Shown here in pieces: positions 1 through 64,000 of a stretch of DNA of 64,000 bases. Positions within the stretch are counted from its first letter, which is position 1. Each line of letters opens with the position of its first letter. The stretch covers positions 1-64,000 of IMG/VR virus record IMGVR_UViG_3300028833_000121; one strand, given 5' to 3'. The stretch comes from a virus (Duplodnaviria; Caudoviricetes). The notes beneath the pieces were generated by a model that did not search any database, was not told the origin of the DNA, and worked only from the letters and a program-made list of their open reading frames with translations. The translations under genes were made by a program, and so were the position numbers.

Positions 1-16
1 GCACACTCAGGAACCC

Positions 17-149
17 TGGTAGAGTAGGATGGAATTTAACCATCTTAATTACATTTTAACTGGAGTCCCGCCCATTAAATCTTAAGCTTTAATGCGTAGA
101 ATAAGTGCTCAGTTTATTATTATAATCAGCGCATTCTTTATGCTACTCT
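17..149 (-). ncRNA. tRNA-like RNA (133 nt) with acceptor stem, T arm and CCA but greatly expanded D/variable regions
   Basis: Acceptor AGAGTAG/CTACTCT, discriminator A, encoded CCA, T arm GATGG-TTAAATT-CCATC; inner AATGCG/CGCATT stem; abuts tRNA-Phe. Confidence 0.65.
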
Positions 150-225
150 TGGTGGCCCAGGATGGAATCGAACCATCGTCTACGCATTTTCAGTGCGTTG
201 CTAATACCTTCTCAGCTACCGAGCC
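150..225 (-). tRNA. tRNA-Phe(GAA)
   Basis: GGCTCGG/CTGGGCC acceptor, ACGCA-CTGAAAA-TGCGT anticodon arm, TTCGA T loop, CCA. Confidence 0.95.
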
Positions 226-231
226 ATACAA

Positions 232-307
232 TGGTACCTCCTCAGGGCTTCGGACCCTGGACCTCCAGATTAAGAGTCTGTTGCTCTACCAACTGAGCTA
301 AGGAGAT
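232..307 (-). tRNA. tRNA-Lys(CTT)
   Basis: Cloverleaf with loop CTCTTAA, D arm GCTCAGTTGGTAGAGC, CCA end. Confidence 0.93.
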
Positions 308-309
308 AA

Positions 310-790
310 ATTATATGCCTATAACCGCAAGCTTAGCATATTGAATGCGCGCGCATCAAGTTTTTTGCAGACGCTTCTACCTCGTAGAAGATGCTCGAAT
401 GCCGACTATTTTTAAGATTCACTTATCGGCTATACTACGGGTGTTTGCGCTACTGGTTACTTAGGCCCTTTCTCCAGTATTGCCTGATTACATAGTCCAG
501 TTATCCTTACCCACACTTGGACATTGGTACTGGTGGGTGGACTCGGACCACCGACTTTCACCTTATCAGAGTGACGCTCTAACCAACTGAACTACACCAG
601 TATAGATTAACGCTTTGTGTTATAACGGATAAAGCGTTTACAACTCCTAACTCCGTTTTAAAGAAAAATAATCACTAGCAGAGGCGGTCGTGTCGCATGC
701 TTATTCAGGAGTGGGCCTATTTTACGACTAGGGAGCGCGACTTCCCTTCAGCTCCATAGGATTATTTACTTCTTTTTTAACTGGACTATA
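310..790 (-). ncRNA. candidate large structured ncRNA enclosing tRNA-Ile
   Basis: Non-coding, many local hairpins, and three complementary pairs spanning the tRNA (778-789 with 492-503, 713-719 with 462-468, 706-710 with 483-487); ends approximate. Confidence 0.55.
525..601 (-). tRNA. tRNA-Ile(GAT)
   Basis: ACTGGTG/CACCAGT acceptor, TCACT-CTGATAA-GGTGA arm, CCA. Confidence 0.95.
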
Positions 791-795
791 AGCCT

Positions 796-1239
796 TTAAG
801 TTAAAGTAGTATAACAATTTCCAGCTTGATTTATTCCGCTTAAAGCTTTTATTACATCATCTACAAGGTCTACTTTAGAACTATTAAGAAAAATATCCGC
901 AGAACTATAAGTCATAAGACTAGTATTATCATTAGTATATTGAATTACAATAATATACTTATTCTTTGCATAAGCATATCCTTGTTCCCAATTCGTGCCC
1001 GCGCTACTAGTTCTGCCTGGAGTAATCATAAGAAAAATATCACATTTATTAATAGCCTCAATATCTTTCAAAAAAACATTATATGCCCAATCTTCCTGGC
1101 ACATATCCCACGCGTTAGGAATCTTAAGTTCAAAGGGGCAATAAACTTCAAATTGCTCCGCGCGCAACTTAGAAGCAACCTTCTGCATTAATGTACGTTG
1201 TTCAGAACTACAAGAACCCGCAAGATAAATTTTAGTCAT
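796..1239 (-). CDS. nucleoside 2-deoxyribosyltransferase-family protein
   Basis: KIYLAG start, D..AI..CD and S.GT.WE.GYAYAK motifs typical of the NDT fold. Confidence 0.8.
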   Translation of the reverse strand: MTKIYLAGSCSSEQRTLMQKVASKLRAEQFEVYCPFELKIPNAWDMCQEDWAYNVFLKDIEAINKCDIFLMITPGRTSSAGTNWEQGYAYAKNKYIIVIQYTNDNTSLMTYSSADIFLNSSKVDLVDDVIKALSGINQAGNCYTTLT

Positions 1240-1259
1240 ATAGTTTCTCCTTTCGTAGA

Positions 1260-1336
1260 TGGCGCGCCAGGGGCGACTCGAACGCCCGACACACAGCTTA
1301 GAAGGCTGTTGCTCTGTCCGGCTGAGCTACTGGCGC
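1260..1336 (-). tRNA. tRNA-Arg(TCT)
   Basis: GCGCCAG/CTGGCGC acceptor, ACAGC-CTTCTAA-GCTGT arm, CCA. Confidence 0.95.
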
Positions 1337-1339
1337 AAA

Positions 1340-1414
1340 TGGGTTAGGATATTGGAGTTGAACCAACGACCTCAGAGCCACAATCTGATGTTTTACCGTT
1401 AAACTAATCCCAAC
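1340..1414 (-). tRNA. tRNA-His(GTG)
   Basis: TCAGA-TTGTGGC-TCTGA arm, G-1:C73 pair, CCA. Confidence 0.93.
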
Positions 1415-1418
1415 ATAT

Positions 1419-1511
1419 TGGGCGGGAGGAGTGGATTCGAACCACAATTTACCACGATCTCAGCCTAATCTTACCTACATCGGTGCGTTTGCCAATTTCG
1501 CCACCTCCCGC
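1419..1511 (-). ncRNA. atypical tRNA-like RNA with a 20-nt loop replacing the anticodon loop
   Basis: CGGGAGG/CCTCCCG acceptor, Leu/Ser-like D arm GCGAAATTGGCAAACGC, GTGG-TTCGAAT-CCAC T arm, CCA; CGAT/ATCG stem closes 20 nt. Confidence 0.7.
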
Positions 1512-1515
1512 ATAT

Positions 1516-1592
1516 TGGTACTCTCGGTGGGATTTGAACCCACACTACTATGGTTCTAAGCCATATGCCTCTGCCAGTTGGGCTACGAGAGC
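1516..1592 (-). tRNA. tRNA-Leu(TAG), short variable loop
   Basis: TATGG-CTTAGAA-CCATA arm, A73, A15:U48, 5-nt variable loop. Confidence 0.88.
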
Positions 1593-1595
1593 AAG

Positions 1596-1683
1596 TGGTG
1601 GGCAGGGTTGGAATCGAACCAACGTTGTTTCTTATGTAACGGATTTACAGTCCGCCGCGATCGCCATCTACGCATACCTACCC
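1596..1683 (-). tRNA. tRNA-Tyr(GTA)
   Basis: GCGGA-CTGTAAA-TCCGT arm, long variable arm, CCA. Confidence 0.95.
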
Positions 1684-1691
1684 ATATTTAT

Positions 1692-1766
1692 AGAGCCTGT
1701 TTACCTCTACTGCAGCAATTAGCCGTTGCTTGCCCAGGCTTAGTTCCCTTAACGTATCCAACTAAG
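1692..1766 (-). ncRNA. candidate small structured RNA between tRNA-Ala and tRNA-Tyr
   Basis: Helices TTAGTT/AACTAA, AGCCTG/CAGGCT and inner AGCAA/TTGCT in non-coding DNA. Confidence 0.35.
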
Positions 1767-1783
1767 CAAAAGTCGTAGACCCG

Positions 1784-1859
1784 TGGTGGAGACGAAGAGG
1801 TACGATCTCTCAACCTTTAGCTTGCAAAGCTACTGCGCTACCAATTGCGCCACGTCCCC
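1784..1859 (-). tRNA. tRNA-Ala(TGC)
   Basis: G3:U70 pair, loop TTTGCAA, CCA. Confidence 0.93.
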
Positions 1860-1933
1860 ATATATAGGTTATTGTTCCACTATCAACTACTTATAGGGTC
1901 CTCTTACCAAAGCCTATATATATCCAAATTAAA

Positions 1934-2010
1934 TGGTAGGGAGAGAGGGATTCGAACCCTCACTGGACAGATTTTAAGTCTGCTGCCTACTGCCGTTGGG
2001 CTACCTCCCC
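1934..2010 (-). tRNA. tRNA-Leu(TAA), short variable loop
   Basis: GCAGA-CTTAAAA-TCTGT arm, A73, A15:U48, 5-nt variable loop. Confidence 0.9.
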
Positions 2011-2015
2011 ATATA

Positions 2016-2111
2016 AACTGGCAGTTCCTTAAACTCCATTACTACAGCCCGTGCAGCTAACCGTGCGGTGTCACAGCGCCTAAGTTAGCGAGCGTTAACG
2101 TAGCACCAGTT
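2016..2111 (-). ncRNA. candidate ~96-nt multi-helix RNA
   Basis: Terminal AACTGG/CCAGTT stem enclosing TGCTAC/GTAGTA, GCTAAC/GTTAGC and AGTT/AACT helices. Confidence 0.45.
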
Positions 2112-2117
2112 TTTTTA

Positions 2118-2178
2118 CAAGATACATTATAATCTCAGGTAACGTCCTAATATTATTAGAAATTGCTGTTTGTATCTT
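2118..2178 (-). ncRNA. ACAGCAA bulged stem-loop, copy 1
   Basis: AAGATACA-AACAGCAA...TGTATCTTG. Confidence 0.6.
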
Positions 2179-2189
2179 CCTAAACTTTT

Positions 2190-2265
2190 CTAGACGTATT
2201 GTTATTACACTAAATAACTATTTATAATATCTGGCAGTGTTATATAATTGCTGTATATACGTCTA
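2190..2265 (-). ncRNA. ACAGCAA bulged stem-loop, copy 2
   Basis: TAGACGTAT-ATACAGCAA...ATACGTCTAG. Confidence 0.6.
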
Positions 2266-2277
2266 TAAACTTAAGTA

Positions 2278-2730
2278 TTATTCCCCAATTTCAAGTATAT
2301 CTTTTTGGAGCGCATTACAATATCTTTCGATATTCTTCCCACGCTTACCAACTTCATCCAGGAAGAAATCAAAATCTTCATAGATAGAATCCAAAAGACC
2401 GAGTGCAACTTCTGCAATTACCCAATCCATACGGCGCGCGGCGATAATGCGGCCAACCTCTGGATCAAAATCATCACCGGCATCAAAGTTACAACGTGCG
2501 ATAGTTCTCACATCACCTTGCGGGACTTCCTTATCAAGGAAATTATTAATTGCATCGGTGAAAATTTTCTTAAAATCGAAATGCTGAATGGCTTTACTAT
2601 TCCAGATGATACGACCAAGTTTATTTAGCGCATAGTATGAAACTTCATCAATAAAGTCCTGCCGCCGCATCAAACACACCACCACACCAGCTTCGCTATT
2701 CTCGATATACTTATATTCGCTATTATTCAT
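2278..2730 (-). CDS. hypothetical phage protein
   Basis: 150-aa ORF with RBS; C-terminal ARC...DDFDPEVGRIIAARR motif recurrent in small phage proteins. Confidence 0.75.
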   Translation of the reverse strand: MNNSEYKYIENSEAGVVVCLMRRQDFIDEVSYYALNKLGRIIWNSKAIQHFDFKKIFTDAINNFLDKEVPQGDVRTIARCNFDAGDDFDPEVGRIIAARRMDWVIAEVALGLLDSIYEDFDFFLDEVGKRGKNIERYCNALQKDILEIGE

Positions 2731-3016
2731 TAGTATTCTCCTTATCTTTATTCATAACTTCTACCTTCTTCCAAACCTTACAAAGCGCGCAATCAACATA
2801 CCCACACTTCGCGCACTCTACATTGTCCGGTCTAATACCAGTTCCCGCAAGAGGGTCATGGGTGCCGCCAACCAAATCAGTAACCTTAAGATTCAGCTTA
2901 TCTTTCAAACCAAAATCCAAAATACTAACCAGTTTATTGTAGAGTTGGTCCTGTTCAGCTAAACTTAGACCATCAAAACTAAATTCAACCTTATAGGTCG
3001 CGCGCTTAGAAGCCAT
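2723..3016 (-). CDS. hypothetical protein with C-terminal CxxC-CxxC
   Basis: 97-aa ORF after promoter, AGGAG RBS, overlaps next gene. Confidence 0.7.
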   Translation of the reverse strand: MASKRATYKVEFSFDGLSLAEQDQLYNKLVSILDFGLKDKLNLKVTDLVGGTHDPLAGTGIRPDNVECAKCGYVDCALCKVWKKVEVMNKDKENTNE

Positions 3017-3049
3017 TACATATATCTCCTTTTTTCATTTTCTATAAAT

Positions 3050-3078
3050 ATTATATCATAAAATTTCATTTCTTGCAA
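3050..3078 (-). promoter_or_regulatory. sigma-A/70-type promoter
   Basis: TTGCAA-17 nt-TATAAT, preceded by TGA; points toward the small genes and the tRNA array. Confidence 0.8.
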
Positions 3079-3316
3079 ATTTAGAGCGAACTTCCCCTAT
3101 AATAGCCTCAAACCCTCTATAAGTTCCATCTTTATTAAAAATGGAAATATTATTTCTACGAAGAAAATTTGCAGTATCACGCATTAAAATCTCTTGAGGG
3201 GAGGAACGCCAATTTGAAAGAAGCTCTAATTGTTTCTTTAGCCCATCAGATTTTTCTTGTGCAGTATAATCCATATTATATCGTACCCCATACTTTCTTG
3301 CGCACTTCTTCAACAT
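3056..3316 (-). CDS. hypothetical protein
   Basis: 86-aa ORF overlapping upstream gene; start uncertain. Confidence 0.5.
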   Translation of the reverse strand: MLKKCARKYGVRYNMDYTAQEKSDGLKKQLELLSNWRSSPQEILMRDTANFLRRNNISIFNKDGTYRGFEAIIGEVRSKFARNEIL

Positions 3317-3476
3317 CCTCAGTTACCCAATATGATTCTTTACGTCCAAGACAATAAATCATTGTACCATTCGGATACCCAGGATTATTATTTTCATAAA
3401 TACTTTCAATAAATTTCGGATTTAAAAATATTAAATCGTTAGTTGACTTTTTATGGAGAATAATATAATTTTCCAT
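3276..3476 (-). CDS. small protein resembling FlbD/SwrD family
   Basis: IFLNPKFIESI...TMI...YWVTEDVEEVRKKV pattern; AGGAG RBS. Confidence 0.5.
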   Translation of the reverse strand: MENYIILHKKSTNDLIFLNPKFIESIYENNNPGYPNGTMIYCLGRKESYWVTEDVEEVRKKVWGTI

Positions 3477-3489
3477 TACATTATTCTCC

Positions 3490-5001
3490 TTACATAGCGC
3501 GCGAGGGAATTTTTGTGATGACTCGATCGTACATCTTATCCATCAAAACCTTAACCATCGCCTCATAGGCACTAGTGCAGTTCAAAATAGATAAAAGATT
3601 ACGGAATACACCAACGGAACTTCCGCTAAGATACTTAATGCCCTTTTCTGTTGCGGACTGCGCAAGATAAGTATCCTGACGAGCCTCAACATTCCAACAC
3701 ACAAGCTGCGGCATCTCATAACCAGCTTCGCGGAACAACTCCTTCCACTTCTGCAAGAAGTCCATATTATTATACCGAATGTAGTTGTCGATTTCCATAT
3801 CGGAAATTACAACAAGCGCCCTCGGCAAATCCTTCTGCGGCACATGGTTCTGCACGGCAGTATGATAGACAAGTCTAAAAGCCTTATTCAAATCTGTATT
3901 GTACCCGACCTCTACGGTTGCCTTCTCGCACATAGCCTTTAAGCTATCATTACGAGAAACATGGATATAGTGCGGATCGCTTGTAAAGGTCATATAAAGA
4001 CCCTCAAAAGCTCCATGATTACGCTGCGCAAAGTAGCTCGCAAGACCAATAGAGGTAGCCATCGGGCGCCCAGTCATCGAACCACTTACATCCGCCATAA
4101 TCAATACATTCGCGCCATCCTGCACGTAGTTAGGCAAAGCCTTCCACTGCTGCTCAGTTAGTTCATCGTATTTAAAAGACGAAAGATAACTATTCCTATA
4201 AATCTTCTCCACAAGGTCATAAGGATAAAGAGTCCCTGCGTTAACCTTAACATCTTTCGCGCCGTTCTTAAGCGCATTAAGGTAAGAGTTCCACCGCTCG
4301 TAATCGTGCTTAGCAAAAGCAGACCCATAATTCTTAATTGCGTACGCCGGAACCTGGGAATAATTAATCTTATCCCACTCCTGCGCACTCATCTGATGTT
4401 CGGTAACCTTCAGATACTCACGCAAACGCGCCAGAACCTTACGATACTGCTTCTCAGTCTTAAAACCAAGCGCGCGCATAGTCTTATACGCAATCGCGCG
4501 AGATTCCTTACTGGAAGTATTAATAGACTTCATCCACTTCGCGCACAGCGACACCGGCTTCTGCGCGAGCATAGCCTCATAGTCCTTAGTAAGAATATTA
4601 CTAAGGTAATTCCACATTTCTTCTTCTGCGGGAGTCCCAATATAGACGAAAAGATCGTCAAACCGCCCGAACTCTGTTACATTCGGAATATTAGCAACTG
4701 CCAACTCCGGATGATTCCGGCAAAGCCACTCCAACATAATGCGGAAAGTTCTGCGCTCTCCAAGTCCGCCACGAATATTACGAGCATAGAACAAAAGCCG
4801 CATAGCCAGTTCACTATCCTCATTAAACGCGTCTGCAAACTTAGTTGCAATTTCATCCTCATTCCGCTTGCGAAGCGCGCCCACTACACCAAACAAATCC
4901 AGGAGCGCGCCTTCACCCGTATTAGAGTACGCAAAAGCACCATTCTCAGTAAGCTTCTGAGAAGCAACTCCCTTCGCAGCATTCACAAAACTATTCTTCA
5001 T
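3490..5001 (-). CDS. DUF2828-type TROVE/Ro60-like protein with C-terminal vWA domain
   Basis: TENGA..Y..TG..LLDLF N-terminus, RGGLGERRTF, KWMKS, MIDAS DVSGSM and ISDMEID; no TAG codons. Confidence 0.75.
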   Translation of the reverse strand: MKNSFVNAAKGVASQKLTENGAFAYSNTGEGALLDLFGVVGALRKRNEDEIATKFADAFNEDSELAMRLLFYARNIRGGLGERRTFRIMLEWLCRNHPELAVANIPNVTEFGRFDDLFVYIGTPAEEEMWNYLSNILTKDYEAMLAQKPVSLCAKWMKSINTSSKESRAIAYKTMRALGFKTEKQYRKVLARLREYLKVTEHQMSAQEWDKINYSQVPAYAIKNYGSAFAKHDYERWNSYLNALKNGAKDVKVNAGTLYPYDLVEKIYRNSYLSSFKYDELTEQQWKALPNYVQDGANVLIMADVSGSMTGRPMATSIGLASYFAQRNHGAFEGLYMTFTSDPHYIHVSRNDSLKAMCEKATVEVGYNTDLNKAFRLVYHTAVQNHVPQKDLPRALVVISDMEIDNYIRYNNMDFLQKWKELFREAGYEMPQLVCWNVEARQDTYLAQSATEKGIKYLSGSSVGVFRNLLSILNCTSAYEAMVKVLMDKMYDRVITKIPSRAM

Positions 5002-5017
5002 AATCTTTTCTCCTTTT

Positions 5018-5063
5018 CAAGATATTATTATTTGCGCCATAAAATATTTGCCGTAAATATCTT
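5018..5063 (-). promoter_or_regulatory. ACGGCAA bulged stem-loop, copy 3, in 5' UTR of the Ro60-like gene
   Basis: AAGATATT-TACGGCAA...AATATCTTG directly before the AAAAGGAG RBS. Confidence 0.6.
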
Positions 5064-5079
5064 TTTCATTTCTATAATA

Positions 5080-5108
5080 ATTATAACATAAATTTTAGAG
5101 ATTTTCAA
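5080..5108 (-). promoter_or_regulatory. sigma-A/70-type promoter
   Basis: TTGAAA-17 nt-TATAAT, preceded by TGT. Confidence 0.8.
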
Positions 5109-5136
5109 AATTAGAAATAATTAAATTTTTTATATA

Positions 5137-5170
5137 AAAAAGAAGAATCCAAAATTTAGATTCTTCTTTC
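5137..5170 (-). terminator. intrinsic terminator hairpin
   Basis: AAAGAAGAATC/GATTCTTCTTT inverted repeat with U-tract on minus strand, downstream of lysis operon. Confidence 0.7.
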
Positions 5171-5228
5171 CTATTAAATATACGCGCGCCCGCACACGAA
5201 TAACATAAATTTTTAAAAAAGTCAAATT

Positions 5229-5675
5229 TTAATTTAACTCGCCATTGTATAATGGCATTGCATTTATAATAACACTAGATAAACCGTAATATCCATTATC
5301 TGGACTAATAATCTACTATGTTATTAATGGTTCAGTAGTTTTAAACTATAAAGGCGGATTCACATTTATTAATGCAGAAGCATATGAAGTTACATTAAAT
5401 TCTCCATTCTATTCTATCTATATCTGTCCTTCTGGAACAATATATTCTTCAGGTATAGGATTTACAATAAAATCCTATTTCATTAATTTTTCTTTTGTAG
5501 AAAAAATCTAACTATTTTTAGAAGGAGTTGCAACATAAGGCCCTTCATATTTTTCTCCATCAACTTTAATTATTGTAGATACTTCCATATCTACGGAAGG
5601 ATTTAATTCTTCTAATTCGAATTCAACCGCAGAATTAAGTTCTTCTACTTCCATATCTACAATAACTGGTAACAT
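5229..5675 (-). CDS. hypothetical structural/accessory protein (TAG-recoded)
   Basis: 148 aa open only if TAG=Gln (7 TAG); MLPVIVDMEVEEL...; ends TAA. Confidence 0.75.
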
Positions 5676-5980
5676 TATCCTAAAACCTCCTCTAAGAGAT
5701 TTTCATCTATTTCTATTTCTTTTTCTTTCGTGCCGCCTCTATTACCATTAGAATAAGTCCAATTCAACTAAATTTTAGCCGTTCCTTTTTTAAACCGTAG
5801 TGTATCTCTCTAAGATAAATAGACTTGTGCTCTATTTGCTATTACAGCTACACCACTCGGACTTTCTTTTTTTATAAGAACATTACCCTACTTTATGGCG
5901 AAATAAACTTTATTTGCAGTAGTTAAATTATATTCTTGCGGCAATATTAAAGTAAAAGTTGGTGTAGTTCCTACTAACAT
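5675..5980 (-). CDS. BppU-like/baseplate accessory small protein (TAG-recoded)
   Basis: MLVGTTPTFTLILP...AIK*GN, 101 aa; GTTPT motif common in tail accessory proteins. Confidence 0.6.
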
Positions 5981-5984
5981 AATA

Positions 5985-6407
5985 TTATTCCTCTGCTTTT
6001 TCTTCTTCTATTACAGGAATATAAATATCTTTTACTTCATTAACCGCAGATTCCAAATTCATTTCAAGCCACTTATCAACGCTACCATAAAGCTTTTCAA
6101 TCGCAAATTCCATAGCTTCAGTAATCATTTCTTTGAATACTTTAATTGTATCCTCTCTCGCCTTAGCCGCCTCTTCTTCTGAAAGTTTGCCGCCGGCCTC
6201 TTTAATAGCCTCTACCCAAACTTGGTTCGTATTGCGCGCCGCCCTCTAAAGAATCGCATAGGCTTCCTCCACTAAAGCAAGTTGTTCTTTTGTTGCGCCT
6301 TGTTTACGTAACATATTTACAAGCCAAATACCAAAAGCAATTAAAATTAATTCTAAAAACCGTGGAGCGTATTCAGCAAATAACATCATTAAATATTCTT
6401 TATCCAT
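5985..6407 (-). CDS. putative holin (TAG-recoded)
   Basis: One N-terminal TM segment and charged C-terminus, 140 aa via one TAG, next to endolysin. Confidence 0.6.
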
Positions 6408-6408
6408 A

Positions 6409-6765
6409 TTATCCAATAGCCTCCTCTTCAATATCTCCGTTATGCGCTGCACTAATATATTCATCAACGCATTCAAAAGTTACACCAGCAACAGCACCAT
6501 CTTCTTCATTACCTTCTTCGCACTCATCATAAAGTTCTAAAGAACCATCACGTAAGCGCTCTGTTAATTCTACTTCTTTTGTTTTCTTTATCATTCCACA
6601 AATTGAATATTCTCCGACGCAAGCTGCAAATACCGCTCCAATTAATACATCTGGAGTGCTTCCAGTCATACAAAATACAACTATCATGGCAATGGTAAAG
6701 AGAAGTAAGAAAACAAAAGTTCCAATAATAACTTTTTTAATAAAATCATCTTTATTAGTCGTCAT
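6409..6765 (-). CDS. two-TM membrane protein (lysis cassette)
   Basis: Two hydrophobic helices and acidic tail; between endolysin and holin. Confidence 0.65.
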   Translation of the reverse strand: MTTNKDDFIKKVIIGTFVFLLLFTIAMIVVFCMTGSTPDVLIGAVFAACVGEYSICGMIKKTKEVELTERLRDGSLELYDECEEGNEEDGAVAGVTFECVDEYISAAHNGDIEEEAIG

Positions 6766-7729
6766 ATTTTAAAAGCTCCTTAAAATCCCAAAAATCTTTC
6801 CAAGCCGACATCTTCTAAGTTTTCTTTTCTACGAAATTCCAAACTTTACGATTCGTTCTATCCGTTAACTAGCATCCATACGCGCCGCCTACAAACTCAA
6901 CAATATATCCACCACCGACATATGTACCTAAGTGACCATCACGATGCGCGAACGTACCAGGCTTAAGATTTTTAATCTCACATTCTACGCTATATTTTTC
7001 ACTACCCAAAGTATTCGCATTACTATCAAATTTATTATTTACAAGCTTAAATTTACGCAACCAACCAACTTCCATTCCACTACAATCAGATGCAGGTAAA
7101 TCACCATATTTTGCAACTTCACTTAACATCCACTCTTTTCGACCACCGTCATATTTATCAGGATAACGCTTCGCGCCAACTTCTATTTTTGCAGCAGTAG
7201 CTATATTAAGTCTTAAGTCAGTATTATATAAATTACCTCCCCACATATATAGCGCGCGCACGTCTCCAGAACGATAATCCGGGTCATAACACCATTTAAG
7301 TATCTCTAAACAAATACTGCGTCGCATTTCATTTGTATTTAATAAATCTTTTTCGATTGCTTTGCGCTTAGATGCTTTAATCCAGGTATAAGAATCTAAC
7401 ATACCTTTTTTTGGCTCTGGCTCAGGTTCGGGAGTTGGCATAGGTTCAGGGCCAGGGTCTACCTTAGGCTTAATTTCACCGCGTGCCGCTGCCTCAATAG
7501 CCTCCCAACAAGCTTCATAAATAGTCCCAGTCACTTCTAGTGGCCCTTCGCAAACACTATCATAAGTCTATTGAAATTTTTTAGTAGCTTCAACACTATC
7601 CTACCTAAATTTATTACTTATAATACGTTTAATCTTGCTGGAATACATACCGAGGTCAAAAAGCTTTCGTTTTATATATAAAACATCGGCGCCAGACATC
7701 CCTAATTTTATAGTTCTCCTAAACTCCAT
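6755..7729 (-). CDS. endolysin: PG-binding domain plus NlpC/P60-like peptidase (TAG-recoded)
   Basis: IKLGMSGADV PG-binding start, Pro-Glu linker, SDCSG catalytic Cys and GHLGTYVGGG His; 324 aa through 4 TAG. Confidence 0.8.
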
Positions 7730-7743
7730 TTATATATCCTCCA

Positions 7744-7769
7744 CTATAATATCCTATAATATAAGTAAA
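7744..7769 (-). promoter_or_regulatory. candidate phage late promoter
   Basis: TTTACTTA-TA-TTATAG-GA-TATTATAG before endolysin RBS; same pattern at 21589-21614. Confidence 0.55.
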
Positions 7770-7793
7770 TTACTTTAATTAGAAATCCATAAT

Positions 7794-7822
7794 TTGCATT
7801 TCAATTAAAATTATGGTATAAT
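7794..7822 (+). promoter_or_regulatory. sigma-A/70-type promoter
   Basis: TTGCAT-17 nt-TATAAT, preceded by TGG. Confidence 0.8.
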
Positions 7823-7852
7823 ATAAATAGAAAATAAGGAGATTTTATATAT

Positions 7853-8236
7853 ATGGAACTTAGAGAAAAATTAGGCAGATTAACGGAAACTTTATTTATT
7901 AATATGTATGGAGAGGGTTCGCGCAATAATAATATAATTAGCCTTAGTAATTTTAATCCAAATCTAAAAACTCATAAAACCTGTCTTAGAATTGCTAAAT
8001 CAGTATCATCTTTATATAATTATAAGATTAAATTAGGTTGTAGTTTTTTTACATATATTAAATTTTTATATAAAGAAAAAAAATTATTTAAGAATAAATT
8101 ATATATTTGGGATAGGAAAAATAATGGTAGAGCAGTTCACGATTGGTTAACAGATATTTCTGACGCATACCATGAAAATATGCTTATTTGGGAAGACGTG
8201 TGGGAGTATTTAGGCGGAGATGAAGAACTGGATTGA
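7853..8236 (+). CDS. hypothetical protein
   Basis: 127-aa ORF with RBS after promoter. Confidence 0.7.
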   Translation: MELREKLGRLTETLFINMYGEGSRNNNIISLSNFNPNLKTHKTCLRIAKSVSSLYNYKIKLGCSFFTYIKFLYKEKKLFKNKLYIWDRKNNGRAVHDWLTDISDAYHENMLIWEDVWEYLGGDEELD

Positions 8237-8735
8237 TATTTATACTGATGGAGCTACAAGCGGTAATGGCACTACAAACGCACGCGGTGGATGGGCTTAT
8301 GTATTTTACACAGAGGGCGCGCGAGCTATATCTGAATATGGCGGCGAAGTTGGTACAACAAATAACCGTATGGAACTCATGGCAGCTATTAAAGGAATTG
8401 AAGCCGCTCGCGCAACCTATGGAGAGAAACAAAATCTTCATATAATTAGCGACAGCGCATATTTAGTAAATTGTTACGAGCAAAAGTGGTATAAAAATTG
8501 GGAGCTTAATGGATGGGTTAATAGTTCTAAAGGCCCAGTAGCCAATAAAGACTTATGGGAACGTCTTATTCCATACTTTAAAGACTCTCATATTCTATTT
8601 ATTAAAGTGAAAGGCCATGCGGGTAATGAGAATAATGAATTAGTAGATAAGCTTGCTAAGAAAGGTGCCGCAGAAGCAAAGAACGAACCAAATCCATATA
8701 CTGATGGATGGACTAATGAATTTTTAAATGGATAA
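8220..8735 (+). CDS. rnhA: ribonuclease HI
   Basis: IYTDGA, TTNNRMELMA, SDSAY, VKGHAG...NELVDKLA motifs. Confidence 0.95.
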   Translation: MKNWIDIYTDGATSGNGTTNARGGWAYVFYTEGARAISEYGGEVGTTNNRMELMAAIKGIEAARATYGEKQNLHIISDSAYLVNCYEQKWYKNWELNGWVNSSKGPVANKDLWERLIPYFKDSHILFIKVKGHAGNENNELVDKLAKKGAAEAKNEPNPYTDGWTNEFLNG

Positions 8736-8756
8736 AATTAAGGAATGGTAAAATAA

Positions 8757-8978
8757 ATGAGAATTATTAAACATGGAAGAATAGAAAGAGAAGAAATAAC
8801 TAGAACTGTTACGTTTGAATGTAGGAATTGCGGCTGTATTTTTGAAGAAGATACAATGGATTTAAGACCGCAATATATTTATACTTGCCCATGTCCTGAT
8901 TGCGGGCGTGAGGTTTGGAGCAATAAATATAAAGATACTAAATATATAAATTATTATAAGGTAGGTGATGCAGAATGA
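8757..8978 (+). CDS. small zinc-ribbon protein
   Basis: CRNCGC...CPCPDCG. Confidence 0.7.
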   Translation: MRIIKHGRIEREEITRTVTFECRNCGCIFEEDTMDLRPQYIYTCPCPDCGREVWSNKYKDTKYINYYKVGDAE

Positions 8979-9505
8979 AGGTGTACGTTGTAAACGGCCT
9001 TCCTTAACTTAGAAGTGGGAAAACTACTTTTGAAAATTTTTGTTTCGCACTTAATCCTATCTATGTACGTATGTTTTCTTCTATTTAGCCAGTAAAAGAA
9101 ATAGCATAGAAATGCGGATGGAATGGTGCAAAAGAACCTAAAGATAGAAAATTTTTAGCAGATTTAAAATAGTTATTAATAGAATATAATAATTTTCCAT
9201 TTAATGAAGTAGTTCATTATATCGAAATTGAAAAACGATGGATGGATTAGCGAGATTATGATGGAGATAAATTAATTTTCTTTATAGATGTGCGCGAGCC
9301 CTCTGAAATTTAGAAGTTACGAGATAAGTATGGTGCATAGGCAATTCTTATACAGCGCGCGCTCTCTACGCAATAGGATAATAGTGCCGACTGCGAGGAA
9401 AATTTTAATCCAGATTTATATGATATGGTAATTGCAAATAATGGAACATTAGAACAACTTGAAGCTTAGGCGCGAGAATTTATGAAAGATAAGAGATATA
9501 AGTAA
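8975..9505 (+). pseudogene. P-loop nucleotide kinase-like gene (TAG-recoded) interrupted by in-frame TAACTT
   Basis: MKVYVVNGLP-[TAA CTT]-RSGKTT; the rest is open with 8 TAG; DVREP and IANNGTLEQL motifs of phage dNMP-kinase-like proteins. Confidence 0.7.
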
Positions 9506-9508
9506 AAT

Positions 9509-9539
9509 AAAAGACTACGTTTAATACGTAGTCTTTTTT
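9509..9539. terminator. bidirectional intrinsic terminator
   Basis: AAAGACTACGT-TTAAT-ACGTAGTCTTT between convergent genes. Confidence 0.85.
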
Positions 9540-9555
9540 ATATTTAAATTTAAAT

Positions 9556-9966
9556 TTATTCAGTTACTTCTTCCCAACCATATACACCTGGTTCCCACAC
9601 ATTATAATCTGCAATAGAAACCCAAATCTTTCCATTATGACGTACCTTATCTCCCGTCATATAAGGATTTGTAGAACTAGGCTGTACCCATTCTGGTATT
9701 ACGCCTGGGTCAGGAATTAATACTTCTGCAAATAAGCTAACTGCTACGTCTGGCTCCCAACCAGCCTATGAAGTATGAGCTTGAAGAACCTTATAAAGTC
9801 TTCCAACATACTAAACTCTTTCGCCAATAACATCATATTTATGGTTAGGTTCCCAATATTTAAATAGCCTTGGGACATAAGCCGCATCGCCATCGGATAA
9901 AGACGTAGCTGCCTAATTCATTAATTGGCGATATTTTTCGGCCTACCATCTAGTAAACTAAATCAT
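9556..9966 (-). CDS. carbohydrate-binding module (CBM5/12-like) protein (TAG-recoded)
   Basis: LYKVLQAHTS*AGWEPD...EWVQPSSTNPYMTGDKVRHNGKIWVS..DYNVWEPGVYGW. Confidence 0.8.
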
Positions 9967-10196
9967 TCTCCTTCCTAACCTCCGAATATAAAATCTAAAG
10001 CTTCTTGCGGTTCCATTACGGGTAATCCTTCATCCTCTTCAATTGGAATATCAGTTTCAGTATATGTACGATTCATATAAACTGGGTCAATCGCTTCAGA
10101 ATATAAATTACCTGTTTCGTCTTGACGAATCATCATTTTATTATTAGAGTACGCGCAAACTAAATCAGTTCCGCTAATTTCTTGATAAATTACCAT
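9963..10196 (-). CDS. small tail-fibre-associated protein
   Basis: RQDETGNLYSEAIDP..RTYTETD motif; reads through TAG to a TGA overlapping the next ATG. Confidence 0.65.
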
Positions 10197-10218
10197 ATAA
10201 ATTACTCCTTTTAATTAT

Positions 10219-11763
10219 TTATACACTTACAAATCGAGATGAGAAATATGTCCAATTTGTCGATGTGATATAGGCCGAATATAATGAAGATGGAACGTAA
10301 ATACTTCCGTAAACGTTGCCAGTAAAGGTTGTGAATCCAGCAATTGGAGTTGAGAGGAAAGCGTTTGAATTAAGCAAAGATACAACGCTCGGACTGTAAA
10401 GGTACACGGAAAGTAACTTTTGGCAGTTAGTAAAAACAGAAGAACCAATAGTTTCGCATGAAATAAGCCTGACAAGTGTTAAACTAAAGCAATTAAGAAA
10501 AGCCTAATTACTAATAGTTTTGCAGGCAAAAAGCCTAATAGCTGATAAACTACTGCAATATGCAAACGCATTATTTCCTATTGTCGTACAAGAAGGAAAA
10601 CTTACTTCAGTAAGACAAAAGCAAGATGTAAACGCGAAAGATCCTATTGTCGTACAAACAGGGAAATCCGCATAAGTTAAACTACTGCAATACCCAAATG
10701 CACTCGTACCAATTGACGTGCAAGAAGGAAAATTTATACTCGGTAATTTATAGCATCTCATAAACGCACTACTTCCAATACTCGTACAAGCAGGAAAACT
10801 TACCGTTTGTAAATAAGTACAAAATGCAAACGCATTACTTTCAATACTCGTACAAGAAGGAAAACTTGCCGTCGATAAACGACTACAATAATAAAACGCA
10901 CTACTTCCAATAGTTGTACAAGCAGGAAAACTTACCGTCGTTAGGCTGGTACAAGATGCAAACGCATACTTTCCAATATAAGTGCAAGAAGGAAAACTGA
11001 CCGTCGATAAACGACTACAAGATGTAAACGCACTATAGCTAATACTCGTACAAGCAGGAAAACTTGCCGTCGTTAATTTATAACAATTATAAAACGCACT
11101 GCTTCCAATACTCGTACAAGCAGGAAAACTTACCGTCGTTAGGCTGGTACAAGATGCAAACGCACCTTGTCCAATACTCGTGCAAGAAGGAAAACTCGCT
11201 GTCGTTAATTTATAACAATTATAAAACGCAAAACTTCCAATATTCGTACAAACAGGAAAACTGAACGTCGATAAACTGAAACAATTATAAAACGCACTAC
11301 TTCCAATACTCGTACAAGCGGGAAAACTTACTGTTTGCAAATCACTACAATACGCGAACGTACCTTGCCCAATTTTCGTAACCGAGGAGTGCTCGAACGA
11401 GGCGAACGCGTCGTGATTTTCAATAAAATCTACAACAGTGTTGCTTCCTCCGCCACCTTCATAGTTTCCAGTAACTCCAAATATACTAACGCCGCTCTTA
11501 ATGTTCCCAGCTACAAGATTGGCGTCACCTTTTATGGTCTAATTTCCAGTTAAAAAAGTCCCACTACTAATTGTTTGATTCGATGTAGTAGGAGTTATCG
11601 TCTACGCAGCCTATGTCGGGATATCTTCTATCACATCCGCAAAACCTTCATCCATATCCCATGTTAAAGGAGTTGAACCACCGGTTTTTAAAAGAATAGC
11701 AGTTGCGGTGGCGGACAATGCGCCATCAAGACGCTCGCTATCTATTAATTTATCTAACGCCAT
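10219..11763 (-). CDS. BspA-type leucine-rich-repeat protein 1 (TAG-recoded)
   Basis: About 13 tandem 22-aa repeats (SFPxCTSIGxxAFxxCxxL), N-terminal tail-like linker; 514 aa joining ORF fragments at TAG. Confidence 0.85.
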
Positions 11764-11776
11764 TTATTTCACCTCA

Positions 11777-12673
11777 TTAAGTCCTACGCCACATATAATT
11801 CATACCTGAAATAATAGTTTCCTAACTTTCAACCCTATGGACAGAACCATTTAAGCTGCATGTTAAACTATTGTTATTACTAGTATTAGGTTTAATATTA
11901 TTATTAACTATTACCCAATTACCCGTATTATATCTACTTGCAATAAACTATTCCCATGTCATACCGTTTACCGCTGAATAACTTGATAATACTTCAACAG
12001 TAAATGTTATAATTTCTCCGTAGTTTCCTCCACTCCACGAAGAAATTGTTAACGTATTACTTCCATTAACCGTAATTGTCCCCGCCGTACCGCTTGAAAC
12101 GTACCCGGCAGAAACCGTTGGAGTAACGGATTGAGAACCACTTACAGATGCCGTGATAAGGCCACCCGAAGATACGCTGATGGTCGGGTTGGCGGTAATC
12201 GTAGTCGCTGGCGTAGTCGCAGAACCGCTTGCGACAGAGGCCGATGCGTAGTTCGTCACATCAGTTGTCCCGCTTGACGATATGGTTTTCGTGCCGCTGA
12301 CGAGTTCAGATGCGGATACCGTGACCGGAGTGCCGGTTTTCGTGCCGCCGGTAATGTACCCTGTGGTATTTGTGACGGACGGGGTGACCGAAACTGAGTT
12401 GCTTGACACGGTTCCCTTCGTTGCGGTAGGCGTTCCCGCCGTCCCGCTACTAACTGTTTTCTAGACCTATGAAGAATAAACTCCCGCAGGTATTGTTGTT
12501 GTTGCGCCAGACACAGTCACATCTGACGCACTTTTTGTTACTAACGCGCCGGTCACAGTTGTTCCATCGGCGCCTAAAGCGGTATTTGGGGATACTAAAG
12601 TTGAACTAGTTACGGTCTTATCAGTAACATCAATCAACGTATTCCCGTTTAATATAACTTTTGAAACCGCCAT
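11777..12673 (-). CDS. Ser/Thr-rich tail fibre-like protein (TAG-recoded)
   Basis: MAVSKVILNGNTLID start; ORF fragments in one frame; 298 aa. Confidence 0.75.
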
Positions 12674-12698
12674 TTTTCTACCTCACTTTATTGAAATT

Positions 12699-13739
12699 TT
12701 ATTTATCTTTATAAAGTTTTTCAATATGTTTTAACCAATTATTAATTGTGATATTTTCCATCATCATTCCTTCGTTCACGGAACGAGTACGAATTTGATT
12801 AGATATTTGCATTTTATCATTATCAGAAATTTCATTCCATAATTTCTTTCTCTTTCTAAAATACTTCGCAAAATATTTTTCCGTACTATCTCTATACTCT
12901 TTATTTTCCTAATCGCGCCATTCAGGTTTATTCATTAAATAATAAGCATCAAAAATAAGGAATCCAGTAAAGAACATAGCTTTATTTTTAACATTACGTT
13001 TTAAAAATTCATCTACAAGCGCATCGTTACTATCAATCATATTTTTATAAGTTTTAAGTATATATTTAGGATCGTGACGACAAACGCTTTCATCTCTCCA
13101 CTTCCATAAATAAAATGGCGTCTAACAATATTTTACATTTGTTGAAAGATTCTAACATTGAATATTAAAGAAACTATCTTCATGAATAGTAAGTTTCTCA
13201 TTCCAACGAATATTCTAACTGAGCAGATATTGACGACGATGAACTTTTCCGTGAACAAAAGTTGAATCCATATCATGGTTAATAAACATTGGACTACCCT
13301 TTTTCATGGCGGGCATCACTACATTCCCCATCTAATCTCTCTGTTCAGGTATATCCTGCGGCAGATGCGACTCTTCAATAAATACCGAAACTAAACTATC
13401 AAACCCATTTCCTTCCATTTCTCTAAATATTATCCATAAACCGCATACATTACAGAACATATCATCTGCGTCACAGAACATTACATAATCTGCGGTCGCA
13501 TGATTAAAACACGCATTACGAGTGCCACTTACGCCACGATGCGGTTCGAGATAATATTCAATTTTAAAAGGATAAGAATTTAATAGTTTTTCTGAAAGAT
13601 GAACATCTGATCCATCATTACAAATTATAACTCCTACTTCCGTAAAAGAAACTGCCTATTGTAATGCAATTGAATCTAATAAAGGTTTAATAATTTCGTC
13701 TGTTTCGTGATATTGAGGAACTAAAATTTGAAGTTTCAT
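12699..13739 (-). CDS. glycosyltransferase family 2 (TAG-recoded; missing from ORF track)
   Basis: MKLQILVPQY, IICNDGS, GVSGTRN, YVMFCDADD, HEDSFFN; 346 aa. Confidence 0.9.
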
Positions 13740-13843
13740 AAATACCTCCATAAAAATATTTATTATATTTATTAAACGGCTTGTGTTATGGCACATTATC
13801 TCACTTAGGGCGCGACCCTTATGCTACCCGTTTTATATTAATT

Positions 13844-15406
13844 TTATATACCTACAATTCTGCTTGAAAAATAAGTCCAGTTAGTAGCTGTCTTATAAGA
13901 ACTAAGAAGGGATGATGGAACGTAAATAGAACCATAAACGCCTCCAGTAGAGGTTGTGTATCCGGCGATTGGGGTTGACGAAAATACGTTGGAATTGGCA
14001 AGCGACACAAGTGACGAACCAAGAAGATATAAAGAAACAAGTTTAAAGCACCTGCCAAATGCAGAGGCACTTATGTTTATACAAGCAGGAAAACTTGCCG
14101 TCGATAAATTGTAACAATAATAAAGCGCATTCTCGCCAATACGTGTGCAAGCAGGAAAACTGAGAGTTTGCAAACTAGTACAATATGCAAACGCATTCTC
14201 GCCAATACTCGTACAAGCAGGAAAACTGGCCGCCGATAAACTGTAACAATATGCAAACGCACTACTTCCAATACTCGTACAAACAGGAAAACTTATCGTC
14301 GTTAGGCTGGGACAAGCAGAAAATGCGTATCCGCCAATACTTGTACAAGCAGGAAAACTGAGAGTTTGCAAACTAGTACAATAACGAAACGCACTACTTC
14401 TAATAGTTGTACAAACAGGAAAACTTGCTGTTTCCAAACATCTACAATATGCAAACGCATTCTCGCCAATACTCGTACAAGCAGGAAAACTGGCCGCCGA
14501 TAAACTGTAACAACTATAAAACGCATCATTGCCAATACTCGTGCAAGAAGGAAAACTCGCTGTCGTTAATTTGTAACAACTATAAAACGCACTACTTCCA
14601 ATACTCGTACAAACAGGAAAACTGATCGTCGATAAACTGAAACAATTATAAAATGCATTACTTCCAATACTCGTACAAGCAGGAAAACTGAGAGTTTGCA
14701 AAGAACTACAAAACGCAAACGCTCCTTGTCCTATAGTCGTTACAGTAGAATCCTCATAACTCGTCATGGTTCCATGATTCTGTATGAAAGATGCTGCTCC
14801 GCCACCGCCGCCTTGGAAAGTTCCAACTACTCCAAAAATACTAATTCCACTAGCTATATTAGAACTAACTAAATTATTATCTCCATTTACTATTACAGAA
14901 GCAAATCCATTATATCCAGAGTCTGGACTTACTATCTAAGTAGACGCAGTAGGCATTATAGTTTTAGTCTAAAGCATTACTGGATCGCCGCTAATACTTA
15001 CTATTGTACCACCATGGGAGTCTAGAGTTTCTACTACCGTTATTCCAGCTTTAGTATAATCTATTATAATGTTATCCGTGCAGTATTTTCCGGAAGTAAG
15101 AAGGGTCTTAGTTCCGCTACTATTCATAGTGGCTATCTGCGAACCAGCGTAGGATATGGAAATATCAACAGATTCCCAGATAGCATAAACAGACTCATGA
15201 GTATCAGTAGTTTCCCCCGCTTGATAAGAAGTTCCAGTTCCATCTCTGGCATCATTCCACTCTTTGAACACTTTTCCTGCTGGAGCGCTAAACCCGCACT
15301 CTTCAATAGTAAGCAGGATCTAATGCATCATATTAGTTCTGGTCTGGTATATAGTGTCGTCTGAAGAATCATAATTTCTCCAATATAATCTTGGTAAGCC
15401 GGCCAT
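13844..15406 (-). CDS. BspA-type LRR protein 2 with N-terminal Listeria-Bacteroides-repeat-like domain (TAG-recoded)
   Basis: APAGKVFKEWNDARDGTGTSY domain, then about 11 LRR repeats and a C-cap paralogous to LRR protein 1; 520 aa. Confidence 0.85.
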
Positions 15407-18400
15407 CAGCTAACACCTCCTTGATAAGTGGGCAAGTCTGCGGCCGCCCATGCGCCGTTAACTACTGTAAGAACTTTGCCGTTGTCGGATGCACTTACAG
15501 CTGGTAGTAATGATGCAAGCACAGTTGCAAGCTGAGCTGGCGTTAACGTGATCTCATTAGCGGTTCCAAGACCAAGCGTAAGACTACCAGCTATAGCTTC
15601 GTTACCATCCCAATCTACAGTTAATGCATTAGAACGTGCTCCATTAGCAGTACCATTACCAATTATAAATACATATTTTTTTGCCCCATTACCATATTGA
15701 GTATAATTAGTGCCATCATCATCATCTGGTATATTATATTGGCCAATAACCATTGATGCTCTACCAGTCGCTTCAGTACGATCACCAAAACTAAATGATA
15801 TCAAACCAGATGTTTTAGCCAGCTGGCCCAAAGCAAAAGAAAGGCCAGCTAATGTTTCACATGCACTACCACCAGCTATACATTGTTGTGCATGTGTTAT
15901 GGATCCAAAACCTAAAGCTATTGAATAACTTCCTTGAGCTAATGTGCGTCCGCCTGCGGCGATACTAGCATATCCTGTAGCTCTTGTTCCTCCTCCTACA
16001 GCAAGAGAAACAGCTCCAGAGGCATCTGAGCCACCGCCTAAAATAATACTTGATGAACCTGTTCCTTTATTGATAATAGGGGTTCCATTATCTTTTAAAA
16101 AATATGGTAATTCTTCATATACTAATTCTTTATAATTTCTACTAATCTGTTTAATAGTAATTATATGAGAAGCAGATGTAGAATTTGTCCAAATAATTAC
16201 GTTTGTATCTCTATCATAACGATATGTTATTACAAAAGGTAAATTTGCTTTTTCAGTAGGAGCAAAATTTAACAATGTTGCATTTCCTAATACTCTACAA
16301 TCCCATATATTATTAATTGATGTAAATCTAGAATTAACAGCACAACTACTAGATCTAAGCTGTGCATTACAGATATATTCTACGCCATCCCAAATAACAA
16401 GATATTTGTTACCAAGCACAAACTCAGAAGTAGAAAAACCAGTTAAAGCATTATTGGCTGATCGATATAAATTTGTAGCATAATTACCCTCTGAATCATC
16501 ATCTAAATAAAAACCAGAAACAGTCACATTATCTACTAATGTAGTTATTGTTTCAGAGTCTGGGTCATATCCAGACACATCCTATACGATATTCGTTGTA
16601 GTCTCACCAATAGTTGACTAAATACTACCAGTTGTTACATCATAACTAATATCTGAAATACTATCACTTATTTTTAAATATGTAGTATCAATAACATTTC
16701 CTTCATTATCTTGAGCTGCTTTTGTTGCATATGGAATGGTTAAATCCTCATTTGTACCATTAGTATTAACTCTTAAATAATCGCCATTAATAGTAGCACT
16801 ATGAACACCACTATTAGTAAGTGTTAATATTCCATTGCTATAACTTTTAGATAACCCCGTTCCTGTAGTGATCTTCGTATATGCTTCACGAGTAGTAACA
16901 CTCCATCCAGTAGAGGAATTAAGTTTATATACGAAAACCTGATCGCCTTGCTGTGAATCACTATGGGTAGAAACGGAACGATAGTATTGGAATTCAAATT
17001 CCGTAGGAGTAGTCGAATTGTTCACATAAGCAAGAAACGCCATGCGGTTCTGCGAACCAGTGCCTGGATTACTATTACTAGAAGCACGGCAGTATACAAC
17101 TTTATTAGCCTAGTATGCGGCTAAAATTTCTGCATAAGTAGAAGAGCCATAAGAACCAATATACATACCAGTTATAAAACCAGAATCATTAGTTAAATCA
17201 CTAGTTTTAGATGGTATTGTAAGAGTTACTGCTCCGGTGCTACCATTAACACTTGTCACTGGATATGGTGGAGGATTACTTGCACTATATTGTTGAACAT
17301 TGTCTACGTTTCCAAGGCCAATATCAGACTTACTTACATTATGCGGGTTACCACTTGTAAGCTGAGAATGGTCATAAGCCGTCTTACCACGATCTCCACG
17401 ATAAGCAGTAGAGCTCGTCTCGCCGAGAGCAAGAGAAGCGCTAATTTCTACGAAAGCCGTGCCACTCCACCGATAAGTCTTCTCGGTACTGAGATCGACG
17501 TAAATCTTACCTGTTTCACCTGAAATCTCAGTAGTATGAGAAGATTCCTCATAGAATTTTGAATTGTAGTAATACCCCTCAATAACATCATCCACATAAG
17601 ATGGAAGCTAAGAAGAAGGAACCCTACCGTTAGCATCCAACTCAGCAACACCGTTAGCTACGCCCTTCAGATTGGCGGCCATGCGGCTTGTATCACTTGG
17701 ATGTACATGATCCGCGCGACTATAATTATTTGAAGTGCCTGCTGCGGCAGTTCCATCCATTTGCGGATTAGCATCAGACGCAGTTGGAACACTAACTGTT
17801 GGGGCATTTGTCCAAAGTCGAATGGCGCCGTCCTTATAATAATATACTGGGTGATTTAAAGTCATCTCTATCATAGTAGCACTATAAGCAATTCCAAGAA
17901 AAATATAAATTTTTCCATCATCTGTGCTTGGTAATGCCTATACATATGGAGTAGTACTATCAATAATCGCACTACCATTGCTCTACGGCGCGCATTTTAT
18001 AAATACTGGCCGTTGAGTTGTAAGTGTGAGAGCGGCTCCTGTTCTATTAAATGAGTACCCTAAAGTAAGTGTGTATTGTTGCCAGATTGCAGAAGCTGCA
18101 ACGTTCGCCTCTGCAGCGTAACTAGTACTATTACCACAATATACAATTGACCCAAATGGATTAATTGGTCTCTAATTTACAGTTTTTGTACTTGTTGCAC
18201 TATTATCTGTTCCGGTATTAGCTGGTACCCAGTGTGTATCATCAGCTGAAGTAAATAAAATACGATAATATCTAAACTTATCATATGTTTTTAAAGTATA
18301 GCTATTAGTACGAAGCTAATAACCAATAGTATTTGTATTAGCATCATAACCACGATAACATATCCACGCGCCATCTTCAACAAGCGTACTATCATAAACG

Positions 18401-18720
18401 AATAGCATTGTATAATTAATATTAAATATTGTAGTATCACGTGTAGGCGCAGTAGGAGTTATGTCGTTGCCCGTCGCCATATTACTATATGACGGTTTAG
18501 CTCCTAAATCATTAATATTAATAGTAAAGCCCGATGCAGAAGTTACAATACCATTTTTTAGTAAAATAGTTAATCCATCATAATATTCTGTAATACCTGG
18601 AATGGTTGCAGTATAAACCGTATTTGTAGAAGTGCTATCTACCTGTCCAAAGAAAATACCAGTAGCCTAAATACTATAATCTGTATTGTCTGGTAATGTA
18701 ATATGACTAATAGTTGCCAT
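15406..18720 (-). CDS. large tail fibre/adhesin with YadA-head-like repeats (TAG-recoded)
   Basis: Four ORF-track fragments plus the N-terminus share one frame (1104 aa); C-terminal A.G..S.A.G 14-residue repeats. Confidence 0.8.
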
Positions 18721-18739
18721 ATGTTTACTCCTTTATTCG

Positions 18740-18786
18740 CTTATACAGCGCGAATCATATAAAATTATGCGACCCGCGCTGTATAC
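18740..18786. repeat. intergenic inverted repeat
   Basis: TATACAGCGCG...CGCGCTGTATA between late genes. Confidence 0.6.
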
Positions 18787-18804
18787 GAATAACTTTTAAT
18801 TTTA

Positions 18805-20376
18805 TTAAGTTCCTTTAGTAACACTGACATCAGTCGTATCTTTAAGAACTGTAACGCTATCTTTATTATTCCAGGCTGTATTAGCTCCACTAGCGGTAGC
18901 ACTAATATCTACGCTAGTAGGTGTAACGGAAATTGTAGAACCAGTTCCAAGAACTGTGTCTGTACTAGGAGTACCAAGCGCAGTAACCGCATCTCCAGTA
19001 CCATCCGCGCCAACCGCGGTACCACTTGCACTTGCACTTAAATATCTAGTAGTTGCTGCCCCAATACCCGTTGCAACAGTAACATCACCGGCTGTCCCAC
19101 TTGCAATAGTGATGGTTGGGTCTGTTACGCTGAAAGTAGAAGCAGTACCAAGTACAGTATCTGTAGAAGGACTCGCGTAACCTGTAACCGCATTAAATGT
19201 ATCTCCAACGCTTACATCAGTTACTACATCCGCGCCACTTCCACTGGTAGTTGTAGCACCAGTAGCGACAGTTGTCGCACTTGAAGCTGCGGTAGGAATT
19301 GTAATACTGCTAGGTGCACCTGCTGAATAAGTGGTCTAAGTATTCATAGTAGCTGCGCCAATAGTCAAGACACCATTACTTACGCTCACGCCCTTAAGCC
19401 AATCAGTATTTGTTGTACTTGAAGTACCCGCGCCAGTTGCTGTGGTCTAAGAACTTCTCGTTTTTACTACATCAGGTGTTGTGCTACCACTTACTCCAGT
19501 TACTGTAGTAGTAGCTAATTTCTTTGTTGTTGGAGTAACTGATTTAACAGCACTCTAAGTACTAGGAGTACCTAATCCAGTAATAGCTGTAACGCTATCA
19601 CCACTCGCGCTTACTGCACCACCACTTGCGCTTGCAGAAAGCTTTGTAGTAGTTGCAGTACCTTGAGACTGCACATAAGTAATACGTCCTGTGCTGGTAC
19701 TACTATTAGCAGTTAAAGTTATTGTAGGTTGAGTAGTGACCTTAACGCCCTTTAAAAAAGTATCAGTAGAAGGTGTGCCCAATCCGGTTAAAGCTGTAAC
19801 TGTGTCCCCACTAGCCGTTACACTTGCAATATCAGTTACAACTCTTACCTATTGATCGTAACTTTTTGGCGGTGGCCCACTTGCTGGAGTGGTTGAAAAT
19901 GTAATAGTAGGCTAAGTGATAGTGAATGTAGCATCACTACCAATTACTGTATCAGTCTACTTAGTAAGACTTACTCCAGTTACTACATTACTTAAATCTA
20001 TCTAAGTATCACCAATTTTCTCCCAAGTTTTACTACCAGCTTCACCAACAGGTGCATATTCATCATATTTATCCAGCGCGCCACCTGCTTGTGTCGCAGA
20101 CTTTACTAAATAAAATGCGCCAGCCTGCGCGCTATCTGCTGTTAAAGTACCAGTATAATTTGTGCCATTGTAAGTAACTACAACTCCTGCGGGAATATTG
20201 GCTACAACTGGTGCTGCAGAACCATCCCAGGCGATAATATATGCAACACCACCAGCAATAGCCTGACTTAAAGTATCAACAACGTCTCTAATTTCCCTAT
20301 CAGCAATATAATAAGTATTACCAGAAGGTAAAGTTATTCTATCAATAATAGGTGTATTTACATCGACATATGCCAT
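18805..20376 (-). CDS. Thr/Ser-rich repetitive virion protein (TAG-recoded)
   Basis: 523 aa; internal D.VTA.TGLGTPST repeats. Confidence 0.75.
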
Positions 20377-20389
20377 ATCTTTATCTCCT

Positions 20390-20749
20390 TTAGTTTCTAT
20401 TAAAAATTAATTCGCCTTCAATAACTTCAGAATAATCATTTACATTTAATTTATTATTCCAAAAAGTTTTTTCGACAGCAGTAACGTGAGCATTAGCATC
20501 ATTTATATGTGCTAATAACTCCTATCTTAATTCTTTGTCAACAAATGGAAGATCTTGTACATAAGTTTGCCCGTCTCCAACTTTGATTCCAGGCACCCAA
20601 GTAATAACATTATCCCCATTTATTTCTTCTGTTATACTTTTATAATCGGTATAAATTATAATTTCTCCATCTAAAGGAACAAAACCTCTAGCATGGTTCC
20701 AATTATCTGTAGTATCTCGTTTTAATTTTATTCTCGCGCTAGTACTCAT
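20390..20749 (-). CDS. tail-fibre N-terminal (Mtd_N/hyaluronidase-N-like) domain protein
   Basis: RIKLKRDTTDNW...PLDGEIIIY...KVGDGQT..DLPF. Confidence 0.7.
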
Positions 20750-20751
20750 AT

Positions 20752-21081
20752 TTATTCTCTCCATAGAACTGTAGTACTAGTACCACAATCAACTATTAAA
20801 TTTTCAAATTTCTAATCTACGTATTCTTTTTTCGCATAATCCGCGCCATCAGCTAAATCTTCTACTTCTACTGTAGATAAAAGTTCCATTAACTAATCTA
20901 CTGTAATTCCAATATATTCTAATTCTAACCAAGGCGTTTCTCCATTACCTATCTTTAACCCATAAACATCATAGGCAAATCCTGGTTCTCCTAAAGCTAA
21001 AACTGGGTTTTTTGTATTCCATTCAGCTTCAGTTGCGCGGCGCAGTTTGAATATAGTCTTCAAGATCTTTTTCGTAACCAT
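20752..21081 (-). CDS. tail-fibre N-terminal (Mtd_N-like) domain protein
   Basis: FKLRRATEAEWNTKNPVLALGEPG...KIGNGETPW..L.Y. Confidence 0.75.
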
Positions 21082-21235
21082 CGACATCACCGCCATCAAA
21101 AATAATTATTAAATCTAGATCTAAGTTGATACTACTATCAACTTTATTAAACTATCCTCTAAAATTTACCTAAGAATTACCAGAATTAAAACTAGACTTA
21201 AAGTAACTTTCATTATTTTTCATTCTGCCAATCAT
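21029..21235 (-). CDS. small hypothetical protein (TAG-recoded)
   Basis: 68 aa with IIIFDGGDV motif, overlaps both neighbours. Confidence 0.5.
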
Positions 21236-21567
21236 TAGATTTCACCATCCAATAATACATCACCAAGTCTATCTTTCATTACATCGCTTACTAAACATTC
21301 ACCATTAGTTAATCTAACTCTTATCTATATCAAGATAAGTGAATCACGCTGTCTATCTAACCAGCTATATTTATCAAAAGATAAAGTATCCGCCTGCGTA
21401 AGCTATAATGAAATAGTTTCTTCATCTGGCTAAAAAGTTATATCTGTTAATTCTTTTGTAAATTTAACCTTTCCTTTCTAAAAATAAGTAATCTTTAAGA
21501 CGCTTACTTCATTTTGTTTAAAAGGAAAATAAAATATATGTTTTGGGGTAGTGCCTCTATAAGTCAT
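21235..21567 (-). CDS. BppU-like accessory protein (TAG-recoded), paralog of 5675-5980
   Basis: MTYRGTTPKHIFYFPF...LTQADTLSF; 110 aa. Confidence 0.65.
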
Positions 21568-21588
21568 ACCTATACTAACCCTCCATAT

Positions 21589-21614
21589 CTATAATACTCT
21601 ATAAATTAAGTAAA
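21589..21614 (-). promoter_or_regulatory. candidate phage late promoter
   Basis: TTTACTTA-AT-TTATAG-AG-TATTATAG at the head of the tail operon. Confidence 0.55.
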
Positions 21615-21657
21615 ATAAAATTAGGTAAGCTCTACTTTTCTCAGACCGTTTTAAAAT

Positions 21658-21686
21658 TTGAAAAGTAATGAAAATTATGGTATAAT
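21658..21686 (+). promoter_or_regulatory. sigma-A/70-type promoter
   Basis: TTGAAA-17 nt-TATAAT, preceded by TGG. Confidence 0.8.
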
Positions 21687-21765
21687 AAAAGAGTAGTAAG
21701 CAAAAGAAATAAATAATATAATAGGAATAATATATAAATTAAATATATATTTAAGGAGATATATA

Positions 21766-22857
21766 ATGTATAACTTCCATAATCTAGAACCACAGAAATA
21801 TTGGACTTTTGGAGCAAGCGCAAAAGTAGACCCAAGAGTTGAAGCAAAAAATATGATTTTTAGCGGAAATTATATAGGTTCACGAAAAATAGACGGCGCA
21901 TTTTATAAGTTTTGGAAAGATGAAAATGGTAACATGGAACTTTTAGGACGTTCCAAAGGAGTAAATGGAGATTATCTTAATAAAATAGATTGGGTTCCAC
22001 AATTAAATTCTTTCTTTGAAGTACTTCCTAATGGAACCTGTTTAATTGGAGAAATTTACTTTCCTAATAATGAGGGCTCTAATCATGTGACTTCAATCAT
22101 GGGGTGTTTAAAAGATAAGGCTATCGCGCGTCAAATGTCTGGAGATAAACTTCATTATTATATTTTTGATGTACTTGCATACGACGGTGAATCTCTTTTA
22201 GATAAAGTTATTGAAACTCGTATTCAATTTCTTCAAATGATTATGCAAACTACTTATAAAACTCATAATACCTATATTGATTTCGCTCACTATTATGAAG
22301 GAGAAGAATTATGGAATATGCTCCAAACTATTCTCGCAGATAATGGTGAAGGTATTGTAATTACAAAAAAAGGAACTTGCTACCAACCAGGTAAACGTCC
22401 AGCTCGTCAGACTCTTAAAGTTAAAAGAGAACTCCAAGAAAGCTTAGATTGTTTCTTTACAGGGCGCGCGACTCCTCCAACTAGAATATATAGTGGTATT
22501 AGCTTGCCTAGCTGGGAGTACTGGGAAGACCCAGTAACTAAAGAGAAGCTTAAAGGTAATCATTATAGAGAATATATGAATGGCGCGCCTATTGAACCAG
22601 TTACTAAATCTTATTTTAATGGAATGGCCGGAAGTCTAGAGATAGGAGTTCTTCGAGATGGAAAAGTTTATCCGATTGGGTATCTTAGTGGACTTAGTGA
22701 TGAAATTAAGAGTAACTATAAGGATTATACTGGTAAATGTTTGGAAGTAGGAGCTATGCAGTTTACAGAAGATAACGCGCTGCGCCATGCAAAAATGATT
22801 AGGCTTCGTCCTGATTTGAATATTGAGGATTGTACTTGGGAGAAATTAGGTCTGTGA
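21766..22857 (+). CDS. lig: ATP-dependent DNA ligase
   Basis: KIDG motif I, LIGEIY, YYIFDVL, GEGIVI, LKVK and OB-fold motifs. Confidence 0.92.
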   Translation: MYNFHNLEPQKYWTFGASAKVDPRVEAKNMIFSGNYIGSRKIDGAFYKFWKDENGNMELLGRSKGVNGDYLNKIDWVPQLNSFFEVLPNGTCLIGEIYFPNNEGSNHVTSIMGCLKDKAIARQMSGDKLHYYIFDVLAYDGESLLDKVIETRIQFLQMIMQTTYKTHNTYIDFAHYYEGEELWNMLQTILADNGEGIVITKKGTCYQPGKRPARQTLKVKRELQESLDCFFTGRATPPTRIYSGISLPSWEYWEDPVTKEKLKGNHYREYMNGAPIEPVTKSYFNGMAGSLEIGVLRDGKVYPIGYLSGLSDEIKSNYKDYTGKCLEVGAMQFTEDNALRHAKMIRLRPDLNIEDCTWEKLGL

Positions 22858-23228
22858 GTAGTTATGAAGAATAGGTGGCACTTATATTAAAAAAAGAACG
22901 TATTAAATTTTAGCGTGAAAAGACATACTCTGATTTAAAACGCGGTAAATATAGATATGATTTTTATTTGCCTACTTTAAATTTTCTTATTGAACTTGAT
23001 GGATAGTTTCACTGGTATCCAATACGTGGTGAGTAGGAATTAAAAAATTAGAAAGAACATGATAGACAAAAAAATTCTTACGCACTCGCGCATAATATAC
23101 CATTATTTAGAATCCCATATTGGGATTTAGATGGCGGCGCCATCAAAACTTTTAATGACCTTATTCAAAAGAAATATCATGTAACTAGTAAATGGCATAA
23201 CGATAGATTAAAAGTCCCAAAAAAATAA
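22854..23228 (+). CDS. DUF559/PD-(D/E)xK endonuclease-like protein (TAG-recoded)
   Basis: YDFYLP..NFLIELDG*FH...KNSYALAHNIPLFRIPYW; GTG start. Confidence 0.75.
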
Positions 23229-23261
23229 AGTTCTAATATACTACTTCTACTTAGTTATGAG

Positions 23262-23765
23262 GTGATGGTAATGGGACTTTTTAAAGCTTTTGAGAGCTGG
23301 ACTTTTTCTGACTTTGCTAGCTTTATTGGCGGTTTATTTATAATAGGTTCTATCATCTTTGAGGCTTTTAAAAAGGCAACTGAACGAACCGAATGGGCCA
23401 AAAAGAGAAAAGAAAAAAGAAACGCTGAAAAAAGAGAAGCTGCGAAGAAATAGTATAGAGAATTTACAGATGAATTTGTTAAAGAATTTGTTCCTCCGTT
23501 GGTAAAACCATTTGCAGAAGCAGATGAGCAAATTATGAAATCTTTAAGTAATCTTACTAATTCTTCTAATGATATGTTGCGAAAAGAAATGACTGACATT
23601 TATTATAGATACTTACCTTATAAGAAAATTTTATAGTATGATAAAAAATGTTTCGTTAAATTATATCATGACTACGGCGCGCAAGGCGGAAATACTTACA
23701 TTGATACTCTTTGGGAAGAAATCCAAACATGGGATACAGTATTAACTGAAGATGAATTATATTAA
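23262..23765 (+). CDS. single-TM membrane protein, possible lysis regulator (TAG-recoded)
   Basis: N-terminal TM, C-terminal GGNTYIDTL motif; 167 aa. Confidence 0.6.
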
Positions 23766-23771
23766 ATTATG

Positions 23772-23793
23772 GAGAAGCTAAATTTAGCTTCTC
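23772..23793 (+). terminator. intrinsic terminator
   Basis: GAGAAGCTAAATTTAGCTTCTC followed by T-rich tail. Confidence 0.65.
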
Positions 23794-23810
23794 TATTTTA
23801 TTATAAAAAT

Positions 23811-23839
23811 TTGAAGTTTAAACAGATTTGTGATATAAT
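23811..23839 (+). promoter_or_regulatory. sigma-A/70-type promoter
   Basis: TTGAAG-17 nt-TATAAT, preceded by TGA. Confidence 0.75.
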
Positions 23840-23872
23840 ATATATAGAAAGAAAATAGGAGTGGTAGAATTT

Positions 23873-24946
23873 ATGGAATACATTATTTACTGTATTCTTG
23901 GAGTTTTACTATTATTTTTTATTATTCTCTTTTTTAAATAGCAAAAATAGAATAAATATTTATTAGAAGAAAATAAAAAAATAGAAGAAAATAAATTAGA
24001 AGAATTAAATTAGAAATATAATAAAAGAAAGGAGTCTCTCGAAGAAGATTATAATAAAAAATAGGAGTATCTTCAAGATTAGTACAAAAAAAGAGAAAAT
24101 CAATTATATCAAGATTTCTATCAAGCGCAATAGAATTATAATAAAATAACTGAAAATTTAAATTAGAATTTTAAAAGATATAAAGAATCTTAGTATAAAT
24201 TAATACAAGAAGATTTAGAAGAATACAGTAAAAATGAAAAATTTAAAAAATAGATTGAAATAGAAAAAAATACTTAGGAACTTTACGAACAGTATATAAA
24301 AAAACAAAAATTACTTGAAGAAGAATTTCAATCTAAAAAAGCAGAAATAGAATCTGAAATAGAAGAAACTTATGATGACGCCGCGGAAGCCGCCTTAGAA
24401 TATTGCGATATACTTGAGACTTTAGATGATTTTCGCAGACGGCGCGAGGTCGTAAATTCATAGATATTGCGCGAAAAACAAATACAAGAAGAAAAAGATT
24501 ACTACCGTATTTGTTTAAGTTAGAATGATATAGAAGATTTGTAGATTATTAAAGATATAGAACATAAATTTAATAACAAAGAAGTTTTACATAGAGCCGC
24601 TTTCGATTGTTATGTGCGCCGGCCGCTATCTGAGATGGAAAAGCGGGTCTTAGGTAATAAGAAACCGAGCGGAATTTATATCATAACCTATATTCCTACT
24701 GGAGAAATATATATAGGGCGCTCTACTGATATAGCTAACCGCTGGGTAGAGCACGTAAAGAGCGCATTTAATTTAGGTACTATCGCGCACAGCTCTCTTC
24801 ATACTAAAATGGAAGAGAAAGGAATTTGGAATTTTAGTTTTTAGATTTTAGAAGAAGTGCCAAAAGAAAAATTAAACGAAAGAGAAAAATATTGGATTAA
24901 TTTATATGGCGCGACCGCGCTATTAAATTAGAAACAGGGTGGATAA
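23873..24946 (+). CDS. membrane-anchored coiled-coil protein with C-terminal GIY-YIG nuclease (14 TAG)
   Basis: TM at residues ~3-21, long K/E/Q coiled coil, SGIYIIT...YIGRS...RW.EH...LNEREKYWI. Confidence 0.85.
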
Positions 24947-25999
24947 ATGAATTTAAGTAAAAAATAGAAAGAAATAGTTGAATCACCATATTCTAAAATA
25001 GTTGTCCATGCGGCTGCCGCTAGTGGAAAAACTACTCTTATAACTGAAAGAGTAAAATTTATGCTTTCACACGGTTGTAAACCAGAACGAATGGTTGTTA
25101 TTACTTTTACTACTGCCGCGGCAGATGAAATGAAAAAAAGAATTGGCTATGTTGAAGGGTTATTTATTGGAACTATTCATGCATATGCGCTCTATCTTTT
25201 AAGTGTATATGGTTTAAATGAAAAAGCTTTATAGTATATAAATGAAGATAAATTTGATAATCTTTTTACTATGGTAAAACGACATAAAAAATGTATTAAA
25301 CCAGTAGATTATCTTATAGTAGATGAAGCTCAAGATTGCTCTGAAAGTGAATGGGAGTTTTTTGCATTAATAGATCCTGCTGGATTCTTCTATTGTGGTG
25401 ACACAAGACAATGTATTTATGAATGGCGAGATGCTAAACCAGCTGATTTTTTAGAAGTAGCTTCTTATGAAGATGTATACACTTATTCTCTTGATGAAAA
25501 TTATAGAAATGGATACCGTATTCTTAATTTTGCCAAAGATATTATAACTCGTACTAAATCTCATATGTATGATGATTCAATACCAATGCGTCATACTTCA
25601 GGGAAAGTTGAATGGGTCGAATTTAACTTAGGTAATATAGCTAAATTAATTAAAAATAGTCAAGAGCCATACGGAAGCTGGTTTATACTCGCGCGCACTA
25701 ATGATTAGATAGAAAGTATATAGTATATTTTAGATTCTTATCGTATACCAAATATTACTTTTAAGCGTGGTGGAAAAAGCTTTGATGAATTAAATGCTCT
25801 TACTAAAGAAGATAAAGTAAAAGTCCTCACAATCCATACTGCAAAAGGACTTGAGGCGGATAATGTAGTAGTTATTGGAACTAGGTTATGGGGCGATGAA
25901 GAAATAAGATTAGCTTACGTAGCGGCGACTCGTGCAAGAGAAAATTTATATTGGGTATATAATAAAAAGAAAAAAGCTAATATAGAAAGTTGGGAATAA
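24947..25999 (+). CDS. compact UvrD/Rep-like SF1 helicase (4 TAG)
   Basis: AAAASGKT, TFTTAAADEM, VDEAQD, GDTRQCIY, NYRN, TIHTAKGLE, YVAATRA. Confidence 0.92.
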
Positions 26000-26001
26000 A
26001 T

Positions 26002-26196
26002 ATGGAAAATAAAATTATTTGGTTTAAAGAACCACTAATTAAAACGCAAGAAAATGGAATAACTATTAGCCTGATTGGGTGGTATGATAGAGGAACGCGT
26101 GCGGTATGTCGTGGTTTTATAATTTATAATGAAGATAGTTTAGATTATATTTGTGGAGTTGATAAAAATCAAATAATAGGAGATTCTAATGTTTAA
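26002..26196 (+). CDS. hypothetical protein
   Basis: Short ORF in operon. Confidence 0.55.
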   Translation: MENKIIWFKEPLIKTQENGITISLIGWYDRGTRAVCRGFIIYNEDSLDYICGVDKNQIIGDSNV

Positions 26197-26350
26197 GGTT
26201 AAATATAAATATAATAATGAGATTTATACTGTTCTTAGCGTAAGATATGATGAATACTATCAAACTACTCGTTTTCTTGTATGGGTAGAAGATAATTGGA
26301 AATGGGTAAGAGCTGATAATTTTGTTCCACCTAATGTAAATATAGATTAA
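26189..26350 (+). CDS. hypothetical protein
   Basis: 53 aa MFKVKYKYNNEIYTVL..., overlapping start. Confidence 0.55.
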   Translation: MFKVKYKYNNEIYTVLSVRYDEYYQTTRFLVWVEDNWKWVRADNFVPPNVNID

Positions 26351-26366
26351 GAGAAGTCAATTAAAT

Positions 26367-26395
26367 TTGACTTCTTTTTTAATTTATGATATAAT
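26367..26395 (+). promoter_or_regulatory. sigma-A/70-type promoter overlapping a terminator hairpin
   Basis: TTGACT-17 nt-TATAAT; AGAAGTCAA/TTGACTTCT stem plus T-run overlaps the -35. Confidence 0.8.
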
Positions 26396-26429
26396 ATTTA
26401 TAGAAAAAGAAAATAGGAGAGTATACGAT

Positions 26430-28280
26430 TTGAGTTATACAGTTGATGATATTAAATCTCTTTCTTTTAAAGAAGGAGTGCGCCAACGAATTCAAATGTA
26501 TTTGGGTTCTAATGATTTAGATGGAACTTATCAAGCGCTGAAAGAAATAATAAATAATTCTACTGATGAAGCTATTGCTGGGTATGGTAAAAGAATAGAA
26601 GTATATGTATCTGAAAAAAATAATAGAGTTGGAGTAAGAGATTACGGGCGCGGAGTACCATTCGGAATTAGAGAAGATGGAGAAAATGTACTAGTATCCA
26701 TCTATTCTAAATCACATACTGGTGGTAAATTTGAAGAGGGCGCATATAAAAATGCCAGTGGTCTGAATGGCATTGGTGCTAAATGCGCGTGTCTTAGTGC
26801 GGAATATTTTGAAGTTACTTCATTTAGAAATGGAAAATTTGCAAAAGCTTTTTTTTCTAAAGGAAATTTAGTTGAGTACGTAGAAGGAATCACTGATGCG
26901 GCGGATGGTACATATGTAGTCTTTGTACCCGATAAAGAAGTATTTAGTAATGGAGAAATAGGATATAAATACTCTAAAATTTGCGAAGATTTAAAGAATA
27001 TTTCATATTTATATAATGGAATTACTTTTTATATTAAAAATGATGATACAAACGAAGATAAAGAGTATTGCGCGAAGAACGGAATTAAAGATTTTATAAA
27101 AGATAATTTATCTACTCCTTTACATCGTACAATTCAATATAATAAAGTTAGCGATGGCGTAGATGAATTAGAGATTGCTTTCCAATGGGGTGCAAAGAAA
27201 GAAACCTCTTACGTATTTGTTAACGGCTTGCTTTGTCCAGAAGGCGGCAGTCCAATAACTGGCGCGAAAACAGCTATCACACGTACATTTAATTCTCTTT
27301 CAAAACAAGATTTTGATGGAGATGCGATTAGAAATAATTTATTCTATGTAATTAATTGCTCTGTCGCGCAACCTTCATTCGCAAATCAAACTAAGTCTAA
27401 AATTAATAATACAAATCTTCGTACTCTTGCGTCAAATGCTTTTAGTGAAGCACTTAAGCAAATGAAAATTAAAGTTCCGCAAGAATTTGATGTAATTGTA
27501 GAGTTGCTTAAAAAGGTAGCTCGCGCGGAAGCCGCGGCGGAGAAGGCGCGTCAGCAAGTTCTTAACGCTTCAAAAGAAATTGAAAAGAATCAAAAGAAAA
27601 AGGTTTTTGCATCTGATAAGTTGAAAGATGCGGAGTTTCTTGGGCAGGACTCAACTCTTCTTATTGTTGAAGGTAACAGTGCTATGGGTGGTATGGCTCA
27701 GGCGCGCGATTATAAGAAGTATGGTATCTTAGCAATTAGAGGTAAAATTATTAATTGCTTATCAAATCCCGAAGAGAAGATTTTTGAGAACGAAGAAATT
27801 AAACTTCTTTTGAGCGCGATGAATATCGTACCAGGAAAATATAATAGTTCAAAACTTCGTTATGGCCGTCTTGCAATTTGTACTGATGCAGATAGCGATG
27901 GATACCATATTGGACTTCTAATTATGGCTGCGCTTACCTATCTTGCGCCGCAGTTTATTAAAGAAGGTCGTTTGTGCTGGTTGCGCTCACCGCTTTATAT
28001 CGTCAATAACGGTAAGCAAGAAAGTTATTATTTTGACGATGCAGAGTTTAACGCTGTGCGCGGTAAGATTAAAGGTGAAGTAACGCGCGCGAAAGGTCTT
28101 GGTGAATTACCGCCTGAAACTGCGCGAGCATCTATGTTTACTGAGCAGTATCAGCGCATGGAAGCTATGGAATATAGCGATGAAGCATTAGGTTTACTAT
28201 ATGATTTAATGGGTGAAGATGTAAAGAGTAAAAAAGATTTTATATTTAATAATATTGATTTTTCGGAGATAACAGAATGA
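26430..28280 (+). CDS. gyrB: type II topoisomerase B subunit (GyrB/ParE-like)
   Basis: GHKL motifs EIINNSTDE, DYGRGVP, GLNGIG; Toprim VEGNSA, RGK, DADSDG; probable TTG start after GGAG; no TAG. Confidence 0.93.
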   Translation: MSYTVDDIKSLSFKEGVRQRIQMYLGSNDLDGTYQALKEIINNSTDEAIAGYGKRIEVYVSEKNNRVGVRDYGRGVPFGIREDGENVLVSIYSKSHTGGKFEEGAYKNASGLNGIGAKCACLSAEYFEVTSFRNGKFAKAFFSKGNLVEYVEGITDAADGTYVVFVPDKEVFSNGEIGYKYSKICEDLKNISYLYNGITFYIKNDDTNEDKEYCAKNGIKDFIKDNLSTPLHRTIQYNKVSDGVDELEIAFQWGAKKETSYVFVNGLLCPEGGSPITGAKTAITRTFNSLSKQDFDGDAIRNNLFYVINCSVAQPSFANQTKSKINNTNLRTLASNAFSEALKQMKIKVPQEFDVIVELLKKVARAEAAAEKARQQVLNASKEIEKNQKKKVFASDKLKDAEFLGQDSTLLIVEGNSAMGGMAQARDYKKYGILAIRGKIINCLSNPEEKIFENEEIKLLLSAMNIVPGKYNSSKLRYGRLAICTDADSDGYHIGLLIMAALTYLAPQFIKEGRLCWLRSPLYIVNNGKQESYYFDDAEFNAVRGKIKGEVTRAKGLGELPPETARASMFTEQYQRMEAMEYSDEALGLLYDLMGEDVKSKKDFIFNNIDFSEITE

Positions 28281-28514
28281 ATAATTTTATTTGTCCAATT
28301 ACTATTGAATAGCAAGAAGATTTAAAGTTTAATTTCAATAAAAAGAAAAAAATATATTTAGATACAAATAAGTTTTTTTGGATTTATCATAATAAATTAT
28401 GTTTGTATTTTTTCTCTATAACCGGCGTAGTTGAATTTTATGTACCAGAAGAAAATTTATGTAAATTTATTTAGGAGTATCTAAATAGTTCTGATTTTTC
28501 GGAGATAACAGAAT
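28256..28514. repeat. 23-nt perfect direct repeat flanking a small ORF
   Basis: TGATTTTTCGGAGATAACAGAAT at 28256-28278 and 28492-28514. Confidence 0.95.
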
Positions 28515-28516
28515 AA
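28277..28516 (+). CDS. hypothetical protein ending in a copy of the GyrB C-terminus (TAG-recoded)
   Basis: 79 aa via 2 TAG, ends SDFSEITE like GyrB IDFSEITE. Confidence 0.6.
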
Positions 28517-28517
28517 T

Positions 28518-28763
28518 ATGGAATGTCCTAAATGTTGTTCATATAATGATTATAATGGAATAAGCTGTAAAAGATGTGGGTATGAAAGAGAAAAGATAGT
28601 AAAACTTAATAAAGGAGATATTTTTATAATAGATGTTCATACTTTTTTAAGAGAAGAAATGTATAAAAATCCTATATTTAAAGTTTTAACAAGAGAAGAA
28701 ATAATAAAAGAAAATATGTATATTCCTAATGAATATGGTTGGTTAGTAATAAAAATGGGGTAA
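28518..28763 (+). CDS. hypothetical zinc-ribbon protein
   Basis: CPKC...CKRC. Confidence 0.6.
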   Translation: MECPKCCSYNDYNGISCKRCGYEREKIVKLNKGDIFIIDVHTFLREEMYKNPIFKVLTREEIIKENMYIPNEYGWLVIKMG

Positions 28764-28767
28764 AATT

Positions 28768-28974
28768 ATGCTTAAAGAAGATTATGAAAATTATAATATC
28801 CATGATATTGAAATGGAGATAGCTCGTAAACCTCTTAAAATAATAGAACCATCATATGAATATTTAATAGGTTTTTATGATGGTATTTTTTGTGAGCAAG
28901 GCCAATTTGAATTAAGCTATGATTACTTAAAAGGATTTTATGAAGGCGTGAAAGTGAGGAAAAGTAATAAATGA
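28768..28974 (+). CDS. hypothetical protein
   Basis: 68 aa with repeated Y.YL.GFY motif. Confidence 0.55.
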   Translation: MLKEDYENYNIHDIEMEIARKPLKIIEPSYEYLIGFYDGIFCEQGQFELSYDYLKGFYEGVKVRKSNK

Positions 28975-29417
28975 GTGAAGATATAATTTATTTTTCTTTT
29001 AATAATTGGTTTAGCGGTAGAGATTATCCTATTGGAAATAAATATGAAGAATTAATAAATTCTCATAAATTTAGTGATAAAAATTGGGTTAAAGAAAATA
29101 AACTTGTTGTAGTAGCTGGTAATATTGATATGTCTGTTAATTGGTGTATCGCTGCGCCGAGAAAATGGGTAGAAGAAAATTTGCCAGAACTTTTAACTGA
29201 TGAAGAATATAATTATGATATTATTTCTTATTATAAAGGTGAGAATACAGTAACTACATATACAAAAAAATATAGTGATTTTGTATACCCTGGGACTCCT
29301 TGGGAATGTAAATATGGTATGCCTTTTAAAGAATATGATGAAGAAGCAGTAGGTGTATATTACGTAGAAGAGGATGAGTGGGAATGGAATGATGATGAAG
29401 AGGATGAAGAAGAATGA
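28971..29417 (+). CDS. hypothetical protein
   Basis: 148 aa with acidic C-terminus, overlaps gyrA start. Confidence 0.7.
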   Translation: MSEDIIYFSFNNWFSGRDYPIGNKYEELINSHKFSDKNWVKENKLVVVAGNIDMSVNWCIAAPRKWVEENLPELLTDEEYNYDIISYYKGENTVTTYTKKYSDFVYPGTPWECKYGMPFKEYDEEAVGVYYVEEDEWEWNDDEEDEEE

Positions 29418-31768
29418 GTGAATTAAAACCAGTAATTGAACAATCTTTCGCGCAATACGCAGGCATGGTAATTCAGTCTCGCGCACTTGTTGACGCGCGC
29501 GATGGACTTAAACCTTCTGCGCGTCAAATATTCTATTCAATGCTTCTTCATAAACTCACCCATAATAATCCATATAAGAAAACTGCTAATGCTGTTGGTA
29601 TGGCTATGGCAGATTTCTATATTCATGGTGATTCAAGCTGTGAAGGAATTATTATGCGCGCCGGTCAGGACTTTGCTATGCGCTATCCGCTAGTTGAAGT
29701 AAAAGGTAACGTAGGTTCTCCTATCGAAAGTGGTAACTGGGCTGCTTCCCGTTATACAGAATCTCGTCTTTCTTCTATTTCTAACCTTCTATTTACTGAT
29801 ATTGATAAAGATACAATAATAGAATGGAGAGATAGCTATGATAATACAAAACAGTATCCGGCGGTTCTTCCATCTAAAGGATTCTATAATCTTTGCAATG
29901 GAACGCAAGGTATTGGTGTAGGTTTAGCTAGTTCTATCCCGCAGTTTAATTTAAAGGAACTTAATAATGCGCTTATTAATCTTATTCAAAATCCGGATTG
30001 CGATTTTGATGATATTTACTGCGCGCCCGACTTTGCCACTGGTGCAATTCTACTTAATGCAGATGAAGTAAAAGAAAGCTTACGTGTTGGTAATGGGCCA
30101 GCTTGTAAGTTGAGATCTGTAGTTGAATTTGATACGGGTGAGCGGTGTCTTGTAGTAAAAGAAATTCCGTATAGCGTTTATACAAATACTATCTGTAAGC
30201 AACTTGAAGAACTTGTAGAATCAGAAGAAAACCCTGGAATTGAACGGTTTAATGACTTAACTGGTGCGACGCCTTTGATTAAGATTTACCTTACAAAGAA
30301 AGCAAATCCAGACAAGGTATTAAAATATTTGTATAAAAATACTTCGCTCCAGTATTACTATGGCATTAATCTTACTATGCTTGATGGTGGTAAGTATCCT
30401 AAAGTTTTTACATGGCGCGAAGCTCTTCAAGCGCATATTGATCACGAGAAGGTTGTATATCGTCGTGGTTTTGAATATGATTTAAATAGGATGAAGTTTC
30501 GTGTCCATATTATAGACGGACTTCTCATATGTATCGCGCGCATTGAAGAGGTTATTCAGACGATTAAATCTTCGAGTTCTACCGCAGAAGCAAGCGCGCG
30601 ACTTCAAAAAGAATACATTCTTGACGCCGAGCAAGCTAAGGCAGTACTAGACCTAAAACTTAGCCGATTGGCGCATCTTGAAGTAACTAAGCTGAACGGC
30701 GAAAAAAGTGACTTACTTAAAAAAATTGGTGCAATCGAACAAATTTTAAATGACGAAATCCTATTTAATAACGAGCTTATTAAGGGATGGAAAGAAGTTG
30801 CTGCAAAATATGGTGACGCGCGCCGTACACGCATATTAAATATTTCAAAAGAAGACGAAGAAGAACCAGCAGAAGTTCGCAATCTAATTCTTAATTTTAC
30901 GAATAAAGGCGGAATCTATGTAACTGAAAGTTCTTCTCTTTACACACAACGTCGTGGCGGAGTTGGAAACAAATTTAAAATGGAAAAAGGAGAATATATT
31001 GTTGGTACTGAAATTGGAGATAATACCGATATAATACTATTCTTCTCTGATAAAGGAAATTTCTTTCAAATTAAAATGAGTGAGTTTCCTGTAAATGAAA
31101 AAACTTATATAACTCAATTTATTACTATGACAGCAACAGAGTCTATCTGTAACGCGGCCGTCTACGCAAAGAACGAGAATAAAAATATTTATTTTATTAC
31201 AAAGAACGGGCTTCTTAAAAAGACTCTATTATCTGAATATTACCTTAAACGTGGAAATAGCGCTCGCGCAATAAATCTTGATAATGATGATGAAATTGTA
31301 AGCGTTTTCTTTGGGAACGATGGCCTTGATTGTGGTATTCTTAGTAGTGATGGAAACTTCATCATGTTTAAAACCGATGACGTTAAACCTATTGGTCGTA
31401 TCGCACGAGGTATAAAAGCCATTAAACTTAATGAAGGAGCTTTCGTACAAGACGCGCGGCCCATTCCAAAAGAAACAAAAGCTATTATATCCGTAACTAA
31501 AAATGGCCTTACAAAACAAACAAATATAAATGAATTTTCATATACTAATAAAAATACAAAAGGTTCTAAAATTCAAGGTTTAACGACTAATGATATGGTA
31601 GTTTCTTTTGACGCATTGGGCGCCGAGACTGAAATTATTGTTACATCTACTACATCACAGATACGAGTTGCAGCCGCAGAAATTCCGATGCTTTCTCGTT
31701 CCGCGCAAGGAGTTCACGTAATAAAACTAAAGCCGGTTGAACGAGTAATTCAGATAGAGAAAATTTAA
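29414..31768 (+). CDS. gyrA: type II topoisomerase A subunit (GyrA/ParC-like)
   Basis: DARDGLKP, HGDSS, MRYPLV, AASRYTE catalytic Tyr, C-terminal beta-pinwheel repeats; no TAG. Confidence 0.95.
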   Translation: MSELKPVIEQSFAQYAGMVIQSRALVDARDGLKPSARQIFYSMLLHKLTHNNPYKKTANAVGMAMADFYIHGDSSCEGIIMRAGQDFAMRYPLVEVKGNVGSPIESGNWAASRYTESRLSSISNLLFTDIDKDTIIEWRDSYDNTKQYPAVLPSKGFYNLCNGTQGIGVGLASSIPQFNLKELNNALINLIQNPDCDFDDIYCAPDFATGAILLNADEVKESLRVGNGPACKLRSVVEFDTGERCLVVKEIPYSVYTNTICKQLEELVESEENPGIERFNDLTGATPLIKIYLTKKANPDKVLKYLYKNTSLQYYYGINLTMLDGGKYPKVFTWREALQAHIDHEKVVYRRGFEYDLNRMKFRVHIIDGLLICIARIEEVIQTIKSSSSTAEASARLQKEYILDAEQAKAVLDLKLSRLAHLEVTKLNGEKSDLLKKIGAIEQILNDEILFNNELIKGWKEVAAKYGDARRTRILNISKEDEEEPAEVRNLILNFTNKGGIYVTESSSLYTQRRGGVGNKFKMEKGEYIVGTEIGDNTDIILFFSDKGNFFQIKMSEFPVNEKTYITQFITMTATESICNAAVYAKNENKNIYFITKNGLLKKTLLSEYYLKRGNSARAINLDNDDEIVSVFFGNDGLDCGILSSDGNFIMFKTDDVKPIGRIARGIKAIKLNEGAFVQDARPIPKETKAIISVTKNGLTKQTNINEFSYTNKNTKGSKIQGLTTNDMVVSFDALGAETEIIVTSTTSQIRVAAAEIPMLSRSAQGVHVIKLKPVERVIQIEKI

Positions 31769-31785
31769 GGTATAATCCCCAAAAT

Positions 31786-31814
31786 TTGAATTTTTATTAA
31801 AATTCTGATATAAT
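31786..31814 (+). promoter_or_regulatory. sigma-A/70-type promoter
   Basis: TTGAAT-17 nt-TATAAT, preceded by TGA. Confidence 0.8.
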
Positions 31815-31882
31815 ATTTATAGAAAGTTGAGAGAGGAAATCTCAATTTAATAGAAAATAAAAAATATAAGGAGAAAAAGATT

Positions 31883-32149
31883 ATGAAGTTGACAGAAAAG
31901 CAGGCAATGGTATTCAATTATGTTAAGGAGAACGGTGGTCGTGTTGCGATGGAGGAGCTCTGTGCTGCTCTCGGTAGTGATGCTAAGCATTTGAATCCCG
32001 TTGTTACTGGTCTCGGTGTAAAGGGCGAGCGCGCTAAGGGTCTGTTGGACTATGAGAAGATTCCCGTGGAAGGTTCTGATAAGCCCGCGAAGTACGTGTT
32101 CCTGACCGAAGCTGGTAAGACTTTCGTCCCCAGTGATGACGAAGAGTAA
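31883..32149 (+). CDS. small winged-helix-like DNA-binding protein
   Basis: LTEKQAMVFNYVKE...GLLDY...YVFLTEAG MarR/wHTH-like pattern. Confidence 0.6.
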   Translation: MKLTEKQAMVFNYVKENGGRVAMEELCAALGSDAKHLNPVVTGLGVKGERAKGLLDYEKIPVEGSDKPAKYVFLTEAGKTFVPSDDEE

Positions 32150-32243
32150 GTAACTAATTCCATAGATATATAATATGGAATAGGAAAGATTCCTATTCTA
32201 TATTTATATATAAGAACCGATAATTATAAAATGGAGAAAAATA

Positions 32244-33179
32244 ATGAGACAAGCAGAAAATAATGTACATATTGAAGGTATTCTATCACAGATTGAATTG
32301 GAAAATGGTTCTTATATAAAAGACGGCAGAACTATTGAAACAGTTCGCGGCCGCATTTATGTTAGAGTTGACCAGACTATTAATGGTAAACCAACAACTA
32401 GTGAAATTCCTATCGAATTATTCTCACCCAAGCTGACAAAGGGTGGTTCACCTAATCCGTCTTATGAATCTATTATGAAGATTAAGAATGACATGAAGTC
32501 TATTGCATCTGCTGGTAGTATTGAAGGCGCTGATTGCGTGAAGATTAATGGCGCGCGTATTCAGATGAATGAATACTTCGACCAGGCTCAGCGATTTGTT
32601 TCATTCCCTCGTATTTCCGCTTCTTTTGTAAGTAAGATTAGTAGAGAAGCGATGGAGCCTAAGGCGACCTTTAATGTTGAAATGGTAATTGGTAGCCAGG
32701 GTTATGTTGAAAACGCAGAGGGTGAGCAGATTACTGATGCAGATGGTAACCCTCAGTACGAAATTATTGGTCTTGTTCCTATGTATGGAGATAAGATTGA
32801 TAAGATTCGTTTTGTTTGCGCGAATGAGAACGTAATTAATTCAGTTAAGGACTATTGGGAAGATGGCGCGACTGTAAAGGCTAGCGGTCGTCTTAACTTT
32901 ACTTCTATTACTGAGACAATTACTACAGAGCAGGGATTTGGTGAAAATATCGAATCTCATAGAACTAAGAGCATCAGAGATATTGTTATTACCGGTGGGC
33001 TTCCTACTCCTCTTGAAGGAGAGATGGCTTATACACCTGAAGAGATTCAGAGCGCGCTGGCCGAGCGCCAGGCTCGTCTTGAACAGCTGAAGGCTAAGAG
33101 TGCATCAGCCACACCGAAGACTCGTCCTGCTCCAGCCCCAATTAGTGGGACGAGAAAGGCTCTTGACCTCGGGTTCTAA
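32244..33179 (+). CDS. single-stranded DNA-binding protein (tandem OB-like)
   Basis: NNVHIEGIL start, two OB-like halves, flexible tail ending DLGF; next to recombinase. Confidence 0.6.
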   Translation: MRQAENNVHIEGILSQIELENGSYIKDGRTIETVRGRIYVRVDQTINGKPTTSEIPIELFSPKLTKGGSPNPSYESIMKIKNDMKSIASAGSIEGADCVKINGARIQMNEYFDQAQRFVSFPRISASFVSKISREAMEPKATFNVEMVIGSQGYVENAEGEQITDADGNPQYEIIGLVPMYGDKIDKIRFVCANENVINSVKDYWEDGATVKASGRLNFTSITETITTEQGFGENIESHRTKSIRDIVITGGLPTPLEGEMAYTPEEIQSALAERQARLEQLKAKSASATPKTRPAPAPISGTRKALDLGF

Positions 33180-33192
33180 GGAGTAATACAGT

Positions 33193-34161
33193 ATGGCTAT
33201 TGATATTTTAAATATTGAGCCAACTGTAATTAGTAGAGATTTAAAGGGAAAGTACGTATTACTTTATGGTAAGCCAAAGAGCGGGAAGACTACGGCCGCC
33301 TGCTCTTTCCCTAATTCTCTTTTGATTGCTTTTGAGAAAGGTTATAATGCTATTGGCGGCATTAGAGCCGTTGATGTCACTCGATGGAGTGATTTTAAAA
33401 CAGTTCTGCGTCAGCTTGAAAAGCCTGAAGCGCGCCAAATGTACGAAACCATTATTATTGATACTATTTCTATTGCCTGGGATTATTGCGAGCAGTTTAT
33501 CTGCGCGCAGAATGGTGTATAGAAAATTGCTGATATTGCTTGGGGTGGTGGATACAGCGCCTGTAAGAAAGAGTTTGAATCTAGTTTACGTAAGATTACT
33601 TTACTTGGATACGGACTTGTTCTGATTTGTCATAGTGGTTCACGCATTGAGAAAACAGCAGAAGGTAATGAAATGGAGATTATTTTCCCCGATATGCCTA
33701 AACGTGCCTCTGAAATTTGTAATGGACTCGTGGACGTTATTGGTTATATTGGAGGAGAATATAATACTGAAGGAGAGTTCGAGAGGTATCTATATACACG
33801 AGAAACCCCTAGTCTATTCGCCGGCAGCCGATTTAAATATCTTGCGCCAAAGATTAAATTCGGATATACTGAATTAGTTAATGCTATTGCAGATGCTATT
33901 GAGATGTCTGAAAAAATTGACGGTGTAAAGGTAGTAGATAAGGCAGAGGCTAAAGTTGAGGAGAAGCTTGACTTTGCGACCGTAAGAGCTGAAGCCGCGG
34001 ATTTGTGGGCGAAATTGGTAGAACAAAATGAAGAAAATGCCAATATTATTTTAAAGAAAATTGAAATAATTATGGGCCATAAGATGAGGCTCTCTGAGTT
34101 TACTGAGGACCAAGTAGATTTGTTGAATCTTGCTGTTAATGAAATGCGGGATATGCTTTAA
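33193..34161 (+). CDS. AAA_24/Sak4-like P-loop ATPase recombinase (one TAG)
   Basis: LYGKPKSGKT, IIIDT, GGGY; two ORF fragments joined at TAG 33520. Confidence 0.8.
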
Positions 34162-34216
34162 AACTTAATATAGATATAACGATAGGGCAGGCTAGGAATG
34201 GTCTGCTCTATTAAAT

Positions 34217-34245
34217 TTGACTTTTTTCTAATTCTATGGTATAAT
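34217..34245 (+). promoter_or_regulatory. sigma-A/70-type promoter
   Basis: TTGACT-17 nt-TATAAT, preceded by TGG. Confidence 0.8.
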
Positions 34246-34274
34246 ATATATAGGAACAGAATAGGAGAAAATTT

Positions 34275-34811
34275 ATGCCATTTTGTAGAATATGTAAACA
34301 AGAGATAGATAAAGAATTAGATGACTGGGTAATGCCGTCACGCAACTGGTACTATCATAAGATATGTTACGATAATTTTAAAAAAGAAAAAGAGATAAAA
34401 TCTGATGAAGATTATATTGATCTGATATTTGATTATATAGCGCGTGACTTAAAAGTTTCATATGATTATTATAAGATTAAAGCGCAGATAAAAAATTTTA
34501 TGAAAAATGGTATGACCTGTAAAGGTATGCTTTTTACATTAAAATATTATTATGATAGATTTGGTAAAGAGAATTGGGATAAAGGTTATGGCGGAATTGG
34601 TATAGTTCCTTATTTTTATAAGGAAGCAACAGAATATTGGACAAATATAGAAATTAAAAAACGCGGTAGCTGCGAACTTTTGATACAGCAAATTAGAAAT
34701 TTAAAAAGTGCAGGTACGGAACCAATTAAATATAATCCTATTCAAAAGAAAAAGAAAAAAGAAGAAATAAATTTTGATGAAATATTAAAGGAGGACGAAC
34801 TTGATAGTTGA
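34275..34811 (+). CDS. hypothetical replication protein with CxxC...HxxC
   Basis: 178 aa immediately upstream of the DnaB-like helicase. Confidence 0.65.
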   Translation: MPFCRICKQEIDKELDDWVMPSRNWYYHKICYDNFKKEKEIKSDEDYIDLIFDYIARDLKVSYDYYKIKAQIKNFMKNGMTCKGMLFTLKYYYDRFGKENWDKGYGGIGIVPYFYKEATEYWTNIEIKKRGSCELLIQQIRNLKSAGTEPIKYNPIQKKKKKEEINFDEILKEDELDS

Positions 34812-36363
34812 TAAAAATTGTATCCAACAAGTTTTGGGTGGAATAATTAAAAAGCCAAGTATATTAGTTGAAACAGAAAAATATAGTTTATCAATTCAAG
34901 ATTTTAGTTCTACTTTTGAAAAAGTTATCTTCCAGGCAATTAAAGGATTATATGAGAATGGCGCGAAGTCAATAAATATAATTGATATTGAGAACGCACT
35001 AGATAGTAATGCGGGCGCGAAGAAGATATATGAAGCTAATAATGGGATTGAGTATCTTCAAGATATAGACAGTTTTGTAGATATAGATAACTTTGACTAT
35101 TATTATAATAAATTAAAAAAGATTAATTTACTTAGGGATTTCCAAAGGCAAGGCATTAATATATCTCAGTTTTATATTGAAGATTTAACTAATGAAAAAG
35201 CTTATGAAGTAAATAGTAAGTTTGAAAGTTTAACTATTCAAGATATTATAGATGGGATAAAAAAGAAGATATTAGGTCTTGAAAATAGCTATATTAAGAA
35301 TGATGCGACAGAAACAAGAGACGTTTTTGAAGGATTAGAGGATTTACTTAGTAGTATAAAAGAAGGAAATTCTGGTATTGGTATGCCGCTACAAGGCGCG
35401 ATATATAATACAGTTGTAAGTGGCGCACGTCGTGGCGCGCTGTATATTCGAAGCGGTGGAAGTGGCGTATCTAAAACTCGACAGGCAGTAGGTGACGCGT
35501 GTTATTTGGCTTTTCCTTTTAGGTATAACTTTACAGAGTGTGAATGGGAACAAGCTGGTAATAGTGAAAAAGTATTGTTTATTGCAACAGAGCAAGATTT
35601 TAGTGAAATTCAGAAAATGATTTTGGCCTATGTTAGTGGAATTAATGAAGATAGGTTTAAATATGGAAATTTCACAACTTTGGAAAAGCAAGTAATAGAA
35701 AAAGCAGTAAAGATAATTGAAAAGTATAAAGATAATTTTCATATTGTGCGGATGCCGAATCCAACGATTGGGTTAGTTAAAAATATTATAAGAGAGAATT
35801 GTTTGATTTATAATATTGGATATGTATTTTATGATTATATTTTTATTGGCCCGTCTTTACTTGGAGAATTTAAAGGATTTAATTTAAGAAATGATGAAGT
35901 CCTTCTTATGTTTGCGACGGCATTAAAAGATTTGGCAGTCGAACAAAATGTGTGCGTGATGACATCTACACAGCTAAACGCAAAGGGAGACGACAATCAA
36001 AATATAAGAAATGAAGGAAGTTTGGCCGGCGGGCGCGCGACGATAAATAAAGCAGATATTGGTGCAATTATGGCGCGACCAACAAAAGAAGAATTAGAAG
36101 TATTAGCGGATGTAATTAGTAATTTTAGTGATAGTCCAAATATAGTAACAGATATTTATAAAGTTAGAAGTGGTGTATATACACAAACTCGAATTTGGTC
36201 TTATGTTGATTTGGGGACATTACGCAAACAAGATTTATTTATAACTAATAATCGTCTTGAACCGATTGAATTTAATTTTACTGGAATAGAAAGAATGAAG
36301 AATTGGGAAGATGATGATTGGGAAGAAATAAGAAAGTTGAATAGGGAATTAAATGGATTATAA
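34801..36363 (+). CDS. dnaB: DnaB-like replicative helicase
   Basis: DnaB-like N-terminus, GGSGVSKT Walker A variant, IATEQ, FYDYI, TSTQLN, DIYKVRSG. Confidence 0.85.
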   Translation: MIVDKNCIQQVLGGIIKKPSILVETEKYSLSIQDFSSTFEKVIFQAIKGLYENGAKSINIIDIENALDSNAGAKKIYEANNGIEYLQDIDSFVDIDNFDYYYNKLKKINLLRDFQRQGINISQFYIEDLTNEKAYEVNSKFESLTIQDIIDGIKKKILGLENSYIKNDATETRDVFEGLEDLLSSIKEGNSGIGMPLQGAIYNTVVSGARRGALYIRSGGSGVSKTRQAVGDACYLAFPFRYNFTECEWEQAGNSEKVLFIATEQDFSEIQKMILAYVSGINEDRFKYGNFTTLEKQVIEKAVKIIEKYKDNFHIVRMPNPTIGLVKNIIRENCLIYNIGYVFYDYIFIGPSLLGEFKGFNLRNDEVLLMFATALKDLAVEQNVCVMTSTQLNAKGDDNQNIRNEGSLAGGRATINKADIGAIMARPTKEELEVLADVISNFSDSPNIVTDIYKVRSGVYTQTRIWSYVDLGTLRKQDLFITNNRLEPIEFNFTGIERMKNWEDDDWEEIRKLNRELNGL

Positions 36364-37405
36364 AGAGATAATTAATAATTTAAAACCTGAAGCTGTAATA
36401 AGTTTAATGGAAAAACTTGGAGTAGATAGATATTCAGATAGAGGAGATTATATTATTTTTCCAACAATATGTCATAATATAGATGTTGAAGAAGCTTCTA
36501 TGAAATTGTATTATTATAAAAATACTCATCTTTTTGTATGTTATACTAATTGCGAAAGTATGAGTATTTTTAAATTTTTAAAAGAATATTATGACACCAG
36601 AAATATTCCATATAATTGGTATGAAGATATTTATAAAGTTATATTGGATTGTTCTTCATTTAAACCAACGGAAGGGTTTGAAACAGTCAAATATAATAAA
36701 TTAAGTGATAGATATAGAAAACGCAAACAAGAACAAGTATTGGAGATATATCCAAAAGGACTAATAGATATTTTTATAAAGAAATATCCGATAGAATGGT
36801 TGGAAGACGGAATTAGTAAAGAAGCGATGGATAAATATAATATTCGTTTCTCTATTCCACAAAACAAAATAATAATTCCGCATTATAATATCTATAATGA
36901 ATTAATAGGAATTAGAGGGCGCGCACTTGACCCGGAAGAAGTAGAGACTATTGGTAAATATATGCCAGTACAAATAGAAGGGAAGTGGTACGCGCATCCC
37001 CTAAGTATGAATTTATACGGATTAAATTATAATAAAGATAATATACAAAGATATGGAATTTGTTATGTTGGGGAAGCAGAGAAATTTGTGTTGCAAATGG
37101 AAGGATTTGATTTTCCTAATTGCGGGGTGGCTGTCTGCGGCAGTCAATTTAATAAGTACCAACTAAACTTATTAATGAAAACTTGCAGACCCAGAGAAAT
37201 AGTAATTTGTTTTGATAAAGAAGAAAAACCAGGTGAAGACAAGTATTTTAATAAATTATATAATATGTGTAGTAAATATAAAAATTATTGTAATATGAGC
37301 TTTGTTTATGATACACGAAATTTATTAAAACTAAAAGAAAGTCCGACTGATTGTGGACAAAAGGTATTTGAAGAATTAGTAAGAAGGAGAGTTTTTGTGA
37401 AGTGA
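36353..37405 (+). CDS. DNA primase
   Basis: Zinc-binding CH...C..C N-terminus, IIIPHY...GIRGR, Toprim VGEAEKFV and CFDKEE. Confidence 0.85.
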   Translation: MDYKEIINNLKPEAVISLMEKLGVDRYSDRGDYIIFPTICHNIDVEEASMKLYYYKNTHLFVCYTNCESMSIFKFLKEYYDTRNIPYNWYEDIYKVILDCSSFKPTEGFETVKYNKLSDRYRKRKQEQVLEIYPKGLIDIFIKKYPIEWLEDGISKEAMDKYNIRFSIPQNKIIIPHYNIYNELIGIRGRALDPEEVETIGKYMPVQIEGKWYAHPLSMNLYGLNYNKDNIQRYGICYVGEAEKFVLQMEGFDFPNCGVAVCGSQFNKYQLNLLMKTCRPREIVICFDKEEKPGEDKYFNKLYNMCSKYKNYCNMSFVYDTRNLLKLKESPTDCGQKVFEELVRRRVFVK

Positions 37406-39144
37406 AATATAAAGTTAAAAATACAACTAATATTAAAAACAATTATGGAATAGGCGTATTGAGCGCGCGAGGCATAGAAGATATTCAAGATTTTCTGAAT
37501 CCGACTAAAGAACATTCTTTGCAGGATTGGAGAGATTTAGATGATATATTCGACGCTACAGAAATATTACTAGCTGCATTAGATTGTGATAATCCTAAAT
37601 TTGCATTAATAGTAGACTGTGATGTTGATGGATTCACATCTGCCGCAATATTATATCAGTACATAAAAGATGCAAAACCAGAAGCTGAAATAGACTACTA
37701 CTTGCATAGTGGTAAACAACACGGTTTATCAGATTTGTGTGACACAATTATCGACAAAGGCATTCATTATACACTTTGTTTAGTGCCCGATGCAGGAAGT
37801 AATGATTATGAATATATCGAAAAATTAGGAGAACTTTGTACGCCTACATTAGTTTTTGACCATCATATTATAGAAGATACAACAAAAATTAGTGATTGGT
37901 GTGTGATTGTAAACAATCAAAACTCTCCAAAATATAAGAACAAAGATCTTTCCGGCGCGGGTGTTACTTATCAATTTTGTCGTGCGCTTGATTGGAGACT
38001 TGGAAAAGATTTTGCAAGTAAATATATTGATCTAGCTGCCCTTGGTATTTGCGCAGATATGATGAGCGCGCTCTCTGAAGAAAATCAATATTTTTGGAAA
38101 GAAGGGTTTTCGCATATAAATAATTTCTTCTTCCAGACGCTATGTGAGAAGCAAGAATACTCAATGGGCGGTGTTATTAATCCCACCACTGTAGCTTTTT
38201 ATATCGTGCCTATGATTAACGCTATGATACGCGTTGGTTCAATGGATGAGAAAGATAGATTGTTCCATGCGTTTATAAATGGGAAAGAATTAGTTCCTAG
38301 TAATAAACGTGGCGCAAAGGGCGTAATGGCCTATGTAGCTGTTGAAAGCGCGCGTGAATGTACAAATGCAAAAGCGCATCAAGACAAAGAAAAACAAGCT
38401 ATTGTAGATAGATTAAAAATTAAAATTAGTAATAATGACTTGTTAGATAATAAGGTTCTGTTTATTCGGCTTGAAGACGATGATGATTTTCCCGCGGAGC
38501 TTAATGGGCTGGTTGCGATGCAACTTTCTACTCTTTATAACCGCCCTACTATTGTAGCTAGATTAAATAGCGAAGGATTTGTACGTGGTAGCGCACGCGG
38601 TCTTAATCAAAGCGAGCTTACGTCATTTAAAGATTTCTTAAATAGTACCAAGCTTTTTGAATATACAATGGGCCATGATAATGCGTTCGGTATTTCAATT
38701 AAGAATTCTGATTTAGCTAAATTTCATAAAATGGCTAATGAAGAACTCGCACAGTACGATTTCGGAGAGAATGTATATGACGTAGACTTTGAGCGCGAAG
38801 CTTATGCAACAGATATAAAAGCTATTATTTTTGATTTAGCACAATATACAAATATATGGGGCCAACAGAATAGCGAACCAGTCATCGCAGTAAAAGATTT
38901 AGTAGTGCGCGCGAGCGATATACAAGTTATAGGAAAGAATAAGGATACATTAAAAATTAGTAAGAACGGAATTACTTATATTAAATTTTTTGCGAAAGAT
39001 TTAATTAATGAAATTTCTAAATATAATGAAATGTAGCTTACTATCGTTGGCACTGCGAATGTAAATGAGTGGATGGGCAATGTAACGCCGCAGTTATTTA
39101 TTAAAGATATTGATATTAAAGAAATTACAGATTTAAGTTTTTAA
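37402..39144 (+). CDS. recJ: RecJ-like ssDNA exonuclease (DHH family; one TAG near C-terminus)
   Basis: DCDVDG, PDAGS, DHH, SGAGV, GSARG, GHDNAFG; OB tail after TAG 39034. Confidence 0.9.
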
Positions 39145-39162
39145 ACTTATAGAAAGGGCTAT

Positions 39163-40230
39163 ATGGGTAATTTTATAGATATAACTGGTCAAAAATTTAA
39201 TAAGTTAACAGTTTTAAAATATTTAGGAAAAAGCAAATGGGAATGTATATGTGATTGTGGTAATAAAGTTATAGTTACTGGCACATCTTTAAGAAATGGG
39301 ACAACTAAATCATGTGGTTGTTTTAAGTCTAAAGTTATAGATGAAACTGGAAATAGATATGGAAAGTTAACAGTTATTAAAAGAGTTGGAAGCAATAAAT
39401 ATAAACGAGCTATATGGCTTTGTAAATGTGATTGTGGTAATGAAGTTGTAAGAGAAGGATGTGAATTAAGACGTGGCAATGAAAATCAAAGTTGTGGATG
39501 TTTTAAAGGCCCAAAAACTTTCGAAGCAGCAGGCGGTATAAATGAAATTGGAAATAGATATGGAAAATTAATAGTTATTGAACGAGCAGGCACTAATGAA
39601 AAGGGAAACGCTCTTTGGAAATGTAGATGTGATTGTGGTAATGAAATAATTGCTAGTGGAGTTAAATTAAGATATGAATTAAAAAGTTGCGGTTGCCTTA
39701 TTGGTAAAAACAATGTTCAATTAATACCATCTAGCGAAAAATTTGGATTATTAACAGTTTTAAAAAGAGAGGGTTCAAAAAATAACCGCGCAGCCTATAG
39801 ATGTAAATGTGAATGCGGAAATGAAATAATTGTTGACAGCAATAAATTAAAAACAGGAAATACGGTATCCTGTGGTTGTCTTAAAAAATCACATGGTGAA
39901 TTAAAAATAGAACAATTACTAAAAAATAATAATATTAATTTTACCGCAGAATATTTAAATTCTGATTGTGTCAGCCATTTAAAAGGTTATTTAAGATTTG
40001 ATTTTTTTGTTAATAATGAATATTTAATTGAATTTGATGGTATTCAACATTTTATTTCAGTTGGCGGTTGGTTTGATGAAGATTTTTTAAAAAACCAACA
40101 ACAGCGAGACAAAATTAAAAATCAATGGTGCAAAGATAATAATATTCCCTTAATCCGTATCCCATACTGGCATCTTCAAGATTTAACTATTGATGATTTA
40201 CGTCCAGAGACATCACAATTTTTAATTTGA
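39163..40230 (+). CDS. free-standing putative homing endonuclease
   Basis: Five G(K/L)L(T/I)V...C.C(D/E)CG...SCGC repeats and a C-terminal LRFDFFV..YLIEFDGIQH nuclease domain. Confidence 0.75.
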   Translation: MGNFIDITGQKFNKLTVLKYLGKSKWECICDCGNKVIVTGTSLRNGTTKSCGCFKSKVIDETGNRYGKLTVIKRVGSNKYKRAIWLCKCDCGNEVVREGCELRRGNENQSCGCFKGPKTFEAAGGINEIGNRYGKLIVIERAGTNEKGNALWKCRCDCGNEIIASGVKLRYELKSCGCLIGKNNVQLIPSSEKFGLLTVLKREGSKNNRAAYRCKCECGNEIIVDSNKLKTGNTVSCGCLKKSHGELKIEQLLKNNNINFTAEYLNSDCVSHLKGYLRFDFFVNNEYLIEFDGIQHFISVGGWFDEDFLKNQQQRDKIKNQWCKDNNIPLIRIPYWHLQDLTIDDLRPETSQFLI

Positions 40231-40255
40231 CTTTTTATTAAATTTATGATATAAT
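40227..40255 (+). promoter_or_regulatory. sigma-A/70-type promoter
   Basis: TTGACT-17 nt-TATAAT, preceded by TGA. Confidence 0.8.
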
Positions 40256-40286
40256 ATAATTAGAAATAAAATGAAAGGAGAGGTAG

Positions 40287-43200
40287 ATGGAGTATACAGG
40301 TAGTATTCATACGCATACTGATTATAGCAACATTCGTCTTAGGGACTGTATCATCAAGCTAGAAGACGGAATTGCGTATGCAGAAAAGCTTGGGCATAAA
40401 GTAATCGGTATAACTGACCATGAGTTTACTGGTTCTTGGGTCAAAGCAAAAAGAATAGCAAAGAAACATCCAGATATTAAAGTTATACTTGGTAATGAAA
40501 TCTATCTTTGTCGAAACGGGCTTAACGTGCAGAATTATAATAGAGAATATGATAGATATTTTCACTTTATTCTTTTGGCAAAAGACCGAGAAGGCGCACG
40601 TCAGATAATGGAAATATCAACCCGTGCGTGGAAACGTTCTTACATGGCGCGCGGTATGCGTAGGGTTCCAACATATTATCAGGATTTGTTTGATATTATC
40701 GGTGCAAATCCTGGTCATGTAATAGGTTCAACTGCTTGTCTAGGCGGCGCGCTACCTACACAATTATTAAGATATAGAGATAGTAAAAATGAACAATTAA
40801 AAGAAAAGATTGCCATTTGGGTGCAACAGATGAGCAGTCTTTTTGGCGACGGTAATTTTTATTTAGAACTTCAGCCAAGTAAAAATAAAGATCAAATTTA
40901 TGTAAATCAAAGATTATTGGATATATCTAATGCGACGGGAATTCCATATATCATTACAACTGACTCTCATTATATTAAAAAAGAAGATAGAATTATTCAT
41001 AAATCTTATCTTAATGCGCAGAATGGCGATAGAGAAGTTGATGAGTTCTATGCGACAACTTATATGATGGGAACAGAAGAACTTGAAAGTTTTTTTAGCT
41101 ATTTATCACGTGAGCAGCTTGATAAAGCATATAGTAATATTGAAAATATTATGAATATGTGCGAAGAATATTCTCTTGAGAAACCGTTGCGTATTCCTAA
41201 TTTAAAATGGCATAGTTTTCTTTCGTATAAAGAAGAATATCCGAAATGGTTTGAACTTATTCCAGCATTGGAAAAATTTAATAAATCACAATATCCAGCA
41301 GATAGACAATTAGTCGCAGCAATTATTAGCGGTATTAAATCGCATCCAGATGTACAAAATGAAGAAGCATATAAAGAAATAAATCTTTGTCTTGAAGATA
41401 CATGGGTTTCATCTGAAGTTAATAAAACACAATGGAGTGCATATTATCTTAATCTTCAAAATATTATTGATGTATGTTGGGAAGCAGATAGTATTGTAGG
41501 CCCTGGGCGTGGTTCCGGTGTAGGATTTATATTATTATATGTATTGGATATAACGCAGATTAATCCTATGCGTGAAAAGACTAAAACATATAGATGGAGA
41601 TTTTTGAATCCCGCGCGAGTATCAGTGCTTGATGTCGATTTTGATATTGAGGGTTCAAAACGCGCGCAAGTATTATCTAAGTTTAGAGAAGTCTATGGTG
41701 AAGATTATGTAGCAAACGTAGCAACTTTTAGAACTGAGAAGTCTAAGTCTGCTATATTAACTGCGGCGCGTGGTTTAGGTATTGATGTAGACATCGCGCA
41801 ATATATCGCAAGTCTTATCCCCGCAGATAGAGGATTATTGCGAAGTCTTGACCAGTGTATGTATGGCGATGTAGAAAATAATTTTAGTCCAATTAAGCAA
41901 TTTGTTTATGAAATGACAGAGAACTATCCAGAACTTTGGCAAGTCGCGCATGGAATTGAAGGCTTGATTTGCGGCAGCGGCATTCACGCAGGTGGAATTA
42001 TTTTTGTGGATGAACCATTTACAGAATCTACTGCATTGATGCGCGCGCCCGATGGCACAATTTGTACGCAGTTTGAACTACATGATAGCGAAGCAGTTTC
42101 TTTGATTAAATATGACGCATTGTCTGTTGAAGCGATGGATAAAATCCATAATTGTATTAATCTTTTGTGTGATTATGGATATGCAGAACGTAAAAATAGT
42201 CTAAAAGAAACTTATGAAAATATAATTGGTGTATATAATATAGAGCGTGACGCGCCGGATATGTGGAAAATGGTTTGGAATCACGAGATTCAATCTCTAT
42301 TCCAAATGGAAAAACAATCTGGTATAGCAGGTATCGCGCTCTTGAAACCTACGTCAGTAGACGACTTAGCAACTTTAAATTCTGTTATTCGTTTGATGGC
42401 GCAAGAAAAGGGCGGTGAAATGCCGACTAATAAGCTCGCGCGATTCAAAGCGAACCCGGAATTATGGGATAAAGAGATGGAGAATTGGGGTTTAAGCGAA
42501 AATGAGCGCGCAATTCTCCATAAAGAACTTGATACATCTTACGGTATTTGTGAATCACAAGAAGGATTTATGCAGCTAGTACAAACTCCGGAATGTGGTG
42601 GGTTTGACCTAACATGGGCAGATAGGTTGCGTAAAAGTATTGCGAAAAAGAATCCAAAGGAATTTGACCAACTTACAGAAGAATATTATCAAAATATAAA
42701 AGATAAGAATTTAAGTCGTAATCTTTGTGACTATGTATGGAAGGTTTTGGTTGCGTATAGCCGCGGCTATGGTTTTAATAAATCTCATACTCTTGCATAT
42801 AGTCTTATCGCTCTTCAAGAAATGAATCTTGCGTATAAGTATCCTATTATCTTTTGGAATTGCGCTTGTTTGATTAATGATGCGGGCGGAGATGAAATGA
42901 CAGAAGATGAAGAAACTATTTTTGAAGAAACCGCAGAAGTTTCTTGGAATAATGAAATAGAAGATTTCACAGGATCAGAAGATGAAGATGATGACGACGA
43001 TGATGAAGAAGAAGTAAAAGATAAAAAGAAAAAGAAAGCTAAAAAAATTAATTACGGTAAGATAAGTAGTGCGATTGGTAAAATGAAAATGGAAGGAATT
43101 AATATTTCTCCACCAGATATAAATAAATCTATATTTACGTTCTCACCCGATCCTGAAAAGAATGTTATTCGTTACGGTTTTAGCGGAATAACTGGATTAG

Positions 43201-44248
43201 GTGATGACGCAATCAGAGAAATAATTAATAATCGTCCATATACATCAATAAGCGACTTAATCTCTAAAGTAAAACTCAAAAAGCCACAAGTAATAAATCT
43301 TATTAAAGCTGGCGCTTTTGATGAATTTGGAGACAGATATAGCTTAATGGAATCTTATATTGAAACTATTTGTGACGCAAAAAAGCGCATAACTTTGCAG
43401 AATATGCAAATGATGATTAATTTTAATATGATTCCGGAAGAATATAATTTCCAAGTTAGAGTTTTTAATTTTAATAAGTATTTAAAAAAGTGTAAATTTG
43501 ATAATAAATTTTACTTTTTAGATGAATATAGTTTTCCTTTCTATGAACAAAATTTTGATATGGATTTATTAGAAAATAGAGATAATATATTCTTCTTGTC
43601 GATATTAAAATGGGATAATATCTATCAAAAGCAAATGGATATTATTCGTCCATGGATAAAGAAAAATGCAGATGAATTATTAAAAACATTAAATGGATAT
43701 TTAATGGGTGAAACTTGGAATAAGTATTGTCTTGGCTCTATCTCTAAATGGGAAATGGATAGTACATCTTGTTACTTCCATGCGCATGAACTTAGTAAAG
43801 TAGATTATGATTGGTATGGCTTTGATGACTTCTTCGAATTGCCTTTAACTCCAGAAATAGAAAATCAAATAAGAATTAAAAATAAATTAATTCCTATTTT
43901 AGATTAAGTAGAATTTGCGGCACAGTTCTTGATAGAGATAAGAATAAAAAGAATGTAACATTATTAACTCCAAGTGGAGTAGTAACAGTTAAAATTTATG
44001 GCGATGCATTTTCTCATTATGATAAGCAAGTATCTGAACGAGGAGCCGATGGGAAAAAACATGTAGTTGAAAAGTCTTGGTTCCATCGTGGTAATAAGAT
44101 TATCGTAACTGGTATCCGTCAAGAAGATGGGTTTTTGGCTAAGAAATATAGTCGAACTCCATTCCATTTAGTAGAACTCATAACTAATATTAATGAAGAT
44201 GGAACTATTGATTCCCGTGGCGAACGCATGGAGGTTACAGAACATTGA
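40287..44248 (+). CDS. dnaE: DNA polymerase III alpha subunit; C-terminal OB domain lies in the -1 frame after 43900
   Basis: PHP HTHTDYS/TDH, GRGSG, DVDFD, HAGG, YGFNKSH; frame 0 stops at TAA 43905 but the -1 frame continues RLSRICGTVLDRDK...TGIRQED to 44248. Confidence 0.9.
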
Positions 44249-45324
44249 TAATTGGTTTATGGGATGCGGATTTTATGAAATATAAGTAGCCAGTTTTCAA
44301 TTTAGAGCTTATGAAGCTGGCTACTTATTATAAACAAAAAAAAGATATAGTTAAATTGGCTCCAATATTTGACCCTTATAAATATACAAAGTTTATTTAT
44401 CGGAAGGACTGGGATGATGGCGATTATCCTAAAGAAATTTTTTTAAATAATGTAGTGTATGGCGGGCGCGCCTTTGGGGGAAAATATAAACCTTTAAGCT
44501 TAGATATAGAGCGTGTCCAACCAGATACTTATCTATATCAAGCATTTAGTAAAGAATTTCATGGAATGTAGCTAAGTTATTTTAATATGATGTAGAACTC
44601 TGCACATATTAGACTTTCTTTAGATGGGAAGACAATTTGGCAAGATTATAAGAAAAGTTTTACTTTTAACAGTAAAACTCGAAGTTTCTTTTTCCATGAT
44701 TATGATTTGAATAAAATACAAAATAGCGCTGAAGAAATTAAATAGCTAATTGAAAGTGATGGTAGTAAGGTTGGACGTTTTGTAGGAATGAAATTCCCAG
44801 TTCAAGTCAATAATAAAGCTGACTTAGCGCAATGGTTGGCTCTACCTGGCGCGCAGGTATATTATTCAATTCAATATAATGGAATTATGGATGAAGAAGC
44901 TTTCAAAGTTTTTCTTTCTGGAAGCGAGCTATAGAGCCGTAACTTAGACTATATCGTAACTGCTTCACTATCTGGAGAGGATGATTTTATAAAAAATGGG
45001 TTACCAATAATTTATAAATAGCTCTTAATTTCATAGATGCATAAAAAAAGAATTCTACTTAAATACGAAGATGATTTTTTCTAGGATAAAAGATGGGAAG
45101 ACTTAATCGAGTATTTAAATGAATATAATAAAGCGGACGTCACACGCAGAAGCAAGGTATCAAAAACTCTTTTTTATTATACCAGTCATATATTAGATAA
45201 ATAGAGTATGTATAAACCTAGATTCTCACGTGACTATATAGCTGAACTTTTTGAAATGGTAAGAGAAAAAAATTATGATGTGTTTAAAATGTTTTATGAA
45301 AGTACGGGAGGAGATTTTGTATGA
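44245..45324 (+). CDS. hypothetical protein with a radical-SAM-family-like N-terminus (TAG-recoded)
   Basis: IGLWDAD...FNLELMKLATYYK start; 359 aa; no CxxxCxxC. Confidence 0.6.
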
Positions 45325-45524
45325 GTCCTTTAGAAATACATGAAAAAATAAAATTTAATAATAAATTAATTCAAGATATGTTTAATCCCAATCAGTTTGT
45401 CCTCAATAATACAGTAAGAGATTTATTGAAAGAAAATGAAAATCTTCAAAAACAATGCCCGCATCACTTTGTAAATGGGTATTGCGAATTTTGTTTTATG
45501 GAGGAACCAAATAGTAATGATTAA
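45321..45524 (+). CDS. hypothetical protein with C-terminal zinc motif
   Basis: CPH...YCEFC. Confidence 0.65.
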   Translation: MSPLEIHEKIKFNNKLIQDMFNPNQFVLNNTVRDLLKENENLQKQCPHHFVNGYCEFCFMEEPNSND

Positions 45525-45714
45525 ACTTTATAGTACACATTGTCCAAAATGCAAAGTTCTTACAATTAAGCTTACACAAAAAAATATTAATTTTGAAGTT
45601 ATAGACGATATTGATACTATGCAGAAGATGGGGTTCAGAAGCGCGCCGATGCTTGAAGTAGATGGAGAATTAATGGATTTTGCTAAAGCGCTTGCTTGGG
45701 TAAGGGAGCAGTAA
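45517..45714 (+). CDS. glutaredoxin-like (NrdH-type) protein
   Basis: LYSTHCPKC, APMLEVDG; upstream of nrdD. Confidence 0.85.
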   Translation: MIKLYSTHCPKCKVLTIKLTQKNINFEVIDDIDTMQKMGFRSAPMLEVDGELMDFAKALAWVREQ

Positions 45715-45717
45715 TAT

Positions 45718-47649
45718 ATGAATATTAATATTAGACTTGATAAAAATTTTACAACTTAGTTTAATAAGTTGCAAGAAAAATATGGTGAAGAGTTCGCGCG
45801 CCTTAATGGTTTAAGTGATGAGCAACTTTCTTATACGGATTTTATTTCTAATTTTATTGAATCAGAGACTGTCGCGGACGCTTCTGTAGATAGTAACGCT
45901 AATGTTGGTCATAAAGATATAGTAACGCTTCTTAATGAAATGCCTAAGCCGCATAGAAAACTTCTTGCGCTTCGTAAGATCTATTATGAAATGAATAAGA
46001 CTTATGGCTTTAAGATTGCTAACGATTGGCTTGAGAAAGAGTGGTCGCGCGCGCTTTATATGCACGATGCAGATACTTCTACTTTTAAGCCTTACTGCTA
46101 TGCTTATGACCTTAAAGACCTTGCCGAGCGCGGTCTGTTTTTCCTTGAAGGATTTAACGCTGAGCCGCCAAAGCACCTTGGAACCTTTATTGATTTTGTA
46201 AAAGAATTCATTAGCTATAATGCTAATCGTACTTCTGGCGCTTGCGGCTTACCTAATCTTATTCCTTATATGTATTATTTTTGGAGCCGTGATGTAAAGA
46301 ATAATTATTTTACTCGTGACCCCGAAAGCTATGCAAGACAGCATATTCAGCGCTTTATCTACGCAGTCAACCAGCCATGCGTGCGCGATGGTATGCAAAG
46401 TGCGTTTACTAATACTTCTATTTTTGACCACGAGTATCTTATGGCACTTTTTGGCGGTTCTATCTTCCCTGATGGCAAATTTATGGTAGATGAAATCGAA
46501 GGCATTATGGATTTCCAAAAGTTATTTATGGAAGTAATGAGCGAGATTCGTGAGCATAATATGTTTACTTTCCCAGTTAATACTATTTCTCTTTTGAAAG
46601 TGAACGGTGAGTTTAAAGATGAAGAGTTCGCGCGCTGGGCATGTCGGCATAATATGAAATGGAGCGATAGTAATATCTTTGCAGATAGTAGCGTTAATTC
46701 ACTTTCTAATTGCTGCCGCTTAAAAAGTAATATTGAAAATCTTGGCTATTTTAATTCCATTGGCTCTACTGCACTTCGTGTTGGTAGTGTAAAGGTATCT
46801 ACTATTAATCTCGCGCGCATCGCTTATGAAAACAAAACAGAGCGTGAGTATTTAAAGGCTCTTCAAGAGATTACTGAGTTAGACCTTAAGGCGCTTGATT
46901 GTGTACGTCATATTATTCAGCGCAATATTGAGAAGGGACTTCTTCCTAATTACTGCGACGGCTTAATTGATATTAATACATAGTATAATACGATTGGCGT
47001 GCTTGGTGTTTATGAAACTATGCGTGCGTTTGGTTATACAAAGCAAGATGAGCTTGGTAATACTTATTATACGGAAGAAGCATATAAATTTGGAGAAAAA
47101 ATCTTTAAAGTAATTCATAATACTAAAGACCTCTTTAATATTGATAAAGATTATAGAATTAATCTTGAAGCAGTTCCCGCAGAACAAGCTGCTGTTAAAA
47201 TGCAGAAAGCAGACGAAATGTTATATCCAGAAGTAGTAGTAAAAGATTTGCCGCTTTATGGTAATCAGTTCTTACCGCTCGGTATTAAGGCTACTCTTCA
47301 GGAACGTGTTCGTATTGCTAGCACTTTCGACAGTTATTGTAATGGCGGCTCCATCTTGCACGTAAATATCGAAGCGCCATTTACTAATTTCGATCAAGCC
47401 TGGAAGATGTTGAATTATATTACAGATGCGGGCGTTACTTATTTTGCTTTCACAACAAAAATACAAGCTTGTAAAAATAACCACGCTTTCTTTGGAAAGG
47501 TTTGCCCAGTATGCGGTGAACCAGTAGCTACAGAATATAGTCGTATCGTAGGATTCTATACTCCAGTTCGTACATATTCAAAAGAGCGCAAAGCTGAATG
47601 GTAGATGCGTGAGTGGGAGGATGTAAATGAAAATCAAATACTTAGTTGA
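45718..47649 (+). CDS. nrdD: anaerobic ribonucleoside-triphosphate reductase (3 TAG)
   Basis: YMHD, KPYCYAY, FTFPV, NCCRL, T*YNTIGVLG, NGGSI, CPVCG, YSRIVGFY glycyl-radical motif. Confidence 0.93.
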
Positions 47650-48133
47650 AGAAGATTTTGTTAATTACAAAAAACCTTCGCTATTTATCGGATTTCCTAC
47701 TTGTAGTTTTAAATGCGGAGAAATGAATTGCTAGAATAGTTCATTAGCTCGCACGGAAGATATTGAAATTTCTAAAGAAAGTATTTGTGAAAGATATAAA
47801 AGTAATGAAATAACTGAGGCTTTTGTCTTTGGTGGTTTAGAACCTTTTGATAGCTTTATGGATTTAATAAGTCTTATAGATTGTATTAGAAATAAATATA
47901 ATATTAAAGATGATATTGTAATCTATACTGGATATACAAAAGATGAATTAGAAAAAGGCCAATTTGGAAAAGATAGTGAAGTATCAAAAACAAATTATAA
48001 ATATTTAATAGATACATATAAAAATATTATAATTAAATTTGGTCGTTATTATCCTAACCAAACTGCACATTTTGACGAAATTCTCGGAGTAAATCTTATA
48101 AGTAATAATCAATATGCGGAGAAAGTTTCATAA
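47627..48133 (+). CDS. nrdG: anaerobic RNR activating enzyme (radical SAM; one TAG)
   Basis: CSFKC...C*N cluster motif, GGLEPF, IYTGY, NQY. Confidence 0.88.
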
Positions 48134-49356
48134 TGGAAAATACCAAAGGATTAGATAACTTTATTAATTCAACTCTTGGCCTCGGGCATGGCTATTTAGC
48201 TAAAATGCTCGAACTAGAAGAAGAGCGTCAAGAACGAAATATTGAATTAATTGCTAGTGAAAATTATGCTTCTGAAGCAGTTAGGTTAGCTATGGCTTCT
48301 TGTTTAACTAATAAATATGCTGAAGGCTACAGCGGAAATAGATTCTATGGTGGCTGTGAATATATAGATAAAATAGAAGATTGTTGTAAGTAGACCTGGC
48401 AAAGAGTATTTAATACTGACTATAGTGTAAATGTATAGCCGCACAGCGGTACACAAGCTAATCTTGCTGTTTATAACGCACTATTAAAACCAGGAGATAC
48501 AATATTTTCATTAGACCTAAACAGCGGAGGCCATTTGTCTCATGGCTCATCAGCCAATCTTAGCGGTAAAATATATAAAAGAATAGCTTATTCTGTTGAT
48601 GAAAATGGATATATAGATATGGACCATATTTTTAGTGTTATTTTACGCGAAATACCAAAACTAATTATAGTTGGCGCCTCTGCATATCCACGTCAAATTA
48701 ATTTTAAATGGATAAAAGATATAATTGACGCTTATAGACCCAAATTTAATATCTATCTTATGGCAGATATAGCGCATATTGCTGGATTGGTCGCGGCCGG
48801 TGTACACCCAAGTCCATTCGGATATGCCGATGTAGTTACAACTACTACACATAAGACTTTGCGCGGTCCACGCGGTGGTTTAATCTTCTGTAGACCAGAA
48901 TTGGAAAAGAAGATTAATAGTGGTGTATTTCCTGGTACACAAGGCGGCCCATTAGAGCATGTAATACTTGCTAAAGCAGTCTGCGCGGAAGAAGCATTAA
49001 GACCCAGTTTTAAAGAATACATTAAGTAGGTAGTTTCTAATGCCAAAGAAATGGCAGATACCTTTGTCGAATTGGGATATGATGTAGTGACTGGTGGAAC
49101 GGATACTCATTTATTCTTAATTGATTTTTCTAAAACACATCCAGATCTTACAGGGCGCGCCGTGTAGGAAGAATTAGACAAATATGGTATAACTCTTAAT
49201 AAGAATTGCGTTCCTAATGAAAAAAGAAGTCCTTATTTAACAAGTGGTATCAGAATTGGTACTCCCGCCATGACAACGCGCGGTTGGAAAGAAGCAGACT
49301 TTTAGAAATGCGCACTTAAAATAGATAGTATAATTAAAAATTTGACTAATAAATAA
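48133..49356 (+). CDS. glyA: serine hydroxymethyltransferase (5 TAG)
   Basis: [62 protein letters not shown]. Confidence 0.97.
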
Positions 49357-49370
49357 AAATATGATATAAT
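49342..49370 (+). promoter_or_regulatory. sigma-A/70-type promoter
   Basis: TTGACT-17 nt-TATAAT, preceded by TGA. Confidence 0.75.
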
Positions 49371-49396
49371 ATTAATAGTAGGAGGAAACTATAGCT

Positions 49397-50224
49397 ATGG
49401 AAAAATTTGGTTTTGGCGTAGCTCCTTCTAAAATAGATTTGCGCGATTATCGTGCTAAATTTAAAGGAGTTGCTACTGCTAAGTAGTTCCCCGCAGTATT
49501 TGAATTACCAATGCCTGCGGTTAAAAATCAGCATGATGTAGGTAGTTGCGTCGCGCATTCATTATCTACAGCAATCGAATATTTTAATACTGTTGAAACC
49601 GGAGAAAATAGGACTATGAGTACCGGATATATCTATGGCAACCGGCGCGGTAGTTCTTGGAAGGGAGAAGGTATGAGAGTAAGAGACGCACTTAAAAATG
49701 CGTGTAGTTATGGAGACGTTTAGAAATATCTTATGCCCGCGAATGTTGAAGTTCCGGAAGCTATTACTATATTCGAATCAAATATAAATTAGTTAAAGCC
49801 CTACGGGGTAAAAAACAAGATTGCTAAGTTTTTTAAACTAAATGGCGCGGCCGCGATGAAACAGTGCCTTATGGAACATGGGCCGTTACTTGTTATTGTA
49901 GAATGGCATAGCGACAATTAGCTTAGAAACGGTATCTTAACTATTAGTAATAATAAGGATACTCTTGAAGGACAGCACTGTATGGTTTGTTATGGTTGGA
50001 ATCAAAAAGGTTGGATGATACAAAATTCTTGGGGCAGTACCTGGGGAGATTTAGGCAGAACAATTATTCCATTTAATACTAAGTTTGTTGAAGTTTGGGG
50101 TATTTCAGATTCTAAGAATATAGAGAATGATGGATTAAAGATTAAAAAACCATATCAAAGCGAATTGGGCTAGAAGTTAGCTAAAGGACTTAGTGATTTA
50201 TTAAATAATATTTTAAAGCGTTAA
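49397..50224 (+). CDS. papain-like C1 cysteine peptidase (TAG-recoded)
   Basis: VKNQ..VGSCVAH, GQHCM..YGW, IQNSWG..WG; 275 aa. Confidence 0.88.
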
Positions 50225-50242
50225 AAGGAGTCATATTTCTTA

Positions 50243-50899
50243 ATGATTAAGGTAGAAAATATAGAGATTTTTAATTTCGATGGTGCTATGAGAGGATTGC
50301 GAAATCCAATGAATAGTTGGGATAAGAGCGATAGTTATACAGATGAAATTGGAATTTTTAATATTGGTTCTAATGATATGAAGCTCGCGCAACGTATGTT
50401 GAACGGCGGTCCTGAAGAATCTAAATTTATGCGGCAGATAATGATAAGTATGGATATAGATGCCCCTATTTTTTGGTGGAAAGAAATGGACACCTATAAA
50501 GTAGGAACTACTGCTAATTCATGCTCTACAATGCACAAACTCACAAGCGAAGAAATCAGCGCGCAAAACTTTTCATTCATTAAACCAGAAGAATTTGAAG
50601 ACCAATATAATCAATATTTTATTAAAACCGCACAAGAAGAAATTATTCAATATTGTGAAATTCTTCGTAAAGCATATAATAAAACAAAAGATAAACGCAT
50701 ATGGCGCGCACTCATAGAAATCTTACCTGAAGGATGGAATCAGCGTCGCACATGGACAGCAAACTACCAAGTTTTAAGAAATATTTATTTCCAGCGTAGA
50801 TTTCATAAATTAGACGAATGGAGAGAGTTCTGTAAGATAATTGAAGGATTACCTTATGGAAAAGAACTTATTTGTTACGAAAAAGCGAAAAAGGAGTAA
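50243..50899 (+). CDS. ThyX-like (flavin-dependent thymidylate synthase-like) protein
   Basis: KFMRQI...DIDAP..WWKEMDTY, R.LI..LP..., NY..LRNIY.QR; canonical RHR motif not evident. Confidence 0.5.
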   Translation: MIKVENIEIFNFDGAMRGLRNPMNSWDKSDSYTDEIGIFNIGSNDMKLAQRMLNGGPEESKFMRQIMISMDIDAPIFWWKEMDTYKVGTTANSCSTMHKLTSEEISAQNFSFIKPEEFEDQYNQYFIKTAQEEIIQYCEILRKAYNKTKDKRIWRALIEILPEGWNQRRTWTANYQVLRNIYFQRRFHKLDEWREFCKIIEGLPYGKELICYEKAKKE

Positions 50900-50905
50900 A
50901 TTATT

Positions 50906-51250
50906 ATGACAATTAATTACAAAAATAAATTTTATATTTATCACCCCGATGGGAAATTTACAGAAGAACAGCTTATGAAAATTCTTGATGCGGCGTACAA
51001 TATGGGAAAGAATGAAGGTTATAATAACGGATATGAAGCCGGCAGAAAAAGCAATATGACTATTACTTATCCATATTATAATACACCGACTTGGGATTGG
51101 ACCAAAGTAACCTGTAATTCTACAAGCGGAGATGCGGTTATTCCAACTGTAACAACAGCAGCTTCCAATAATCCGCCCAGTATAACTACTACTGCTACTA
51201 CTACTAATAATATATGCCGGGAGTTTAAGTATAATGGAACAGAAAGATAA
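50906..51250 (+). CDS. hypothetical protein
   Basis: 114 aa, Thr-rich C-terminus. Confidence 0.6.
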   Translation: MTINYKNKFYIYHPDGKFTEEQLMKILDAAYNMGKNEGYNNGYEAGRKSNMTITYPYYNTPTWDWTKVTCNSTSGDAVIPTVTTAASNNPPSITTTATTTNNICREFKYNGTER

Positions 51251-52157
51251 TATCGTTGAAGAAGTAAAAAAAGAGGTTAACCCTATTACTGATAGCTTTG
51301 AAGCAATCTCTAAAATTATGGTCGGAGACGAAGGAGTAGAAGACGCAACCGCTATGTTTGGCGCGCTGCTCTCTATGCCAGACGATGAATTTAAAGATGT
51401 TTCTACAATTCTTTTAGACGAAATTAATCGCTCTCTAAATACTCCCGCTGAAAGAATTGCACTTGTAGCAGCAATGACTGCATAGGGTTATACTGGTGAT
51501 GATTTAACTGATACATTTCAAGAACTTTGTAATGAAATAGATACACAACTTACAGATTTATCTCAAATTAAGCGCGATTGGCTTAAGCAGTTAATGGGAG
51601 CTGTTACTAATGCAATTAATGAAACAGAAGGAATTTCTAAGAGATATATTCGAATCCCATACGAAAAGTGCCACAAAGATGCAAAAACACCTGCTTACGC
51701 CCATGAGACAGATTCTGGTATGGATGTATTTGCCCTTGAAGATATTACTCTCGCGCCAGGCGAGCAGAAGATTATTCCTATCGGTATTAAGGTCGCGCTT
51801 CCCGCCGGCTATGAACTACAAGTTCGCCCGAAGAGCGGTGTAAGTGCAAAGACCAAACTCCGCGTTGCTAATGCCCCTGGTACTATTGATGCCGGTTACC
51901 GGGATGAGATAGGGGTTATTATTGAGAATGTAGAACCGCCTATCCGCTCTATCGCAACTGATTTTGCTGAATCTCCCAATGATTTCATTCCAGTAGGCGC
52001 AATTGAATTCGGTCGTTCTTATACAATCGGAAAGGGTCAAAAGTTTGCGCAGTTAGTTCTTTCTGAAGTACCAAAAGCAGTACTATATGAGGTAGAAAGC
52101 GTAGGTGAAATTGGCGAAGACCGCGGAGGCGGGTTCGGCAGTACTGGCTTAAAGTAA
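51234..52157 (+). CDS. dut: dUTPase with N-terminal helical extension (one TAG)
   Basis: SGMDV, RPKSG, GTIDAGYRDEIGV, KFAQL, RGGGFGSTG; in frame with upstream acidic domain via TAG 51483. Confidence 0.92.
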
Positions 52158-52159
52158 AT

Positions 52160-52885
52160 ATGGGTGTAATAAAAATAGAATCTATCTAGCAAGAGTTACC
52201 AGAAGGTTGGAAACTCATTTCAACCTCGTATAAAAACTTAGATAGTGGTCTAGAGTTTGAATGCCCAGCCGGTCATAAGGTTTATGCTAGTTGGAAAAAG
52301 ATGAGAACGCGCGCCGAATGCCCAATTTGCAAAGAAAAGGCGCCACTTATAGATAATACTGTGATTCCAAAAAAGAAGGGTGTTTACCGCACAATCGGTA
52401 TTGACCAAGCCACACATATAAGTGGCTATTCAGTATATGACGGGAAAGAACTTGTTAAATTTGGAACCTTTACAGTAAATGAAACAAATGAAATAGAACG
52501 TGACAACACAATAAAAATGTGGCTGTGTTCTATTATAAATAATTGGCAACCCGACGTAATAGGGCTTGAGGGTATTCAATTCCAACAAAATGCCGCGCGC
52601 AATATAGGAATTACAACATTTGAAACTCTCGCACGATTATAGGGTATACTTATGGAAGCTTGTTATGAACAAAAGGTAGCTTTTGTAATATGTCCTACAA
52701 ATACATGGCGCGCGCATTGTAAAGTTAAAGGTCAAACTCGTGAAGCTAAAAAGAATTCAATGAGACAGTTAGCGCGCGAGTGGCATGGAATTAACGCTAG
52801 TGAAGATGAGGCAGATGCTATTGGCATTGGAAAATACGTTGCCGAGACATACGGTCTTGTACACCAACTTCAAAGTTGGGAATAA
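52160..52885 (+). CDS. RuvC-like Holliday junction resolvase with N-terminal zinc-binding domain (2 TAG)
   Basis: ECPAGH...CPIC; IGIDQA, GLEG, EDEADAIGIG. Confidence 0.85.
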
Positions 52886-52918
52886 AAAAGAAGAGGTTAT
52901 TAAACCTCTTCTTTTTCT
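52886..52918. terminator. bidirectional intrinsic terminator
   Basis: AAAAGAAGAGGTT-ATT-AAACCTCTTCTTTT-type hairpin between convergent operons. Confidence 0.85.
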
Positions 52919-52927
52919 TTTAAAAGA

Positions 52928-53203
52928 TTAGAAATTCTTAATCTTTTCTTTCATTTCCATACTCCAACTATCTATATGATCTTTCATTAAATCCTTTATC
53001 ATACTCCTATCATCTTTTACTGCATCCATAAACATCTTCTTTGATTCGGCGTATGTTCTCTCTAATCTATCATTAGCAGAAGTAATTAAGAATTTTGCAG
53101 CTTCGGGTTCTGTCTCTTTTAATTCATAAGCCCATTCTATCCACATTCCTGCGTCTTTCAAATCGTCCATCATTTTCTTGTATAATGCTTTACACTTTAA
53201 CAT
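52928..53203 (-). CDS. hypothetical alpha-helical protein (five-gene module, gene 5)
   Basis: 91-aa ORF. Confidence 0.7.
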   Translation of the reverse strand: MLKCKALYKKMMDDLKDAGMWIEWAYELKETEPEAAKFLITSANDRLERTYAESKKMFMDAVKDDRSMIKDLMKDHIDSWSMEMKEKIKNF

Positions 53204-53205
53204 AA

Positions 53206-53625
53206 TTAATCAATATAAAATACTACAACATTAGGTGTAGTAAAGGTTGCATCCGCACCAGTGGTTTTAAAAGTTAAAATACCAGTATTATCAATAGAAC
53301 AACAAGATGGACGAATTCTTACAATTGTGGAAAAAGCTAAATTAACATCAGTAGTGTTTGTCGCAGAGAGCGCGCTAGCTGTCGCGCCAGGTATCTAATC
53401 ATCTTCATTAAATAACTAAACAGTTATTGGCGCGGTTTCGGTTGCTTCTGTTGCAGTAGCAATACTATTGAAAGATACAAAGTAGTAGCCGGGTCTATTT
53501 AATACCACAGCGGGCGAACCAGCTAAATGCTGTGCACTACAACTGGTCGCCACTCTGTTGGTATCAAAAGTGATGTTAGACCCGGTAGTCAACGCCTAAG
53601 GCGCCAAACTAACAATATCTAACAT
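53206..53625 (-). CDS. beta-sandwich (BclA-C/C1q-like) protein (module gene 4; TAG-recoded)
   Basis: NITFDTN...LNRPGYYFVSFN...V*LF...IPGA.AS pattern; 139 aa. Confidence 0.55.
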
Positions 53626-53657
53626 ATTTTAGTTCCTCCCATTAAAGCGTTAATACC

Positions 53658-54368
53658 TTAGATTACAGTGTTACCACAACCGCATCCGCAGTTACCGGTA
53701 TAACCGTAAGGGTTAATAGAAGCATAAGGGGAAGTAGTAAGATATGCAGGACGAGAAATAGGCCGTAAGGTATCAATAAGATCAGCGGTCTATTGCTGCT
53801 GACTAATCTGGAAGTTAGCCGCCTGGAGAGCACGATCGCGCTCTTCAAGTCTGTCACGTAAGTCCTGAATAGTATTTTGAGTAATAAGCGCACGAGTTGC
53901 TTCAGCTTCCCCATGAATAGCACTTGTAATTTCACAAGTATTCTTATAGGCTTCAGCCTTTACGCTATCAATATTGCGCTCAATACCACAATTAGCGATC
54001 TACTGAGCATAACGATTCTCAGCAATTTGCTGACCAAGTCCGCAGAACCCGTCAAGCATGTCATAACGAATGTCGCCCCAAGAATCAGTAGCAACACGTT
54101 CAAAGTTAGAAAGTTCACCCGCAAGTTCACCGAAATTGCGGAACATATCCTGGCTATTATTAGCCTCGTACAAAGCAGAACGGGTTAAAGAACCCTCAAC
54201 AGATGGGCTGTTACCACCGTAACCGCCACCCCAACCACCAAAGATGCCGCCACCGCCAAGCAGTGCAAGCCATACCAGGTAAATAAAGGGGTTATTACAC
54301 CAATCTGCCATACCATTATTATCTTTAGTCAATGCCATTACATCGGCCGCAGAAAGTCCATTATCCAT
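53658..54368 (-). CDS. Gly-rich/coiled-coil protein with Cys-Gly tail (module gene 3; TAG-recoded)
   Basis: GGGGIFGGWGGG segment, Gln-rich coiled coil, ends GNCGCGCGNTVI; 236 aa. Confidence 0.75.
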
Positions 54369-54431
54369 ATTAAGTTTTGTCCTCCCATTTTTATTATATA
54401 TAAAACTTCGGCGCCTGAAGTCTTATTTATA

Positions 54432-54632
54432 TTATAAAGAATGAATTATATCCATTCCTTTTTGTATATCTTCTTCGGAAATGCCTTGAAGCCGCGCTCT
54501 CTATGCAAGCTAACTAAGTAAGTTATCATTTAAATTATGCGCTAAAGCCTTAAACTTTTCTGGGTCTAATTTAGGCTATTGCTGCTACGCATACGGCGCG
54601 CGCATTAAAGGTTTATTATTGTAAAAGTTCAT
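54432..54632 (-). CDS. small Gln-rich protein (module gene 2; TAG-recoded)
   Basis: 66 aa MNFYNN...ARLQGISEEDI. Confidence 0.6.
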
Positions 54633-54966
54633 TTAATTTACCTCCCAATTCTTCAAGACGTTTTTCTATTACTCCGATTTTGGATAACAAAAAGTCCTCA
54701 GAAGACTTCTGGTCAACTGAGGACTGAATATTGTTATCCTTTTTTTCATACGGAGCAATACTATAAACCATAAAATTCGGTGTGCCATTTTGCATAGATT
54801 TAACATACATTAAACCTTCATTTAAGCAAAGCGCAACCGAAAGTCCACTGTTCATCGGAACATTAGCTACTTCCAATGAACTACCAATCAAATACACATT
54901 TCCATGTGGCTAAAGAAAAAATGCATTCGGCTGGTACTACATAGGTAAACTGTAGTTTGCTGCCAT
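54616..54966 (-). CDS. hypothetical protein (module gene 1; TAG-recoded)
   Basis: 116 aa; SLEVANVP...MYVKS..NG pattern. Confidence 0.65.
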
Positions 54967-55057
54967 ATTTAATTGTCCTCCCTTTTGTCTTACATTTATA
55001 AGTAAGAATAATACAATGGGAGTATAAAAAATTAAGTAAAATTTTCCAAATTTTAAA

Positions 55058-55927
55058 TTAGTAATATGGCTCTAAAGCATTACCAGAACTATTAACTATC
55101 ATAACTCTATACATTTCCAGCCCAGTTCCTGCGCTATTTACCATATACACAAGATAAAGATCAAAACCGGTTCCTGCGCTATTTACTATATGAACCATAG
55201 CCATTGGTTTCCAAATAGCATACAAGGTAATTGTACCGTCACGGCTTATAGAAATTGAATTACCACCACTATATGAAGTTCCAGTTCCATCAGATTTTGT
55301 GTTCCAATTCAAAAATTCATAACCAGATCTAGTTGGCACTGTTGAAGATACGGTAAAATTTTTTGAAGAATCCGCACTATCATCAGTTGTTTTTTGCTAA
55401 GACGGTGCGCCAGAGCCGCCATTAGCATTATAATTTAAAGTATAACTATAATCCTATGTCGTTACTTCTAATTTCGCGCTTGAAACTCTAACCCAGTCAT
55501 TAGAAGTAGAATTTGTAGCATATGGCCCAACTACATAACCATATTGTGGGACTCCATATGAAGTAAGAATCCAATTTTTTGAACTAGAAGCAGTAGTGGT
55601 AAGAATATCTGAACCAGGTGTAGTAAAATCAGATGCAGTACTATTACTTTTAAAACGAAGTCTAATATCAGTATTATCTGTACTACTAAAATATAAATAA
55701 AACTATATTTTTGTAACCGTTTTAGTTCTTAAACTAGCTAGAGTTGTAGCATTAAAAAGTAAGTTAGTAAAATGAGTAAGTCCAGAATCGGTAGAATGAC
55801 AAACATAACCATTATAAGTACTATTTATACTACTATTATATTCTACATTACTCCAAGTAGAATTCCAATATCCTGCCATTTTAAAACCAGTATATTTACC
55901 GGTATTTGTCAACGTATAAGAGCCCAT
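55058..55927 (-). CDS. virion protein with Listeria-Bacteroides-repeat-like domain (TAG-recoded)
   Basis: YNANGGSGAP...PTRSGYEFLNWNTKSDGTG...LYAIW; 289 aa. Confidence 0.8.
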
Positions 55928-55931
55928 ATCT

Positions 55932-56687
55932 TTATACCTTTACTAATACTATATCTCCCGCCACCGCACCAGATGGTACAGAAGCTGAAGTAGTTACATA
56001 CACACTACGAGTCCCTACAGTACCTTTAGTAATAATCTAATTCGCACCACCATTTAAAATTACCGCGCCATTAGTTTCTGCATATACTATCCATTTGGAA
56101 TTTGTATTATCATAAATTCCACCTTTACCAGACGCACCAGCACATAAACTAATCTTATGGCCCTATGTAGTATTATTTGCATAAATATTAACTTCACCAG
56201 CTTTTGTAATTGTTAAATCACCACTCATTGTGCCACCAGATAATTTTAAATAGGTACTACTAATAGTATCCCCGTTTCCATCCTGAGTAGCTTTTGTAGC
56301 GCTGGTTGAATTTCCATAAAAAGTAGTATTTCCAGCAGCAGTACTCTATATTATTCTATTCTAATTTGTATAATCGTATAAATAAAAAGTATTTGCGTCA
56401 TTTGCGTATCCGGCCCAAATCTATCTTGAAGTATTATCATTATTATGTTTACTATGCCAAATTATTTGCGCGCCATTAACCATAGATGTAGTACCCATAT
56501 TTAAATTACCAGTTAATGTTCCGCCAGTTAATGGCAAATATCCAGAAGCTATATGTTCCGCCACATTTTTAATAGTACCATTATTATTAATATATAAGTC
56601 GTTGCCGTCCCAACCAAGTTCATAAGGCAATAAATCACTATTGGTTGGAGAGGTACTTCCGTGTCTTACCTATAATCTATTAGCCAT
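55932..56687 (-). CDS. tail fibre-like protein (TAG-recoded)
   Basis: YLPLTGGTLTG and YLKLSGGTMSG repeats; 251 aa. Confidence 0.75.
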
Positions 56688-56711
56688 TTAGCTAACCTCC
56701 AAATAAAAAAA

Positions 56712-56757
56712 TGCGCGAGGTAATTTAATTTTGACCTCTTAGAATATTACCTCGCGC
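56712..56757. terminator. intergenic hairpin (possible terminator or processing site)
   Basis: GCGCGAGGTAAT...ATTACCTCGCGC. Confidence 0.55.
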
Positions 56758-56764
56758 GAAATAT

Positions 56765-57148
56765 TTAATTTTCAGAAATAAAAGGTATTAGAAGATTTAT
56801 ATATTTCATTTCTAAATCTAACCCATCTAATTCATCTAAACTAAATACCGGTTCATAATCTAAGTGAATTTCTACGTTACTTAGTTCATCAATTTTGTTT
56901 TTACATTCAGAAAATTTTTCTTCTTTAATCTTTACACCTTGGCCATTATCGGTTAATATAAAGTTACCAGCTTCATCTTTTTGTCCGTATTCATCAATAA
57001 TTTTTTCTAATGTTTCGTTAAAAAATTTTGACTCAACTTCTAATTCGTTAAAAAGTCGATTCAATTTATAACTAGTTTTTATTGGAAGCTTTTTATCTAC
57101 CAGCTTATTTCGTATATTTAAAATATCAAAGACCTCAATAAGTTTCAT
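56765..57148 (-). CDS. hypothetical protein
   Basis: 127 aa, own sigma-A promoter, no TAG. Confidence 0.7.
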   Translation of the reverse strand: MKLIEVFDILNIRNKLVDKKLPIKTSYKLNRLFNELEVESKFFNETLEKIIDEYGQKDEAGNFILTDNGQGVKIKEEKFSECKNKIDELSNVEIHLDYEPVFSLDELDGLDLEMKYINLLIPFISEN

Positions 57149-57179
57149 TTAAATACTCCTTCTTTTACTTTCTATATAT

Positions 57180-57208
57180 ATTATACCACAAATCAAATAA
57201 AAAAGCAA
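57180..57208 (-). promoter_or_regulatory. sigma-A/70-type promoter
   Basis: TTGCTT-17 nt-TATAAT, preceded by TGG. Confidence 0.7.
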
Positions 57209-57230
57209 ATTTTAAGAACAATTTTAAAAT

Positions 57231-60200
57231 TTAACTGTCCCAAGTCCCACCATTAATAATAAAATTATCAATAGTTAAACCATTATTAGTAATTGTAAGA
57301 GTTCCTTTAACTAAATCTCCAATATAAACTGTTTTTCGAGTCGCTGTTTCATGTAATTCTAAAATTTGATCAGTAACCCCGTTAGCTGGCGCGGTTGCAT
57401 TCAAAACAAAGTAATTTTTACCATATAATAAATTAGGCGTAGCACGATATAATACTTTTTGATTTTTATAATAATAAGTATAAGTAGAAGTTCCTGTGGG
57501 AGTAGCACTATCTATCTGAGTAAATCTTAAATTAACTGTCACCTTCGCGCCGAAATAGACAATATCTAAATTAATTCCACTAGTGGCCCCTTGTAAAGTA
57601 CCAGTACTGCTCATACTAGTAGTACCAACATTAGATAAAGAAGTAGAGCTACCTAAATCAGTATATGTACCAGTAGGGGTAGCACAATACTACAATTGCG
57701 TGACTATACTTGAATAAGAATTACTATATTTCGTATTTTGAACAGATCCACCAAAATCCGTACAAGTCCAAGTGGTAGTAAAATTATCGTTACTTTCTGA
57801 TGCGTCAGTTATACTAAAATTAATAGAAGTAGGTGAAAACCTATGAAAAGATGTAGTATTTAAATTATTACTACTACTTCCATTAATTGTGCCATTGTTA
57901 TTATTTGCAAGGACAATATAAACAGAATAATCTCTAGTTGCTTCTGACGCGCAAGCTGGAAGAATATACTCAATATACTTCGTACCATTTAATGTATATA
58001 GATAATTACCTGCTGTACTTGGTGCCGTCCATTCAGAAGCAGAAATAGTTATAAAATTTAACTATGTATTTCCAAGCATAAAATATACAGTTGCTACTTG
58101 ATTTGCATAAGTTTTTAATCCAGAAAAAGCAATTCTTAAAGTCTAAGTTTCAAAAGTTGGATAACGACTAGTAAAAGAAGAAACTCTATAACTAGTTGGA
58201 ATAGCTTTCCAAGAACTTGTACCGGTTTTTATCTATAATTGCGCGGTGCCAATAGTATTGATTCCTTCTATAAAATCTAAAACTATTGTAGCTACATTCT
58301 AAAACTATTCTCCAAAAGAATTCTAAGCCGTTATTTTTAAACTTACATTATAAGTAGAATTTGGTGCAGATGTTCCACTCCCACTAATTAATGTAATCCA
58401 ATCAGAGGTTGCTTTATTGTTTAATGTACAAGTTCCAGTCACTGTACCAGAAGCATCAGTCCCTGTACTATTTAAACTTAGACTACGACCACCATATTCT
58501 AAACTTATGGTATATATTTCTGCATAAGTGGTTGGTACATTGTTTTGATTAGTAAATGCTAACGGCTAATTTGTAAAACTTATATTAAATAAAGAATTAG
58601 TATAAGGCTTAATACTAGTACCAGTTTGTGGTGTAGCAGAAATTGTCTAAGGAGTTATATCCGCCGCGCGGGTTTTAGTAAAGGTACTAGTTGTACTAGT
58701 AATACTATTGCAAGTAAATACTACCTAAAAAGTATAAGCAGTATCTCTAGTTAAAGCATTTAAATCTACATCACTATATTCAGTACCAGTTAAACTTATA
58801 TCTGTCCAAGTTGTAGCTGAAGAAGTTTTATACTACAATTTTTTAGTTAAACCATTATTATTAGTTGGATTATAATAAATTCGTATATATCGTCCAAAGT
58901 ATGCCGTATTAGCAGTTGAAACATTTGAACTAGCCAACTAATTATAGACAGTAATGGTTGGTGCGGAAGGTATACAAAAAGCATTAGTACTTATCTTTGC
59001 TACGCTTTCTCCTAAATCATCAGTAACAGTTAGCTATACTCGATAAGAATTATTAAAACCAACTCCACCAGTAGTAACATCTAAATTACTATAAGAAGTA
59101 GCATTACCAAAAACAGTCTATGCAGTACTTGGCGCGCTAGAACTAGTAGCTGTACCTGTAAGAAATTTCCAACTATAAGTTAATGTAGCGGAAGGATCTT
59201 TAGTTATTGTTGGAGTATCTAACTTAATATTTTTAACATAATAGCGGTTCTATACTGTAGGAGTAAAAGTAGCTATTGCTGTCATATTAAAATCGCCAAT
59301 AGAAGGAGCAATATTTACTGTAATAGCTTTACTAGTATAAGAAGAACTATACTCTAAACCATCATAAGTCCAAAAATAATAAGTAACTGCAGAATTTAAT
59401 GTAGGAGTAGTAAGTGGAGAAGTAAATAATGTTTTTGTTCCATCTGCAGCAGTCGCGTAATATAAGGTTTTAGTTTGGCTCGTATCAGGATCTGTACCAG
59501 CTGTAACTGTAAAAGTTACTGTGCTACCACTACTTTTTACACGACTACTACTAGCCGTAACCGTTGGTGCGACAGGTAAACTATTTATTGTAACAGTAGA
59601 CTACGCGGAACTAATCCCAGAACTATATCCACTAACACTACCATTAGTAACTATTTTAAAATAATAAGTACTACCGCGAGTCGCATTTGACGGAACAGTA
59701 AAACTATATGGACTTGAAGTAGAAGTGGCACTTCCAGTATAAGAAGAGGTAGTAGGAGCTTCACCTACTTTCCAATATACTGTATAATTCTATATTGTCA
59801 TATTATTGCCAGCTGTCGCACCACTCCAAGAAATATCTACAGCACTTGAAGGCTTTTGAATAGCAGCAGAAGCAGACACAGAAGTGGGCGCGCCGCAATT
59901 TGTATAAGTAATAGCATATTCAATTACAGGAGTACCTGATATTGTAACAGTTGCACTTCTATTACAAGTATCATTTGGATATAAGATTGTAATATAACCT
60001 TGCCCATTTTGAATACAACTTTTAAAGATTGTTGTAATATCTATTCCGGTACTTGCTGAAGAAGGAGTAAAAGATTTTGCATTAGAGAAAATATTACTAT
60101 CATTATATCTAACAAAAAAAGTACTTCCACCATTACATATTGCATAAGAAGAACTGGTATCTCCAGAACATGAAAATTTTAATTTTGCACTTGCAATTAA

Positions 60201-60536
60201 ATTGGCAGCTGGAACATTAGAAAGAGAAAAATTTAATTTAAGCTGATACATTGTACCATCATAATGAGAAGTGGCTGTAGCGTAATACTCTCCCTCACTT
60301 TGTATATAACGACTAGATACACCTGAATAATATATACCACTACGTGAACTTCCAAAAACATTTGAACCATAAATACCACCAGAATTATTTAGTGGTGAAG
60401 GGTTGTCTGGATACAATGAACTTGTTTTTGCATCTGCAATTGCCGCAGCGCTAGAAGCTCCAGTACCGCTTCCAAAAGAATTAGTAGTTGCACTTCCATA
60501 ATAACTAGTCATTGAACTAATATTAATACTTGGCAT
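57231..60536 (-). CDS. large Ser/Thr-rich Ig/FN3-like repeat tail protein (TAG-recoded)
   Basis: Two ORF fragments in one frame joined through many TAG, ~1101 aa; only part of the middle checked codon by codon. Confidence 0.7.
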
Positions 60537-60552
60537 TTATTCTTTCCTCCTT

Positions 60553-63500
60553 TTACTCCTCAACATACAAGCAATAATATCCATTATTTACTGCATATTT
60601 TAACATTTCATTTCCATTTGTTACTATCATACTATTCTTATTAGTGACTATAGCGGCATCATTAATAATTTCATTAGTTAAAATTTCTACATTTGCATTA
60701 CTGCTAGCTATTTTAACGCCGTTAACACCATTATTTAACTGGATATAACTTAATCCATCTTCTAAATAATTCTATCTTAAAATAGTAGTACCAGTATTAA
60801 TATTAGTAACATTAACACCAATCTAACCACCATTAAAATTAATAAAAGGTACGACCTAACTATCGTAATAAAAACCATTGTCTGAAAGAACTAAAGTTAA
60901 AATATCATTAGTTTCACCACTTTCTTCATCAATATTTCCTATCTACTTATAAAAACCAATACCACCTTTTGTATTATCAGTATTATAAATTTTTAAAGTG
61001 GGCTCATTTGTAGCAGAATTATTGCCCCAAATAATAGGAGCCTTTATAATAGTATTAGTAATTAATGAATCACTAATTACACTACCTTTAAATTCGCCAC
61101 TTCGCGCGAAAACATTACCTTTATCAGTAACAATAAAGGGAGATGTTCTAATCTACCCATCCTCAGTGCCATTCGCGCCACCCCAAAAGATAATATTATC
61201 ATCTGTGTATATAACTGGTTGCTCGCCAGTAGAAATTCCAGCACTCCAATCATTATAATTAAAAGAAATGGTGCGCTGAGTATTAATACCTGCATAATTA
61301 TTATTACTACCACTATTACCAGCTGTTGTTAAGCTGCCGCGTAAAAATACATTATCAGCATATAAACCATAACCGATGCCTTCTGGCGCGCCACTCAAAT
61401 CACCAAGTAATAATCTAATATTATAATCAATATCACCGGTATCACTTTTATTAATTAAATTAGTGAATTCTTCCATCACTAACGCACGTGGCGGCAATAC
61501 CATATTATTATCATCAGAATTTATACCAATTAATAAATCCGTCTACGCGCCATACCCAAAAATAGTAGCAGTATTATATTTATCTTTCTAAGTTAAAACT
61601 GTACTATAATCAGTATTGCATAAATAAACATCTATGATATTATTATTTTTACTAGTTATTTTTCCATAGCGAGTATCATCACCTGATAAACCTATAATTA
61701 TATCTTTTCCAGTTTCACTATCAGGAATATAGTTTTTACTATCATTATTTAAAGTAATTTTTAATGTATTGGCAGTAGAAGTAGTCTCGATATTTTCTAT
61801 TTCAAAAGTGGGCTTAAATATAAAAGTACCGCCCATTGCCCTAGTTTTTTCAGTTACAAAACTTGCTGCATTAATAGTAGAAGCATTTATAACACTAGAA
61901 GTTATTGACCCACTAAAATCACCATCTGTCGCATGAATTGTTCCACTAAATTCTCCATCATGCGCGATTATTTTCCCAAAATCGGCCACAACTCCATTCT
62001 AAGTATCCTATATTGACCAATTATTACCAATAACATTTCCTTCATTAGTGAGAGTAAAATAATTAGTATTGCCATTTACTAAAGTAAGTACATTACCATT
62101 ATTCTCATTTGGATTTAATAATTTTAAATTTCCTACCGTGACTGAACCACTTACTTGCGCGCCGTTACCTATATCTATATTCTTTACAGTAATACTAGAT
62201 TCTTTAACAACTCCATTTTCTGTATAGCTAGAATTTAATATTAAATCATTAGAAGAAATAGAATGCTCACTAATTTCAAAACCACCAATATTACCATTAT
62301 TAGAAGTTATAGTGCCACTAAATTCTCCATCGGTTGCATGAATAGTGCCGCTAAATACGCCGTCACCATTCATATATAAACGTCCAGTATTCTCATCAAT
62401 AAAAAATACATCTGTATAATTATTATTACTGCCAGTTTGAATTTTAAAACCACCGTTAGTAACTGTTAGACCCTCTAAATCAAATCTTAACCCAGTATTT
62501 TCTATAGCAGCAGTAATATCTGCCGCATTAACAGAAAATTTAACCATCTATTCATTTAAACCATTTTTAATTTGAATGTATTTTTCAGCATTTAAAATAG
62601 AAGCATCTAATTGATGAACCTAAATAAAAATAATTATATCTTCACTACTAAAAGATTCAAAAAATAGTTTTAAATTAGTAATAACATCAGCAACAATAAA
62701 ATCAGTATCATTTATTTTACTATTTAAACTTCCATCATATAAGTCTAAATATAAGTTCTAAAAGTTAAAATAATAATAATATTCATCATCTGTATTTAAT
62801 TTATTGTATAAATATCGTTCATAATAAGCAGGTTTTATAATTTCATTTAATTTATAACTACTTATTTGAACCTATATTGTAAAATATGTATTTCTAATAT
62901 AATACTATGTAGATGAACTATATACAGTGCTATTAGTACATTGTACATAATCATTCTAATTATTTTTATAATAATATAAGGTTTTGTTCGCATTAAAAGT
63001 AGTTGAATCAATATTGACCTTGCTATATTCTACTATAGGAATATTAGATAATTCAATTAAATCATATCCACCGATCTACAATTCTGAAGAAGGCGCGAAG
63101 CTATAAGTAATGGTATTTGAGTTCTATGAATTACTATTAAACTTTAGTATTTCTTCATAATTAGTATGAATAGTAAATTTCCCAGCATCTTCTCCATCTT
63201 CACCGTCTTTAGCATACATACTTATAATATGTGGCGTTGTATCACTAGTTGTATTATCAGTATACAATGTATGCTCATAATTCCATAAATATTTATCTGT
63301 CTAATCTATTGTTGGAATACTTCCAGGCGGACAAGCAATCCAATCCTAAGAACTTGTAGATGGCGCGGCTGTAGTACTAGTTTTTGCATAATAATTTGTT
63401 ACAGCACTAATACCCTTTCCATCTTGGCCAGGGCTACCTGGCGCACTATATGTACCAATTATGCGTTTACTAGTTTCACTATGTGTAGAATCAGAATAAG

Positions 63501-63999
63501 TAATATATTCATAATTCCATAAATATGGATTACTGGCAGTAGGAACTACAACACTAGTACTCCAAGTTCCAGTCGGTGCTATAGTACTAGAATTACCAGC
63601 TTTATAATATTCAGTTATTGTACTAATTTCTTTTCCATTTGTACCGTCTTCAATTGTAATACTAGTACCATCACTAAAATTAACTGTGGTAGCAGTTCCA
63701 GAATGAGAAGTACTTGTAATTGTAACACTAGTTCCATCAGCACCATCTTCAACTAATTTAGTTGGAGTCACAAAAGTAATAGAAGTACTTGGATTATTTC
63801 TATCAATTATTGCCGCACTACTTACATAACATGGATCATTACCACTAGGAATATATGTATTCCAACCCTAAGTATATCCAGTTAAAACGCCAGTTTCAAA
63901 ATTATAACTAGTAGCAGTAGGCGTATCTTGTTGACCAAGTGCGGTTGAACTTCTTTTATATAAAAATATTGTAGCCTGATTATATCCATTAAGACCTGG
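60553..63999 (-). CDS. very large tail/host-specificity protein, 5' end outside window (TAG-recoded)
   Basis: Four ORF fragments share one frame; GQDGKGIS and NPYLWNYE.ITYSD repeats, ATDG.FSG repeats. Confidence 0.75.
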
Positions 64000-64000
64000 C

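Follow-up and report, generated by a model that had tools for sequence, protein, structure and literature searches.

Evidence that a siphovirus-type gut or rumen phage reads TAG as glutamine, with a TAG load that follows functional module

The DNA studied here (64,000 nucleotides, hereafter the window) makes up the first 64 kb of an 83.9-kb phage fragment that is estimated to represent ~65% of a ~131-kb genome. Its genes are broken in frame by TAG only, never by TAA or TGA, and the locus raises two questions: what TAG means to this phage, and why its gene modules differ so strongly in their use of it. The original prediction had proposed that TAG is reassigned to Gln and that the recoding serves as a switch between early and late genes. 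Coding density was 0.58 with table 11 and 0.60 when TGA was read as Trp, compared with 0.95 when TAG was read as Gln. Table 11 mis-calls ~40% of the genome, and the tape measure, tail proteins, SHMT, NrdD and other products are all fragmented by it. With TAG as a sense codon there are 354 in-frame TAGs across 77 ORFs, and the genes stop at TAA (63) or TGA (14). These counts agree with the predicted restriction of gene ends to TAA and TGA, an agreement that is circular once TAG is taken as sense. The modules of the window are as follows:

150..2010, (-): tRNA array (Phe, Lys, Ile, Arg, His, Leu(tag), Tyr, Ala, Leu(taa)), cut by the contig end
1422..1510, (-): odd tRNA of 89 nt (Rfam score, 35 bits) whose anticodon loop carries a 13-14-nt insertion
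2278..5108, (-): TAG-free operon of a Ro60/TROVE-like vWA gene and small ORFs, directly upstream of the tRNA array; 0 TAG, 25 CAA/CAG
5229..7729, (-): holin-containing block; TAG at 15 of 23 Gln codons (65%)
9556..21567, (-): BspA-type LRR proteins, GT2 glycosyltransferase and fibre-like proteins; TAG at 42% of Gln codons
21766..22857, (+): ATP-dependent DNA ligase; 0 TAG, 11 CAA/CAG
22830..26196, (+): HNH (5 TAG), 167-aa ORF (2), GIY-YIG nuclease (15) and UvrD-like helicase (4, including the Q-motif codon)
26367..43907, (+): replication core of gyrB, gyrA, AAA_24, DnaB, primase, RecJ, HNH and DnaE; 4 TAG, 173 CAA/CAG in 5,707 codons
44245..52885, (+): nucleotide-metabolism and recombination genes NrdD, NrdG, SHMT, C1 peptidase, dUTPase and RuvC-like; TAG at 25% of Gln codons
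52928..63999, (-): start of the late virion/tail block, with small ORFs, tail proteins of 1101, 1262 and 1756 aa, Dit and a 2600-aa tape measure; TAG at 52% of Gln codons; the block extends to contig position 83,619

To assign a residue to TAG we drew on comparative evidence, most of it from relatives that use the same recoding. Alignments by tblastn covered 312 of the 354 in-frame TAGs, and the states found opposite them were Gln (315), TAG (306) and Lys (111). The site-weighted log-likelihood was -656 for Gln and -861 for the next residue, Lys, a margin of ~205 log units. In the reciprocal comparison, TAGs of the relatives fell opposite Gln of this phage at a rate of 24.8 per 1,000, and opposite any other residue at 3.1 or fewer. 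Among 16 conserved columns occupied by TAG, 15 were Gln and one was Ser. The sum of TAG, CAA and CAG per 100 codons was steady (2.8-4.3), and CAA/CAG alone fell where TAG was used. The single TAG of RecJ, at 39034 and 36 codons 5' of the TAA, is passed by the alignments of the relatives.

Five individual codons had been singled out as conserved Gln positions, and each assignment was borne out, with differing kinds of evidence. Three could be aligned to proteins of known structure: the SHMT codon (48436-48438, NVxPHSG) to NVQPHSG in PDB 2dkj, the NrdD codon (46981-46983, NTxYNTIG) to NRQYGTIG in PDB 4coi, and codon 7 of UvrD (24965-24967) to the Q-motif Gln of Rep in PDB 1uaa. The NrdG codon (47732-47734, NCxN) gave no match in the PDB search and was Gln in 13 of 13 relatives. 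The RuvC codon (52640-52642) was Gln in 21 of 23 relatives, its alignment to E. coli RuvC being too weak to serve as evidence (E 0.7). Together, the alignments, the likelihoods and the PDB homologues strongly support the reassignment of TAG to Gln, that is, genetic code 15.

A phage with this code would be expected to carry a suppressor, and relatives of the phage do. A tRNA(CUA) was present in every relative that covers the tRNA-array region (G1, 7136-7212; L003; G5, 6715-6804; L104, 4632-4721), where it sits at the head of the array. The prediction that the window has neither a CTA-anticodon tRNA nor a release factor held, and extending the search to the whole 84-kb contig found no tRNA(CUA), RF2 or GlnRS. 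No tRNA of the array has a CUA anticodon, and there is no tRNA in 2011-2277, just before tRNA-Leu(taa), where G1 and L104 carry their suppressors. The array abuts, and continues into, the metagenome contig Ga0247610_10000652 (47.5 kb; 47,536 bp), whose first 1,019 nt likewise contain no tRNA(CUA). The exact overlap pattern with this contig was absent from the viral contig set searched, and the partner region was absent from MAG RUG12586. We also considered the odd tRNA at 1422-1510, which is similar to the suppressors of the relatives in its D arm and its anticodon stem; it was rejected because it has no CUA, and without the insertion its loop would give CUG or GAG. A search around the tRNAs gave no theta/HDV-like ribozyme and no further Rfam family. 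A third of the genome is absent, and the incomplete contig probably accounts for the missing suppressor. A loss of the canonical suppressor from the array head in this strain, with a non-standard tRNA in its place (the long-arm CUA type of its nearest relatives or the insertion-bearing tRNA), is improbable.

The suppressors of the relatives bear on whether TAG might stand for a residue other than Gln, for instance Ser, Leu or Tyr. Those of G5 and L104, the relatives nearest at these loci, are 90 nt long with a class II-like long extra arm, and they are not linked to tRNA-Gln by their sequence similarity. Overall similarity of the suppressors to tRNA-Gln was in fact uninformative, and the features that agree are a weak 1:72 pair and G73, found in all of them as in tRNA-Gln genes. 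Ser, Leu and Tyr, however, lie 240-570 log units below Gln in the phage genome, and Gln is also the best-fit TAG residue in the genomes of the relatives that carry tRNA(CUA). This includes the G2 and G5 genome with the long-arm suppressor (Gln -807, next residue -1097). With TAG also standing at universally conserved Gln positions of SHMT, NrdD and the UvrD Q motif, a different residue is very improbable. Weaker still, and hardly credible, is the view that there is no recoding and the TAGs are true stops in a genome that has decayed or been misassembled, or sense codons to the host itself: the contig lacks a suppressor, as this view would have it, but homology continues through the 312 aligned TAGs, the interruptions are confined to TAG, the same pattern recurs in independent assemblies from other samples, and the TAG-free early genes and phage-borne suppressors of relatives argue that TAG is a stop in the host.

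We next consider the distribution of TAG. Counts of TAG/(TAG+CAA+CAG) confirmed that its share differs among modules (chi2 168, p 6e-33): the Ro-like operon has 0/25, the replication core 2%, the nucleotide-metabolism and recombination genes 25%, and the tail, lysis and accessory genes 42-65%. The core replication genes were TAG-free as predicted, with 0 TAG in 4,349 codons of the ligase, gyrB, gyrA, the 311-aa and 178-aa genes, DnaB, primase and DnaE; the gene previously called SSB matches only PHROGs of unknown function. The depletion in replication genes is frame-specific, since their out-of-frame TAG, at 22 per 1,000 codons, is as frequent as that of late genes. Recombination and dNTP-supply genes do have the 1-5 TAGs reported for them, those at conserved Gln in this tier lying at 46981, 47732, 48436 and 52640. 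Other parts of the original prediction needed qualification. The Ro-like gene is TAG-free (0 TAG, 16 CAA/CAG), whereas RNase H is so only if it starts at ATG 8220, as a TAG lies upstream at 8211. The claimed early-to-late gradient stands as an uneven load that tracks the module and the transcription unit without being monotonic along the DNA, where the share runs from 0% in the ligase to 43% in the HNH/GIY-YIG/UvrD genes and back to 2% in the replisome.

Promoters provided a second view of the same division. We defined a strong promoter as one with at least 10 of 12 positions matched and an extended -10 TG. Ten strong extended -10 sigmaA-type promoters were identified, all in TAG-free or TAG-poor early/middle regions; four lie in the replication core, and two others precede the following units:

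5108-5080, (-): strong sigmaA-like promoter of the Ro-like operon
21658-21686, (+): strong promoter of DNA ligase

None was found in ~43 kb of late blocks, including the LRR/fibre block at 9556..21567. The GIY-YIG (15 TAG) and C1 peptidase (5 TAG) genes are TAG-bearing genes behind strong promoters. The promoter partition gives the early/late TAG split independent support from sequence.

Late virion and lysis genes generally have many TAGs, as had been claimed, with the exception of the probable tail tube gene (contig 79560-80432), which has none. TerL is absent from the phage contig; in relative G1, the portal and TerL genes each have 14 TAGs, against none in the capsid candidate. The 11 orthologues of the capsid candidate together have 1 TAG among ~144 Gln codons. 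The tail tube and capsid assignments are based on gene order, PHROG 2729, weak PDB tail-tube matches (E 0.06) and an ESM Atlas cluster that places the capsid candidate in the YonB family; the AlphaFold models were of low confidence (pLDDT 46 for the tail tube candidate and 34 for the capsid candidate). Because TAG is kept out of these late genes (for the capsid gene, in relatives), timing is not the sole force on TAG use, and the avoidance by abundant late proteins suggests that translation efficiency shapes it as well.

Based on these observations, we consider it very probable that UAG is decoded as Gln by a phage-borne suppressor tRNA(CUA), with TAG-free, host-readable genes translated first and TAG-bearing genes after. 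The Ro-like operon, ligase and replisome, TAG-free and behind host sigmaA-type promoters, would be readable by an unmodified host. The suppressor, which heads the tRNA array in relatives and presumably has its source in the phage genome, would be made early. As it rises, the TAG-bearing genes would become translatable: first those for nucleotide metabolism and recombination, with their light TAG load, and then the tail, lysis, portal and terminase genes, with their heavy one. Suppression would compete with host RF1, so that the most abundant virion proteins would stay TAG-free though late. The uneven load, its gene-by-gene conservation and the promoter partition support the proposed timing switch; we infer the switch itself, and likewise the expression order and any regulatory benefit, from these patterns of sequence.

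A graded version of the idea can also be envisaged, in which the TAG load of each gene is a selected dose rather than an on/off lock, kept at a fixed level as single sites come and go, the tiers of 0-2%, ~25% and 42-65% and the exemption of abundant virion proteins being its signature. We regard this as doubtful. A better-placed competitor, although still unlikely, is that TAG does mean Gln and its spread is passive: CAG would drift to TAG wherever there is a suppressor, and TAG would be purged only from genes translated before the suppressor builds up or needing very high output, with no selected function. The rapid turnover of TAG sites (45 common with G1 and 280 unshared) is in keeping with drift, as is the absence of TAG from the tail tube and capsid candidates. 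The HNH gene within the replisome block, a selfish element, has 0 TAG and the HNH and GIY-YIG genes outside the block are TAG-rich, so load here tracks local context, not function. Against this, the per-gene TAG share is kept between this phage and its relatives (Spearman 0.70 and 0.76) though the orthologous proteins are ~30-95% identical. In addition, late TAG makes up 50-65% of Gln codons and the Gln codons opposite TAG in relatives are mostly CAA, with fewer CAG, which exceeds a simple one-step drift equilibrium. Most predictions are common to the passive and switch readings, and sequence alone can hardly distinguish the two. That tail tube and capsid genes are TAG-free, and that the per-gene share is steady while sites turn over, suggests an effect of suppression efficiency, besides timing, on codon choice.

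This kind of recoding and its early/late bias are already known in gut phages, of which this phage is a clear further example. In code-15 gut phages TAG is read as Gln, structural and lysis genes are recoded and replication genes are not, and a mid-infection code switch has been proposed (Borges et al., bioRxiv 10.1101/2021.08.26.457843); the TAG at Gln positions, the same module split and the tRNA(CUA), here in relatives, are shared with them. We found no discussion of TAG-free tail tube or capsid genes in that preprint. Peptide proof of TAG read as Gln exists for crAss-like phages (Peters et al., PMC9523058). Unlike code-15 crAss-like phages, the phage described here is siphovirus-type by its 2600-aa tape measure, Dit and DnaE, and its contig has no suppressor or RF2. 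It is a clean natural example beyond the crAss-like phages in which promoter type, TAG load and functional module align.

Two other groups resemble it by description. The Agate clade of cattle and pig gut includes a ~127-kb lineage (clade mean ~154 kb), uses TAG, TGA or standard code and leaves replication unrecoded, and two of its TAG-recoded phages encode RF2 (Borges et al., 10.1101/2021.08.26.457843). The animal gut source, the genome size (~131 kb here) and the unrecoded replication genes beside recoded structural genes are alike, whereas no RF2 was found on the phage contig or in G1, G2 and G5. The proposed Phassvirus phAss-1 is a ~136-kb member of the Caudoviricetes whose TerL, portal, tape measure and tail fibre genes contain TAG and which has many tRNAs, including tRNA-Sup(CTA), but no aminoacyl-tRNA synthetase of its own (Babkin et al., PMC10607447); similar size, TAG-bearing structural genes and many tRNAs are the points in common.

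With regard to lineage, the giant ORFs of the late block are the tape measure, which matches 13 PHROG tape-measure families, and tail proteins, and with Dit they indicate a siphovirus-type virion. A crAss-like identity was ruled out by the tape measure and Dit and by the nearest DnaE of an isolate, SPbeta YorL (36.7% identity over 98%); crAss-like phages would be marked by a podovirus-type structural module with giant virion RNA polymerase genes and by crAss marker genes. The nearest isolate DnaE, the YonB-family capsid candidate and the size of these siphoviruses (~130 kb) recall SPbeta-like Bacillus phages (SPBc2, phi3T), which differ in using the standard code. No phage record in the searched collection was at least 60% identical to the phage DnaE, and megablast against phage records gave zero matches. 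Given the low identity, the phage represents a lineage only distantly related to SPbeta, at home in gut or rumen communities that are uncultured; the source sample is probably rumen, and the host presumably belongs to the Bacillota, perhaps to the Erysipelotrichaceae. We also found a phosphoesterase cluster at 97% identity, with a 126.6-kb contig.

The sequence analyzed is a single linear viral contig of 83,932 bp with a G+C content of 34.7%, the first 64 kb of which form the window, and TAG is a sense codon in it. The coding density of greedily predicted ORFs was 0.58 under table 11, 0.95 when TAG was read through, as expected from the proposal of table 15, and 0.60 when TGA was read through. 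With TAG as sense there were 354 in-frame TAGs, and the ORFs ended in TAA (63) or TGA (14), as the original prediction stated for every gene end checked, although the reading of TAG as sense makes this circular.

To assign the residue, all ORFs were translated with X at TAG and compared by tblastn with approximately 45 related loci and genomes. Alignments covered 312 TAG sites, at which the aligned states were Gln (315), TAG (306), Lys (111), Asn (80) and Glu (73). When residues were scored with substitution frequencies from the same alignments, one unit per site, Gln was best (-656), Lys second (-861), and Ser, Leu, Tyr and Trp ranged from -900 to -1319. In the reverse direction, TAGs of the relatives faced Gln in our contig at 24.8 per 1,000 and any other residue at 3.1 or less. 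Conserved sites (at least five sense-aligned relatives, at least 80% agreement) comprised 15 Gln and one Ser. Distant standard-code homologues supported three of the conserved Gln positions originally proposed: NVxPHSG of SHMT (x = TAG) corresponds to NVQPHSG in 2dkj, NTxYNTIG of NrdD to NRQYGTIG in 4coi, and TAG codon 7 of UvrD aligned to the Q-motif Gln of Rep. In addition, TAG and CAA/CAG together were almost steady across modules (2.8–4.3 per 100 codons), while CAA/CAG alone fell from 3.0 to 1.1–2.1 in modules using TAG. Together, these alignments and codon counts strongly support the reading of TAG as glutamine.

The contig encodes gyrB, gyrA, DnaB, primase, RecJ and a DnaE-type polymerase, whose nearest isolate homologue is YorL of the SPbeta-like Bacillus phages (36.7% identity); the capsid candidate of its relatives was placed in the YonB family. 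A crAss-like identity was rejected on the basis of the giant ORFs, which encode a tape measure protein of 2600 aa, a Dit protein and large proteins of the tail. CheckV estimated completeness at 65%, and relatives in IMG/VR are 100–145 kb long. One of these, the 121-kb G1 (IMGVR_UViG_3300028805_000075), shows collinearity with contig positions 3.5–83.9 kb and extends 39 kb further, over capsid, portal, terminase and RNA ligase genes and additional tRNAs. Bases 1–127 of our contig are identical to the start (L078:1-127) of the metagenome contig Ga0247610_10000652 (47,536 bp), which carries the tRNA array onward with Arg(acg), Cys, Val and Trp. Such an exact identity is what an assembly break at k=127 leaves behind. 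The closest relative is broken likewise, its contigs G2 (77 kb) and G5 (45.9 kb) overlapping by exactly 127 nt, and these overlaps indicate a true genome of ~131 kb, one third of it beyond our contig. Ga0247610_10000652 probably also carries the genes for capsid, portal and terminase, along with the suppressor tRNA. A 47-kb contig (CACZGA010000005.1) of rumen MAG RUG12586, labelled Erysipelotrichaceae, has a DnaE 93% identical to ours; further matches came from Bacilli MAGs, Acutalibacteraceae MAGs and one Methanobrevibacter MAG. The Erysipelotrichaceae match and the SPbeta-like affinities are a weak hint that the host may belong to Bacillota.

The TAG share, TAG/(TAG+CAA+CAG), differed strongly among modules (chi2 168, p 6e-33).

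TAG share of glutamine codons by module (window positions unless stated)
2278-5001, Ro-like operon: 0/25
5229-7729, holin block: 65%
9556-21567, LRR, GT2 and fibre-like block: 42%
21766-22857, ligase: 0/11
21766-26196, whole block of ligase, HNH, GIY-YIG and UvrD: 43%
26367-43907, replication core: 4/177 (2%)
44245-52885, nucleotide metabolism and recombination: 25%
52928 to contig 83619, virion and tail block: 52%

The share was 0/25 in the Ro-like operon and 2% in the replication core against 42%, 52% and 65% in the late blocks, and the proposed steep early-to-late gradient stood as an uneven share (0/25 to 65%) that is module-wise and not monotonic along the DNA. The replication core has four TAGs, and the ligase and Ro-like operon have none. 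Out-of-frame TAG in the replication genes (22–23 per 1,000 codons) equals that of late genes and in-frame TAG is 0.7 per 1,000, indicating selection on the reading frame and not on the trinucleotide. Per-gene TAG share was kept in relatives (Spearman 0.70 with G1, 0.76 with G2); at individual sites, 45 were shared with G1 and 280 were not. The HNH gene within the replisome block has 0 TAG versus 11 CAA/CAG, compared with 5/7 in the HNH and 15/28 in the GIY-YIG genes outside it, a contrast between selfish genes indicating that TAG load tracks the transcription unit and not gene function. This kind of recoding is already described, and our contig is a further example: in several gut phage clades with TAG as Gln, replication genes are unrecoded and structural and lysis genes recoded, and a code switch has been proposed for them (bioRxiv 10.1101/2021.08.26.457843), as the original prediction stated. 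TAG as Gln is proven at the peptide level in crAss-like phages (PMC9523058), and similar ~136-kb phages are on record (PMC10607447).

Two further features of these modules were observed. In the LRR/GT2 block, a phage late/accessory block, a family 2 glycosyltransferase and a protein of 298 aa lie between two leucine-rich-repeat proteins of the BspA type (514 and 535 aa; window 10219-15451, minus strand). A free-standing HNH endonuclease gene lies directly upstream of DnaE (window 39163-43907, plus strand); G1 has a DnaE ORF of 1320 aa, and the DnaE match covers ~4.7 kb rather than 3.6 kb in several relatives (L022, L023, L026-L029, L031), which suggests insertions in the polymerase gene, possibly an intein or homing element.

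Promoter-like totals did not exceed those of shuffles, so only the top class (at least 10/12 positions matched and an extended -10 TG) is informative. All 10 such sites are on the coding strand and closely precede early/middle-region genes (Ro-like gene, small ORF, RNase H, ligase, GIY-YIG, gyrB, 31883 ORF, 178-aa/DnaB pair, DnaE and C1 peptidase), with none across ~43 kb of late blocks; the probability, by length alone, that ten of ten fall in the early half is ~6e-4. In G1 and the related locus L104 the suppressor heads the tRNA array and directly follows the TAG-free Ro-like operon; it would thus be made by host polymerase with no need for suppression.

A pure timing switch is complicated by two TAG-bearing genes, GIY-YIG and C1 peptidase, behind strong sigmaA-like promoters. 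The GIY-YIG gene (window 23769-24946, plus strand), the densest in TAG in the plus-strand block, lies behind a terminator of its own (23769-23796) and a strong promoter with an extended -10 (23811-23839); host polymerase would transcribe it, yet its translation would require suppression. A second complication is that the late proteins of highest abundance, the candidate tail tube and capsid, avoid TAG. The gene at contig 79560-80432, which probably encodes the tail tube, has 0 TAG versus 8 CAA/CAG (0 versus 9 in G1); it was assigned from its location before the tape measure, a match to PHROG 2729 (E 1e-54) and weak matches to tail tubes in the PDB. The capsid candidate has one TAG among ~144 Gln codons over 11 relatives, in loci where TAG is 20–43% of Gln codons; the G1 portal and TerL genes have 14 TAGs each. 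Such avoidance points to suppression being costly, perhaps through competition with host RF1. G1 also encodes, ~1.2 kb beyond its terminase gene and on the same strand, a protein of 451 aa whose C-terminus resembles a sigma factor (L071:9830-11185, minus strand; PHROG 5767; 7 TAGs). If this protein drives late transcription, its own gene would need suppression first.

ARAGORN and Infernal found no tRNA(CUA) on the 84-kb contig or 1 kb beyond, and neither our contig nor G1, G2 and G5 encodes an RF-1-domain protein or a GlnRS/GluRS catalytic domain. The reported absence of such a tRNA and release factor from the window thus extends to the whole contig, and the wider search proposed for tRNA-Sup(CTA), RF2 or GlnRS recovered none there. 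A tRNA(CUA) was present in every relative covering the tRNA region, with a non-Watson-Crick 1:72 pair (U.C, U.G or A.C) and G73. Among 33 phage tRNAs, a weak 1:72 pair (A-U or U-A) with G73 was confined to tRNA-Gln genes; a weak 1:72 pair and G73 are identity features for GlnRS and GatCAB. The relatives nearest at the suppressor loci, G5 (L101:6715-6804) and L104 (4632-4721), have 90-nt suppressors of class II shape, whose long variable arm is unusual in a Gln suppressor tRNA; these retain the Gln-like 1:72 pair and G73, and in those genomes, too, TAG is best fitted by Gln. In our contig, the position ahead of tRNA-Leu(taa) (window 2011-2277) has no tRNA or tRNA remnant, indicating that the suppressor is either on the 47.5-kb partner contig, as in G5, where it adjoins the RNA ligase region, or lost.

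Two other RNAs were observed in the window. An 89-nt tRNA at 1422-1510 (minus strand), above the Rfam threshold (35 bits), was missed by ARAGORN and called Leu(gag) by ARAGORN -i. Its anticodon loop has a 13–14-nt insertion, removal of which gives GU-CUG-AG (Gln); the tRNA is similar to the relatives' suppressors in the D arm and anticodon stem, and it had no homologue among the relatives compared. A ~133-nt tRNA-shaped RNA at 17-149 (minus strand) matched no Rfam family; it has a 7-bp acceptor stem, a T arm, an encoded CCA and ~57 extra nucleotides mid-molecule. This RNA is wedged in between the contig end and tRNA-Phe, and Ga0247610_10000652 carries an identical copy.
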